From NCBI GenBank assembly GCA_010093995.1, contig ML992506.1:1037196-1101195 (forward strand): 64,000 nucleotides of DNA, written 5' to 3'. Below are positions 1 through 64,000 of the stretch, one piece after another (within the stretch, counting starts at the first letter, position 1; each line of letters opens with the position of its first letter). Under the pieces are notes generated by a model, which saw only the letters and a program-made list of their open reading frames with translations, was not told where the DNA came from and did no database searches. A program made the position numbers and the translations under genes. This DNA is from Elsinoe ampelina. Its lineage: Eukaryota.

Positions 1-1691
1 GATAGGTTCTTATCCTTCGTTAGCTAAAACTTAGCTTTACTAAGTGCATCGAGAGAAATAGACTTACTATTGTAGTAGTAGTGTTAAATATATCTCTTTA
101 CGCTAATACTATAGAGAGACTATTAGATAGAGAAGATACAAGGGAAAGGTACATATATACCTTCTCGTTTTAGTTCGGCCTACCTAACTTTAAACTAACT
201 TATAGAGAAGTTAGGCATGTAATAATAGGCCTAATAGCAGGAGTAATAGCTATTATATAGCACTAGTACAAAATGCTTCTACTAAGCACCTTTTAAGAGG
301 TAAGCTCGATTCTCCTATTAGCTTCTTAAGTTTAATACTAATAGATTAAGAAGAGCGTCTAATTAAGGCTAAATGCTCTATTATAGCGTATTAAGGTACT
401 ACTTAGTTCGCGTATAGGAGCGAAGTACTAAATTGCTCTATAGTAACTCTTACGATAGAAGTATAGCTAGCGTAGATACCTAATATAGATAGCGACCTTA
501 TTGTAACTTTAACTACTACTAAACTAAGTTAGGTTATAGTTAGTATATACAAGAATTAATAGACTTAATAGCGACATCTACCCGGGCTACTTAATTATAC
601 ACGTGCTATACTGTCCTAAGATGGACAACTTAATAGCGATTTACTAGCGGTCGAGGCGTAGTAGAAGGATTTCTTAGGTACATAGACGTAGATAAACTTT
701 TTGTCCTTCGCATATAAGAAGTTTAGAGGCCTACTACGTAAACTAGTCTTATAGTACTAAATCGGCCTAAAGTATAGTAGCAGTATCTTAGACATTAAGG
801 AGGACAGACATTCGCTAGATAGAGATACTTTTATAGAACTAAGGGATAAGGATATAGAATTACAAGAAGATAGTATATATATTATTATCGAGAGTAGTAT
901 TAGGTAGAACGTAAAGCAATATATGTATTCTAGCGACCTTATATAATTTTCTAAACGTAGTAGACGAATTATAAGGTCTATATAATATATAGATATATAT
1001 AATATATACTACGAGGTAAGCTACGTAATAGGATATTTCTATAATTAATATTGTTAAGCTTATAGAGTAGACACGAACTAATTACTTTGCGAACTAAGAA
1101 ACGCTTAAACTAAGATAAGGGATACACGTAGTACGCTATCTACTATTAGGCCGTCTCTGTTTGCTACGCATTAGAGGTTTTTAGATTTCTACGGGGAAAA
1201 ACTATATTACTTCTAAGTAGGACCTAGGGGTAACTAGGGAATTACATCGAACTAAGTTAAACTAAGTTAGTTACTTAGAAGTAGTCTAACGTAGCTCTCT
1301 AGCGTTAGGGATTTTATAATATATATTTAGAAAGAAGGTTAGTTAACCTTATAGTAATTCTTTAAGGGGTTTACTTAGGCTAAGCTTTAACTATCTCTTT
1401 AGTCTAAACTTCTATCTTATCTCTCTTAGCTTTATCTCCTCCTATTAGTAAAGGAGATAGCTATACTACTATAGGTAGTAATAAGACTAGAGCATTAAAG
1501 AACTATTTATCTAGTAAAGATTCCTAGATCTAAGCTAGGTTTAGATCTAGAATAGCCTTATCTAATTAGTCTAATAGAGATAGTAACTAATCTAGTATAA
1601 TAGGGTAACTCTTATCTAGCTACTAAGATAGGCTTAGCTCTTAATCTAGATTGCTTTAACTTAGAGTCTAAGATAGTATCTAGTTTAGCTA

Positions 1692-1775
1692 CTAAACTAG
1701 ATTCTAAACTAGATTCTAAACTAGATACTAAACTAGATACTAAACTAGATACTAAACTAAATTCTAAACTAGATT
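1692..1775. repeat. 12-bp tandem repeat (CTAAACTAGATW) x~7
   Basis: Directly visible; lies inside the RIP'd block. Confidence 0.85.
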
Positions 1776-1923
1776 TAGTTTAGTTATTCCCTCTACTTTA
1801 TGTACCTCTTTAGATTTATTAACCTCCTATAAGAGCCTTAGTAGATTAAGTAATCTAATTAGTTTTAGCTAAGGTTGTTCCTCTAGCTTATAGAACTAAG
1901 TTTTATTAAATCTAATATCTCTT

Positions 1924-2072
1924 NNNNNNNNNNNNNNNNNNNNNNNNNNNNNNNNNNNNNNNNNNNNNNNNNNNNNNNNNNNNNNNNNNNNNNNNNNNNN
2001 NNNNNNNNNNNNNNNNNNNNNNNNNNNNNNNNNNNNNNNNNNNNNNNNNNNNNNNNNNNNNNNNNNNNNNNN
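1924..2072. other. Assembly gap (Ns)
   Basis: Run of n characters. Confidence 1.
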
Positions 2073-5000
2073 TTCTATTAATTAGATAGGCTACTAATCT
2101 ATATAGTTTAGAGTGTAATTCCCTTAGTAGATTAGCAAAGATAGTAATTACTCTTACTCTCCTTAATAGCATAGCTCCTATCCTTTTATTATAACTATTC
2201 TAAGCTTAAGTATAGAGAGTAGATAGCTTATAATAGATTCCTTTACTATCTAGAAAGATAGTAAATTTAAAACTAAAGGCTCTCTTATTATCACTCCTAA
2301 GGAATCTAATTTTAAAGCTAAAATTACTTTTAATATAAGTAACTATCTTAATATAGATTTTATTAATCTTATATCTATAAGTATAAGTAGCAACTAGTTA
2401 ATAGTTAGTAGTCCTATAAGCAAAGTAGCTTATATATCTTGCCTTATTATAGCTAGTAAATCTATTAATAATAATATTAAAGGTAGTTCTCTTAAATAGC
2501 TTTAATATAGCAAGTTTAGTATTAGAACTCCTTAATATAATCTACTAAGTATTTAATAGCTTATAAGTCTAATATAGAGACCTAAGATAAATTAGTTAAG
2601 CTACTAAACTAAGCTTAGTTAGAGTTAGCTTACTACTAACTATAGCAGTTAAAAGGTAATTAACAGATTCTAGGCTTAGATAGCCTATAACTTTATACTA
2701 AGATTAATTAGTCCTTGTAGTAACTATAGTAAAGGCTAATAGTTAAGGATTATCTTCCCTTAATATAATAGTAACATAGAGAGCTTTAGAGTTATTCTCT
2801 AGTATATATTAGTTATACTTTAGTATAACTAAGAAGAGCACTCTTCCTTTATAGCTAATTTCTATAGTTTAAGTGTTCTAATAGACTCCACTATTAATAA
2901 ACCTCCTAAGGCTAACTAGATTAGTTATAATTAATAGTATATAAGCTACCTTTATAAGATAGATAGTTATAGACTTTCCTTTGTAAAGAGCTATAATATT
3001 AATAGTTCTCTAACTCTTAATACTAAGTAAAGTATTACTATAGAATAGCTTCTTATAAGGTTCTATAATTCTAGTAACCTTATATCTGTCCTTTATAGTA
3101 TAATTATAGATATAATTAGTTGCTCTAGAATCTAGTATCTATAAGTTAGAGATGTTACTAGTAGCTAAAATAAATACTAAGTATAATCTAATAGTAATAG
3201 CTATATTAATTAACACTAGTAGGGTTAACCCCTTCTAATATTATACTTCCTTAGTAATAGAAGCCTTAATTCTCTCCTTAAGAGTTTTATTATTTAGCCT
3301 TTGTTTAATCTCCTTTATAGTCTACTAGTTTAGTATCTATCTTTCTAGCCTTAGATACTTATTTAAGTAATAGTACTTAATCTACTTATACCGGCCTTAG
3401 TATACACATTTAGGCTCTCTAGAGGGACTAGGTTTCTTATAAAGAATATTCTTAGTAGCTATAGAGAAGGCCGTAGCTCTCTTACTAGCCTTTATAGTAT
3501 TATATAGCTTATAGAGTTTATAAAACTGTCTAAACTTAGTAATTAGTTTAAGTATAGTTAGTAGAGTTAGTAAATCTAGATTAATAAGGTATTTATTAGT
3601 AAATGCTAGTTTAGTTTTTAAGATAGAGAGTAAGAAGTCTCTTTATAGCCTTAAGCCTTAAGCTTCTAGTAGATTATAATTCCTAGCCTTGTCTATAACC
3701 TCTTTCTATTACTAAAGCTAATAGTCTATATTCTATAAGGAAGAACTAGAGAGCTACTTTCTCTAGAGTGCTTTAACCTTAAGCTATATAGCTACATTAG
3801 ATAGAGCAAATCTGTTCTTTAATGCTCTAAGGATAGTCTATAGATAAGAATCCTCTTTTAGTTAGATAATAGTAAGAACTTATAGTGCAATTAATAACTA
3901 AATAAGGCTAGCTAAATTAGCTAAGGCCTTATACTATTTGTTATATTATGCTTATTTCTCCTTATATATCTAGAAGAGTGCTAAGAAGTTAACATTTGCT
4001 ACTTCTAGCCTCTAAGGCTTAGAGAGCCCCTCTAGCTTAATAGTCTTCTAGGGATTAATAAGGTTCTATATCTTAGTATTTAAAGCTCTTATCTTAATAA
4101 TATATAGCTAGCTAGCCTATTTAGATAATGTAGCAAGAATAATAGGTATTCTAGCTATTAAGGTGTTAGTATCTATAGTTGTTTATCTCCTTATTAATAC
4201 CTAAATCCTATAGTTATAGTTAAGATAGTTCTTAATAGATTCTAATACTTAAAAAGCAAGATAGTAGAGAATTAACTAATAAATAGAGTAGGAAAGCAAT
4301 AAAGTAATATACTTGTATAGGAGTAGTTATACTAGGCTTATAACTATTAACTTATATAGGGAGGAAAAAGGATTAATTACTACCTAATCTACTAAACTAA
4401 GGTAGATTATAACTACATAAATACTTAACTAGATAAACTAAGAGATAGATAAATCAATAGAACTCCTAAGTAATAACAGATTAAGACAATAATTATCTAA
4501 TTTAATTATAGATTAGTAAAATAGTAAGATAGTGTTCAGTTCAACCTTGGGATGAACTGAATCAGGGTCTTCTTGGCGCTCCAGCTTATGCCTCGGTTGA
4601 CATATGGAGACAATCACGTGACCCGCAGCACGCCTAAAAATAGTCCATGTCGTGACTGCCCAGCTCGACACCACAATCCGCACACAGTCTAGCACGGGAT
4701 GCCTGACCACTCAATTCTTTGGCGGAATTTTGCGCCTTCTGCGCCAAGTGGACCTCGGAAAAATGTCCCTCGCAGCTGGCAGGAAACAAAACAGCCTGCG
4801 ATTGGCCTACACCATGTCCGGCCTCACGGGACATTTCTCAGCCGCCCGCCATGTCGACTTTTTCCGTCTCACGCTACTTGCTCGCACCTGGACGTTGATT
4901 CCTGTTCGAGCGAACTCTATCCGCTCTGTTCCCGTAAGCCTGCTGCTGACCGCGGTGGCTGATGTTCCCTACTAGTGTCCTTGTATAGTGGAGACATGTG

Positions 5001-5113
5001 AAAGAAGCTGTAAAATAGCTGGACGCCCTGGATCGTGTAGGTCGTGTGCTTTTTCCTCTGGTGCTTCTATACATTTGTTCTGAATTGTTGGATCTTGTTG
5101 GCACGGGATAGAG

Positions 5114-7177
5114 ATGGGTAGGTGGTCTCTTCAGATGGCGGGTTTCATCTAACGGTAGACAGCTCTCGCACTTGCGAATGTTACGACTTCACTAGCATCT
5201 ACATTGACCACTTCGTCCGTGTCCTCGCCCGCTCCAACATATTTCACTGGGACTTTCAACTACCAGTGCTTCATTCGAGTGAATCCGGCGTTGGCTACAT
5301 GGGTACTTAATCCCAACTTTCCTCCTATTGGGACGACATATCTCTACGTTGCGCCAAATGCAACCACCACATCGACCTCGGTCAAGTGCGAGCCTTCAGT
5401 TCTCGAGGAGCAAAAGTCGGCCGGCGCGAGGCAGCTTGGAGGATGGTTCGGGGCCAGGCTTGACGAAAAGTGCAACCTCATTGCGGACTACTACAACGCA
5501 CCAGGAGGAGCGAGAATCAATGGCACCACGACAACGTCGGCGACATGGCCGGGTCCCAAGACCGTCTTGAACATGGGTGCAGACTTCCTTGGAAACGACT
5601 TCATCAGCGGGACTCTGTCCACCTTCAGCTCTTCCATGCCATTTGTATTCTACACTGATCCTTACACCATCACGTCCTACCTGGAACCTCGAGCAGCCGC
5701 GAATGGCTCTCGGACTCTAGACTGGTGGACATACACTCTCATGCCAGATATGAGCAAGTACCTTCCGGACTTCCCACAGCTGAAATCGTGTACGAGATAT
5801 TTATGGCAGACATCGCCCAACACCTTGACCTACGCCAACTTCTTGACCTCTACTGTGACTCTGCCTGGCAGCCCGGCGCAAGTGACGGTAGACCGACCTC
5901 CTCCGACCCAAGCTCCAGCGCCTCAAATGCCACCTCCCACGCCGACACCAACTCCTGCTCCTGTACCTGCGCCTGCACCAGCTTCTCAACAGCCTACTCC
6001 CAGCAACAGCAATCCGCCTGCCCAGAACGACCCAGCACCAGGCAGTGGAAGCGGAAGTGGAAGCGGTCAATCGGCCCCCAGCAACAACAACCCCTCCTCG
6101 GCCCCACCAAGCGGCAACTCCAACCAGCAACCCCCTCCCAGCAGCGGCAACACTCAATCTCCACCCAGCAATTCAAACTCCAATCCCGACTCCCCACCAG
6201 CCATGATCCCCGCCCAGAACCCCTCCTCGAACAATCCAAACCCCCCCTCACAACCCAACCAACCATCAAACCAAGGCTCATCCTCAGGCTCATCCTCAGG
6301 CTCATCCTCAGGCTCATCCTCAGGCTCATCCTCAGGCTCATCCTCAGGCTCACCCTCCGGCTCCTCTCCCGGTCCCGGTTCCTCCTCCCCTCCCCCCTCT
6401 GGATCCTCCTCCCCCTCCGGATCCCAAACAATAACCTCCCTCCTCCTCCCCTCCTCCATCGTCGTCTCCCCCGGCGCAGCCCCCATCATCTTCTCCTCGA
6501 GCGCCTTCTCCCTCGACACCCAGGGCACACTGCACATCGCCGCCCTATCCACCCTCGCTCCGGGACAGGTGGCGCCGGCGGGGAGCACGCCTGTGTCCGT
6601 CCCCGGGGGAGGTGGTCAGTCGGGAGAGGAACAGGGGCAAGGACAGTCGGGAGAGGGGCAGAGGGTAGTGATTGTCGATGAGAGCAGGGCGAGTGCGGTC
6701 CCGGTGTCGGTGGTGGAGAGGTTGGGGAGTGTAGAGGTCGGAGGGGTGGATGTGCCGGTTGAGGTGAAGGAGGAGGTCGTGTCTGGGTCTGGGTCTGGTG
6801 GTGCTTCTTCGGGGGTGGGGACGGGTGGTAGTACAAGTGGAGGAGGAGGAGCAGGAGCAGGGTCAGGGTCGGCTGGGCGGGGGAGTGGGAGTGCAAGCGG
6901 CGGGCAGGAGACGGCAGGACAAAGCGTGGGGAGTGTTGTGGGTGATATAGGGAAGTGGATCGCTTCTGGACTGGGAGCGGGGACGGCGTGGGATACTGCG
7001 GGAGGAGGGGACGGCGCGGGTACTTCGGGTGGTGTAGGTGGTGCCGGTAACGGCTCAGCTAGCAGTGGGAAGGGAAATAGCACTGTGGTGCCATTCACGG
7101 GGGCTGCGGCAAGTGGACATGGGGGCGGTGTGCTGTGGGGTGCACTGGTGGGGGTGGCGGTGGTGATGGTGATGTAG
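5114..7177 (+). CDS. Ser/Pro/Gly-rich putative cell-surface (GPI-like) protein, paralog A
   Basis: 657-aa ORF 5204-7177. Probable start ATG 5114 with a phase-1 intron 5118-5162. Cys-containing N-terminal domain, low-complexity linker, C-terminal PFTGAA followed by a hydrophobic tail. Start uncertain. Confidence 0.75.
6275..6352 (+). repeat. 12-bp coding tandem repeat (GGCTCATCCTCA)n encoding GSSS
   Basis: About 6 perfect units directly visible. Confidence 0.9.
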
Positions 7178-8117
7178 CGATGTAGTGATGTGGTAATGTC
7201 TAGTTGACTGTTCATGATACCCTCTTTCACGACTTCGTCCTCCCTCATCCCATCCTCTCTCTCTCACCGTTGTCCCCTCCCACCACAAACCCCACCATTC
7301 TCATCGCCCCCCTCCAGCCAAGCACATCTCTCCGAAGATCTCCCACGCCAACCCTCGGCTATCTCCTCGACAAGGATGTCACATCTTGGCAGCAGTAGTC
7401 CCCCCCTGCGACCCTTTGTTCCAGGCGGGGACTGCACACGCGAAGAGCATGCAGGGGGGGTGTGATTGATCACGTTTGGCATCCCACTCCATGCCACGTG
7501 TGTCACTGGGACTATCGAATTCTTATCATCCTGGGGACAGCATCAATGCCTGTATCACGGGGACGTGTCCCTTCTCAAGGAGCATGGGACGCAGATTCAC
7601 AGCACAAGCAGAACATGGGTGTTAATGCTGTTCACATTCCCTCTTTCTCTCTCGTCTTCTACGTCCAAACAAGTTCGCTAATATAGACAATCCACTTTCT
7701 TCTCTTCTTCCCGTCGTCGTTCAAGCAAATCGCTCCCAGAAATGATGACTCCTTGTCTCGTGAATATACACGCGACGTACATGCTATCGTGACACCTGAT
7801 CCCGCCGCCGCCCTTGACCGTGACGCCTTGAAAATGGATGATGATGGGTAATGATGCGCTCGTGTAGGCTCGTAGAATAAATTGATCTTAAAATAGCAAA
7901 AAAAAAGAGGACCATCGATATGATGGTAAGAAGTGATTGGTGAACAGCGAGAGTATGATTCGAAAGTGCTGTCGATGCGATGGGGGGCACGACTGGGACG
8001 TGCCGTTGTAGCTGTGAGCCGTGTTGCGGATAGAGTAGGGTTGGTGATTAGGCAGAATAGAGTTGAGTTGATGCAGTCATGAACGAACGACCAGCCCTAA
8101 CACTGAGGGTGATGGAG

Positions 8118-9557
8118 TTACCGGCTCGTGTCTCGCTTGTTGCTTTGATCGCCTTCTGTCCTGAGTCGAGCCCATTCGGCGTCTGCACGTTGCTCGGCCG
8201 CCTTGATGGCATTTGGATCTGGATTGGTTGCGCCGGGAAGCATTCGAGCAATATCGCGCGCCAGGCTCTCGATGATGAATTGTCGGAACTCTTTATCCTC
8301 GCGCATGTCTTCGCCTTCCAATCGGAACTTCTCCTTCTTCTCCATGTTACGGCGGCGAAGGGCGCGAATTTCGTCCATGATGTGTAGCAAGACTGCTTCG
8401 GGGGCTTTATCGCGTGGCATTGCCTGATTGGCAGGATTCCGGACGTAGCGTCGTGTGACGTCCATAGCACCGTCTCGGGAAAAGGCGATGCAGTAAGCCA
8501 GCTTTCGCTTCCAGCCCTGGGTGTAGAGCAATGGCTTGTCCCATGCCTCTTCGCAAACATCGACGTGCACCCATCGTTGTCGATGAACGCTGTAGACTTC
8601 TGTCCAGACGTGATCTTCTGAATTCCAGATCCATCGTACTCGACAACCCATTGCTCTACACAACATGGTGAAGCAGTTTGCCCATTCTCCCACTCGTCCT
8701 CGTCGCGTCTGGAGCAGGACGAACGCATCATTGTACCGTGGGAATCGCTCAAAAGCCTTGCAAGACTCATACGAGCATTGGTACAGCTCGACTCGTGTTG
8801 CGCCTCGCGCTTGCTCCTCGTCGATTGGTGCGACCAAACCCATGGCAATGGTGGGGGAATTGCAGTGTGCGCATTTGGGGTTGTTGACCCACTTGAAGAA
8901 GTCTTTCCGGAACCATTTCATCAATGCGATCACGCAGCAGTCCTGGTATCCCCATGCAGGCTTGACGTTGGGTCCGAGTGAGGCAGCCTCTGCAGCAAAG
9001 AGATCTGCTTGTTCTTGCGCCTCCTCGTATATCCGTTGCACAGGGACGACTGAGAGTGCTTCGTCCAACAAGCCAGGGTTCTCCCATCGACAAGGTGTTT
9101 GTGACAGGGAGTGTAGCATTGTTCTGAATTTAAGCGACTTGCGATCGGTGGGCGGGGTAGGGATCAGCGGGATGTTTTTGAGGGATGAATAAGATGGTGG
9201 AGGAGGCGGCGGCGGCAGTAATGATTGCGGTTGAGGTTGTAAGTATGGTTGCTGTGGAGGGTATGTCGATGATTGTCCTGGTACTGGTCGTCGGGCAGGA
9301 GGTGGCGGTGGATACCGGGGGTCAAAGTGTCGCGGGGGTGGGACTGGTGATGATGTTTGGCTTCGTTGACCAGATAATTGATTGACGGCGGGCGATTGTG
9401 CTCGACTCGAAGGTCTGTGTTGAAGCGCATTCATCCGTCTCGTGCTCAGGACTCGTCTGAATTGCGAAGTCATATCCGTAGCCCATGACTCTGGTAGTTG
9501 GTTTTGTTGCGACTGTTGCCCAGGGCGTGACTGGCCCGGTCGCCTTCGATCCGCCAT
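8118..9557 (-). CDS. PNG1: Peptide:N-glycanase orthologue (transglutaminase-like), catalytic Cys replaced by Val
   Basis: WFRKDFFKWVNNPKCAHC, RFPRYN, TRRGRVGEWANCF, DHVWTEVYS, HVDVCE and GWKRKLAYCIAFS are PNGase core motifs. Confidence 0.92.
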   Translation of the reverse strand: MADRRRPGQSRPGQQSQQNQLPESWATDMTSQFRRVLSTRRMNALQHRPSSRAQSPAVNQLSGQRSQTSSPVPPPRHFDPRYPPPPPARRPVPGQSSTYPPQQPYLQPQPQSLLPPPPPPPSYSSLKNIPLIPTPPTDRKSLKFRTMLHSLSQTPCRWENPGLLDEALSVVPVQRIYEEAQEQADLFAAEAASLGPNVKPAWGYQDCCVIALMKWFRKDFFKWVNNPKCAHCNSPTIAMGLVAPIDEEQARGATRVELYQCSYESCKAFERFPRYNDAFVLLQTRRGRVGEWANCFTMLCRAMGCRVRWIWNSEDHVWTEVYSVHRQRWVHVDVCEEAWDKPLLYTQGWKRKLAYCIAFSRDGAMDVTRRYVRNPANQAMPRDKAPEAVLLHIMDEIRALRRRNMEKKEKFRLEGEDMREDKEFRQFIIESLARDIARMLPGATNPDPNAIKAAEQRADAEWARLRTEGDQSNKRDTSR

Positions 9558-9938
9558 GATGTGTCCTGCTCTTCAGATAATGGTGGTGATTGATGTGAAT
9601 TGTTGCAGAATGAGTCGAGAGGGGATTACCGTCGGGGGAAAGGCGGCGAGTAGAGTATTGGCGAGCGGGCGAGTGAAGAAGCGCAGTCGCAGTCGAGAAT
9701 GAAGCCCAGCAAAGCACAGCCTCAGCAAGAAGCACCGCAGGCGCAAAAGACGGAGCAAACTCGTATGCTCGTGTTGCGGTCGTCCGACATGCAGAGGCAG
9801 ATTGCGTTTGTGATCGGAAGTCGAGATGGAATATACAGTCGGGCGGTGGTGGGATGACAGAGACGGCGTACGTCGAGGACAACAAAGACAAGCGGGTGAG
9901 TGTCGTGTCGCTTCTCTTTGGTCTCTCTCTGGCGGGAG

Positions 9939-9961
9939 AGGCAGAGGCAGAGGCAGAGGCA
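9939..9961. repeat. (GGCAGA)n microsatellite upstream of PNG1
   Basis: Directly visible. Confidence 0.8.
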
Positions 9962-11317
9962 CAGAGCGACTTGGATTGGCTTGCGCGGCTCAGGTAGTCG
10001 TCAGCTCATCGGCATTGGCTGGGCCTTTTTGGCAGTACGCGTGGACAGTCCAGCGTTATTCCCAAACAGGCTAGACCCCGGAACCTAGATGCAAAACCCA
10101 CTCCTTTCTCGACATTTGATGCCGCGGGTGAGGGCGAATTGCTCTGTTGCTGCAAACAGACAGCAGGCATAACAGCAGCAGCGATGGTCTCTCAGACTAG
10201 TCGACCACTGGATCATACACCATTGTCAATGCTACGATCCCTCCATGGCATACGGAGCCATACAGCACCAAAGCGACACACCGACCATCCGTTTGAGGCA
10301 GCGACCACCTGCAACCGTCCTTGGCTGCCGCACGTCACCTTGTCTTGCACAGCCAGAAGGGCCAAATTCTATTCTTAAGTGGCTGTCTTAAGACCCTCTT
10401 CACGCAGGCACATATCAAGCCGACGACACTTGTACAGTATGCTTCGTACGTCTTCCACAGGCATGTCTTTGACCAGCCAAGACCAAGGGACTCGCGGTGT
10501 CGAGACCTCGCATCTTCTAGACCACCACCCGCATGCGCCATTCAAGGGATCTGCTTCTGGCAACACCGTGCCCTAGTCACCCACAAAGCTTGTCTGGGCG
10601 TCGTTGCGTCCCACAAGGCGAATGACCTCTACCGTCGACGAAGGCTCTTCCAACACGACACCCGTTTCCACACGAGCCGTGACGGTTTCATGCCATTGAC
10701 AGGTCTTCACCTCGGTCACATCTCTCGCCATCTGTTCCTTTCCCTGGTCAGAGGACTCGCCAAGTCATCCCAGGGCGTGCGTCCAGATCGCGCATTGTAC
10801 CAGTACCACATGCAAAGCAAGTGAATCTAGCAAAGTCTCATTTTGCATCCCTGCCAATCCCGAGCAGATCTGGTCAATCACATCTGGGGCTGCTTCCAAT
10901 AACTTGCGCGACGCGTGTACTCCATATCATTCGGACTCCACCCCACCACCGGATCGCTTACCTGAACGCTGATCCAGACCGTTGGGACTTCCGAGTGTAG
11001 ATCGTCCTACTCTATCTCGACCACAAGCCACGTGCTTAGTATGAACGTCGTACCGTCGAATGGGAGTCATTTGCTATATCACTTACGCGTAGCATGCCCC
11101 AGGTATTGGACAGGTCATGTAGCCTCAGTCATCCTCGTACGCAATCGCTCCACTATCTAGGAGAGATTAGGTATTGCTTTTCCTGCCTGCTCACCGCCAC
11201 TTGTCGACCTCGCCTGACCGGCTCTCATTGCCTCAGGCACCCTAGCACTACCCGATCATATCGCCCTGTCCGTCGACGGCGGCTCACCTTCGTTGCAAGC
11301 AGAGTCAGAATGCGATC

Positions 11318-14300
11318 TCAGGTGTCGAACCTCCATACATCCCAGCCCACACCGCATATCATCGTCACTGTCTCGTGACCTTCTCTCCAGACATCGATGC
11401 ATGCCACGTCCGCAACAGGGGTGTACCGGTCCTCCAATCGCTTGACCTCGACTCCTTCGACTTCTGTCTGGCTGACGTCCACTGAGACCTCCCAAAGCTT
11501 GATTCGTTGATCCAGGCCAGCAGTGACGACCCGGATCTTGCCCACATCCTCACTCGCGGAGATGACTTCCAGTGCCGTCAGCGCCGCCGCATGCGCTCTT
11601 GGTATCGTGAGTGTCGATGTTGAAGATCCACCGTCTTTCAGAAGACTGATGCTGAAAGCATTGTCGTCGCCTCCAGTAAAGAGCAGATAAGTTCCATGCG
11701 TCCAAGGTAAGAGAGCCGCAGCATGTACTGCACTCTGATGAGTCTTGAACCTCTCCGTCCACCCTATCGTGCTAACACTCCCCTGCACCTCCTTGTCGCT
11801 TACCCCCAGTTGAAACAGTGCAGCATGGCCATCAGTAGCCGTCGTAAGAAACCCTCCCGACCTCCCCGGCACTTGAATAACATTCGTCAAGCAGCAAGTC
11901 AAATAGCTCCCCTCCCACGCCCTCTCCCATCTCCCCTCTCCGCCGACAGACTCATACCAATAAACCCCAACACTCGAATCAGACCTCACCATCGCAACCC
12001 TCAACCTACATCCGCCCTCGTCCGCCCTATCCACGCCCTCGACATCTCCCTCCCCTCCTCCCTCCTCTCCACACCCTTGAGAAGAAAAAGTCCCCACATC
12101 AACCCCCAACACCCTCAAATCCCCCTCCTCACTCACGAACGGACACACACTCGCACACACCACCCCGACCTCCCCCATCTCCTTGGGCAAGACCCTCACC
12201 CGCCACACGAACACCTCTTCCCGTCCCCCAGCACTAACCAGGTACCGCCCATCAGCGGACCACTTGAGATCCTGCACACCGGTGTTGTGCTTCCTCAGCG
12301 TCCGTAGGCATCTCATTTCCCGGCCGGATGGACCTGCTCGGGATGCGCCAGGCGAGAAGACGGAGAGCTTAATGTCCGTGTCTTCTGCGCCTGTGGCGAT
12401 GAGTCTGCCGATGCGAGGTAGGGGAGGGGAGGAAGCGACGGCGCGGATCTCGCGGCCGTGGGAGCCGGGGTGGATGCGCAGGGCGGTGGGGGAGGGGATG
12501 GATTGGAGGAGGGTGCGGGAGGCCGAGGTCCATGCTAGGATGCCGCTGGTGGTGTCTTGGTTTTGGGTGGGTTGTTGGGTGGTGGTGGGGGAGGGGTCAG
12601 AGGGAGCAGGGAGGAAGGCCCAGGATCGATTGGAGCCGCCGCAGGGAATGCTGGTGGTGGATGGAGAGGAGGGGGGGAGGAGGTGGAAGGATTTGCGGTG
12701 GAAGCCGGCTAGGGTGGACTCGGAATTGGGACAGGAGATGAGGAGAGCGGCTTCGGTGAGGGGAGTCGCGAGGTGGTGCAGGGTCGTCAGGGTGTGGGAG
12801 GAGGGTTCGAGGAGGTGGATGCTGGTGGAGCCGGAGCGGGATGCGAGGGTGAGATAGATACCTGATGAAAGCGGCGTAGGTAGGATGTCAGTGATTGCGT
12901 CCTCGTGGAGTAGTTGAAGGAGAAGAGGAAACGGAGTGCTGGAGGTTGCGTGATCGGTGGCGAGCGTCGTTCTGTAGAGGGCCAGATTGCCGCTGCGGAA
13001 TCCGACTGCGAGTATCATTGCCCCGTCTCCGTTCCTTGAAATGACATTGAAAGAAGAGACATGTTCGTTCTCTGGTAGGTTCAACGCTGAATGTGCGGTC
13101 TTCATCGGAGTCGTGGAGACAATCTGCACCACTTCCGCAGCCTTGTCGCCGAGTCTAGTGAGCAAGCAGATTGCTGATCCTGTGCTATCACTTGAGGGTG
13201 GGGTGCTTCTGGCAAGGACTCCAGCAGCTTTCCGCTTGCCATCTAGAACTTTAAGAAGCCCGGAATCATGAGTATAGTAGAAGAGCGATCCCGACTTGCC
13301 GGCTAAGAAAGCAGCAGACAATAAAGGTACACTCGCCATCATGGAGAAGCCAGTAAGATCAGGCTCCCGACAGATCTGCCGCCGCACCAGGGCTCTGCTA
13401 TCAACGGATTCTGCCATGTGAATTACCGATGGCAATTTGATGGTCCATATCGTACCAGAGTTCAATGCCATTAGCATCTCGCCTGAGTTCAAGAAGCTGT
13501 AGCTTCTGATATTGTCCTTTTTGGAGCAATCTTCTTTTGATACACTGAGCTTCGACTGGACGGCAAGTCCATCTCTGCTTGCAATTGCGGCATCGTGAAG
13601 AACGATGGACCCATCTCCACCACCAGTTGCCACCAAGTCTGGTCCTTCAGCGTTGGAGAAAATAGCATGCGACCATATGTGCTTCCCCGAATGACGTTCC
13701 TGCTGTCCTATGTTCTCGAGCTCGCCATGCCAGACACCTGTTGCTTCCTTGCTCAGGTTCACGAGGGTCCAAAACTGACAAGTGGCGTCTTCTCCAAAAG
13801 TGACTAGGTTGTGACCAGTGTGTTCGGATGATAGGAACTGCACGCCCCATATTCTCGACAGATGGCCCATGGCATGGGCAACTAATCCGTCTGACGTACC
13901 TGGTTCGTCGGCTGACAAATTCAAGAAGCCGGTATTGCTCTCCACTGCGGAAGCTTGACCTTGTGTCGAAGTCTGATTTTTATGGCCGTCAAGCTCACTG
14001 ACATCCCAGATCCGAACGGTACGATCATCGCTGCAGCTAGCCAGCAATCTTAAGGGGCTTCCTGTGTCGGACAGCACAGCGCCCTCACTGAAGCTCAGAC
14101 CGAATGGCGAGCCTTCATGCCCACTGAAGATTTTGTGAACTTGGATTGTGGTCCCAGATGCATTTAGATCGCCTGTCCAGACGACGACCTGCCCAAAGAT
14201 TGTGCCTGCCGCTAGAAGTACACGATCGTCCGACTCCCAACATACCTTTGCGCAATACAGCATACTGTTAGAACGGGATGTCACGCTCTCAATCCTATCG

Positions 14301-14771
14301 CTCGAAGCTGTATCGGACACGTGCAGTAGAAGAAGAGCATTGTGTGCCGTGACCAGAGCGGCTCGACAAGGTTTTTCAGAGCTCACAATTCCATCCTTTG
14401 GCGAGAATTGACCATCTAAGATCCAATCCGGACAAGCGATGGGACGTACAACCCAGTCCAGACTCAGTCTCTCATTTTCAGTGGATCCTACAACCACTCT
14501 CAGAATGGCGACATGTGAGCCACCCCATAGTAGGATGTAGGGGAAGCTGCTACCCCTTAGGCTCAGTCCATGGATCGATGTCTCATTGAACACATGTTGG
14601 GTGTGTATCAGAGCGCCTGTGTGACGATCATAAATGCTCAAGGCTGACGCTTCACCGGCAAAGAGCCAAGTGCCGGACAGGGCAAGCGCTGTGACTGGGA
14701 AGCGGCCATGCTGATTCTGCGCTACACGTTAAGCACTGTTCGATGCGCTACTGATATTGACGCACCTTCAT
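11318..14771 (-). CDS. WD40-repeat protein, WDR6/Trm734(Rtt10)-like
   Basis: 1107-aa ORF with WD repeats (GHEGS...LASCSDDRTVRIWD, GHLSRIW, HGREIR, ATGAEDT, AHAAALT). Probable ATG at 14771 with a short first intron giving MKNQHGRFPVTAL. Confidence 0.8.
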
Positions 14772-15880
14772 TGACGGTGAAATGAGATGGCAGATGAAAT
14801 TTCCACGATCGATTTTGACAACGTCCAAGCTTGGCACAACGACATGTTTCGCCTTGTCGTAGTCACCTTTCACTCCTACAACAACACTACAAATCTTCTG
14901 AATTGCCCAACGGATAGCTTCCAGAGCCGCTGAAGCGCTGTGAACCATGAAGACGGCGCAAAACAACGAACCATGACATCAAGCATGCACCAGGGCGGCG
15001 TCTTGCGGAAGGTGATAGCACAACGCCTTAACGATGACTGTTCCTGCCAGGACGATTTGGAACTACAGCCGCTGCTAATTCAGGGTAGTTCTAACGTTTT
15101 GGGAGTCGAGGCACATCCAATCCAATGCGAGGTTTCCGTGCACCATATGACAAGACTCGAAGTGATGCATCACACGTCCAGGCTTTCAAGGAAGGATCTC
15201 AGCCTCCACGACATCCCCAAACTTCATTAACAAGACAAGAAGTGCCTGCACCACACGATGTTCTCAACCAACCAACAAAGAACCCTTATAACACACCTCA
15301 TCTCCCCAAACCCCCACACAATGACATCGCAGATCCAACACCCACTCGCACATGACCCCACGCAACGGCCAACGACCGTGGTGCCGTTGATGTAAATGGA
15401 GAGATCTAAACAGTCCACCGACTATCCAACGTCGGGAGCACAAGCTGACTTCCGGAAGCGTCAAACTGCCAGCGGTTGGGGCTTTCTGAGTCAACGTAAT
15501 GTACAGTGACGGTAGATCGTACTGGTGCTTTGCTGGCCAGTCGAAACCTACACAAGTTCGTCCGCGTTGGTTGCACGTTTGACCCCACCGCCACCACGAC
15601 AGGGGTGACTTGGGTCCCCACAAGCCAAGAGAAGCAGGTAAAGGTAGGTTCGCACCGGCTGTGACCGTGAGCTGCTTGATCACCTGATCTGTGGGGGACG
15701 TGAATGTTGACCTCGCGGGGTGTCGAGCATCTGCATGTGAGACTGGTATGTATCAAAGCTCGAGGTTTCTTTTTTACCGGCCAAGCGGTGTGTGCATATC
15801 TACGTGAAAGAGTATTTACATGGAAGAGAAAGCCAGACCCACAGGGCCAGAGCGCTTCAGATCTCGTCTCGCGGGACCGC

Positions 15881-17163
15881 TTACAAGCACTGAGAGTACC
15901 AGTCGTTGATGTACTTGCAGGTAAAGGGGGACCTGCAAGTAGTGGCACCAGTCCAGCCATTGCCGCCGCACTGACCATACTGGGCCGCACCGCCGGAGGA
16001 AGAAGCGGATGTTGTAGCCGGGGGAGCAGCGGTGGTGGTCGCCGGGCGAGTGGTGGTGGCTGGAGGAGCAGTGGTGGCGGGACGAGTAGTGGTCGCGCCA
16101 CCGCCCGAAGAGGAGCCGAGAGCGCTGATGATGGCGTTGTAGGCGGCCTTGGGCTGGAAGGAAGCGTCGAAGAGGAGAGGGTTGCTGCTTGCGCGCCATG
16201 AGTCGGGGTCGCGGACGCCCCAGCTGGTGATGCCCTCGCAGTTGGACTGAGCGAGGCAGGCATTGACGACGTTGAGGTAGTCGGCGGAGGCAGCGTTGAC
16301 GATGTCCAGCTCGGTGACGGCGCAATACTTGGCGGCACCGCAGAGGGCGGCGAGGGCGCCGGCCTGGGTGGTGGAACCTGGAAATTGGGTGCCAGCCTGG
16401 AGATGGCATTGGGACCCGACACCGTCGATGGGGATGCCGGCGGCGATCCACTTCTTCACGTAGGTGACGAAGCCTTGGGTCTTGGCGTAGGAGGCGCTGT
16501 CGAGGTTGTAGTCGTTGATGTAGAGGATGGCGTTGGGGTCGGCCTTGCGCGCGGTCTCGAAGGCAATGCGGAAGTAGTCCTCACCAAGGACTTGGAGCCA
16601 GTGGCTGTTTCGGAGAGTGCCGTCCTCATTGAAGGCCTCGTTGACGACGTCCTGAGGAGTGGTCAGATGTCTTCAGGTTTGTGTCAGTGGTGACTTACCC
16701 AAGCGTGGATCTTGCCCTTGTAGCGACCCATGAGAGTGTTGATATGGTTAGTAAGGACACTGGTCAAGGTGGTCTTGTCAGTGATGGCGGTGACCCATGA
16801 TGGCAGCTGTGAGTGCCAGACCAAAGTGTGCCCACGGATGAGGAAATTGTTGGTAGTGGCGAAGTTGACAAGATAGTCAGAGCCCTGGAAGTTGAAGGTA
16901 CCACGCGATGGTTCGGTGGCATCCCACTTCATGGAGTTCTCAGGGGTGACCTGACCGAAGACAGACTTGGTGAGGGCGTTGCCTTGAGCATTTCCGAGAG
17001 TGCCAGAGTCGGCAGCGGTACCCCAGTAGGTCTTGCCCTTTGCCTTGAAGGCAGCGTTGATGCTAGCGACGGTCTGACGCTCTTGCAGGCGCGCGTCTGG
17101 GACGGCGGCAGCAGAGGCCAAGCTGATCAGCGAGACGGCGGCAACAGATTGTGTGAAGAGCAT
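15881..17163 (-). CDS. Secreted GH10 endo-1,4-beta-xylanase with C-terminal CBM1
   Basis: Signal peptide; [31 protein letters not shown] (formed across intron 16698-16652), TELDI; Thr/Pro linker; CBM1 [16 protein letters not shown]...WYSQCL. Confidence 0.96.
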
Positions 17164-17291
17164 CTTGGCGATCGACTGACAAGCTTTGGTGTAGGATGGA
17201 GTTGAGGTGTTAATACATCAGGGCGCACCTACCAGACGATATATACTTGGCTTGCCCGGGAGTCTGGATGTATTCTCACCCTCATCGTCAC

Positions 17292-17297
17292 GGCTAA
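17292..17297. promoter_or_regulatory. Candidate XlnR site GGCTAA upstream of the xylanase
   Basis: Matches the XlnR consensus ~130 bp upstream of the ATG, near a TATATA at ~17240. A 6-mer can occur by chance. Confidence 0.45.
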
Positions 17298-19034
17298 TTT
17301 GTGACATGACAAGTGACACGAACTCGCGAAGGACTTTGCTGCAAGCCCAAAAGTATGCTGCATGCGGACTGCTCGCGGGTGAATTGTCCAGAGGTGTCGT
17401 TAAATGAGCAATCAGGCGGAGGTGGATATCTGAAACGGAGCTAGAACGGAACGTGGCTGATTATCCGGGGCCACGACCGAATACAGTTTCAGGGCAGCGC
17501 CTGCTATAGCAGGCGTGGACGGAAAAAAGTTTCTGCAGGGTCGAAGGTGAGGTATAGAAGATGTACTGGCCTAGCGTATTGATCTGTCCGATCCTAGGCG
17601 ATCAAGCGAGGCTGATAGGACCTGCCAATTGGATGCCCGTATGGTCTATACCGAAGCAAGAAGTCGCGTGCGACTTGGGCGTGGATCTTCATGCACATCT
17701 CTTCGCCGTCGACGCTTGAAAGGCAGCAGGGACTGTTCGCAGCAGTCTGCCCTCATTTGGTTTCTCGAAAAATCACGCGGTCGTCCTCGTTGGTATGCAG
17801 CCGGCTATACCTATGGTATGATCCCGGTTGATCAGGACAATAGGCTGGCTGTGAAGCTTCAAACACTTGGAAATATCAAATCACCCATTCCTCGCACCGT
17901 CAAGGCTGAATTCGGGAGATGGCAAGATGCACGCTGGAGCGAAAGTACCACTGCAGACTCAGCAAGGCCTGGAGTCCGAGAAGCAGGGAACCACCAGAAT
18001 CCTTTTTGAGGTGTCCGACACCCAACGCCAAACACTGACGGCGTACGAGCACAGGACCACACGAATGCACCTGTGCTACATTGTAGTTGCCGCCGTAGGT
18101 CGAACATTGTAGGGCAACTAATAGACGCGTCCTCTGCTGACATGTGCGTGCCACGACCATGGGCCATGAGCCTCGGGCCAGAGAGTGGAAATGCAGAGTC
18201 TTCATCGAGCCATGGATTCCAGAGGTCCAGATTTGCTGCTCGACGGGGCTACGTCCGTGACCTGCAGCAAGTGACCTGGCACGCAGGACTTGGTCTCTTA
18301 TCGAGCATGTGGCACGGCGAAGATGAGCAATCAAACCAAAGCGGTCCGGTACACTGCTAAGCCTTCAACGAACCCCAACGTGTCGCCGCTGGACCTGTCT
18401 CTCCCACTTGTGTCTGGTATAGAGACAAGTCCTGGAGGGCAGCAGGACGTTGTATCGTCAAATGACAAGGCACTGATTCATGAACGATCTGTCTTCACGT
18501 CGAACACAACGCGTTACCAGATGCGAAGAACCGGTCATAGCTGGCAGGCAGCGAGTCCGAGCACAGGCCAACGGCACATTCAATAATAAAGGGCTCAAGT
18601 CGTGGGGTTTTGGCAGTGAGTTGGTCCAGCGGCGTTCCAGACGTTCACGACCGGCTCTCAACCCTTGAACAGATCTGCGACAAAACCGACCCAAGCCTTC
18701 CAAGCCGCTTCAGGGGGTCCCACATTGTGTGGAGGCCCCACCCCTGTACGCGGGGAGCAACGGCATTTACAGGGAACCCAACGAAAACTATCTGCCACCG
18801 GCGCAGGAACTGGTGAACCGCTGGCCACAGAGTGCCCCAGGTTCGTTCGCATTGGGTCGTCGGGCCAAGTTGAAACGGCTACAACGCCGAAAGGTACTTA
18901 CCGGATGGGCGCCGGTGATATATTGCCCTTGAATCGTCCACCTCAAGAGATCTTCAGGCCTTCGTGTTTTCGCATCTCTACACATCAGAGTTCATCACTT
19001 TGCCTGTCCTCGAACATTGAATAGGACCGTCAAG

Positions 19035-20774
19035 ATGACTGCTGGCCACCTCGTACACAGGTAAGCACGTCTAACGCCGTTTCCCGACTCGAGCTTGCCA
19101 CTGACACTACAACAGTCACGCCCATGAGGGTGACCTTCCCGGCACCGTCGACCTTCGCGCTGTCGAGGGCGACGACACTGGCTACGGACAGGCTCTGTGG
19201 CCAGTACCTGCGGACGACCCGAACGATCCCCTCCAGTGGGCGTCGGGGAAGAAGCTCGGTATTCTGATCATCTGCTCGCTCTACTCCTTCCTTGGATGTG
19301 CTGCTCTTCTTGGTCCTGCCGTATACATCGGCCTCTTCGCCCAGGAGTTCAATATCTCCCCAACAGTTGCCTCTGGACTCGTCTCCTACCCTAACTTGAT
19401 TTATGGCTTCGGCTCTCTCCTCCTGGTCCCTTGCTACCTCAAGTTCGGTAGGCGACCGGTCATGCTCGGCTCGATGCTCTGCGTATGTACTTCCATCAAA
19501 CGGGTTGCTCGCTTGGGCTAATATCATCAACAGTATGTTGTTGGACTCATCTGGTGCTCCCAGGCCAAGTCCTACGGCAGCTTGATGGCTGCTCGCATCA
19601 TCGCAGCGTTCGGCAGCGGTGTCTGCGAGGCTCTTCCCGTCCAGCTGGTCAACGACATTTACTTCCTGCACGAGCGCGGAAAGCGTCTTGGTTGGTACAC
19701 TATCTGTCTTTGCTGGGGTTCCACTGGCCCTCTTTACGCCGGATACATGCTCGGTGCTGGACTCGGCTGGAGGCTGTACTTCTACGTCCTCATTGCTTTC
19801 TCGGGAGCTCTCATGATCGCAGCCTTCTTCATTTGCGAGGAGTCTTCTTACAAGCGCAAGATCATTTCTTCCCCCAGCAACTCCGCGGTAGCCCTGGAGA
19901 AAGAGCCTCATGAGACGGCCGTGGAAACACTTGTCCCTGCTCGTCACACGTACATGCAGACTCTCAAGCCATGGAGTGGTATCGATCACGAAGCCGAGTT
20001 TTTCATGACCATGATTCGATCTTTCACCTACTTCTTCGTCCCCGCCGTCTTCTGGGTCATTGCCTCGTTCGGTATCTACATCGGTCTCGGTGCCCTCACT
20101 TTCAACTATACCTTCCCGCTCAAGATTGTCCAGCCACCATACAACTGGAACCCAGTCAACTCGGGTCTGATCGCTCTGGGCAACATCATCGGATATGCCC
20201 TTGCCATTCCGTTCACGTCCAGCTCTGACCGTCTTGCTGCGTATCTCACCAAGAAGAATGGTGGTATTCGCGAGGCCGAGCACCGTCTCGGTGTCATGCT
20301 TCCAGCCATGGTCATCGGACCTGCTGGTCTTATCCTTTACGGCTACAGCGCACAGAATAACTTGCACTGGATCGGGTACTTTGTCGGTGTCGCCATGGTC
20401 GATTGGGCATCTTACTTCTACTTCACCTTTGCTCTCGCCTATGCAATTGACTCTCAGACCGCCAACACTTCTGAGATGCTCATCGCCATGAACCTGGGCA
20501 AGCAGGCCATTTCCTTCGGCATGGGGTAAGTCTAAACCTTGGAAATCCTGTGACACGAACAGAATGCTAACTTGGATTCAGTATCTATCTCCTCGATTGG
20601 ATTCTCAGCCTCGGATATGTCACCGTCATTGCTGGTATCTTCACCGGCGTATTGGTCGCCAACAACTTCTCACTCCTCATCTTCATGTGGAAGGGCAAGT
20701 CGATCAGGCGTGTGTTCCACAACAGCTGGCTCGCCAGGATCCATGCGAAGAACGCTACTGGTGACATCCACTAG
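19035..20774 (+). CDS. MFS transporter (DHA1/HOL1-like)
   Basis: Spliced model with 3 introns; DDPNDPLQW, KFGRRPV, DIYFLHERG, EAEHRL motifs; multiple TM helices. Confidence 0.9.
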
Positions 20775-23241
20775 ACGGAGAAGAAGATGTGCATTATATT
20801 GGAGTTTGTATATACCTCTGTGGACAGGCCATAATATTTATGCCTTCCACGCTGAATAAAGGTCTTTTCTGCCATTACACCCTTTGAAAACATCTCGTGT
20901 GCGTGGAAGCCGATGTCTCTTACTTCTGCCTTTGACAAAGTCTCTCCCTGGATGCTTACGCACAGGTGACTTGGTCGCAACACCGACTCCTGACTGGTGC
21001 ATGTCAGGATTCATAGACGTTACGCCATTCCTGATGTCTACACAGCATGTGGCAGCTGTCTCGCGGCAACATTACCCAATCCAGCTCATCAACGACGTAC
21101 TATACATAGGGTTCCCACACGTGGTGCGTAATGCTCTAGTATGCACGTCGAATAGCCGTAGCAACCTCGGGCCTGGGTTATCCCAAACCACGTTGCCGGC
21201 AACCTTGTTCACCCCTTCCCCATCCACAAGATACCACAAATGCGGATGCCCCAGACACTCCCACCTGGGGCCCCAGGAGTTCGATCGATGGTAGAGAAAG
21301 TCCGTGAAACTCTGTTTAGCGGTGAAGGAGAACATGTCCCACCACAAAACCAGATTGTGAACCAGTTCTGATCTCGCGGTATACGGAGAGCCGCATGAAT
21401 GCCGATCTGGAGATGCAGACGCCAGACGGTCCTTTTCAAACGCACACACAAACGGGTGGGGCACATTGCCTCTTCTGCGGTGTGCGGGTGTGGTGAATGG
21501 AGATGAGGCTTCCACGCGACACACTCTCGACGAATCCTTCCCAGTCTTGCTTTCCCCACGTCGGACCCGGGCCTTGATCATGAGAGTTCAGCTGCCAGCT
21601 CCTCCTCCTCCACACGAGAAGATCCACACACTTCTCTGTCACAATCATCGCGAGACATGCTGCCCTAAGTTACCTGATGATGACCACAACATCGAGAGCA
21701 AGCTCTTCTGGCCCTTGGATTCGTAATGTCCATCACACACCGGCTTTTCCAAGACGGCCTCGTCCCCCCCAGTCCCCGACGCGTTCCTCAGCGCCGCGAG
21801 CCCTAAGAAGGCCACGGCGGCGCGGCGAAAGGCAAAAAAGAAGGACTCGACGAGACGTGTCGAAGTGGGGCGGACTACTGGTTGATCACCCTGTGACACC
21901 CTCGTGCCCTGGCCAGGGCTCGTCTGATCACCGCCTGGAGCCAGCTCTTCCCCTCTCGCCGTGCCACAGGGTTTCCACTCGGAGCTGTGCTTCGCGTCCA
22001 GCTTCGTCTGCTTCCTCGCTCGCCTGACCCAGCCGCCACCGTCCTCCAACTTTCCCAAGCTACAAACTCCGGGGCGGGAGAGGCTTGTTATTGCCAACGG
22101 GGACGGCACACGGAGAATTCACCCTCACCCTCCTCGTGCTCGACTTTCCGCCAGGAGAAAGGACGCTGGGGAAAGGTCTTGGAAGCGGAGGATCTGTGTC
22201 TTGCTGAGACGGAGCTTTTCTGTCGTTCTGCCTTCTTGGAGGCTCTGTCGATGTCCGTCTATTTTTGCGCACGTTCACGATTGTCCGCTTGCGTTCCCGA
22301 CTGGTTTTAGAGTGCAATCTATGCTAGCTTGCATATCAGTGCTGTTCTGGGGTTCGTAAGCTATACATTGGTGTCTACAGTACGAGACGATCTGTCACTT
22401 TGAAGTCTAAACAGATGTCGACGCAGCTTGGCCATTTAACCGGACTGCCATGGGGCATGCGTCTACTGCTTCACAACTGAGCAAAAGCCGTCCGATGTGG
22501 GCGGACGGCGTTTGATCTCGCCTTTGTGGTCACTCGACACTGCTCGGCCGACAGGATGGGATGCCCCGGACTTCCCCACCTCCTCAGCAAACACCTCCTT
22601 GAACCCTTATCGAGTCTCGGGTGGCGGGTGAAATGAAGCGTTTCAGCGGACAAAGGCTCGTCTTAGCTAAAGTCAAGCTCGTCGAGGTGACAGGCATTGC
22701 AGACTGCATGTTGCTGTCGATACACGGCCCTTGATGAAGCCATATCAAACGTTGTGAGACGACTTGCTTTGGTGCAATTACCACCAAGTCCTTCATGGCC
22801 CAAGCGGGCAGTCTGGCGCCGCTCCTCAATCTCCTCAGGCCCAGCGCCGCCCCCCGGTGGACACCCGAAGCGACCATGTCTCGACAACAGCCAATTCCCC
22901 GCGCCAAGGGTCCCCCGGTCTTGCCAATGCTCACCATACCATATCCGGGCCTCACCACGCGCTTGACTGATCGGCGAGGCCAATCAGGCTCAATGCCCAC
23001 CATCGTCTGCGCGGGAGTGGCATTTCTTGAAGAATTATTCCGTCTTGTCCATGGAGAAATCCACCCGTCTTGTGTCGCCAACGGCCCTGGCATCTATAAT
23101 ATCTGCATCGACGCTACGACTTTCTATACTTTCTTGTCGATCACGATCAGGTCGCTTCTCACTTGACCGACAGCGAGGTAGACTCCCGAGCAGTAACACC
23201 ACAACACACTCAGAGGGGTCCGACTCGACAATACCGCAGCC

Positions 23242-25004
23242 ATGGGTTTCCTCAACAAGGTCGTCAAGAACGACGCCATGAAGTCTGATCCCAAGGAGAT
23301 CTATGGATGGAGGGTCTTTGCTCTCACCGCGTCTGCCTGTTTCGGTGGTGCGACCTTTGGTATCGATATCGGTATGTCCTGGCTTTCTTCGTCGAGCGAC
23401 CGAGTACTGACGAGGCATAGGTATCATCGGTGGCGTGCTCACTCTTCCTACCTTTGAGAGGGACTACAAGCTTCCCTCCACCAAGGATGACCCAGTCGGC
23501 CGTGCCAACTTGTCCGCCAACATCGTCTCTACCCTCCAAGTCGGTTGCTTTGTCGGTGCCATCTTCGCTTCCTGGGTTGCCGACAAGCTCGGCCGTCGTC
23601 TTGCCATGCTCATCGCCGCCTCTGTTGTCATCGTTGGCTGCGTCTTCCAAGCTGCTGCTTCTGGTCAACTCCCCGTCATGTTCATTGGTCGTTTCATCGC
23701 TGGTCTGGGCGTAGGAGCTGCATCGGTCATCACACCGCTATACGTTACTGAGAACGCGCCCCGTGCTATCCGTGGTGGTTTGACTGGTATTTACCAGCTC
23801 TTCATCGCCACTGGTACCATGTTGGCATTCTGGACGAATTATGGCGCTATCCTTCACTTGAAGGGCACATCCATGTACAGTAAGTCATCATCTCAATTGC
23901 TGCGACCGTCCAGTACTGACACATTTTTCAGTCTTCCCGCTCATCTCCCAGGCTTTCCCCGCTGTCACCCTCTTCATCTGCATGTTCTTCTGCAAGGAAT
24001 CACCAAGATGGCTCGCAAAGGCCGACCGATGGGAAGATGCCGAGAAAGTCCTCACCAATCTCCGTCAACTCCCCGCCGACCACCCATACATCCGCAACGA
24101 GCTCGGTGAGATCAGGGAACAGCTCGAGCACGAAAGACGCTTGGTCGGTGGTGCCTCCTTCATGGATCTCCAGAGGGAAATGTGGCTCATTCCTGGCAAT
24201 CGCAAGCGTGCACTCATCTCCGTCGGCCTGATGATCTGCCAACAGATGACCGGTACCAATGCCATCAATTGTGAGTATATATGCCCAAACCGATTGGAAC
24301 ATGGCTGACTTGAGACAGACTATGCTCCTCAGATCTTCAGGAACCTTGGTCTCAACTCGTCCGAGTCTGGTCTCTTTGCCACTGGTATCTACGGTGTCGT
24401 CAAGATGGTCGCCTGCGCATCCTTCCTCGTTTTCTGCGCCGACTCCCTCGGACGTCGCAGGTCGCTCCTCTGGACCTCAATCGCCCAGGGTTGCTGCATG
24501 TTCTACGTCGGCATCTTCGTCCGCGTTTCTCCTCCCAAGACTGGTCAGCCAGTGCCTCCTGCTGGCTACTTCGCTCTGGTCTGCATTTTCCTGTTCGCCG
24601 CCTTCTTCCAGTTTGGTTGGGGCCCTTGCTGCTGGATCTACGTCTCTGAGATCCCTGCCGCCCGTCTGCGATCCATGAACGTCGCCCTTGCCTCTGCCAC
24701 CCAGTGGCTCTTCAACCTGGTCGTCGCCCGCGCCACCCCCAACATGCTCGCCACCGTTGGTAATGGTGGATATGGTGCCTTCCTTATCTATGGCTCGTTT
24801 TGTTTCTCCATGTTCTTCTTCGTCTGGTTCCTCATCCCAGAGACCAAGGGTCTGTCGCTCGAACACATGGACGACCTGTTCGGTATCACCGAGCTCATCA
24901 AGAACATGGACGCCGACCGCGAGTCCGTCGGTGGCTCTTCGACCGAGAAGAACAACGGCAACGTCGAGGTCATCGAGGCCGCTGCCGCCCACGAGAAGAA
25001 GTAG
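23242..25004 (+). CDS. Sugar porter family MFS; quinate-permease/galacturonate transporter (GAT-1/GatA)-like
   Basis: [37 protein letters not shown] and PETKG motifs; 3 introns. N-terminus [19 protein letters not shown] resembles galacturonate transporters, from memory only. Confidence 0.88.
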
Positions 25005-25333
25005 ATGTAGATACCACACTCTTGTCACGGTCGTTGTGTTTTGCCTGCGTACTCTCTTGGCAGATATATACCTCTGTTCCAGACCCTCTTGGTATCACGG
25101 ATCAGTGCCACCAGAGGCGTCGAATAGTTTAATATATACCACTGCTCGAATCATGAATAATTTCCCACCGTACCACAGTTCCCTCTCCGTGCCTATTTCG
25201 TCTTCCAATACCCATTCTACCTTCCCCTTTGATCCATTCCGTGTACCGACATGGCAAGATTCCGTGCAGATAATCTATCCTTCTGTTCTAGAATTGGCTT
25301 TTCCCGGCTGTTTTGGGGCGCCACACAAACGCC

Positions 25334-25342
25334 GCACGTGGG
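25334..25342. promoter_or_regulatory. Candidate Pho4/NUC-1 phosphate-starvation element GCACGTGGG
   Basis: Extended CACGTG E-box ~400 bp upstream of the phytase start. Confidence 0.5.
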
Positions 25343-25742
25343 ACAGACGACCTCCATTCATGGATCGATTGGCAGAATTTGCAGTCCGCACTACCACAAA
25401 CCATTTTATTCTCGAGCCACCGGTGCATGGGTAGTCCCTCGGTAGACACCTCTCATCGCCGGACCTGGGCGACGTATATTGCGTCCACACTACGCGAAAC
25501 GCCACGGAACCCGCCACCCGACGGTCTGGGTCCCCCCTGCACCAAGCACGAGCAAGCTCGGGCAAGCATAGTTAAGCTCGAGGATAGATTGGCACGGCGC
25601 AGGCTGGACGGGCACGAGATCTGCGTCTGCCTTGATTTTGGGGGTCTTGTGTCACGGAGACGAGGCTATTTGGGGGAGGCAAATAGAGTGCAAGCGAGGA
25701 GGGCGCCGGGCCCAGATGGGGAGGGTTGGCCAATGATACTGG

Positions 25743-27390
25743 ATGAGCATGAAGGGGGACTTGTTGTTGTTTGGGCAGGGGAGGGTTAAATATGACCTGG
25801 TGCCCGGGGGTGAGGGAGGGGGAAGAGTAGGACGGAAGAAAAGAAAGAAGAAGGTACTCGGTATTGTCATGGCGCTGGTATTGCTTGCTGTTGCTGGGTT
25901 TGCGGTCAAGGGGTGAGTGGTCTTTCTTGTCCTCGTGTACATTGAGAGATACAGGAGGTGTGGACATGTCTGAAGTGTTGGTGTTGACTTGATGCAGGTA
26001 TGCTGCCCCTGCCGCTGCCTCTTGCGACTCTGTCGACAAGGGCTACCAATGCTCGACCGACATCTCCCACAACTGGGGCCAGTACTCGCCTTGGTTCAGT
26101 GTCCCCTCGACCATCTCCACTGCCCTCCCTAGCGGCTGCGAATACCGCACCGTACAAGTCCTCTCCCGCCACGGTGCCCGCGACCCCACCGCCTCCAAGA
26201 CCAAGACCTACAACGCCACCATCACCAAACTCCAGGCCGCTGTCGACACCTTCACCGGCAAATACGCCTTCCTCAACGACTACGTCTACAACCTCGGCGC
26301 CGACCAACTCACGCTCTTCGGCGAGCAACAAATGATCAACTCCGGCATCCACTTCTACAACCGCTACGCCTCACTCGCCCGCAAAGACACCCCCTTCATC
26401 CGGGCCTCAGGCGAAGACCGCGTCGTCGAATCCGCTCTCAACTGGACCCAAGGCTTCCACACCGCCAAATCCAAAACCGAATCCGACAGCTCCTACCCCT
26501 ACCCGCTGCTCACCATCTCCGAAGCCCCCGGCCAAGCCAACCCCCTCAACCACGACCTCTGCACCGCCTTCGAATCCGGGCCCTACAGCACCATCGCCTC
26601 CGACGCGCAATCCAAATGGGCCTCCATCTTCGTGCCCCCCATCCAATCCCGCCTGAACTCCGACCTCGCCACCAACCTCACCACAACGGACATCATCACC
26701 CTCATGGACCTCTGCCCCTTCACCACCGTAGCCTCCCCGACCGGCGTCCCCTCCCCATTCTGCACCCTCTTCACCCCCTCCGAATTCGCCTCGTACGCCC
26801 ACTACGAGTCGCTGAACAAATACTACGGCTACGGCGCCGGCAACCCCCTGGGCCCCACCCAAGGCGTCGGCTTCGCCAACGAACTCATCGCGCGTCTGAC
26901 GGAAAGGCCGGTGCAGGACGACACGAGCACCAACAAGACGCTCGACGCGGACGGGAGGACGTTCCCGTTGGGCAGGAAGGTTTATGCGGATTTTAGCCAT
27001 GATAACGATATGACGGCTGTCATGTTTGCGTTGGGGTTGTTTGAGGGGTTGGCGCCGCTGGCTACGTCGGGGGTTGATACGCTGGGGGAGGGGGCGAGGT
27101 ATAGCGCTGCGAACACGGTGCCGTTTGGGGCGAGGGTTTATGTGGAGTTGATGAGGTGTAAGGAGGAGAAGACGCGGAGGGAGGCCGGGGGGGAAGGGGC
27201 GAAGGGGTTGTGGAAGAGGAAGGACGCGGAGTTGGTGAGGGTTTTGGTGAATGATAGGGTGATGCCGTTGCAGAACTGTGGGGCGGATAAGTTGGGACGG
27301 TGTGAGTTGGGGAAGTGGGTGGAGAGTTTGAAGTTTGCGAGGACCGGGGGGAGGTGGGGGGAGTGTGGGATTAATGGGACGGCGGTGTGA
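25743..27390 (+). CDS. Histidine acid phosphatase / 3-phytase with N-terminal signal-anchor
   Basis: WGQYSPWF, catalytic RHGARDP and YADFSHDN motifs; intron ~25913-25998; exon 1 encodes a basic cluster followed by a hydrophobic helix. Confidence 0.92.
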
Positions 27391-27543
27391 GATTGGATGG
27401 GGAGGGAGGACTAGTCGAGGGGAAGGAAAAGGAAAAGTGGGACAGGCATGGTGGAGCGGTATAGCAAGTCGATATTGATATCATGATTCATGATTTCGTC
27501 AAATGTACAGATGTGTGACTCTCGATATGGTGCTTGAACGTCC

Positions 27544-29139
27544 TCAGATCTTCTGGTCGAGCTTCTTCAACCACTTGTTCACGCCCTTCTCTACTCGCCC
27601 TATCCGGTCATCGAACCTCCCAGGCTTATTCACCCCTGTTGCGTTCGCCTGCTGCTGAGCCTGAGCTTGAGGCCCTTGCTGACCCAATGCGGCAGTTAGG
27701 CTTGCGTGACTACCTATGTGTCCTCCAGGAGCAACCTCGGCCTCAGTGGGCCGGTAGAATTGTTGATGCACCGCTAGGTCTTGCTGTTGCGGCCGCCCTG
27801 TTTGCGGACCCGACGAGTAGGTGTAATTCGAGAAGTTTGACGGAGGCATACCTGCCGAAGGAGGTCCACCCGGCGGTGGAGGCGGGAAACCAGTAGGCGT
27901 CTGCTGAGATGAGTATCCTGGAGTGTGCACAGGCGTGTATTGATTGTATTGCGGTGACTGCATCGGACTGCCATACGGCTGCTGCGGAATGGTAGCATAT
28001 TGTGTCGTCGGCACGGAAGATTGCCGTTGCGGTTGTGGCGGACCAGGAAATGCGCTGGGTGTTTGTGGATGCGAAAGACTCGTTGGAGGAGAGCCGGGCG
28101 GTGGTGGTGGAAACGACCCTGATGCGCCGCCTTGTGATTGGGCAGGAAAGTACGACTGTGGAGGAGTAAAAGCCTGTTGGTGGTAGCCTGTCTGTTGCGT
28201 CTGTTGAGCATATTGCAAATTCGGTTGGTCCATGACTGCAGCAGCTGCCAGACCTGTACCACCAACAGCTTCAGGTGGTGGTGGAGTCTTCTCTCGATGT
28301 GCGATGGGTTCAGGTTTCGACGGCGCAGCAGGGTTATAGGGTGCTGGAGCTGGCGCAGTAGCGGGCGTGGCAGATGTAGACGAGTTCTGATTCGAAGAAC
28401 GAGACTCTCGTCCTGGAATCACGGACTGCGCCGTCGAAGTAGTGTCTGCTCGAGGTCGATACGGATCCGTAATGGCCGCCTGCTCAAGTTGCTGAATCAC
28501 TGGATGGTGGGCATCCTGATGCTCACTGTGCGCGCTATGTGATACAGACGTCTGTCGTGGAGCAGGTATATCCAAGCGCAGTTGCTGTTCCGTGAGGACT
28601 CTCCTGCTCGCATCCACAAACTTTCCAGCATCTTCCGCGGTCCAGAAATAGAGATCCAACGTGTGTAATTTGTACAGGTACTTCTGTTCCCTCCTCATGT
28701 CATGGATGGGCAAAGTCCACAGTGATTGATCGTTGGCTTGGGGCGAAGCTGGCTTCGCTGGTATACCATCCACGGTGACTGTCACAAGGTTCGGCTGCTT
28801 CTGGGCAAATGCGAGGATGATCGTGTCAAGATCTGCGGTTTTATGTCAGTCTTGGATCTCCGGTCTTCATGCAAATGACTCACGGCCACTGAAGGCATCT
28901 TGTTCTGGTGTGCCGGCATGATTTGCTACCTCCAGTCTGCCTCTCCGTTGGATCGGATTATAGAACAAGTAGACGTACGAGCCACGACTGAATCGATCAT
29001 GTTGTGGCTTTGAGCCAGGCGCCTTTACATAGTAGTGTACATCGGCAAAGCTGTGCGACCATGAGCCTAGCTCTCCCTCATCCGATCCGGCACCTTCTTA
29101 CACTGTCAGCAGCAACTCTTCACCGGGCTGCGGCGGCAT
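27544..29139 (-). CDS. Conserved fungal hypothetical protein (Pro/Gln-rich C-terminal half)
   Basis: Three exons reconstruct MPPQPGEELLLTVFADVHYY...GSYVYLF...EVANHAGTPEQDAF, joined to the 413-aa ORF that ends WLKKLDQKI. Confidence 0.8.
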
Positions 29140-29704
29140 CTCTGTGCAATTGCGGTTCTCTCTGGCTGTGCAAGAGATCCAGTATCTGAATGTAGGCTTG
29201 TATGAATTCAATTGACGCTTCGACGTAGTCCGTGCAAAGGTAGTGGAAGACCTGCTCTATACACAGCACAGAGATGAACTTTGATATGAGCGCGAGGAGC
29301 ATCGACGACTGCGACGCGGGCGCATCGGGGATGGCTCGGGTTATGTAGGCGGACACAAGGCCGTATGGTGTCGCACGCGGTCGACAAAGCGGTCCAAGGT
29401 CAGGTCCGGTGTCTGGTAATCGTTGTAGTCCAGGATGGCGTCGGCGCTTACAGCGCCCAATCGCAAGCATAGCACAAGACAAGCCAAGGAAGAAGCGGAG
29501 TACGGAGGTGATGCGCCGGCGGCAGAATCACCCCGTCTCACCGCCTTTGGACCTCGACGCTGCTCTCGCGAGCAAAAGTTCAAGCCATCAGATACTCACC
29601 ACCTCACGCGATACGCTGTCTCCTTCCCAGCTCCGGTCACGCTCCAATCGCCTCCGCCATATCCATTGGCCCTCTTCACTGAGCTCTGGGGCTACACGCC
29701 CACC

Positions 29705-30358
29705 ATGTCCCTCGTCCAGCTCGCCAACGTCTGCTCCCACCTCCAAAACGCATCCCTCGCCCGCCTCGGCCTCACCTCAATCCCCCACTCGCGCATGCAC
29801 CTCAACCTCACCGTGCAACTCCAAAAACAAGGCTTCCTCTCCACCGTCGTCCTCGGCGGACCCGCACCCCCGCGAAAACTCCTCCCGCCCTCCAGCAACC
29901 ACGGCGACCTCCAATTCCAAACCCCCAAAACCCAATCCCCAACCGACGACGACACCACCAGCACAGACGCAGAAGCTGCATTCCCCCTCAACGACCTCTT
30001 CCCCGCGTCCAACCTCTCCCCTTCCTCCCAGCTCCTCTTACGGCAAGAAGCCCACCTCACCCCCTCGCTCGTCACACAAGCCAACCGCGCTTCACGCCGG
30101 TTATGGCTGGGCCTGAAATACTGGGACGGCGAGCCGGTGCTGCGCAAGATGAAGATGCTGAGCAAACCGACGCAGCGGCTGTGGGTGACGCATGAGGATC
30201 TGAGCAAGATTGTGCGGGGCAAGAGGGCGAATTACGTCGAGGGGTTGACGAGGATAGGGGAGTGTTTGTTCATATCGACGGATAAGGGGGTGATGGAGGC
30301 GAGGGAGTGTGTGGAGAGGAAGATTGGGGGGTTGGTGTTGTGTAGGGTTTGGGGGTGA
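29705..30358 (+). CDS. MRPS8: Mitochondrial ribosomal protein uS8m
   Basis: MSLVQLANVCSHLQNAS, RRLWLGLKY, LSKPTQR, STDKGVMEARECVERKIGGLVLCRV. Confidence 0.93.
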   Translation: MSLVQLANVCSHLQNASLARLGLTSIPHSRMHLNLTVQLQKQGFLSTVVLGGPAPPRKLLPPSSNHGDLQFQTPKTQSPTDDDTTSTDAEAAFPLNDLFPASNLSPSSQLLLRQEAHLTPSLVTQANRASRRLWLGLKYWDGEPVLRKMKMLSKPTQRLWVTHEDLSKIVRGKRANYVEGLTRIGECLFISTDKGVMEARECVERKIGGLVLCRVWG

Positions 30359-31092
30359 GGTCGTGATGGTCGCAGAGACTGGGGATCTTTTGGTGGTGTT
30401 CGAATGGGCGCGTCAAAAAGAGGGAGGTCACAGGGAGGCGGAGCAGGGGGTGTGGATGGAATTGCATAGCCTTTTGTCTGGGCATGGTTGAGGGCAGGCA
30501 TGTCTCACGCTTCTATCATGTAAATTATGTCCAAAAGAGCGTCTCAATTCAAGATCGACTTCGAGCAGGAGCCGCATTGGGGCGAATTGGAACCATGCAA
30601 ATATCACACCGCTTCGTCCTGTCACCATTCTCGATTGATTGATCTTATCTGGTGACAACTCTCGACCCATCGACTACCCCGTGATTCGCTCGTGGCCACA
30701 ATACCGCCCTTCTCTCCTCCACTACCCGTCGGGCTTTGCTCTAAGCGCCGACAGCCCAAGTCGGCGTCTGAATCATCAGTTCCACTGCGGACATGCCCAC
30801 GCCCCCACCACCATCCGATTTCCTCTCCACCTCACGAGAACCAGATAGCACATAAGCGTAGCTAGATCATCCTGGCACTTCTCCATGCCGGCTCCTCTTC
30901 ACACCCTCCCTAACCGGCTCCACACAGCCATCGTGTTAGTCCCAAGAAGTCCAAGCACGTTACCCGAAGTGGTGGCTTTCACGTCGTCTCTAGCACGACG
31001 TCACATTTGCGAGAGTAAGATGGGTGTACGAATGCCTTTGTTGATCGGACAAGATGGCGAAGGGCAATGCTCGTAGGTGACCCCTTGCCTGT

Positions 31093-32751
31093 CTACGCTA
31101 TCATCGCGAACGCGGCCAAGACAGAAGCCAGCAGAGCTGACATCCATGGCGTGCTAGAGTACCGCTGCGCCTCGCCAGTGAAGGGAATCCCGGTTGGGCC
31201 ATTTTGCCCGGGAACGTCATTGGTGCTTGCTGGAGAACCGGGTGTGGCTCCAGATGAAGATGGAGAATTCGATCCTTTCTTTACAGCTGCTCCGTCCTCG
31301 AGAGAGCTGGTACCGCTGTAGCCCAGACCGGAAGCGATCCACCTACCTATGTTCGAGACGGCCAATTCGAGAGATCCAACACCACCTTGTTGTCCTGTAC
31401 TAGCTCCACCATCGCCAGAATGTCCTGGCTGGGTGACATGTCTTTCGATGCTGACGGGTATATAAACTCCAAGAGCATTCATGGAGCCTATTCGCGCGAT
31501 CTCCGACAACGGGATGACAACACTTCGGGTTTGCCCCATGCGACTGTTGACAGGTGAAGTAGTGTCAAGTTCTGCGTCTCCTGGCAATGTCATACTGACC
31601 GGTGCGATATGGACCATCCCCAACCCGTCGAGCGAAACGACTCGATCTCGTACGGTGACAGGCGAGCTATCAGGGCGCGCGGTGAAGCCTCCAGGTAGGA
31701 CGAGGTCTGTTACCGTGGAGAAGTGCTCAGAATTGACGAGTATATCCACTGCGTTGCCCGCGACTGCAGCAGCGGGATCGCCTGCAGCATGGTTGGCTAA
31801 CGGGTCCCCGGAGTCGCTTGCTGCAGCATCGTTGACCCTTTCTGATGCAATCTCTCCCAAATTGTTCACCGCATTAACGACAGGTACTGCAGCGGGTTCG
31901 ACTAAGTTCGGTCGAAGAGTTGTTGCAAACCCCGGAGCCGCGGTAATTCGTGGCAAGGACGGCGCAGGAGTTATCACTGGCGCAGCCAAGCGCGGAGTTG
32001 AGGTTGGTACAACATTGGGCACCGTCAAATGACCTCCTGCAGCGGCAGCTGGTACAGTGATAGTTTGAGTGAGAAAGTTCGCATAAGTGAGACTGTTAGG
32101 TGCTGTTTCCCAAAGCAAGTTTGTACAATTCCTAAGTACATCTGCAATCTCAGGGTAGTACTTGGGCAACGATGGCATTTTTGCATAGATAGCGCCTGTC
32201 AAATTCCAATCCTTCTCCGTGTAGACTTTGGCGGTAGATAGATGAGTGGACCACCAGCCATCTGATGTTGGCCAGTACCATTTGAGATAGAACATGTTTC
32301 CAATAGATAGCTCCGTCGTTGGACCTGGGAAAGTGACGGTGTTGCTAGTCCATATTTTATCCTCGTCGTATTTGATGTTTGGCATGGCACCTGTGAAACT
32401 GCAGTCGGTTCCCATGTCGACAGCGTACCGCCAGTCCTTTTGAGAGAAATATGCATCTTGATCGCATGTAATAGATGTCGAAGTCGCACTATGGTTTGCG
32501 GTGACATATACGAACTTAGTCCCCACCGGTGGTGCTGTTGGATTTGGTACCCAGACGTAGTATACCGGACTCATGTGCAGGATACAGGAGTTGGGGTCGA
32601 TCGGGGTGGGTAAGGCCGAAATATTGGAAGACAGCCATGATCCTACTGGGTCACTGGGCGCCGTTATCGTATTGGCGACTGCTGTGGTATTTGCTGCAAA
32701 TCCCCGGTCAGTATGAAACCATGTAAAGATATCGGCTGACTCACACCACAT
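31093..32751 (-). CDS. Putative cell-surface (GPI-like) protein, paralog B of 5114-7177
   Basis: 580-aa ORF containing an in-frame 51-nt intron (32744-32694). Shares WVxNPxxPPxGT, TxPNxLTYANFLT, IGxWIASGLG and PFTG-plus-hydrophobic-tail with paralog A. Start uncertain. Confidence 0.78.
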   Translation of the reverse strand: MWCESADIFTWFHTDRGFAANTTAVANTITAPSDPVGSWLSSNISALPTPIDPNSCILHMSPVYYVWVPNPTAPPVGTKFVYVTANHSATSTSITCDQDAYFSQKDWRYAVDMGTDCSFTGAMPNIKYDEDKIWTSNTVTFPGPTTELSIGNMFYLKWYWPTSDGWWSTHLSTAKVYTEKDWNLTGAIYAKMPSLPKYYPEIADVLRNCTNLLWETAPNSLTYANFLTQTITVPAAAAGGHLTVPNVVPTSTPRLAAPVITPAPSLPRITAAPGFATTLRPNLVEPAAVPVVNAVNNLGEIASERVNDAAASDSGDPLANHAAGDPAAAVAGNAVDILVNSEHFSTVTDLVLPGGFTARPDSSPVTVRDRVVSLDGLGMVHIAPVSMTLPGDAELDTTSPVNSRMGQTRSVVIPLSEIARIGSMNALGVYIPVSIERHVTQPGHSGDGGASTGQQGGVGSLELAVSNIGRWIASGLGYSGTSSLEDGAAVKKGSNSPSSSGATPGSPASTNDVPGQNGPTGIPFTGEAQRYSSTPWMSALLASVLAAFAMIA

Positions 32752-33209
32752 TGTGCTTCCAGTTTTGTTCGGGCGCAGATTGGGGCGATGAAGCCACCAT
32801 AACCAGTGTAGAGGCGGGCCGAGACCCTTATACAATCATTGCAAGGCCATAGCTTGATCGAATCGCGAAGCTCGAGTCAAACCCCTGGTCCGTCCATGGT
32901 TTGTTTGCTGATTGCGATGGCGTACCGTGCTGGGCCGAAAGAGGTGGGAGGTGCGGCTGAACATGATCGCCACAAGCGTGACTTCTTGGCCAATGACCTT
33001 CAGAACCTGACTCTCTCTATAAATGAAAGAATAACCTTGTTCGAATGCTTCCTTGCTTTTAGAGTGCTAGCCCGCGTGATTTTGATCGGGATCATATTGT
33101 CGCCAGAAATTGCGCGATGCGAGATTCGTGGGACATGACCCTCGTGCTGACAAGAAATCCGACCTAAAACCTTGATAGGTTCTGTCATCTCGCAACTGAG
33201 CAGATTGCT

Positions 33210-35303
33210 TTAGCCCGTATCACTAGCGTAGTAGTCATCGTCAGATGGACCTCGACCTTTATCAAGACCTTTCGCGAGACACAGGTCCTTGTGAGACTGC
33301 GGTATATCTTTGCCGAGCATAACATCCGTCCTAGTTGCGAATTGCATCAACAATCCAGCTTCGGCATGCCAATTGATGTGGCAATGGAAACTCCAGAGAC
33401 CAGGATTGTCGGCAACGAATCTCAGTAAGATCCAGCCATAAGCTTCCACACTGGCAGTGTCACGTCTCAGAGGATTGCTGAAATCAAGGCTGTCGTATAA
33501 AGGTTGGATGTTCGCCCGGTCCGGCTCTCTGAAAGGATCCAGCCGAGGAGGCGATCCGTGACCAGAAGCGAGGACAAAGTATTTGTACCCATGGAGATGC
33601 ATTGGATGATTGCCGTCATCAAAATTGTGGATCAAGAGATCGATTGTTTGAACCCCAGAGGTTTGGACCACAAGCTCGTCAGATACCGAGAAGGCGCGAG
33701 AATTGATAAAAGACTGAGGGCCACCGTTCTCGTTCATAGCGTCGTATGTGAAATTGACATTGGACGTTGAGAGCCCTTCCAGAGTTCGATGAAGAGATGG
33801 CGACCGAAGGTCAGGGCGGAATGAAGAAGTATTGAAGAACCCACGAGAGAGTCGGTGGGCGCCTATCTCGAAATTACTACGGATGTAGTAGAATGCATCG
33901 GCCTTGTCTGGTGCCGGCACCTCCTGTACCGGAACGAGTTCGGTAGTGTTCATGTCTCTGCATTCGAGGTCGAGCGCTTCGCCCCAGTCTTTCGAAATAG
34001 GTGTTTCGTGATCAGCATCGAGTTGATCCGACTCATACCGCATCACAACATTGACATCTGGGTCCAACTGTGGTTTCGGTTCCGCGAAACAGGTTGTGAT
34101 CATCCTCGCTCGCATCCAGAACGAGGATCTAGATGTTTTGCTGGTGTGGATCACAGCACTGTATCGTTGAGCTGGATTGATATTGAGTCTGTGGTAGGAT
34201 TTCGGCTGTACATCCGTACCGTCTATCTCTGTGATGGAAAGCTCATGCTCGTCGACCTGAAATTGAAATTCGGCAAAAGCTCCAGTATTGATGATACGGA
34301 GTCGGTGATGAGAATCGGGTCGTAGACTCACTGCTGGAGGATCGAATTCAGCTGTTGAGTTGTCGCATTTTCGATCTGGTACCTTTGAGCAGTCTTGATG
34401 GCCGCGACCATTTATGAGCGCAGCGTCTGGTATAGGCTCCGCGTTCTCCTGGTCTGGTGCGAGATACTGCCTCATCAGCGCTCCGGAAACGTCATAGTAA
34501 TGATCTGAGAGCATGATAACACGATCTGTCTCATATTCAATCTTCTGCATCAATTTCTCCTCCCTGGCATGCACGATAAGGGGACCGAATAGACCATCAG
34601 ATGCCTGTGCCCCAAAATGCCCATGGTACCAGTACGTTCCGGATTGTCCTTCTACCTTGAACTCATAGGTCAGAGACTGACCGGGGGCGATCGGGCATTG
34701 AGTGACGCCCACAGTGCCGTCCATGTGGTTCGTCCCGTTCTGGTACATGCCGTGCCAGTGAATGGAAGTAGCATTAGTCGCATTGTTGATAACCACAACC
34801 CTCAGTGTGTCGCCCTCGTTGAGTTGAACCATTGGGCCCGGGAACTTCCCGTTGATGAGCATCATTGGTCTGAATACTCCATCAGGATTGATCTCAGCGT
34901 CACTGATCGTCCAAGCATAGTCTCGTGTTTGCGTGGGTGCTTCAAGGTCCCAGTTCTGTGATAAGACGTAGTCATCAGGGGATCGAATCCAATCTCGCCT
35001 GGAGCCATGCTCCACTTCTGCATTACCAGCATGGGAGTGTTTGATATCCAGGGAAAAGTTGACTATCACGGGAAGCAGAGCTGTGCAAACGACCAGAAGC
35101 AGGACGAGTTTCCACCACTTGTCGATGAAGCAGGTACGTTGGGGCTCTGCCTTTTCAGCGTCATGCCAATGGTCTTCTGACCGATGCCTCTTTTCCAAAA
35201 GTTGTGTTCTTGAGTCGTCGCTCAGGGAAGCTGATCGGGCCATTTCATCGTCCTGGCTGGATCTGCCACCGTATTCGGCGATATCGGCGGCGTTCATGGT
35301 CAT
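33210..35303 (-). CDS. Multicopper oxidase (laccase-like, AA1) with N-terminal TM anchor
   Basis: All four Cu motifs: HWHG, WYHGH, HPMHLHG, HCHINWHAEAGL; intronless. Confidence 0.95.
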   Translation of the reverse strand: MTMNAADIAEYGGRSSQDDEMARSASLSDDSRTQLLEKRHRSEDHWHDAEKAEPQRTCFIDKWWKLVLLLVVCTALLPVIVNFSLDIKHSHAGNAEVEHGSRRDWIRSPDDYVLSQNWDLEAPTQTRDYAWTISDAEINPDGVFRPMMLINGKFPGPMVQLNEGDTLRVVVINNATNATSIHWHGMYQNGTNHMDGTVGVTQCPIAPGQSLTYEFKVEGQSGTYWYHGHFGAQASDGLFGPLIVHAREEKLMQKIEYETDRVIMLSDHYYDVSGALMRQYLAPDQENAEPIPDAALINGRGHQDCSKVPDRKCDNSTAEFDPPAVSLRPDSHHRLRIINTGAFAEFQFQVDEHELSITEIDGTDVQPKSYHRLNINPAQRYSAVIHTSKTSRSSFWMRARMITTCFAEPKPQLDPDVNVVMRYESDQLDADHETPISKDWGEALDLECRDMNTTELVPVQEVPAPDKADAFYYIRSNFEIGAHRLSRGFFNTSSFRPDLRSPSLHRTLEGLSTSNVNFTYDAMNENGGPQSFINSRAFSVSDELVVQTSGVQTIDLLIHNFDDGNHPMHLHGYKYFVLASGHGSPPRLDPFREPDRANIQPLYDSLDFSNPLRRDTASVEAYGWILLRFVADNPGLWSFHCHINWHAEAGLLMQFATRTDVMLGKDIPQSHKDLCLAKGLDKGRGPSDDDYYASDTG

Positions 35304-36365
35304 GCCTTATTTGAAGGAGCACAGCATCGGGGGTGATACACAGAGGCGGTCCGTGAGGAAAACTTCAAGTCGTAAATGATGGCTGCGTTTCCCTCCACGG
35401 TGCTTTGCCACCCACGAACTGCATTGGTGTATTCCCTACAGCCGATCGCAGCAATGTGCCATCAAAAACGTCGTAAAATTTGTGAAAGATGGCATGTAGC
35501 ATTCCAAAGTGCCTGAACAGGCAAGAAATGCTGCGTGGCCAAATGATTGGATGGACGAGGCTGCAAGTGGTGGCGTGTCCCTTGTGGATACGCGGATGTC
35601 GTCCAACGATCCCATCCACTTTCGAGAAGCTCGTCAAGCTTTGATCTGAATGCTTGATGAATGAAGGGCAGGACCTTGCGAACCTTGGAAGCCGCCACAG
35701 CCGTAGAGAAATGGGCGATGCCAAAGTGCCTGCCTGCCTGGGATGGAAGAAGGTCCCAAAGTTCGAGACCACGTCTGGGCTGGGCGCCAATCATGATCAA
35801 CGTTTGGCGCATGTGATGAGGCTTGATTCAACCCCGAGGAACCTCCTTCTTCAACGGCAAGGGGCCCTGCGACCGTTCAGCCTCTTTTGGCTTTTCTGTC
35901 CTCTGTTTTGCTCGGGTTCTTCTGCCGTAGCGCATGGTCTGTTCTTCCACTACTCTCTTCGAACATGCAAGTAAATTGCACATCGCTTCCAGACGAATTC
36001 AGCAGGACGACCACGAGGTGACACTGGCCAATGACGGCCGAGAGATTGTCGTCTTACGCCCATGGACTCTCCCGATAGTCCTGCGCACGCACGCGTGACC
36101 GCACTGGAGGACCAGACGAATGGCGACGTCAAACCGAAATGGCTACGCAAGCAGTCCGGCAGAGTCGGCGAGCTGCTACTGGTTTTGGTACGTCCAACTT
36201 TTTATTGTCCCACTTCGTCGACCGTGTGGCGTGTAGCTTCGGCCGTCAACGTCTAGCAATAATCGGGACATTGGCAGATGTGCCCGACTACATCTATGGC
36301 CGTATCCCGTTGTTTCGGACATCTGCGCTCTTCTACTTGTGCTCATAACCGCTAACACAAGCAAG

Positions 36366-37568
36366 ATGCTGTCCACTCTCGCTCTGGTGGCGTTCATCCT
36401 TGCAGGTACTGGCATTGCCCAGAACACAGCGACCAGACCTGCAGATGTTTACGCTGCTCAAGCAACAGCCAGAACAGACAGTCCGACAAGCAGCTTGAAG
36501 GGTAGAGCGTTCGACCGCTTTGTACAGGTCTGGCTTGAGAACACGGACTACGAGGCCGCAGCTGCCGATCCAAACTTGTTATGGCTGGCTTCTAAAGGAA
36601 TCAAGCTCACCAACTATTTTGGAGTGACGCATCCTTCTGAACCAAACTATGTCGCTTCAGTCGGTGGCGACAACTTTGGCATGGACAACGACAATTTCAA
36701 CAAAGTCGCATCAAATGTCTCCACCGTCATCGACCTGCTTGAGGAGAAAGGCATTTCTTGGGGCGAGTACCAAGAAGACATGCCATATTCGGGCTTCATG
36801 GGCCAGGCTTGGGTCAACCAAAAGTCCCAGGCTAACGACTACGTTCGCAAACACAATCCCGCTGTCATCTATGATGCCAACATTTCCCTGGATCGTCTCG
36901 CCAGGCAGAAGAACACAACAATGTTTCAACGGGATCTTTCCAGCAACAAGCTTCCTCAATGGATGTTCATAACGCCAAACATGACCTCTGATGGCCACGA
37001 CACGTCCGTCACTACAGCTGGCAAATGGACACGCAAGCTCTTGGAGCCGCTTTTGTCCAACCCCAATTTCATGAAGAGCACTCTCGTCCTTATCACATTC
37101 GATGAAAACCACTCTTACACTCGCGCCAACCGTGTCTTCTCCATCCTCCTTGGCGACGCAGTGCCAACTTCCCTGGTAGGAACATCCGACTCGACCTTCT
37201 ACAACCACTACTCTACTATCGCATCCGTTGAGGCCAACTGGAACCTTCACACCCTTGGCCGATGGGATGTGGGCGCAAACATTTTCGACTTCGTGGCGAA
37301 AGCTACAGGTGACAAGAACAGCGCCTTCACCGCAGCCACAGCGTCACAGCCTACTCGATTTTTGAACGAAAGCTTCGCTGGACCATTCAGCAGCGCTCGT
37401 CGTGCGGGCTATCCGGTTCCTAATGTGGGACTTGTCAGGAATGAGAGGACAGTCTTGCCTGCTATCAAGAACATGTGGGGTGACGCAGCTCTGCAGAAAC
37501 AGAGCTACTATCAGAACACCGTGTCGATACCAGATGGGTTGGCACCTCCACAGGGTTGGTCCACGTAG
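36366..37568 (+). CDS. Secreted acid phosphatase (phosphoesterase family)
   Basis: Signal peptide; WLENTD, THPSEPNY, YVRKHNP, DGHDT, TFDEN, YNHYS. Confidence 0.92.
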   Translation: MLSTLALVAFILAGTGIAQNTATRPADVYAAQATARTDSPTSSLKGRAFDRFVQVWLENTDYEAAAADPNLLWLASKGIKLTNYFGVTHPSEPNYVASVGGDNFGMDNDNFNKVASNVSTVIDLLEEKGISWGEYQEDMPYSGFMGQAWVNQKSQANDYVRKHNPAVIYDANISLDRLARQKNTTMFQRDLSSNKLPQWMFITPNMTSDGHDTSVTTAGKWTRKLLEPLLSNPNFMKSTLVLITFDENHSYTRANRVFSILLGDAVPTSLVGTSDSTFYNHYSTIASVEANWNLHTLGRWDVGANIFDFVAKATGDKNSAFTAATASQPTRFLNESFAGPFSSARRAGYPVPNVGLVRNERTVLPAIKNMWGDAALQKQSYYQNTVSIPDGLAPPQGWST

Positions 37569-38154
37569 TAGAATGCCCGTAAAAGAGATTACAGCGATTA
37601 ACGCATTCCGGGTCCTTAGCCCAGAACATCGGCCCATTCGACCAGCACAGATGGTATAGCTGCGCTGGCTATGACGACAGAGCCATCCAGACGTCCACAT
37701 AGCTGGACGATGAGACTTTGAAGGAATTACGAAAACCGGTATCGACCTTGATCTACGAAGCCATGAGAAGACCCTGCATGTTCCCCTTCCTATAGATTTC
37801 CTCGCAATAAAATTCAAACCATGATCCCTGGCTTTCTTCGAAGCCAAATGACCTCCCTAAGGAGCCTCCTGTACCACCACGCATCATGTACAACACTGAC
37901 AAATACTCTCTCCTCCAGACCCTGCTTCAACCAATTCCTACCACGCCGCCATCCCGTCACCGCCTTCTACACCCATTTCCGCGGGCGCGGGGACACTAAA
38001 ATCCCACCACGCAGATCAAGTGCCACCAGGCTATAACCCCTCCCTCCCCCCTTCACCTTCCCTCAACCTTTCAGCCGCGCCACCTCATCTCTCTGCAACC
38101 CCACCACCAACTCACACCACCACAACCCTGCCTCCCACACCCCGTCCCCTCACC

Positions 38155-39152
38155 ATGGCAGCCAAACTCCTCTTCTACATCCGCCACGCCCTCTGGCACC
38201 CCACCAACCTCTACGCCCCCGTCCCCCAAAACCATCCCTACCACGACCCGTCCCCCTCATCCTGCTGGCCCCGTCCTTCCTCCCTCGACTCCACGTCCAC
38301 CCTTCGCCCCGAGACAGACGCCGAAAAAGCCTCCCCTCGATCGACCACCAAGGCCAAGGCGAAGAGGTGGCTCTCCCCTCGCGTGCTCGCTGATGCGACT
38401 ATCGGACTATCAGATGGGTTGACGGTGCCGTTTGCGTTGACGGCGGGGCTGTCGGCGCTTGGGGACACGAGGGTGGTCATCTACGGGGGTTTTGCGGAGT
38501 TGTTTGCCGGGGCGATTTCGATGGGGGTGGGAGGGTATTTGGGGGCGAGGGGGGAGTGGTGAGTCCTCTTTTCTTTGTTCTTTAGGTGTCTGAGTGGGGA
38601 TGTGGTTGATGAGAGATGTGGTTGGCGGGGAAAATGCTGATTTTGGGTAGTCAGGCGTATGATGCCGCGCTGGTGTCGACGAGGCAGGATGTAATGAGGG
38701 GGTCGAAGGCGGTGGATGAGCAGATCCGGGAGTCGTTTGCGGAGTATGGACTGTCGGAGAGTACTTTGGAAGCTGTGACGGCGGAGTTGAAGAGCTCGCC
38801 GGATGCGCTAGAGGGATTTCTGATGAAGTTTCACCACGAGCAGAATGATGAGGCGGGGTCCGGGGCGAGGGCGTATGTTTCGGGGCTGACGATTGCAACG
38901 GGATATTTCCTTGGTGGACTTCTGCCGCTTCTACCTTATCTGTTCTGCAAGAACATGAGCACGGCGTTTTGGCTGAGTTGCGGTGTTATGATCAACGTTC
39001 TTTTCATTTTCGGCAGCGGCAAGACCTGGTTGATCGAAGGGCAGTCGAAGCGAGGATGCTTCTGGTCTGGAGTGCAGATGGTTGTACTCGGAGGGTTGGC
39101 AGCTGGTGCAGCGATGGGATGTGTCATGGCTATCGGAGGCGTAGAAGGCTAA
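38155..39152 (+). CDS. CCC1: VIT1/CCC1 vacuolar Fe/Mn transporter
   Basis: DATIGLSDGLTVPFAL, AELFAGAISMGVGGYLG, GGLLPLLPY; intron ~38559-38650. Confidence 0.9.
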
Positions 39153-40434
39153 TTGGTCTTCTTTGCCGCTACTGCATTTGCCGGTGTGCGGCTTGCAATG
39201 TCAGAGACTATCACTCCCAAGATCCAGCAGTTTACTGCGAAGAAGGAGATGGTCGAGTGCCATAGCTGGATGAAAGTGGAGTTGCCCAGAAACTCGAGCT
39301 GATAGCCTTGTTGCAGCCATATTGCTTGACCAACGGCCCAAGCTGCCAGAGCTGAGATGCCCAGGGTACGATTGCGCATGAAGACCGAGTCGGGTAAGTA
39401 GAAGGGCAGGAAGACCATGTACCACAGGAAGTACTGACTGGTACAGACTTTGTTGAATGTGACAAATGCAAAAGTTTGAGCAAGCATGGTGCCAGCGAGG
39501 TCCTTTCTGCTCAACGCCAATGGGATGGTGACCACAGCGAGGAACAGCTGAGGGACAAACGCCAGAGCTTCCACTTTGAGACCCGATCCAGAGCCGACGG
39601 CGGAGCGTAGATGAAGTAGCGTGCTATAGACGGAAAAGTTGTGGCGATGGTCAATCCGTGTCAGGTGATATGCATAGCTATGCTCAACGAACGGCCATCC
39701 GTACCTGCAACATATCAGTGCTTCGCCCTGAACCCAGACATTGAGACCTACGTCGAGTACATCACCACATTCAATCCCATGAAAGTCACACCTGCCGCGA
39801 TTCCCAACATCACCACCTCCCGCCTCATCACCCTCTCCCACACCCCACCCTCTCTCCTCCCTGCAACCCACCACACCAAACTCGCCGCATAAACAAACGG
39901 ATAAATCTTGAAATGGACCGCCAACCCCAGCACCGCCCCTCCCACTAGCCACTGCCCTCTCAACACCGCCCACAACACCGCAACCACAAACACCGCCAAC
40001 AACCCCTCACTGCTCCCCCTAGTACTAATATTCGCCACCATCGGATTCAACACCCAAACAGCAGCATACCTACACGCCCTCTCGCTCCCAAGCCCATATC
40101 CACCCTTCCCCTTCTCCCTGCGCAACACATCATAGATCAACCACCCAGCCACTAAATCCCCCAGCGCGAACAACACCTTGCCAAAATCAAACGAGCCCGG
40201 CCACACAGTTGGGTACAGCAACCACGCCAACAGCGGGGTATACCGGTACGTATCCCGCTGGTAGGGCGACTGCCCGCGCGAGATATACCGCGACGCGTCA
40301 GTGAAGACGAGGTAGTCGATGTCGGTGTACTTGAGGGGGGAGTGGGTGTCTTGGTAGCGGCCCCATGTCAGGAGGAGGAGGCGGAGGAGGAAGGAGAGGA
40401 GGAAGAGGGTGGGGGAGTTCCAGAGGCGGGACAT
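39149..40434 (-). CDS. GPI14: GPI mannosyltransferase I (PIG-M)
   Basis: KYTDIDYLVF, YRYTPLL, ISTRGSSE, HFKIYP, DHRHNFS, FNKVCTSQYF; one intron. Confidence 0.95.
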
Positions 40435-40703
40435 CCTGGAATTTCGAAGTTTGGATTGCAAAGGCTTTATCGAGACATTTTCGGCGCGATTGGATTGCGA
40501 TTGGGGAGATGGGGTGGGAATTGATGGAGAAGAAGATGGAGAAGGTGGACAGGTGTGCATGGGCCACTTGGCTGGAAAGCTTCATTTATGGGCACTCGAG
40601 TCAGGATGGGACACGTTTTGAATGTATTGGGGTGGTTTCAATTACTGTCAATTGCATTGCTCCCTCACATGCTTGAAATGTTGTACGTCCGATCATCTCG
40701 TAT

Positions 40704-41510
40704 CTAAGTTGCCACGCCAATGCTGTTGTTCGACATTGCCGCCTCAAAATTCTTCTCGATGGGATTGAAGCTGAAGCTGTGGCTGGTCGGTGAGACCAAC
40801 GGCGAAGGAGTCGAGGGAACAACAAAGCTGTTTGCACTCTTGACAGAAATACTAGCTCCGCTGGTGCCACTCCACGCCCGTGCCAACTTGGGTCGAGCCC
40901 ATTCCGTCCAGCTCTTCTTCAGCTCGATTGGGCCCTCCTTGAGGGCGCCATTCATTTTGACACCCTCGTCGCCCTTCTTGCAGTCGGCCGCACAGCCTTC
41001 GCCAAATTGGTCCTTGAATTGAAGTGCATCAATTAGACGGAGGACTTCATCGACGCTTCGACCAATGTCAGCATCATTGACAGAAATGTTACGGACGACA
41101 CCCTTGGGATCGATAATGAAGAGACCCCTTTGAGAGACTCCCTCGCTCTCAATGAGCATGCCGAATTTGCGGGTGACATTGTGGTTGCAGTCGCTAACAA
41201 GAGGGACGTGAACGCCGCCAAGGCCACCCTCCATTTCGGATGTGTGGTTCCACGCACGAAGCGTGTGCTCGGAATCGGTCGAGATGAAGGCAACAGCACA
41301 CGTGCGGCTGTAGAGAAACTCCTCCAGACGAGCGGAAAAGGCTCGAATTTCTGTTGGGCAAATGTAGGAGAAGGCCCTGGGAAAGAAGACAAGGCAGGTC
41401 CAGTGTCCAGCATCGGCGTAGGCACTGAGGGAGAACTCCTTCATGCGTCCGTCCATCACAGCGGTAGCCGTGAAGTCGGGCGCGGCTTGACCGACAGCGA
41501 CTTGTGACAT
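40704..41510 (-). CDS. AhpC/TSA peroxiredoxin-like protein with Ser-rich C-terminal extension
   Basis: APDF, FPRAFSYICPTE (peroxidatic Cys), GGLG, RGLFIIDP, GRSVDEVLR. Alternative start at 41615. Confidence 0.88.
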   Translation of the reverse strand: MSQVAVGQAAPDFTATAVMDGRMKEFSLSAYADAGHWTCLVFFPRAFSYICPTEIRAFSARLEEFLYSRTCAVAFISTDSEHTLRAWNHTSEMEGGLGGVHVPLVSDCNHNVTRKFGMLIESEGVSQRGLFIIDPKGVVRNISVNDADIGRSVDEVLRLIDALQFKDQFGEGCAADCKKGDEGVKMNGALKEGPIELKKSWTEWARPKLARAWSGTSGASISVKSANSFVVPSTPSPLVSPTSHSFSFNPIEKNFEAAMSNNSIGVAT

Positions 41511-42184
41511 GGTGGATGTGGGCTGCGACGGCGTGGTAGCAAATTGTGATTCGTCAATCGTCTTCGTGAGAAGCGGAAGCGTCTTGATCGTCCTCTGACT
41601 GATAGAGTGCTCCATGAGGGCTCGATAGATGTGAAGGAAGATGAAGTTGCGAGGGCAGAAGAGTGATGGTGGAATTGAGAAATGGGACTACTGTACTACT
41701 GAAATATAGCCATCTGGAATCTGAATGCGGACATGACCGGACCTAGATGATGTAGCATAACGTCTAGATCATTGCATGCCACGAGGCCTGCTGCCGGTGT
41801 CACTGTTCACAGAACGATTCTTTGTGTTAGCCGAACGAGATTTCCGTTTGCGGTGTGTTTGGTCTCGAGAGGCCTGTCGCCACCATTGTGATGGTCTACG
41901 GCGCATGGTCCATGCGTCAGCTGCTTCTAGGCCCTTACCGTATGATGCAGGGACTTCGATGGGGACGTTTTCGATTGCGATGGATGAAGAATTGAGAGAA
42001 CATGATGCGTCAAGGTGTGTCCTTGGTGGAGCAATTTTGTGTCTGGGAGCTCGCCAAAACCTGCCTCAAGTCATGCGGCTCTGCGCACCACCAAATGCGG
42101 ACATGACAGGATCAGGGCACCCTCCTTCACATTCCTCCCAACCACAACATTGACATTAAGTGGCTGGATTATTTGAGCCGAACG

Positions 42185-43121
42185 ATGGGCCAGAAGAGGT
42201 CTCGAAGCGAGACAATGGAAGATCCCAAGTCACAATCACCCTTTCTTCCGATGTTCGAGGGTTTCCGAAAAGAGCTCGACGAGCATCATGATAGGCGGGA
42301 GAGAGTGATCAAGCGATCTAGAGATATCACTGCCGCATCCAAGAAAATGTAGAATACCTTTGAATGGTCTTTGTTTGAATGTTACTGATATTTGCACAGC
42401 ATCTTCGGTCTGCAGCGGTAAACACACACCAAGAGGAAAAGCGGCACTGTGACTGATATCGAGCAGAATGCGCACAATTGGACAGCCACTGCCTGGCCAT
42501 GTTCAAAAAGCGATCAACCCATATGAGGACACCATAACGACCAATTATGCAGAAGTCGCCTCCGATCTGCAAGGATCGAACAATTATCGCTACGCTCGCC
42601 AGATCTCGGGTGGCAATCAAGAGTATACCGAAGCTGTCACATTCCACCACTATCTCGAGCATGGAGAGCTTATATCTTACGAAGATCTTCGCCAAAGATT
42701 GGTTCAGCTCACGAAGAAGGACGAATCGGACATCCAAGGTGTCGAATTCAGTATCGAGGACTATGTGCTTGGAATATACGACATGACTGGTGAAGTGATG
42801 CGCTTCGGAATCACTGCCATGGCTACCAGTGGCGAGCTTCCTTCGGTAGCGGGCCATCCAATTATCCAGTCAGATAGCAGCCCACCTCAGAGGACCGTAT
42901 TGAGCGACCTTCGAGTATTGAGATCTGCTCTCGACAGCCTTGAAGTTGGTGGCGGATCACCATTTGCCAAAGACGTGTCGAGCAAAGCGACCGTAATGAG
43001 GACGAGTGTCGAGAAGGTTGAGAAGGCGCTGTATGGACTGACCGTCAGAGGAGCCGAGAGGCCAAAGGGCTGGATGCCGGATCTAGAGAGTGGTCGACGA
43101 GATATTGATGTCGAGAGCTGA
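42185..43121 (+). CDS. Translin-associated factor X (TRAX)
   Basis: ELDEHHDRRERVIKRSRDITAASKK, an ~18-nt microexon IFGLQR, QEYTEA, DYVLGIYDMTGE, SVEKVE. Confidence 0.88.
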
Positions 43122-43911
43122 GGCAGCATTTCTTCGAGCACGTTCTTGGGCTCCATACCAGCATCAAAAGATGTTTGTTATATGTCAAGGCGGTGTTCCA
43201 GCCACGCTCTCCGCTGACGTTGCCGCGATGGAATCACTTGGTGGTTATGAGCCCGGCGCGTGGTCCTACCAAGGCGTACATTGTCCTCACCTCATGGAAG
43301 CGGGCTTGGCACACCGTTTTTGGAACGACCTATCGACCTGTTCACCACTGGACGTTGCCTAGTACGGTCACAACCAAGGGAAGTTGCACTGCTAATGTAG
43401 TCAACACTACAGGGACTCTGTTGCATCGAGGGACAGTCGGAACATGACCTCTGTCGAGATTGATCTTGATATAGTACAAACCTATGGTCTCTAACTGATT
43501 ATGAGTCAAAGAAATCTTCACGGCTTCTGGTAATGCAAATAATCGGTCGTGGGTTCAGGCTTGTACTCGAGCAAAGCAAATTCCAACTATGCTGTGTCAT
43601 GATATACTTCGCACCACATGCAGACGCATCATGAGTGCACGATACGAAAGCACGGGATTATGTAATGCGTCATCTTTGTGTTGCCAAAGTACATGTCTTC
43701 TTGCCAGCACCGGTCCATTGACCATTGCCGCCGGACCCACGTGATCTCGGCAAGACTTGCCCATCTCCGTCCAAGCACTTGACATCACCACGACCTCTCA
43801 CAATTCCCACAACGACTGCCTACCTCCAACCATTCTCCCCCATGCCTTGTCCTTCATGACAACCCAATCAATCCCCCACAACCACCACCCACCCTTCCAC
43901 ACCCTCCGACA

Positions 43912-44688
43912 ATGGCTCCCACCCGCCGCTACCTCCGCCTCACCCGCTACTCCGTCCTCGAAACCCGCATCTACCTCGAACAACCCTCCCTAGGCCCCAC
44001 GTGGCTCCTCTCCGCGCGCTCCCCCGCGCTCCCCCGCATAATAGCCGCCATCCGGCCCCTGATCCTCCCCAAACTGCGGGAAGAAAACGAAAACGCAAAG
44101 AAGAAGGGGGCCAAGAAGCGGAAAGCGACCAAGGACACGGTCACGGGGGAGGATTTCGAGGTGGCGCTGTTTTTGACCGAGGGGGGCAGTAGGCATGCGA
44201 TTTTGAGGAAGGAGAAGAGTTTTGCGCCGGGGGGGAAGGGGAGGTTGGGGGGTGGGAGGAGGATGGGGGTTGGGAATGCGGGGGGTGAGGGAGGGGAGGC
44301 GGTGGTGGTGAGGGAGGAGAGTGATGGGGAGGATGGGCTCGGGAGGAGGTTGGAGGATATTCCGCTCAGGGGTCAGGAGGGCGAGGGGGATGGGGGGGTG
44401 GTGGAGGTGAGTTCGGATGAGGAGGGGGTAGGGATTGGGAGAGGGAGGAAGAGGAAGAGAGGGGTGGTGCAAGAGGAGGATGGTGAGGGCGAAGAGGATA
44501 AGAAGAAGTTGGGGCTGAAGACGCAGTATGAGGGTTTCAGTATCTACGGGAGGATATTGTGTTTGATTGTGAAGCGGAAGGGGGTCAAGGCGAGGGCAGA
44601 AGCGCCGGCAAACAGCAGTCAGATGTTGGAGAATTGGGTCAGTACGCAGATGGAGCAGGATGGGGTAGGGTTGGATGATGAAGGATGA
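43912..44688 (+). CDS. Conserved fungal hypothetical protein
   Basis: 258-aa ORF with ordered ends (RYLRLTRYSVLETRIYL; YEGFSIYGRILCLIV) and a charged, NLS-like middle. Confidence 0.75.
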   Translation: MAPTRRYLRLTRYSVLETRIYLEQPSLGPTWLLSARSPALPRIIAAIRPLILPKLREENENAKKKGAKKRKATKDTVTGEDFEVALFLTEGGSRHAILRKEKSFAPGGKGRLGGGRRMGVGNAGGEGGEAVVVREESDGEDGLGRRLEDIPLRGQEGEGDGGVVEVSSDEEGVGIGRGRKRKRGVVQEEDGEGEEDKKKLGLKTQYEGFSIYGRILCLIVKRKGVKARAEAPANSSQMLENWVSTQMEQDGVGLDDEG

Positions 44689-45139
44689 GGAGGCAAAGAT
44701 CTGAGTTGTCTCATATGACGACCGCTCAAGGATAACAGATACAAGGGCTCCTTGGCTGAAGAAGATCTGACGGATTGGTCGACAGACACGTCACTTCGAA
44801 GCAGCGAGCTGATCTGGCACCCACCAACACCGCACAGCTGCGAAGACGCAGAGGGCGAAGGAGACAATCGCACGACAGAAGCTGCACCCCTTGGCCATGG
44901 ACGGAGTCGAGACACATTGGTCAGAAAGCGGACGAGAATACAGTGAAGATCAACCTCAAGGGCAGAATGTGTGACCAGCGTGTGCTTGTCCGCTCGAGAG
45001 CAGGCGAGGATCTAGTGAGAAGACTAGCGAGCACGTAGAATGCGGAGCTGTCGAAAGCTCGACGCACAAGATAGACATCGAAGACGCTGTCATCGCAGTA
45101 TACCTTCCACTTCTGCCACACTTCCTCTCGCTGATTTCC

Positions 45140-46689
45140 TCACAACCACGTCCCCAAATTCACATGCACCGCCTTCTTATTCGTATAAGCATCCAACCCA
45201 GCCTCTCCCAGCTCCCTCCCAATCCCACTCTGCTTGACACCCCCGAACGGAATCCTGAAATCCGAATCGTTACTGCTGTTAATCCACACCATACCCGCCT
45301 CTATCCTTCTCGCAATCTTATGCGCCCTGACCATGTCCCTCGTGAACACGGCACTGCCCAGCCCATACATGGTGTCATTTGCCTTGGCCAATGCTTCCTC
45401 CTCAGTCTTGAAGCTAGCGATCACGACAAAGGGGCCGAAGACTTCTTCCTTGAAGATGCGCATGTTGTCTTTCACGTCTGTGAAGATGGTGGGAGAGATG
45501 AAGTAGCCCTTTCCTGCGGCGTCTTTGAAGGGTTCTCCGCCTGCGACGAGAGTGGCGCCGTCTTCTTTGCCGAATTCGACGTATTTGAGCACTCGCTCGT
45601 ATTGTGTCTTGGTGACTTGTGGGCCTTGGAAGGTGGTCTCCTCGAACGGGTCGCCGACGACGCTGGTGGTTTTGACGTGTTCTTTGAATTGCTTGATGAA
45701 TTCGTCGTAGACGCCTTCTTGGACGAGGATTCGAGAGGTGGCCGTGCATATTTGTCCCATGTTACTCATGATGCCGATGTGCGCCCATTTGACTGCTTGA
45801 TCGAGGTCGGCGTCGTCGAAGACGAGGAGAGGAGATTTGCCGCCGGTCTCGAGGGTGATGTTCTTCATAGTCCCAGCGGCTTGCTTCATAATCTCTCGAC
45901 CTGTGATGGTGGATCCGGTGAAGGCAATCTTGTCGACGTTTGGATGCTGGACGAGAGCTGCGCCTGCTACACGACCCAGACCATTGATGATATTCACCAC
46001 GCCTGGTGGAAAGCCAGCTTCCTTGATAAGATTGGCAAAGTAGAGGATGGAAAGTGGTGTCTGTTCAGCTGCTTTGAGGACGACGGTATTTCCTGCTGCA
46101 AGAGCTGGACCAAGCTTCCATGCTGCCATTGCGAGTGGGTAGTTCCAAGGGATGATCTGACCGCATACTCCTACAGGTTCGCGAATGGTGTAGGCAAGTT
46201 TCGCTGGGCCAGTGTCGATGACTTGACCGTGGAGTTTGTCCGCATAGCCAGCATAGTATTTGAGGGTGCCAGCGACCTCGGCGAGATCTTCGTTCAGGGC
46301 TACAGAGTATGGTTTGCCATTGTCCCAGGTTTCGATCGTTGCGAGAGTCGGAGCATGCTCGGAGACAAGTTGTGAAAGCTTGTACATAAGGTCACCACGT
46401 TCCGCAGGTGTTATGTCGCGCCATTCGCCGTTGAAGGCATCTCGTGCAGCCTTGACAGCTTGATCGATGTCTTCGGCAGATGCTCCAGTGACTTCGCAGA
46501 TCGTCGACTCGTCCCTGTGTGATGTAAGTCCATTGATAGGGAGAGTGTGAGAATGGAATCTTACGATGGGTTTATGCTTGTGATTTTCTCCCCAGAACCC
46601 TTGACCCATTCATTGTTGATGAACAGACCTGTAGGCTGAGCATACTCGACTCCGTTCGGCGCCTTTAGTTTCACTGATAGGTCCGACAT
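45140..46689 (-). CDS. Aldehyde dehydrogenase
   Basis: [46 protein letters not shown]; one intron at ~46564-46516. Confidence 0.95.
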
Positions 46690-47011
46690 TGTGGTTCGGA
46701 AGGAGATCGCAGACTTTGCTGGTCGAAAGGTCAATGGTGAATGCAGAACCTGGGTGCTAAAGGTTCGCAGGAAACGATTGAGCATGGAAACAGTCAAAAG
46801 AGGGGGAAATGCGATTATATACTGCAGGTGACAAGCTTATCTTGGGTGGAGGGGCAATGGTGGGATGAGGCCGGAGTTCGGAGCCGAGATGGACCGGAGT
46901 CAATCTCTCTTTGGACGACATGGACCATTCACTGCAACATCAACATATCATCAAGTCCACCAGAAACAAGTACGGCGAAGAACGGAGGCACCAACAACTA
47001 CACATCATTTC

Positions 47012-47476
47012 ATGTTCCGACGACTTGCTGTTGGCAATCTCCGCCAGATCCGCAACATGGCAACCTCATCAAATCCGATGGAAGATGCGCTGCGGAGAAA
47101 GGTACATAAGACTAGCATCGAAGTCGTTCGACAAAATTGACGATGGCAGATAACAGACGCACTCGCACCGACTAGTCTAGAGGTGTCCAATGATTCGCAC
47201 AAGCATTCCCATCACAAGGCCATGGAAGGCGTCACTTCAAAGGAGACACATTTCAGGTAAGTAGGCCTTATCGGATACGGGTGGCAAAGCCGTTGACGTG
47301 GAAGGGTGAACATCGTCTCGGAAGCGTTCAAGGGTAAGATGCAGCCCGCGAGGCATCGGCTAGTCTACGGGCTGTTGAAGGACGAAATGGCGGCAGTTGG
47401 AGGTATACATGCACTGCAGCTAAAGACAAGGACGCCGGAGGAGGATGAAAAGGTAAAAGCAGCTGGGTCGTCATGA
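47012..47476 (+). CDS. Mitochondrial BolA-like protein
   Basis: Three exons: presequence MFRRLAVGNLRQIR, NDSHKHSHH, ETHFRV, RHRLVYGLL, GIHALQLKT. Confidence 0.88.
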
Positions 47477-47681
47477 TCTGAATCTATGTACAACTAGGTA
47501 CGCTCAATGCTGGAAGACTGCCGACTGTAACTATGTTGATTGGTATGCGGTACCAGGGGACGAGGTCTTGATCCTATACCGACGCCCCTACTGGACGAGA
47601 GGCGACCTCGTCGAGTTCGAGCATGAAGCCATGTTTGGACTGAATGAAGGGCGGCTTGGGGGAAGATCACACCTCGTACTC

Positions 47682-48437
47682 CTAGCTGGGAGGGAGATCC
47701 TCGACGGAAACGGCCTTACCGGAACCTTGAGAATTCAAAAAGCTGAGGTAGCAGTTCCATCCTGTGGAGATTAGATTAGATCTTCTTCAACGAGACACAT
47801 ACTGACCAAGCGAGACCACATTGACAACCAATACACGATGTTCCAATGGTACAAACTTGAAATTGGTCATCTGGATCCAAGGCCAGACCATCCAATTCTT
47901 CGTAAGAGCGGTCTTGTAGGTCGAGTCCAGCTTTTCCTTGGGGTCGGATCCTTCCATGATGGCCATTGAAGACAAGAAGCAGAACAAGTTGGTGCTAGCA
48001 AACACAGTCTGGTCCAGTCCAACACGAGCGAGGATCTCCAAATTCGGGGAGCCAGGGATCCTGACCTTACGCTGTAGGAAACCAAACCAAGTCGTTGCTG
48101 CCGGTCCAAAGACAGCTTGGCAGTATCAGGCCTGCGCGAGCATCTGTATATTTTGGTACTTACCGCCACCGTATAAGGTCATACGACCAGTCCTGGCAAG
48201 ATCTTGATTTGATAAGCCTCTCTTCTCCACCAATTGCTGAGCCATTGTGTCGCCCGTTGCGAAAAGAACCTTGCGGCGATATCAGGGACAGATATCGGAG
48301 AGCATCGTGCATCTTCTTACCGCAGTAGTAATGCTCTGGGTCAGCATTGGGCGCGACGCCAGCTTGGCCTGATACCTGCAATCACATTAGATCTGCTCTT
48401 GACACTTCTCTGGATAGTATGCTCACCATCGCAGCAT
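47682..48437 (-). CDS. SYM1: Mpv17/PMP22 family protein
   Basis: Multi-exon; [41 protein letters not shown]. Confidence 0.88.
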
Positions 48438-48984
48438 CTTGGGCGAACTGTCAGCTGCTTTGTTGCAATTCGTCCGGACTCGATGCCGGTGATAAGGAAA
48501 AGGTCCCCTGGAATTTTTGATGACAAGCAGGGTTGTGGACCCCGAACAACAGCTTCGTTTTTGGTGGAGCTTCCCTCCCGTGGTCAGGGCTGCACCTGCC
48601 AAAGCTGCCTCTGCCGCATGAGGTCATGCCTGGGCGGATCTGTCCGCCCCTCGCTTCTTTGAAAAGTTTAACGAAACGGTGCCCCTCGCTGACCCCCACG
48701 TTTCGCATCTTGTTTGGTTTGGGAAAGCTTTGCGCTCGCGTTTGCCAAATTCTTGTCCCTGAACCGTTCGCGTTCGATCAGCTGTCACTTTGACTCAGAA
48801 GAACAGAACCACCGCAAACAGAACGCCATCTTTCGCTACCAGACAAACATGCTCCGGAGTGTTCCGATATAAACAGAATGTAGGCATGAGTCAACAAGGT
48901 ATCTCTTAAGGTTCTCAGGTCCTGTCTCTCAATCTTGCACATCCTCTCCACTATCAATCAAGGCTATCAACATCATCATCTGCC

Positions 48985-50416
48985 ATGGCAGCTCAAGCTC
49001 AAGATGGTGTCCTGCCTGAAGGGGTCTCCTCCATTCTGGATACAGATCTATACAAGTTGACCATGCAGAATGCAGTCCTGAAATTCTTCCCAGACATTGG
49101 TCAGTACAGAGCTCACCTGAATGAGGTCATCTTCTCACTTCACTGAAGACGTCAAATACAAATTTACCAATCGCACCACTCATCTCAGTCTCAACAAGAA
49201 GGCATACAAGTGGTTGCAAATCCAGGTTCAGAATCTTGCCAACATACAAACCACAGCCGACGAGATTCACTTCCTCACACAGACATGCAAGTACTTTACA
49301 CCAGAGTACCTCATCTTCCTTCGACAGTTCCGCTTCAGACCAGAATCACAGGTTGAGGTTACCTTTCAACCAAAAGAGCAGGGCTCGGACGAGGGCCAAG
49401 TATCCATTATAGTCTCTGGCAAATGGGTCGATACAATCCTGTACGAGATTCCACTCCTGGCGCTGGTGTCCGAGGCATATTTCAAATTCTGCGACGTGGA
49501 ATGGAACCATGACGGACAGGAAGAGAAAGCGTATGAGAAGGGCATAAAGCTGATGCAGGCGGGCTGCAACTTCTCGGAATTTGGGAGCAGAAGGCGTAGA
49601 GACTACAGAACACACGAGTTGGTCATGGAAGGCCTGCAAAAGGCCAACAAAGTGGCCGTGTCTAAAGGATATCCTGGCAGACTTGCAGGTACCAGCAATG
49701 TCCACTTCGCCATGCGATTTGGTGTTGCCCCGATCGGTACAGTAGCCCATGAATGGTTCATGGGCATCGCCGCTGTCACGAATGATTACAAGCACGCCAA
49801 CGAGCTCGGCCTCAGATATTGGGTTGGCACTTTCGGACTGGGTACTTTGAGCATTGCGCTTACCGACACGTTTGGCACGCCGGACTTCCTTAAGGCTTTC
49901 GCGAAACCCACACCCAACGAATACTCCCTCAAGTCGACCGACCCGTCCAAGGCTCCCAGCTATGCAGAGATCTTCACGGGTACTAGGCAAGACTCAGGTA
50001 ATCCCGAAGAATTCGTCAAGCTGGTCAAGAAGTTCTACACTACACAGAATATTTCCGACCATAAGACTGTCGTCTTCTCCGACTCATTAGACGTCGAGAA
50101 GTGTATCCACTACAAGAAGATCACAGAGCAAGCTGGACTGACACCGAGCTTTGGCATCGGCACTTTCCTGACCAACGACTTCGTCGACAAGAAGACGGGG
50201 GGAAAGAGTGTGCCGCTAAACATTGTCATCAAGATCGCTGAAGCAGGAGGCCGCCCGGCGGTCAAGATTAGCGACAACCTAGGCAAGAACACAGGCGACA
50301 GTAATGAAGTGGCCAGGGTGAAGCAGGAGTTGGGGTATGTCGAGAAGGACTGGAAGGACGGTGATGAATCTCAAAGATGGGGCAAACAGGGTGACGTGGC
50401 GGTTGGAACAGGTTGA
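48985..50416 (+). CDS. NPT1: Nicotinate phosphoribosyltransferase
   Basis: SILDTDLYKLTMQ (exon 1), YEIPLL, EFGSRRR, GTSNV, GTVAHEW, LTDTFGT, RQDSG, KISD. Confidence 0.96.
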
Positions 50417-51311
50417 CAGCTGTCACAGAAGGCGATCAGATCTATATCATGACTGACTTTATGGGCCTTAGGGAGGCCTCTGGGATCGTGAGGGTGCCGC
50501 AGGCATGGACAGGAAGCGGAGGAATATGTGCTGCTTTGATCCGCTGCTTTGATTTGTGGCCGGGGTCGTGGGTCGAATGTCCCCACAACACGTTGATGTC
50601 GCATGCCCTGGAAAGGCTGAACTACGCATGCGGCTCAGCAGCTTCAGCCCTACCACGGGCTGACCATTGAGTAATCATCTGCAGCTCACACGAAAAGTAT
50701 AGCAGAATAGACCATCGAGATCTCTTGTCATGGAATCTTACCCAGCCATAATCGTTGTGTACACTTTGTGTCTGGGAGAAATCGCAGGGAAGGCCAGCAT
50801 CGTAGCCACTTGGTCAATCCTGCATGCTAATCATGGTGCTCGTTATGACGCGCAAGGATTACAGGATGCGCGCTTCGATGCATGCACTTTCATTTCCCAC
50901 AACAACTGCATCCTCAAGCAAAAGGATGAGACCCAAATTTATGCCGCGAATGGCTCGTGCCGTCATGTTCGAGTGGAAGATTGAAGACAATCAGGAATGC
51001 TTGGTTGAGCTTCCCACGCTAGAAGCAGATTCCTCGACGCCGATTGGTCGGGAGAGCCGCTTCCTGCAGGCTTTGGAGTTTGAGCAGGGGGCAGTGAATC
51101 TCGGCGCTCCATCAAAGTCTCGTAAGTTGCTTGTCGCCATTCATTGATTCGCCATCTCCCTCTATCAATTCTCCATATACATACACTTGATCGCGCACTG
51201 TACACGTTGAAGATACACTTTGCCAACCAGTGACGATTCGACCAGTCTGCCAGCCACCGCAGACTTTGACAGCGCTGCGCGCATCCCATCAACAGGCACC
51301 ACTGTTTCGAC

Positions 51312-52760
51312 ATGGCAGTTAGTCTCGCCTCTCGCCGTGACTCAGACACCGTACTGACATATGAATAGTATAACAACAACAATTACGGCGGCGGTGGAGA
51401 TCGGTACGGAGGAGGGGGAGCAGGAGGTTATGGCCAACCGAACCCATATGGCGGACAGCAGTCGAACCCGTATGGTGGACAACAGCAATCAAACCCGTAT
51501 GGAGGACAGCAACAGAACCCGTACTCTTCGCCGCAACAGCAGAACCCATACGCAGCGCAGGGAAACCGATACGAAAACTCGAGCCCGTACAGTAAGAGCT
51601 GAAACAATCTATGGCAATAACATTACTGATGGTGGTAGACCAAGGTGGACAAGGACAGGCAGTGGAGATGCAAAATCTCCAGCAAGATCAGCACAATCCG
51701 TTCCAAGACGGCCAGCAGAACGGATACGGCGGTGCACCGCAACAGAGCAATCCCCATGCTATTCTAAACGAGTGCCGAGAAATTCAGCGCGCCATCGATG
51801 ACCTCGAGGGAGACCTTCAGACACTGCAGCGTGCACAGCGCGGATTCGTGAACGGCAACGGCGCCTCTAACAGAGAGATCGATGCTATGGGCGCTGAGAT
51901 CATGGGCACCTACCGATCCCTGGCCGACCGCGTCAAGCGGATAAAGAGCAAGCCAGGTATGCACCGTTCGAGGTACATGTTCGTCGCCACTTGTCTAACG
52001 TCCTCGCAGAAGCTGGCAACCCACAGAATGCTCCTCAAGTAGGTAATCTCGACCGCCGCATCAAGAAAGCCATCAACGCCTTCCAACAACAAGAATCGTC
52101 ATTCCGTAAGGAGGTTCAGGAGCAGCAGAAGCGCCAGTACTTGATCGTCAATCCGAACGCAACAGAGCAGGAACTGCGCGAGGTCTCCGAGGCTGGAGGC
52201 GACACCCAAATTTTCCAGCAAGCTCTCCTCTCTGCCGATCGTAGAGGTCAATCCCAATCGACACTACGATCCGTCCAGCAGCGACACGATGCTATCCAGC
52301 AGATCGAGCGCACTATGATGGAGCTGGCACAACTCTTCCAGGACCTCGACGCGATTGTCGTCCAGCAAGACCCGATGATCCAGAATGTGGAGAAGCACGC
52401 CGAGGATACGCAACAGCATATGGTCGAGGCCAATGTCCAACTCGAGCAAGCGACAGTCAAGGCCCGTGCTGCGAGGAAGAAGAAGTGGATCTGCCTGGGT
52501 ATCGTAGTGGCCATCATTGTCGTCGTGGCCATCATCGTACTGGTCTATGGTGCCACACAAGGCTGGTTTGTACGTTGATCTTCCTGTCCTAGTCCTTTCA
52601 GGTGCAGATCTTGCTAACCCGGACTCAGAGAAAGGACCCAGCTCCTGCTGCTCAGCCAGCGAAGCGAATGATCTTGGAGCATGCTGTCCATATGGCACGC
52701 GACATCCTTGATGAGCATCACAAATTGATTCGAGCTGTGGAGCCAGGACCGTTCGAGTAG
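51312..52760 (+). CDS. Plasma-membrane syntaxin (Sso1/2-like t-SNARE)
   Basis: Gly/Gln/Tyr-rich N-terminus, Habc region, SNARE motif RHDAIQQIERTMMELAQLF, RKKKW followed by a TM. Four introns, including 52570-52628 after the TM (the unspliced stop is at 52578). Confidence 0.9.
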
Positions 52761-54156
52761 CGCACGGGACGGCAGGGCCGCCAAGGTCGGGCACTCACTC
52801 GGCCTTGGCCCGCTTTGATCTGCGCGAGGGTGGAGTGCTGGGGCTGAGCTACCTTTTACCCACTCGTGGATGCAGAGGAGAAAGGGACATAGGAAAGGAA
52901 CAAAGTACATATTTTCAAAAGTTCGGATCAGGATCCACTGCACTTGAAGAAGCGAGATTGAAGGCCAGCAGAAGAGGAGGGGGCGGTAATTCCATATGTT
53001 CGTAGTCGTAGTCTCGACCTCCTTGCCAGAAGGATATCAAGAGGTGGCGAGGCTAGAGACATCTGTACTCTTAATCATCTGCAGAGGCATTCCTTGGGTA
53101 GCGGGCGTCCTAATCTATCGAGTCAGAATACCATTACATTCCATTGAGGTCCTCCCATGACCATACGACCACATCGTGAGAGATGCTTGCTGCATACTCG
53201 GCACATGGAGCAATGCGGTGCTCGGGCTGACCCACACTATACCCAATCAGTCAAACATCCCTGCTTCCAAGGCTTCTCTTACATCCAGAGCAAGCCGAAC
53301 AAGCCCTGCGCTATACGCGCTCTCCTCGCCACCAAGCTATGGAGTAAGTAGTCCGCTACGAAGTCGTTCATGCGGGATTACAGTAGCTGCACAGACTCGT
53401 CCATGAAATATACACCCCGCGGAACCCGGACGATGCCGGTCCGCTATTCTTGCCTCTCATCGTTACATGCTCCCCTGCTTTTGGCGTGCGATCTGCCATG
53501 TCCAGTGCGGTAAGTACGTCTCTTGGTGAGCCTGGGAGGGGTGAGGGGGATTTTAATGAGATTTGGACGGGGAGGAGAGTTGGGGGATCATCGAGGCCGG
53601 GGCTGGGGAGGCGCAGAGGTGGGGCCCAGCTGTGAGCGGAGGTAGTAGAGAGGGCTAAATGCTGAAGGCAGAGGGTCGGGGAGAGGGGGCGAAGGAGAGG
53701 TGAGAGGCAAAGGGGGAAAACGAGACGAGGTGGCTGGCGAGATGAGCAAACAGTGATGTGAGGAGGGAATGGTCTTTTGCCGATATGTTGCTGAGCTGGG
53801 TCCTTTCAAAGCAGACTGTACCTAGCATTGGAGAGGTGTGTGGATTGGACGGTCATTTTCAACGACTATCTGCCGCTGTCCTGATGCTGTGATATCAAAT
53901 ACTCTCGGCCCTGCTTTGGGGCTATGCTACTGAGCAAACCCATGCTTCCTGCTTCAAACGCCAATGCTTTCAATTTTCCCATGCATAATACAGACAGTTC
54001 ACCACCGTTGCTTTCCCTTGCGATTTATCACATCAAAGACACCCGCAAGAACGTCCGGGCTAAGATGCCTCACCACCCCCTCTGCATCTCCAACATCTCC
54101 TGCTTCTGCCTCTCCTCCAACGACGACCGCTTCCGTCTCTCCGCGTGGTCAAACTT

Positions 54157-57100
54157 CTAATCATACCCAGGCGCGTCGTCTTGCATCCCACCCGGTGTCT
54201 CAGCTGCATAAGCTCCCGGTGTCTGCGGATAGCCGCCTGGTGTCGGTGCGCTCGCTGCTCCACCTGGCGTGGCATAGTCGCGACCGTATCGACCTGGGCC
54301 GGGCGTGGGCTGATCGTAGCCGCCTGATGCACCGGGGGTTGGAGCTGTGTAAGCCCCTGGTGTGGGCGCGTCGTAGCCGTAGGTTGTCTGTGATAGAGTC
54401 AGTAATTTGGTGAGTGGCAAAAGATATTGAAGGATATGCTTACCCCGCCATAACTCGTGCCTGAGCCTCCGTAGCTCGTCATGTTTCCTCCGTAGCTGGT
54501 GGACCCTCCGTAACTTGTCATATTTCCACCGTAAGCTGTCGCACCACCGCCGTTAGCACCACTATTCCCACCCCCAGCCCATGCGGGCGTCCGTGATGTG
54601 CCACTGTTGCCGTATTGCGTTCTACTGCCATCCTTCCAGGCAGGGGTGCGTCCTCCGCCACCAGCTGCCCATGCTGGAGTACGACTGCCGCTGTGTGGGG
54701 TCTGTCCCCAAGCAGGTGTGCGTCCTCCCATTGCACCGCCACCATAACTTGTATGTCCACCTGTGGCCATTGAATTGGGAATGCCTCTTCCACCGTTCCT
54801 GACGTCGGATGAGATGACAGCTCCAGTCTTGGGGTCGCGGATGGTGAGATTATCCTTCTTGCACTCGATAAAAGTCTTTTTGGACGACACCTCGATGCGT
54901 ACAGAGTCGTCCGTCGAGTCGACCACGCGGCCGATGATGCCCTTGTACACACCCTTCTTCGGAGCGACCGTCTTGCCGATGAGATGATCTCGACCCATGC
55001 TTCGTGGTGGCGGCGCCATAGCTGGGGCGGCAGCGCCCGGTCTCTGTAAAGCTGGGTTCATCTTCGAAAGCGCTCCCATGGCCCCACCTGGCTTGCTTCT
55101 CGCACCGACAGTCAGGACGTTCGTGGCTCGAGCAACAAAGACACCAGCATTCTCCAGTTGTTCTCTGCTGTGAACGAAGAGGTAGTTGCGGTGAATGTGA
55201 AGAACTCGTCCAGATTTGGAATCACCGGCATATTCTTTGACTGTATCGTCAATGCGGATTTCCGAGGAATCACGATCCACCGTCTTGGCTTCTTTCCGAC
55301 GTTCCAGCTTGTTTGAGATTTGCGAGGGCAGAAGATTACGAAGAGTGCCGTTCTGATCAAGCACGCGGACCGATTCGCGGTCGACCTTGACAACAACACC
55401 AACTGTCGAGGCGCTATACAGTGTTAGCATCACCCCAAATGGTACCATAACATGAGAACTTACTCAAGCTGCACAAGATCGTGCAGATCGTACTTGGACA
55501 ACCCAACCTGACCTCCCGAGTCGGAGGCCACGCGCAAGTCCTTGCTAAAGACTGTAATTTCGGTATTCGTCGAGTCCGTTAAAATCGTGACTCGATCCTC
55601 ATGAATCCTCACCACCATACCAACTTCGTCAAAGTACTTGCTCCCACCAATGACCTTGACGTGGTCACCCTCGCGGAAGAGCTTGCGAAGTCCCTTGATA
55701 GGAGACTCGATGATCGTTCCTCTAAGAGGGCCTTCACTGACTTCGATGCGGACAATATCGCCAGTAACGCTTCTAGCTTTACCCCAGACACCACGCTGTT
55801 CGCCCTGATAGATCTCGACAGTGTCGCCTGGCAAGAAAGCTGCACCAGTGCTGCTTTTTATGGTGGCCGCAAGTGCTGAAAGGTCCAAGTTCTCGGTACC
55901 GTCTTCAGCTCCCTCTCTAGCAAATTTGGTGACCTCTTCGAGAGTTGGATTGACATCCTCTGTCTGCAGGTGGTTTGCTTTGAAGCTCTTGATCAAATAC
56001 CCTTCTTCGTAGGTTTCGCCCATGTATTGAAAGCTGTGCCCGGACAGACCTGCGTTCATGCTCAGGAAACGAGAGTGCTTCTTCTTGGCCTCGTTCTCGC
56101 TGAATAGACGTTGAGGTGGCTTCGGACCTCCACTGGTTGCGCCAAAGCCACCAGGTCGTTTTCTCTTCACCACACCAGAGTCGAAAGCGGCGTTCGCATC
56201 CTCGTTCAGGCCGTAGTCCAGACGAGGGATGACTCGCAGCTCCACCTCGACACCGTTGGGCTCGACATCGTTGATCTGTGCCAAGTCTCCAGAGTACTTT
56301 CCACGCTTGATGCGAACAAAGTGGCCAACTTGCAGTTCCTTACTCTTCCTGACTCTGAGCAGATCGGGCATTTCTCCAATCGGTACCAGCAAAGGTTTCG
56401 ATCCGAGGTAGACATTCTGCATGCCTTCGAGTCCAGATGTGATATCAGCCAGTGTCCTCGCTTCGACATACAGCGATCCACCCATGACACCTCCCCTCTC
56501 AAAAGCCGAGATGACCTGCAATGGCTCCCTAGTCCCAGCTCGATCCTCAATGCGCTTCATAATGTTGAAGATAACTTCCCTCTCCTTGCCAGGCTTGCAC
56601 TTGAGGCGCCAGATCGAAGGGTCGTCCACGCTCGGTAGTAGGAGTCGTTGGGGCACAATGACCGAATCTGTTGCTGCTGCTCTGTTGCGACCGTACCTCT
56701 CCTTCAACAGTGCCGCCTGCTTTTCGGCATCCATTGAAGCGGCCAGATCTCGTTGTCTGTCGAGTTCTCTGTGCTTGCGGTCGTCTCTGTCAGCTCCAGG
56801 TGGAAGTTCCATCAGATCATCGGGATGCATGTCCTCGCCTGCAATCTCATCCTCGTCTTCTGGATCCTCCTCATCTTCCTCGTCCACTTCTGCCTCGACA
56901 TCAATGAACTGGTTTCGAGGGTCTCGTCGTCTCCGCTTGCGTGCTCGGCCCTGCAAATGTCAATCCCACTCACGCACCTTCATCGGTTCGTACTCACTGT
57001 GACTTCCTCCTCCTCGTCATCCTCATCCTCCTCGTCTTCTTCATCATCGTCGTCATCATCATCGTCCTTGCCCTTGGGCTCATCATCAACTTCATCACCA

Positions 57101-57348
57101 TCATCATCTTCTGCGCCATCTTCATCGTCCATCTTCAGCTCGCCATCTTCGTCATCTCGCGGTGCAGCCCCGTTTGTCTTTGTCCTCACTGGCATCTCGT
57201 CGTCCTCATCTTCGTCCGGGACCACCTTGCTTTTGCTGGCAGTCTTCCTCCCATCATCGCCTTCATCGTCCGAGGCGACTGCGGGCGCAGGATTAAAATC
57301 TTCCTCGTCGGAATCACCGCCAGCGAAATCGTTATTGTAATTCGACAT
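54157..57348 (-). CDS. SPT5: Transcription elongation factor Spt5
   Basis: Acidic N-terminus, NGN domain ([12 protein letters not shown]), KOW repeats, GRTPAW and PTPG C-terminal repeats; 3 introns. Confidence 0.96.
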
Positions 57349-57717
57349 GGCTGCGAGGCCACGCCTTTGAGAGCTGACAGCACCTGGTCCAAGAGCTGTG
57401 GGAGATTCGCCTGAGAGAGATCGGATAGCGCTGAACAGTCTCCAAGGTTGATATCTGGTGTAAGAAGAAATGAAAGAAAAGAGAATCTAGGAAGAGAGGT
57501 TGACATTACTTGAGGCTCAAGTTCAGGCTTGCGGATGCTCCCGTGTCTGCCCCCGGAGAAAGTGGTCCAAGCTCCTTTGGCGGGCATGCTTTACATGCAT
57601 GCTTGTGCGACGGTCATCCAACAACTCAAATACATGAATACAATATGGTATCTGCTGGATCGGAACATCGCTCCACCTCGCCACTGCGTACAGGCAAATT
57701 CGATCTAATCATTACCG

Positions 57718-59360
57718 CTATGATCCTTGCAGAGGCTGGCCCATTCCTCCAAGAGTGACCATCTTGATGACCATGTATTCGTCGATACCGTACTTTGACC
57801 CCTCTCGCCCGAATCCGGACTGCTTGACACCGCCGAATGGTGCTGCTGGATCCGAGATGATGCCGGTGTTGACACCGACCATGCCGACCTCGAGTGCTTC
57901 CGCTACTCGGTATACCTAGAAGAAAATTAGTCGTGGTCTCTCCTTTCACGAGTGCCACTCACCCGTTGAATATCCTTCGAGTAGAAGTACCCTGCAAGGC
58001 CAACCTCCGCCTCATTGGCGAGCTTGAGGACCTCGGCCTCGGACTCGAATTTGAAGAGACCGGCCACTGGTCCGAATGTCTCCTCGTTATGCAACTCCAT
58101 CTTATCGGTCATGTCCCTGATCACAGTTGGCTGGAAGAAGTTTTCACCAGCCTCCGGAATCTTCTCTCCACCAACCAAAACCTTGCCGCCTTGCTTAATA
58201 GCATCCTGGACGTGTCTCTCTACCTTCTCCACCGCGCGATCGTGAATCAAAGGACCGTGGGTCACACCCTCCTCGTAGCCCCCGCCAACCTTGAAGCTCT
58301 TGACCTTCTCTGCAAACGCGGTGGCGAACTTGTCATAAATACCCGATTGAATGTAGATCCTGTTTGCACACACGCAGGTTTGACCTGATGATCGGAACTT
58401 GCAAGCAATAGCGCCAGCAACGGCTGCGTCAAGGTCTGCGTCGTCGAAGACGATGAACGGAGCGTTACCTCCGAGCTCGAAGGAAAGCTTCTTCAGGGTA
58501 TCTGCCGATTGCTTCATGAGAAGCTTGCCCACGCCTGTGCTGCCTGTGAAAGAGACCTTGCGGATCGTGTTGGAAGATGTGATTGTCGAGCCGACCTCAG
58601 CGGTATTCTTAAGAGCCGTGATAATGTTTACAACTCCTGGTGGAATACCAGCGCGTATCGACAGCTCAGCCAGGGCAGCGGCTGTGAAAGGGGTCTCTCC
58701 TGGTGACTTTGCTACAACTGTGCAGCCAGCAGCAAGAGCTGGACCAATCTTACGTGTGATCATGGCAGCAGGGAAGTTCCACCTACCAATGTCAGCAGAT
58801 GTTGTATGGAAAGCTTGGGTGACTTACGGGGTAATCAGACCGCAGACACCGACCGGCTCCTTAATGGTGAACACCCTGTTGCCCGCGACAGTCGCAGTGA
58901 TGGTATCACCGTACGCTCGCGGCGCTTCCTCACTAAACCACTCAAAGAAATTGGAAGCATAAGCCACCTCGCCCTTCGCATCTGCCAGAGGCTTGCCATT
59001 CTCCCAGGTGATGAGCTTGGCAAGATCCTCTGCATTGTCCACCATGAGCTGGTACCACTTCCTCAGCATCTTTGCTCTTTCTCTGGCGGTGGTTTTCCTG
59101 AACGAAGGTAGCGCATCAGCGGCGGCTTTGATCGCGAGCTCTGTGTCCTCCTTGTCCATCTCGGGCATAGTCCCAATAGGTTTCATGGTGGCCGGGTCGA
59201 CAACCTCGAAGGTCTTGCCCGACTTTGCGTCAACCCATTTGCCATTGATGAAGGCTTGTGACTTGAGTAACGACTTATCGTTGAGCTGGAACTGTGGTCA
59301 GCAAGAGTCCTGGGCAAGGTAGTGGACGGATGGGTGTACTGGGGGAACGCTGTGACCCAT
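57718..59360 (-). CDS. Succinate-semialdehyde dehydrogenase (NADP+)
   Basis: [60 protein letters not shown]; 3 introns. Confidence 0.93.
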
Positions 59361-59886
59361 TGCGTATGACCTTGAGATTGTTCGCAGATAGTTGAAAGTT
59401 TGGAAATGGAAACGCGGTCTTGATCTAGAAGCAATCTGAACTAAAGAACGCATTGTAGAAGAATGGAATGGTCATAGGGGAAAAGTCATTGAAACCTCAG
59501 CTGGGCATTCAGAGGTGTTGGAGAATGTCGGAGCCATTCCATTGACCCCACCATGACATGAAAGCTCGACGGTGCCGTTTCCGAATGAGGGGAAATGTTT
59601 ACATGATGATGTAAATTGGCAGCGCAATTTTTTGTTAGTCAATGTATCCTACGCTGTTGAGACGTGATGGCCATTGTCTTAGGCTGTAAAACGATGCTTG
59701 TCCGCAATGCATTCAAAGCAATTGTCATAACCAACTTTGCCGCATGAGGAAGCAAAGAATGGCCCGCTAAGCCCATACTCCTAGGTACCCTTATAGCCGA
59801 TTCCACCAAAGCAAACAACCGCGCTCCGAGCGCTGCTTCCCAAATCATCCAAAGCGCCATGCTGGTATTCATGCTCTGTTCATCAT

Positions 59887-60333
59887 TCAATTCCATCCGA
59901 TAATCCCCTGTCTGACAATGCGCTCCCCGTTGACTCCCCGATGCTCCACCCTAACTCTTCGACCAATGATGCCATCACCTCCGACTCCAAGGTTGATAGG
60001 GAAGGGCAAATGAAACAAGCCCGAGCTCTGACATTGTCGCAGCGAGAAGTTGTGCAAGACATTGTGTGGACTGTTGGCTGCTCGTAGATCTCCATCCTGG
60101 CTGTGTGTGGTCAGAGTGTATTAGAATTGAAAATGGATGGCTCAATCATACTGAATCTGCACATCAAAAGCTTGATCTTGACCCTGCAGCGGTTGTGTGC
60201 TGCCGCATATGGAAGCAATAGTGCTAGCGTCCTGTGATTGAAAGAGTAGGTTGAGATCCGGTGCAGCTCCAGAGTCGGACTTGAGGATAGCAATGGTACC
60301 TCCAACCGATGTTTTGCTCGAGTCACCACACAT
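59887..60333 (-). CDS. Small (131 aa) degenerate Cu/Zn-SOD/CCS-domain-II-like protein
   Basis: Exon 1 60333-60152, intron 60151-60101 (GTATGA...CTGAC...CAG), exon 2 60100-59887. The spliced frame is open and gives IHQDGDL, GIIGRRVRV and GIIGWN*. Confidence 0.72.
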
Positions 60334-61218
60334 CTTGGTCGTTAAGTAGCCAAAGAATATCGAAGGTTTGCTGTGCGCCTCTTCCTCAAATGAGGCTGTC
60401 GCAGCGTGGAGGTGGTAGAGAAGAACAGAAACAAACCTGTACGACACCTTCAGACTCACCTGCCCTCGTCCTTTTAAACAAACACCATGATGGACATGAA
60501 TGGACAAAACTTGCGCATGGCGGCTGCTGGACGATAGAAATGTGCTCAACCGTAATGAACGCCGAGCCAGGCCTTTGAGCAAGTTTCACCACAAAGCTCC
60601 GGATGAGGTAGTTTTTTGTTTCTGAGCACTCGTGGGAGGACACGTCAGGGCTGACCGGAGCCATGAAACATGCGCTGAACGATGAAAGGGAGGAGACGTT
60701 CTTGACAGTGGGTGCGTCTGGGTGTATTCGATGTCGCATGTTTGCCCCTCATGGGCTGTCGAGGTCATGCGACTGACTGCAGCCATCTCTCGATTCTCGC
60801 CATCGCCATTTGGACCAATGTCGCAGCTCTATTGACGAATCCTGGAGCTGACAATGAATCCGAAGAATCAGGTTAGGTCAATCTAGGGCGACTCGTGTAT
60901 TTTGAGCAAGGACAAAGGATAGAGAAGAATGCAAACATCTAGGAAGGATTTGCGACGTGATGTACTGTTGCCGTTTAACCAAAGCTATTTGCACCGTTTG
61001 CATTGATCAGGCCGCGGAGCTCTTGAGCAAGCAAGCAAACAACTCAATCACAACGCTTCAGCCCAAGGCCACGGACACTACATGCACTGTATTGTTATGG
61101 ATTAAGGCGTTGTCGCGCCGTGTTATAGGATACAACTGGACCAAGCGTAACACCTGTTGACGACACTCTCGACTCCTATGTGCATGACCTCCAATCACAT
61201 GCCCCATCCACCCTCACA

Positions 61219-62666
61219 ATGGACAAGCAAGTCCACCCCTGCGCTTCTACAATCTCATCTATCTAATGCTCCATAGCTCCTGGATCCCGTCCAAACTACG
61301 CTCCTCGCTCCCCAAAATGCCGCTCGCTCCGATCCCACCACCAATAACAGCAAGCATCTTCCTCCCTACTCGACCACCTCCCTCTCCTCTCCCACAGAAG
61401 CCATGGTACCACCGCAAAGCTGCTTCCCTCGAGTCCGACCTCCAACTTCTCCTCGATGCCCAAGCCGCTTCCCTCTCGAATCCCCTCTCTCCTCCTTCAC
61501 CCTCACCGGCCCCGTCCTCAGCAAGCAGCACCGCCTCCTACCATCCAAGTCGCACCAAAAAGATCCCTCTTCGCCAAGCGCGTGCTGGTCTATACACGAC
61601 CATGCGCCGGCTCGCCGCTCTCAAAGATGAAGAAGTCTCCGCTCTTGTGGCAACAGTGGACTCAGTCGCAGGGTCGCATGAACAGCTGCTTGCGTGGACC
61701 GAGCAACGCACGAAGCTTCGCGAGCGCACAGAGCAAATCGCTTCAAGTGAGGACGTGGACAGGGCGAAAGAGCTGAGGGAGCAAGCGGAGGGACTGCAAC
61801 CTGAGATACGCGAATTGGAGGACCGACTATCGGAGCTGCGCAACGAGCAGAGACGGTTGATGAGGGAGGCAGATGAGGTTGCGAATAGGGTAGAGGGCAA
61901 GGTTGCAGGGTATACGAGACGGCTTGAGGGAGTGGAAAGAGAAGTTAGGAGTTTCCTTGAAGGACTAGGGCGAGAGGGCGATGTGGTGTTTGACCAGCAC
62001 GGTGACGGGGAGGATGAGGAAGGCTTTTGGGCGGCGCCTAAGAGGAGGACTTTGGAGATGGCTGTTGACGTGGTGGGAAAAGAGCGAGAACGTGCAGAGG
62101 GACGGCTCGATGTGGTTGAGACGGAGAAAGAGGCATTGCTAGAAGGAGCTATGGTATGGAAGGACGTGATACGGCTGGTAGAAGGATTTGAGAAGGACCT
62201 TCGAGAAGACATGCAGAACTCGAGAAACAATCCGGGCTCTAGCGAGCAGCTGAAAGACACACTGAGCCGGATGGACGAGGTCGTCGAACAGCTCGAAAGC
62301 CAAATGGCCCTTTCCGAGACCAAAGGGTGGAAACTCCTCATAGCAGCCATCGGGGCCGAGCTCGACGCCTTCCTCAAGGGCAAAGATGTCCTCCAACAAG
62401 CCCTCGACGCAATCGAAAGGCCCCATGACCGCCCATTATTCGACGATACAAACGACGACGAGGAAGAGCAAGGCGTCAACTCCGTAATCCGCTCACCTCC
62501 AGCAACACGAAAAGACGACCAAGAATCCCACGACGGCAAAATCGAAGCGCTCGACCACGCCTTCAACCGCAGACCAACAACCAACGGCTCCCACGACACT
62601 GACGAAGACGACGACGGCCCAGACCCAGAACTAATGATCTCCCATCACGACACAGACACAGACTAG
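61219..62666 (+). CDS. Coiled-coil protein, Atg28-like
   Basis: 466-aa ORF; LQLLLDAQ, ARAGLYTTMRRLAALK and GWKLLIAAIGAEL resemble fungal Atg28 family sequences (from memory). Probable 8-nt first exon followed by a GC-AG intron. Confidence 0.65.
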
Positions 62667-62716
62667 ACTCTTTTCCCATGACAGCCTTGATACCCATTCC
62701 AAACCCCTTCCCCCCT

Positions 62717-64000
62717 CTACTTCTCAATATAGTAAGCCAAATCGCCCCCCTCCGTCTCCAACCTCGTCATCCCATTCCCCATAAACCTATACCTATTCCT
62801 CCCCCTGTAGACAATCTCAAAATCCTCCGGCCGCAACGCCCCAATCATCTGGTGATACCCGATCGCCGTCCCCGCCCACACGGCCGTCACCCTACCGTCG
62901 ACCCGGTGGTTCTTGTACCACGACCGACACCCGCCCGACCAGACCAGTGTCTGCATAATCTCGTCGGCGTAGGCGTTGAATTCTTCGACGCAGGCCTGTT
63001 TGGGGGAGACGGAGGCGATGGATTCTTCGGCCATCTTGCGGGTCCAGAGGCAGATGTAGTTTGCCGTCCATTGGAGTTGGGCCATGAGGGAGCCGTGGCC
63101 TACGGGCTGCGAGGAGGAGTTAGTCGGTCACACGCTGATGGCGTCTCGAAGGAACACAGTGTGATGCTGGGAGGGGACTCACTGAGTTGGGTCCGCCGAA
63201 CATGAAGTAGTTCGGGAATCCGCCGGCCATGACGCTGAGGTAGCTGAGGGGTTCGTCGGCCCATTCTTCTGCGAGGGTGCGGCCGTGTTTGCCGATGAGA
63301 GGCCACGGGGGCCGGTGGCTGACGTCGAAGCCGGTGGCGCAGACGAGGACATCGAAGGGGTGGTGTTCGCCGTCGGCTGTCACTACGCCGTCGGAGGTGA
63401 TCTTCTCGATGCCGGATGTCACGAGGCGTACGTCGTCGCGTGTGAAGGCTTCGAGGTACCCTGGTCCAGGGGTTGCTCTTCTGCAGCCGACTTCCCAGTC
63501 GGGTGTGAGTTTGGCGGCGAGTTCTTCGTCTCCGCCGAGGCGTTCTTTCATGAGTTTGGCTGTGTTGGCTCGGGCTCGTTCTTGGGCTTTGCTGCCTTTG
63601 CGGAACATTTGGTAGTTGACGTTACTTTCGTGCTGGATCTTCTTCCGGTGTTGCTTGAGGGCTTCTGGGTCGTCTCGGAAGCGCTGCCTCTCTTCTTCGC
63701 TGTAGACGTATTGCACTTTGCCACCGATGATGCCGAACCCGAGGCCAGGGGTGATATACGTTGGATGCCGCACGAAGTTCGTAAGCGACTCGACCTTGCC
63801 TACTAGTTGAGGAATGATCTGGATAGCGCTACTGCCATTGCCGATTACGCCGACCCGCTTGCCGGAGAAGTCGAAGTCGTGATCCCAGTCCGCTGAGTGC
63901 AACAGCTTACCTTTAAACGACTCCAGACCAGGAATGGTTGGCCATCTCCAATGACTCAAGAAGCCAGTCGCGGAAACGAGGATATCAGCGGTGTCGGAAA
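62717..64000 (-). CDS. Baeyer-Villiger/flavin-containing monooxygenase (5' end outside the window)
   Basis: FKGKLLHSADW (BVMO fingerprint FxGxxxHxxxW), GNGSSA, GCRR, ATGFD, GCRSWY; intron at ~63180-63108. Confidence 0.92.

Follow-up and report, generated by a model that had tools for sequence, protein, structure and literature searches.

Gene-polar strand skew in a 64-kb stretch of the Elsinoe ampelina genome, an extreme form of a bias known in fungal genes

Examination of a 64,000-nucleotide stretch of the Elsinoe ampelina genome (assembly GCA_010093995.1, contig ML992506.1, positions 1,037,196 to 1,101,195 of the forward strand; hereafter the window, with coordinates counted from its first letter) shows, to an extreme degree, a strand bias that is known from fungal genes, in which the coding strand is C-rich towards the 5' end and G-rich towards the 3' end. 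The skew is anchored to genes, is present at synonymous and non-coding sites, is independent of amino-acid content and recurs at conserved positions of orthologous genes. It is also unusually strong here: free codon positions are near saturation and the flips are mostly step-like. We assign a probability of about one half to the reading that these domains represent the gene-polar strand skew of fungal genes, the candidate cause being mutation or repair that treats the two strands unequally and is coupled to transcription by RNA polymerase II (Pol II).

Arm borders were drawn with a three-state HMM on base composition, and change points were placed by least squares. The HMM recovers eight adjacent pairs in which a C-rich arm is followed by a G-rich arm on the + strand, with change points at 6562, 12322, 26949, 30099, 38352, 40233, 44078 and 61626, i.e. 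1-114 nt from the values in a preliminary description of this DNA. That description had listed 11 switch points, eight of which stand as clean pairs; the one at 45430 is seen at synonymous sites of an ALDH gene, and those at 53500 and 62970 are weak. GC skew ranges from -0.45 to -0.65 in the C arms and from +0.50 to +0.68 in the G arms (typically about -0.6 and +0.6). Individual arms of the clean pairs are 263-855 bp long, and the total size of a pair is fairly constant (0.8-1.45 kb). GC content is 0.55-0.65 in the arms and 0.51-0.55 in most long segments, counted with the arms and the AT-rich start excluded. In seven of the eight domains the flip is fitted better by a step than by a ramp. Of the proposed change from C/A-rich to G/T-rich sequence, the C-to-G part holds; the A/T part is weak overall (all eight C arms have a negative T-A skew, the G arms one of mixed sign), yet strong at two-fold codon sites. 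Strong arms occur in only about 9 of the 22 genes of the window, and the HMM also finds lone arms without a partner. The gene names proposed earlier agree with Pfam matches, and both the HMM and the four-fold sites bear out that PNG1, laccase, NPT1 and SPT5 lack paired arms. The domains and lone blocks are as follows, with the arms of - strand genes in coding-strand order:

C arm 5893-6561, G arm 6562-7212, + strand: D1, inside ORF 5159-7177, whose product is Ser/Thr/Pro-rich and then Gly-rich with a hydrophobic C-terminal tail
7213-7368: lone + strand C block separating the D1 gene from PNG1, with which it is convergent
9094-9360, - strand: lone block that is C-rich in the coding orientation of PNG1 and falls in the N-terminal, Pro-rich portion (codons about 66-155)
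C arm 12981-12393, G arm 12253-11750, - strand: D2, WDR6/Rtt10-like WD40 gene (ORF 11318-14728)
15198-16542, - strand: GH10 xylanase 3' region, with a coding-strand C block (16542-15995), a neutral part (15994-15378, with the stop at 15881 within it) and then a coding-strand G block (15377-15198)
25640-26005, + strand: G-rich block covering phytase promoter, 5'UTR, exon 1 (25870-25914) and intron 1 (25915-25998)
C arm 26006-26860, G arm 27024-27459, + strand: D3, phytase exon 2 (stop 27390)
C arm 29529-30098, G arm 30099-30498, + strand: D4, MRPS8 (likely ATG 29705, stop 30358)
30656-30932: lone + strand C block between MRPS8 (+) and a 580-aa ORF (31093-32835, -), G-rich when read on the strand of the latter
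C arm 37865-38349, G arm 38413-38885, + strand: D5, CCC1/VIT1 (likely ATG 38155, stop 39152)
C arm 40563-40301, G arm 40206-39760, - strand: D6, GPI14/PIG-M (likely ATG 40434)
C arm 43760-44074, G arm 44075-44693, + strand: D7, gene without a Pfam match (ATG 43912, stop 44688)
45103-46400, - strand: ALDH (stop 45140), with a weak coding-strand C bias at about codons 80-400 and a strong coding-strand G arm at 45409-45103 (on the + strand a C block at 45103-45368, followed there by weak + skew)
53525-53772: lone + strand G block, corresponding to the weak switch at 53500
C arm 61188-61575, G arm 61855-62196, + strand: D10, gene without a Pfam match (ATG 61317 or 61266, stop 62666)
62477-62945: lone + strand C block with weak + skew after it, corresponding to the switch at 62970; it takes in the 3' end of D10 as well as sequence downstream of BVMO, a convergent gene (-) on whose strand it is G-rich

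As had been claimed, the skew is real and strand-asymmetric. Synonymous and non-coding sites both carry it (four-fold and two-fold codon sites, 5'UTRs and 3' flanks). Pooled four-fold sites are 64% C and 9% G in C arms (n=925), 64% G and 9% C in G arms (n=640; Fisher p=3e-157 versus C arms) and 34% C and 19% G in other coding sequence (n=3023), while their A/T content passes from 15%/12% in C arms to 12%/15% in G arms. NNY codons end in C or T in 253 and 27 cases in C arms, 60 and 149 in G arms and 881 and 481 in other coding sequence; the corresponding G and A counts for NNR codons are 36 and 88, 171 and 29, and 470 and 331. Pieces upstream of the likely ATG, which are likely 5'UTR or promoter, have a skew of -0.40 to -0.76, and pieces of 3' flank one of +0.53 to +0.75. 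Within each of nine genes, none of 2000 synonymous-codon permutations reaches the observed difference in third-position skew (z = 6.1-13.4), which places the skew beyond a shuffled-codon control. Codon positions 1 and 2 flip along with position 3, in agreement with the earlier proposal that the skew shifts protein composition; the synonymous permutations and the four-fold, two-fold and non-coding sites further indicate that amino-acid content does not account for the skew. Translational codon bias does not fit the data, given that Gln, Lys and Glu codons in C arms mostly end in A, that NNY codons in G arms mostly end in T and that non-coding pieces are also skewed. A search for a mutational context signature found none (CpG odds ratio 0.99), and G runs show no clustering (GG odds ratio 0.92).

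The preliminary description had envisaged a process centred on the switch points and had held that the gene annotation does not explain the skew. Neither proposal is supported: switches and arm edges follow gene structure, the outer arm edges lie near gene ends and the C-to-G order follows the genes. All eight clean switches, as well as the ALDH switch, which is clear at four-fold sites, each fall within one gene, with the coding strand C-rich on the 5' side and G-rich on the 3' side. In five genes the C arm begins upstream of the likely ATG, by 78-290 nt: MRPS8 (176 nt), CCC1/VIT1 (290 nt), GPI14/PIG-M (129 nt), D7 (152 nt) and D10. The G arm ends shortly past the stop in D7 (+5 nt), D1 (+35), ALDH (+37), phytase (+69) and MRPS8 (+140), and short of it in CCC1/VIT1 (by 267 nt), GPI14/PIG-M (the remainder of the gene, to 39149, being neutral), D10 and the WDR6-like gene. 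The three G-to-C switches are intergenic or lie at the 5' end of a gene. Among the 22 window genes, the last 80 codons have more G skew than the preceding 160 in 16 when all sites are counted (Wilcoxon p=0.007); at four-fold sites alone the tendency is weak (14/22, p=0.12). A convergent 3' neighbour is supported for eight of the nine genes with a strong G arm and uncertain for the ninth, and none of seven genes with a tandem 3' neighbour has such an arm. The skew thus stands in a largely fixed relation to transcript ends, the exceptions being D2 and the phytase 5' end.

D2 lies in mid-gene and is anchored to neither end: it begins about 1750 nt after the ORF start and ends 430 nt before the stop of what is a single gene of 1146 aa. 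The encoded protein has a composition index of -0.37 to -0.55 over aa 600-750 and of +0.35 to +0.83 over aa 800-950, against values near +0.1 in the 13 compared proteins from outside the Elsinoe/Sphaceloma clade. The same amino-acid footprint is common to three other Elsinoe/Sphaceloma proteins, and on these protein comparisons the D2 pair is specific to the clade. The phytase gene is exceptional at its 5' region, where the coding-strand skew is +0.55 and +0.45, the opposite of the published 5' C bias, and where the G-to-C switch coincides with the intron 1/exon 2 junction.

The phytase flip itself is conserved. Among 52 usable non-redundant metagenome loci of other fungi (of 80 fetched), four-fold skew is higher at codons 340-465 than at codons 40-300 in 50, and it changes sign in 34. 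The flip falls at about codons 280-360, and the compared fungi are 50-64% identical in protein. Given that it is kept at one codon region in such distant fungi, the effect appears to be gene-anchored rather than a product of replication origins or fast-moving hotspots. Sequence of a related species (run X13) can be aligned across the arms with an identity of about 90%, which indicates that the arms are present there too. Divergence from it is 73/781 in a piece lying wholly within arms and 120/1323, 137/1101 and 144/1054 (9.1-13.7%) in pieces outside them. The absence of a rise in the arms speaks against hypermutation, and would also be expected from a fixation bias, i.e. selection.

Opposite GC skews at the two ends of genes have been reported in most of 64 fungi (McLean & Tirosh 2011, BMC Genomics 12:638; PMC3315797). 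According to the available portions of that paper, the coding strand favours C towards the 5' end of genes and G towards the 3' end, also at four-fold sites, and the bias reaches promoters and 3'UTRs and alters amino-acid use. The window shares with those fungi a C-biased 5' region that includes sequence upstream of the likely ATG, a G bias that continues past the stop, involvement of four-fold sites, shifted amino-acid use, a skew for which requirements of protein or translation do not account, and an effect on many genes, not all. The two differ in form: the published ramps are species-wide averages with an intermediate middle, whereas single genes of the window have plateaus near -0.6 and +0.6, mostly joined by steps, with sharp outer edges. 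Since the ramps are averages over genes, this difference may not bear on membership. Furthermore, A/T skew is described there as uniform along genes, whereas two-fold sites in the window flip from A over G to T over C. The near-saturated free sites, the mid-gene pair D2, which is limited to one clade, and the G-rich phytase 5' end go beyond the pattern as reported in the parts of the paper available, and Elsinoe is absent from its species list as seen there.

The 5' ends of human genes have positive GC skew, and the window is unlike them in its negative 5' skew, in the position of the G arm within coding sequence and in its unclustered G runs. It resembles human genes in the positive GC skew of the non-template strand at gene 3' ends; GC skew and R-loops are reported for both ends of human genes in a study (Ginno et al. 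2013, PMC3787257, as far as the available text goes) whose title ties skew to the formation of R-loops and to transcription termination.

Taking the gene-polar pattern as the best account, the coding strand would be C-rich, with A over G, from the 5'UTR on, and would turn G-rich, with T over C, towards the stop codon and slightly past it. A C-to-G switch on the + strand would be the place where both regimes meet within one gene, and a G-to-C switch the border between genes. Genes on both strands look the same because the pattern is its own reverse complement. The asymmetry could arise if transcription by Pol II brings with it a pressure from mutation or repair whose sign differs early and late in the unit, as in the mutational hypothesis of McLean & Tirosh (PMC3315797, available portions); given that divergence is not raised in the arms, asymmetric repair would be likelier than local hypermutation. 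Against this account stand the mid-gene position of D2, the G-rich phytase 5' end, the limited share of genes with strong arms, the weak tendency at four-fold sites across the window, the step-like form in place of a ramp and the lack of a mutational context signature. An RNA-derived contig runs at least 618 nt beyond the ALDH stop, and G arms stop near the stop codon; arms that end while the transcript continues fit poorly to a mutational regime coupled to termination, a difficulty that McLean & Tirosh also acknowledge in the available text (PMC3315797).

The same gene-polar pattern might instead be maintained by selection, a possibility that we hold tentatively and as less probable than not. 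In the adaptive hypothesis that McLean & Tirosh set beside a mutational one (PMC3315797, available portions), C is rich early and avoided late in transcripts, tuning the flow of Pol II; the selected property could be one of transcripts or transcription, for instance one that keeps R-loops or antisense read-through in check where the genome is compact. Selection is favoured by free sites that approach saturation without excess divergence, by G-arm edges that track the stop codon and not the end of the RNA-derived contig, by the recurrence of the same gene positions across distant fungi (phytase) and within the clade (D2), and by the apparent restriction of strong G arms to genes with a convergent 3' neighbour. 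However, the skew also extends upstream of the likely ATG and into 3' flanks, it is limited to a subset of genes, and it changes, at a cost, the amino-acid make-up of folded proteins, for example the WDR6-like one. In addition, unclustered G runs do not favour seeding of G-quadruplexes or R-loops, and, if it promoted termination, a mid-gene G arm such as that of D2 would be deleterious.

The remaining explanations place the process at the switch points themselves, as the preliminary description had done. Intragenic meiotic double-strand-break (DSB) hotspots, at which repair synthesis or biased conversion would give opposite biases and raise GC, have in their favour the higher GC of most arms, the fairly constant size of the pairs and the position of D2 away from gene ends. 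Resection and conversion tracts are of the order of the 263-855 bp arms in length, which also suits hotspots. In another Dothideomycete, Zymoseptoria tritici, 1435 of 2578 hotspots inferred from population data lie in exons (Stukenbrock & Dutheil 2018, PMC5844332), and the domains of the window are likewise kilobase-scale features in exons. Unlike those hotspots, in recombination landscapes called "dynamic" in that paper's title, they are conserved and gene-polar; the available text describes GC-biased conversion as absent or very weak, and it contains 0 occurrences of the word "skew" (PMC5844332). Hotspots are improbable here, given that outer arm edges match gene ends in most domains, that the phytase flip is conserved and that divergence is not raised; the simplest damage model, deamination of 3' single-stranded tails, would moreover predict the opposite polarity, G and then C. 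Selection for fold-back of the C arm on the G arm, as cruciform DNA or a long RNA hairpin, is very improbable. The arms are complementary in composition, and the best local duplexes of the 200-nt flanks reach -41 to -81 kcal/mol, but complementarity does not go beyond composition: pairing is no better than that of separately shuffled arms, with z scores of no consistent sign (+0.65, +2.15, -3.21, -0.81, -1.90, +1.39, -1.60 and -2.30 in the eight domains). Inverted matches are of low complexity, 16-29 nt long and 71-88% complementary (the longest, of 29 nt, at 72%), with none in D6, and lone arms have nothing to fold on. Replication origins, suggested by analogy with the skew jumps at origins, have a negligible probability: skew from an origin would keep one sign along the replicon arm as far as a terminus, whatever the direction of the genes, but the arms break off sharply within 263-855 bp; the 8-9 switches in 58 kb are all intragenic with gene polarity, and the phytase flip is fixed at one gene position across distant fungi.

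A rather unlikely variant would bring both arms under one rule, in which sequence becomes enriched in C/A close to transcription starts and G arms are antisense start zones. The first 0.3-0.9 kb behind a strongly initiating Pol II start would turn C/A-rich on the non-template strand, possibly through repair that favours the template strand. In genes with a convergent neighbour, antisense transcripts would start close to the stop codon, with G arms as their start-proximal zones; a C-to-G switch would then be where a sense unit meets an antisense unit, and D2 would reflect internal starts specific to the clade. If true, this rule would account for edges that are step-like, for G-to-C switches that lie at gene borders and for the confinement of strong G arms to convergent genes (eight supported and one uncertain of nine, against 0/7 tandem genes). 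The G-rich phytase 5' end would fit it only with an antisense start at the intron 1/exon 2 junction.

The high amplitude and the sharp edges in single genes mean that arm edges can be compared with transcript starts and ends, antisense units, R-loops and mutation spectra. Analyses of codon usage, selection or phylogeny that assume uniform composition within genes can be misled by such skew, and in the WDR6-like protein it has rewritten composition in a clade-specific manner. The skewed stretches also open spurious reading frames in all six frames.

Domain calling on the forward strand, with a 400-bp composition profile followed by a three-state HMM, revealed eight clean adjacent pairs in the window, in each of which a C-rich stretch (C arm) gives way to a G-rich one (G arm) at a C-to-G switch. 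The arms of these pairs are 263-855 bp long, with 0-279 bp between partners, and have a GC skew of -0.45 to -0.65 in C arms and +0.50 to +0.68 in G arms; their GC content is 0.55-0.65, as against 0.51-0.55 in most long non-arm segments. Profiles in 60-bp bins are box-like with sharp outer edges, and a step is a better fit than a ramp in seven of the eight domains. The pairs lie in an ORF without a named family (D1), a WD40 gene (D2), the genes for phytase (D3), MRPS8 (D4), CCC1 (D5) and GPI14 (D6), and two genes without a Pfam hit (D7 and D10). Least-squares change points fall within 1-114 nt of the switch coordinates that a preliminary description of the sequence had listed for these eight pairs, and Pfam hits on the open frames confirm its gene names. 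Three further switches that it proposed are borne out in part: at 45430, the 3' end of the aldehyde dehydrogenase (ALDH) gene, the flip is clear at 4-fold sites but only a lone C block is seen on the + strand, and at 53500 and 62970 blocks are present but stand alone, with weak partners. Arms make up 15.7% of the window sequence, a larger share than in 77 of 80 other phytase-bearing loci from metagenomes; only L038, L021 and L053 exceed it.

The skew extends to synonymous codon sites. Four-fold sites switch from ~80-90% C to ~75-85% G in the phytase, WD40, MRPS8, CCC1, GPI14, D7 and ALDH genes, and their composition is near uniform in laccase, NPT1, SPT5 and the remainder of the WD40 gene.

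Pooled base use at third codon positions within and outside the arms
4-fold sites, C arms: C 64%, G 9% (n=925)
4-fold sites, G arms: G 64%, C 9% (n=640)
4-fold sites, other coding: A 22, C 34, G 19, T 25% (n=3023)
NNY codons: C arms C 253/T 27; G arms C 60/T 149; other coding C 881/T 481
Gln/Lys/Glu (NNR) codons: C arms G 36/A 88; G arms G 171/A 29; other coding G 470/A 331

The pooled counts thus give an order of preference of C over A, with T and G far behind, followed by G over T, with A and C far behind, which is not the usual codon preference. Permutation of synonymous codons within genes never matched the observed difference in third-position skew (0/2000 in each of 9/9 genes, z 6.1-13.4); the domain skew is neither chance nor a product of amino-acid content. 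Non-coding sequence is likewise affected: skew is -0.40 to -0.76 in five in-arm pieces ahead of the likely ATG and +0.53 to +0.75 in four in-arm 3' flanks.

Since the pattern equals its own reverse complement, a C-to-G switch in any gene reads C-rich first and G-rich second on the coding strand. All eight pairs, as well as the ALDH case, are each contained within one gene. With several start codons and neighbour genes deduced from open frames, the starts of C arms precede the likely ATG by 176 nt in MRPS8, 290 nt in CCC1, 129 nt in GPI14, 152 nt in D7 and 78-129 nt in D10, while G arms end beyond the stop by 35 nt in D1, 69 nt in phytase, 140 nt in MRPS8, 5 nt in D7 and 37 nt in ALDH. Three G-to-C junctions (7212/7213, 26005/26006 and 30498-30656) all fall outside coding bodies. 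Across 22 genes of the window, skew towards G is greater over the final 80 codons than over the previous 160 in 16 genes when all sites are counted (p=0.007), a number that falls to 14 when 4-fold sites are taken (p=0.12); this points to a 5'-to-3' tendency that is general but uneven, and strong in about nine genes. The G-to-C switch that precedes the phytase C arm falls on the boundary between intron 1 and exon 2 (25998/25999), and the codons of exon 1, which encodes the signal peptide, end in G or T.

A literature search on skew in Elsinoe or Dothideomycetes found nothing relevant; further searching led only to McLean & Tirosh 2011 and three papers citing it. According to the accessible portion of McLean & Tirosh 2011 (PMC3315797), genes of most of the 64 fungi studied open with a C bias on the coding strand at their 5' end and close with a G bias at their 3' end; this bias is seen at 4-fold sites, reaches promoters and 3'UTRs, shifts amino-acid use and has its 3' maximum at the stop codon rather than the termination region. 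As described there, the cause is left open between mutational regimes that differ along Pol II transcription and avoidance of C tied to CTP supply. The window shows the defining features of that pattern as set out in this portion. It differs in that its domains are steps, whereas the published ones are averaged ramps, in being near saturation with 2-fold sites flipping too, and in having a mid-gene clade-specific pair (D2) and a phytase gene whose 5' end is G-rich.

Phytase permitted a comparison across fungi. The translation from the window is 100% identical to an Elsinoe ampelina protein, 85% to that of E. fawcettii, and about 75% to those of Sphaceloma murrayae and E. australis. Scanning metagenome contigs with a phytase alignment yielded 80 loci (56 non-redundant, 52 usable), and in 50/52 the 4-fold GC skew over codons 340-465 exceeded that over codons 40-300, with a change of sign in 34/52 and a difference of at least 0.6 in 16/52. 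Mean values are -0.31 and +0.17 for the earlier and later ranges; the window phytase is the most extreme (-0.79 and +0.88), and the flip is positioned at about codons 280-360. A protein-level skew index is uninformative here, since the C-terminal part has G-rich codons in 15/15 species. When junctions are counted irrespective of gene position over 817 kb of the 80 loci, redundant ones included, there are 13 C-to-G and 9 G-to-C. The gene order of phytase (+), a 433-aa ORF without a Pfam hit (-) and MRPS8 (+) (25870-28845, 29705-30358) is kept in L001 and L002, where the - strand ORF measures 475 aa and 468 aa, respectively, and precedes a Ribosomal_S8 ORF, and the MRPS8 genes of these two loci are without HMM arms. 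Comparable - strand ORFs lie behind phytase in L004, L029 and L057.

Contigs from a sequencing run of a related species (X13) align across the arms at about 90% identity, indicating that it has the same domains. An all-arm piece (43910-44690) differs at 73/781 positions and three non-arm pieces at 120/1323, 137/1101 and 144/1054, and hence divergence is not raised in arms. Between 36147 and 44974 coding stretches are 86-91% identical, and several intergenic stretches (e.g. 37569-37659, 41794-42074 and 44690-44974) are swapped in X13 for unrelated letters of similar length. D2 lies mid-gene within a single gene, whose annotated product is a WDR6/Rtt10-like protein of 1146 aa, and leaves a protein footprint in which residues are C-coded across aa 600-750 and G-coded across aa 800-950. 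This footprint is common to E. fawcettii, E. australis and S. murrayae, and was absent in Myriangium and 12 other fungi.

In the window, all nine genes with a strong coding-strand G arm have a convergent gene on their 3' side (supported in eight, uncertain in one); of seven Pfam-supported genes followed by a tandem neighbour, none has such an arm. Among phytase loci whose nearest neighbour is Pfam-supported, late skew averages +0.31 with a convergent (n=8) and -0.04 with a tandem neighbour (n=4), these lineages not being independent. This restriction suggests a model with a single rule for both arms, in which G arms would be start-proximal zones of antisense transcripts launched near the stop of convergent genes; we regard it as improbable.

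Contigs of two further runs (X3 and X4), presumed to be RNA, carry intron-like joints and are unstranded. One of them (X3 record 10) spans 36251-39392 and 39446-39701, covering three genes; the CCC1 (+) and GPI14 (-) frames have overlapping stop codons (39149-39152), and the 874 bp separating their G arms are skew neutral. X3 record 15 and X4 record 21 (44522-46513) join ALDH with the convergent D7 frame, of which they take in the final 166-410 nt, although a two-gene contig is no proof of a single transcript; the X3 contig abuts adapter-like letters at its 44522 end.

The above data demonstrate a gene-polar, strand-asymmetric pressure on all site classes that has long persisted in one place. 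Such pressure may be coupled to transcription, and would act through asymmetric repair or fixation bias rather than hypermutation, given that divergence is not raised in arms. We place the probability of mutation or repair as the cause at roughly one half; selection is possible but on the doubtful side. Recombination hotspots, which the preliminary description had also entertained, are highly improbable: an intragenic position would be no bar, as Zymoseptoria hotspots are mostly in exons, but in the accessible part of that study (PMC5844332) GC-biased conversion is very weak or absent and its title terms the landscapes dynamic, whereas the window domains are conserved, gene-anchored and without extra divergence.

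The preliminary description also named structural and replicative candidates. Fold-back of C arm on G arm is not supported, pairing being no better than with separately shuffled arms (z -3.21 to +2.15, 8 domains), and inverted matches between paired arms are short and of low complexity only, with complementarity not above composition. Seeding of G-quadruplexes or R-loops is disfavoured by unclustered G runs (GG 0.92), and replication origins by arms much too short for them, whose ends are abrupt and whose order tracks gene polarity. No dinucleotide signal of mutational context was found in the arms (CpG 0.99, GpC 1.02), where neighbours of the rare base are as composition predicts. RIP was rejected because it lowers GC, yet the arms are GC-rich, and an assembly artefact because frames and Pfam domains are unbroken across switches and the arms are also present in a second species.

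Two local features were also noted. The D1 frame contains a 12-base unit repeated six times in tandem (6283-6354), coding Gly-Ser-Ser-Ser, and it ends in a hydrophobic tail, for which reason its predicted product looks like a GPI-anchored wall protein. Positions 1-4400 form an AT-rich block (GC 0.20-0.33) adjoining gene-dense DNA of GC ~0.53. The block includes a 149-base run of N at 1924-2072 and resembles an AT-rich isochore or the remnant of a repeat, with a gap in the assembly.
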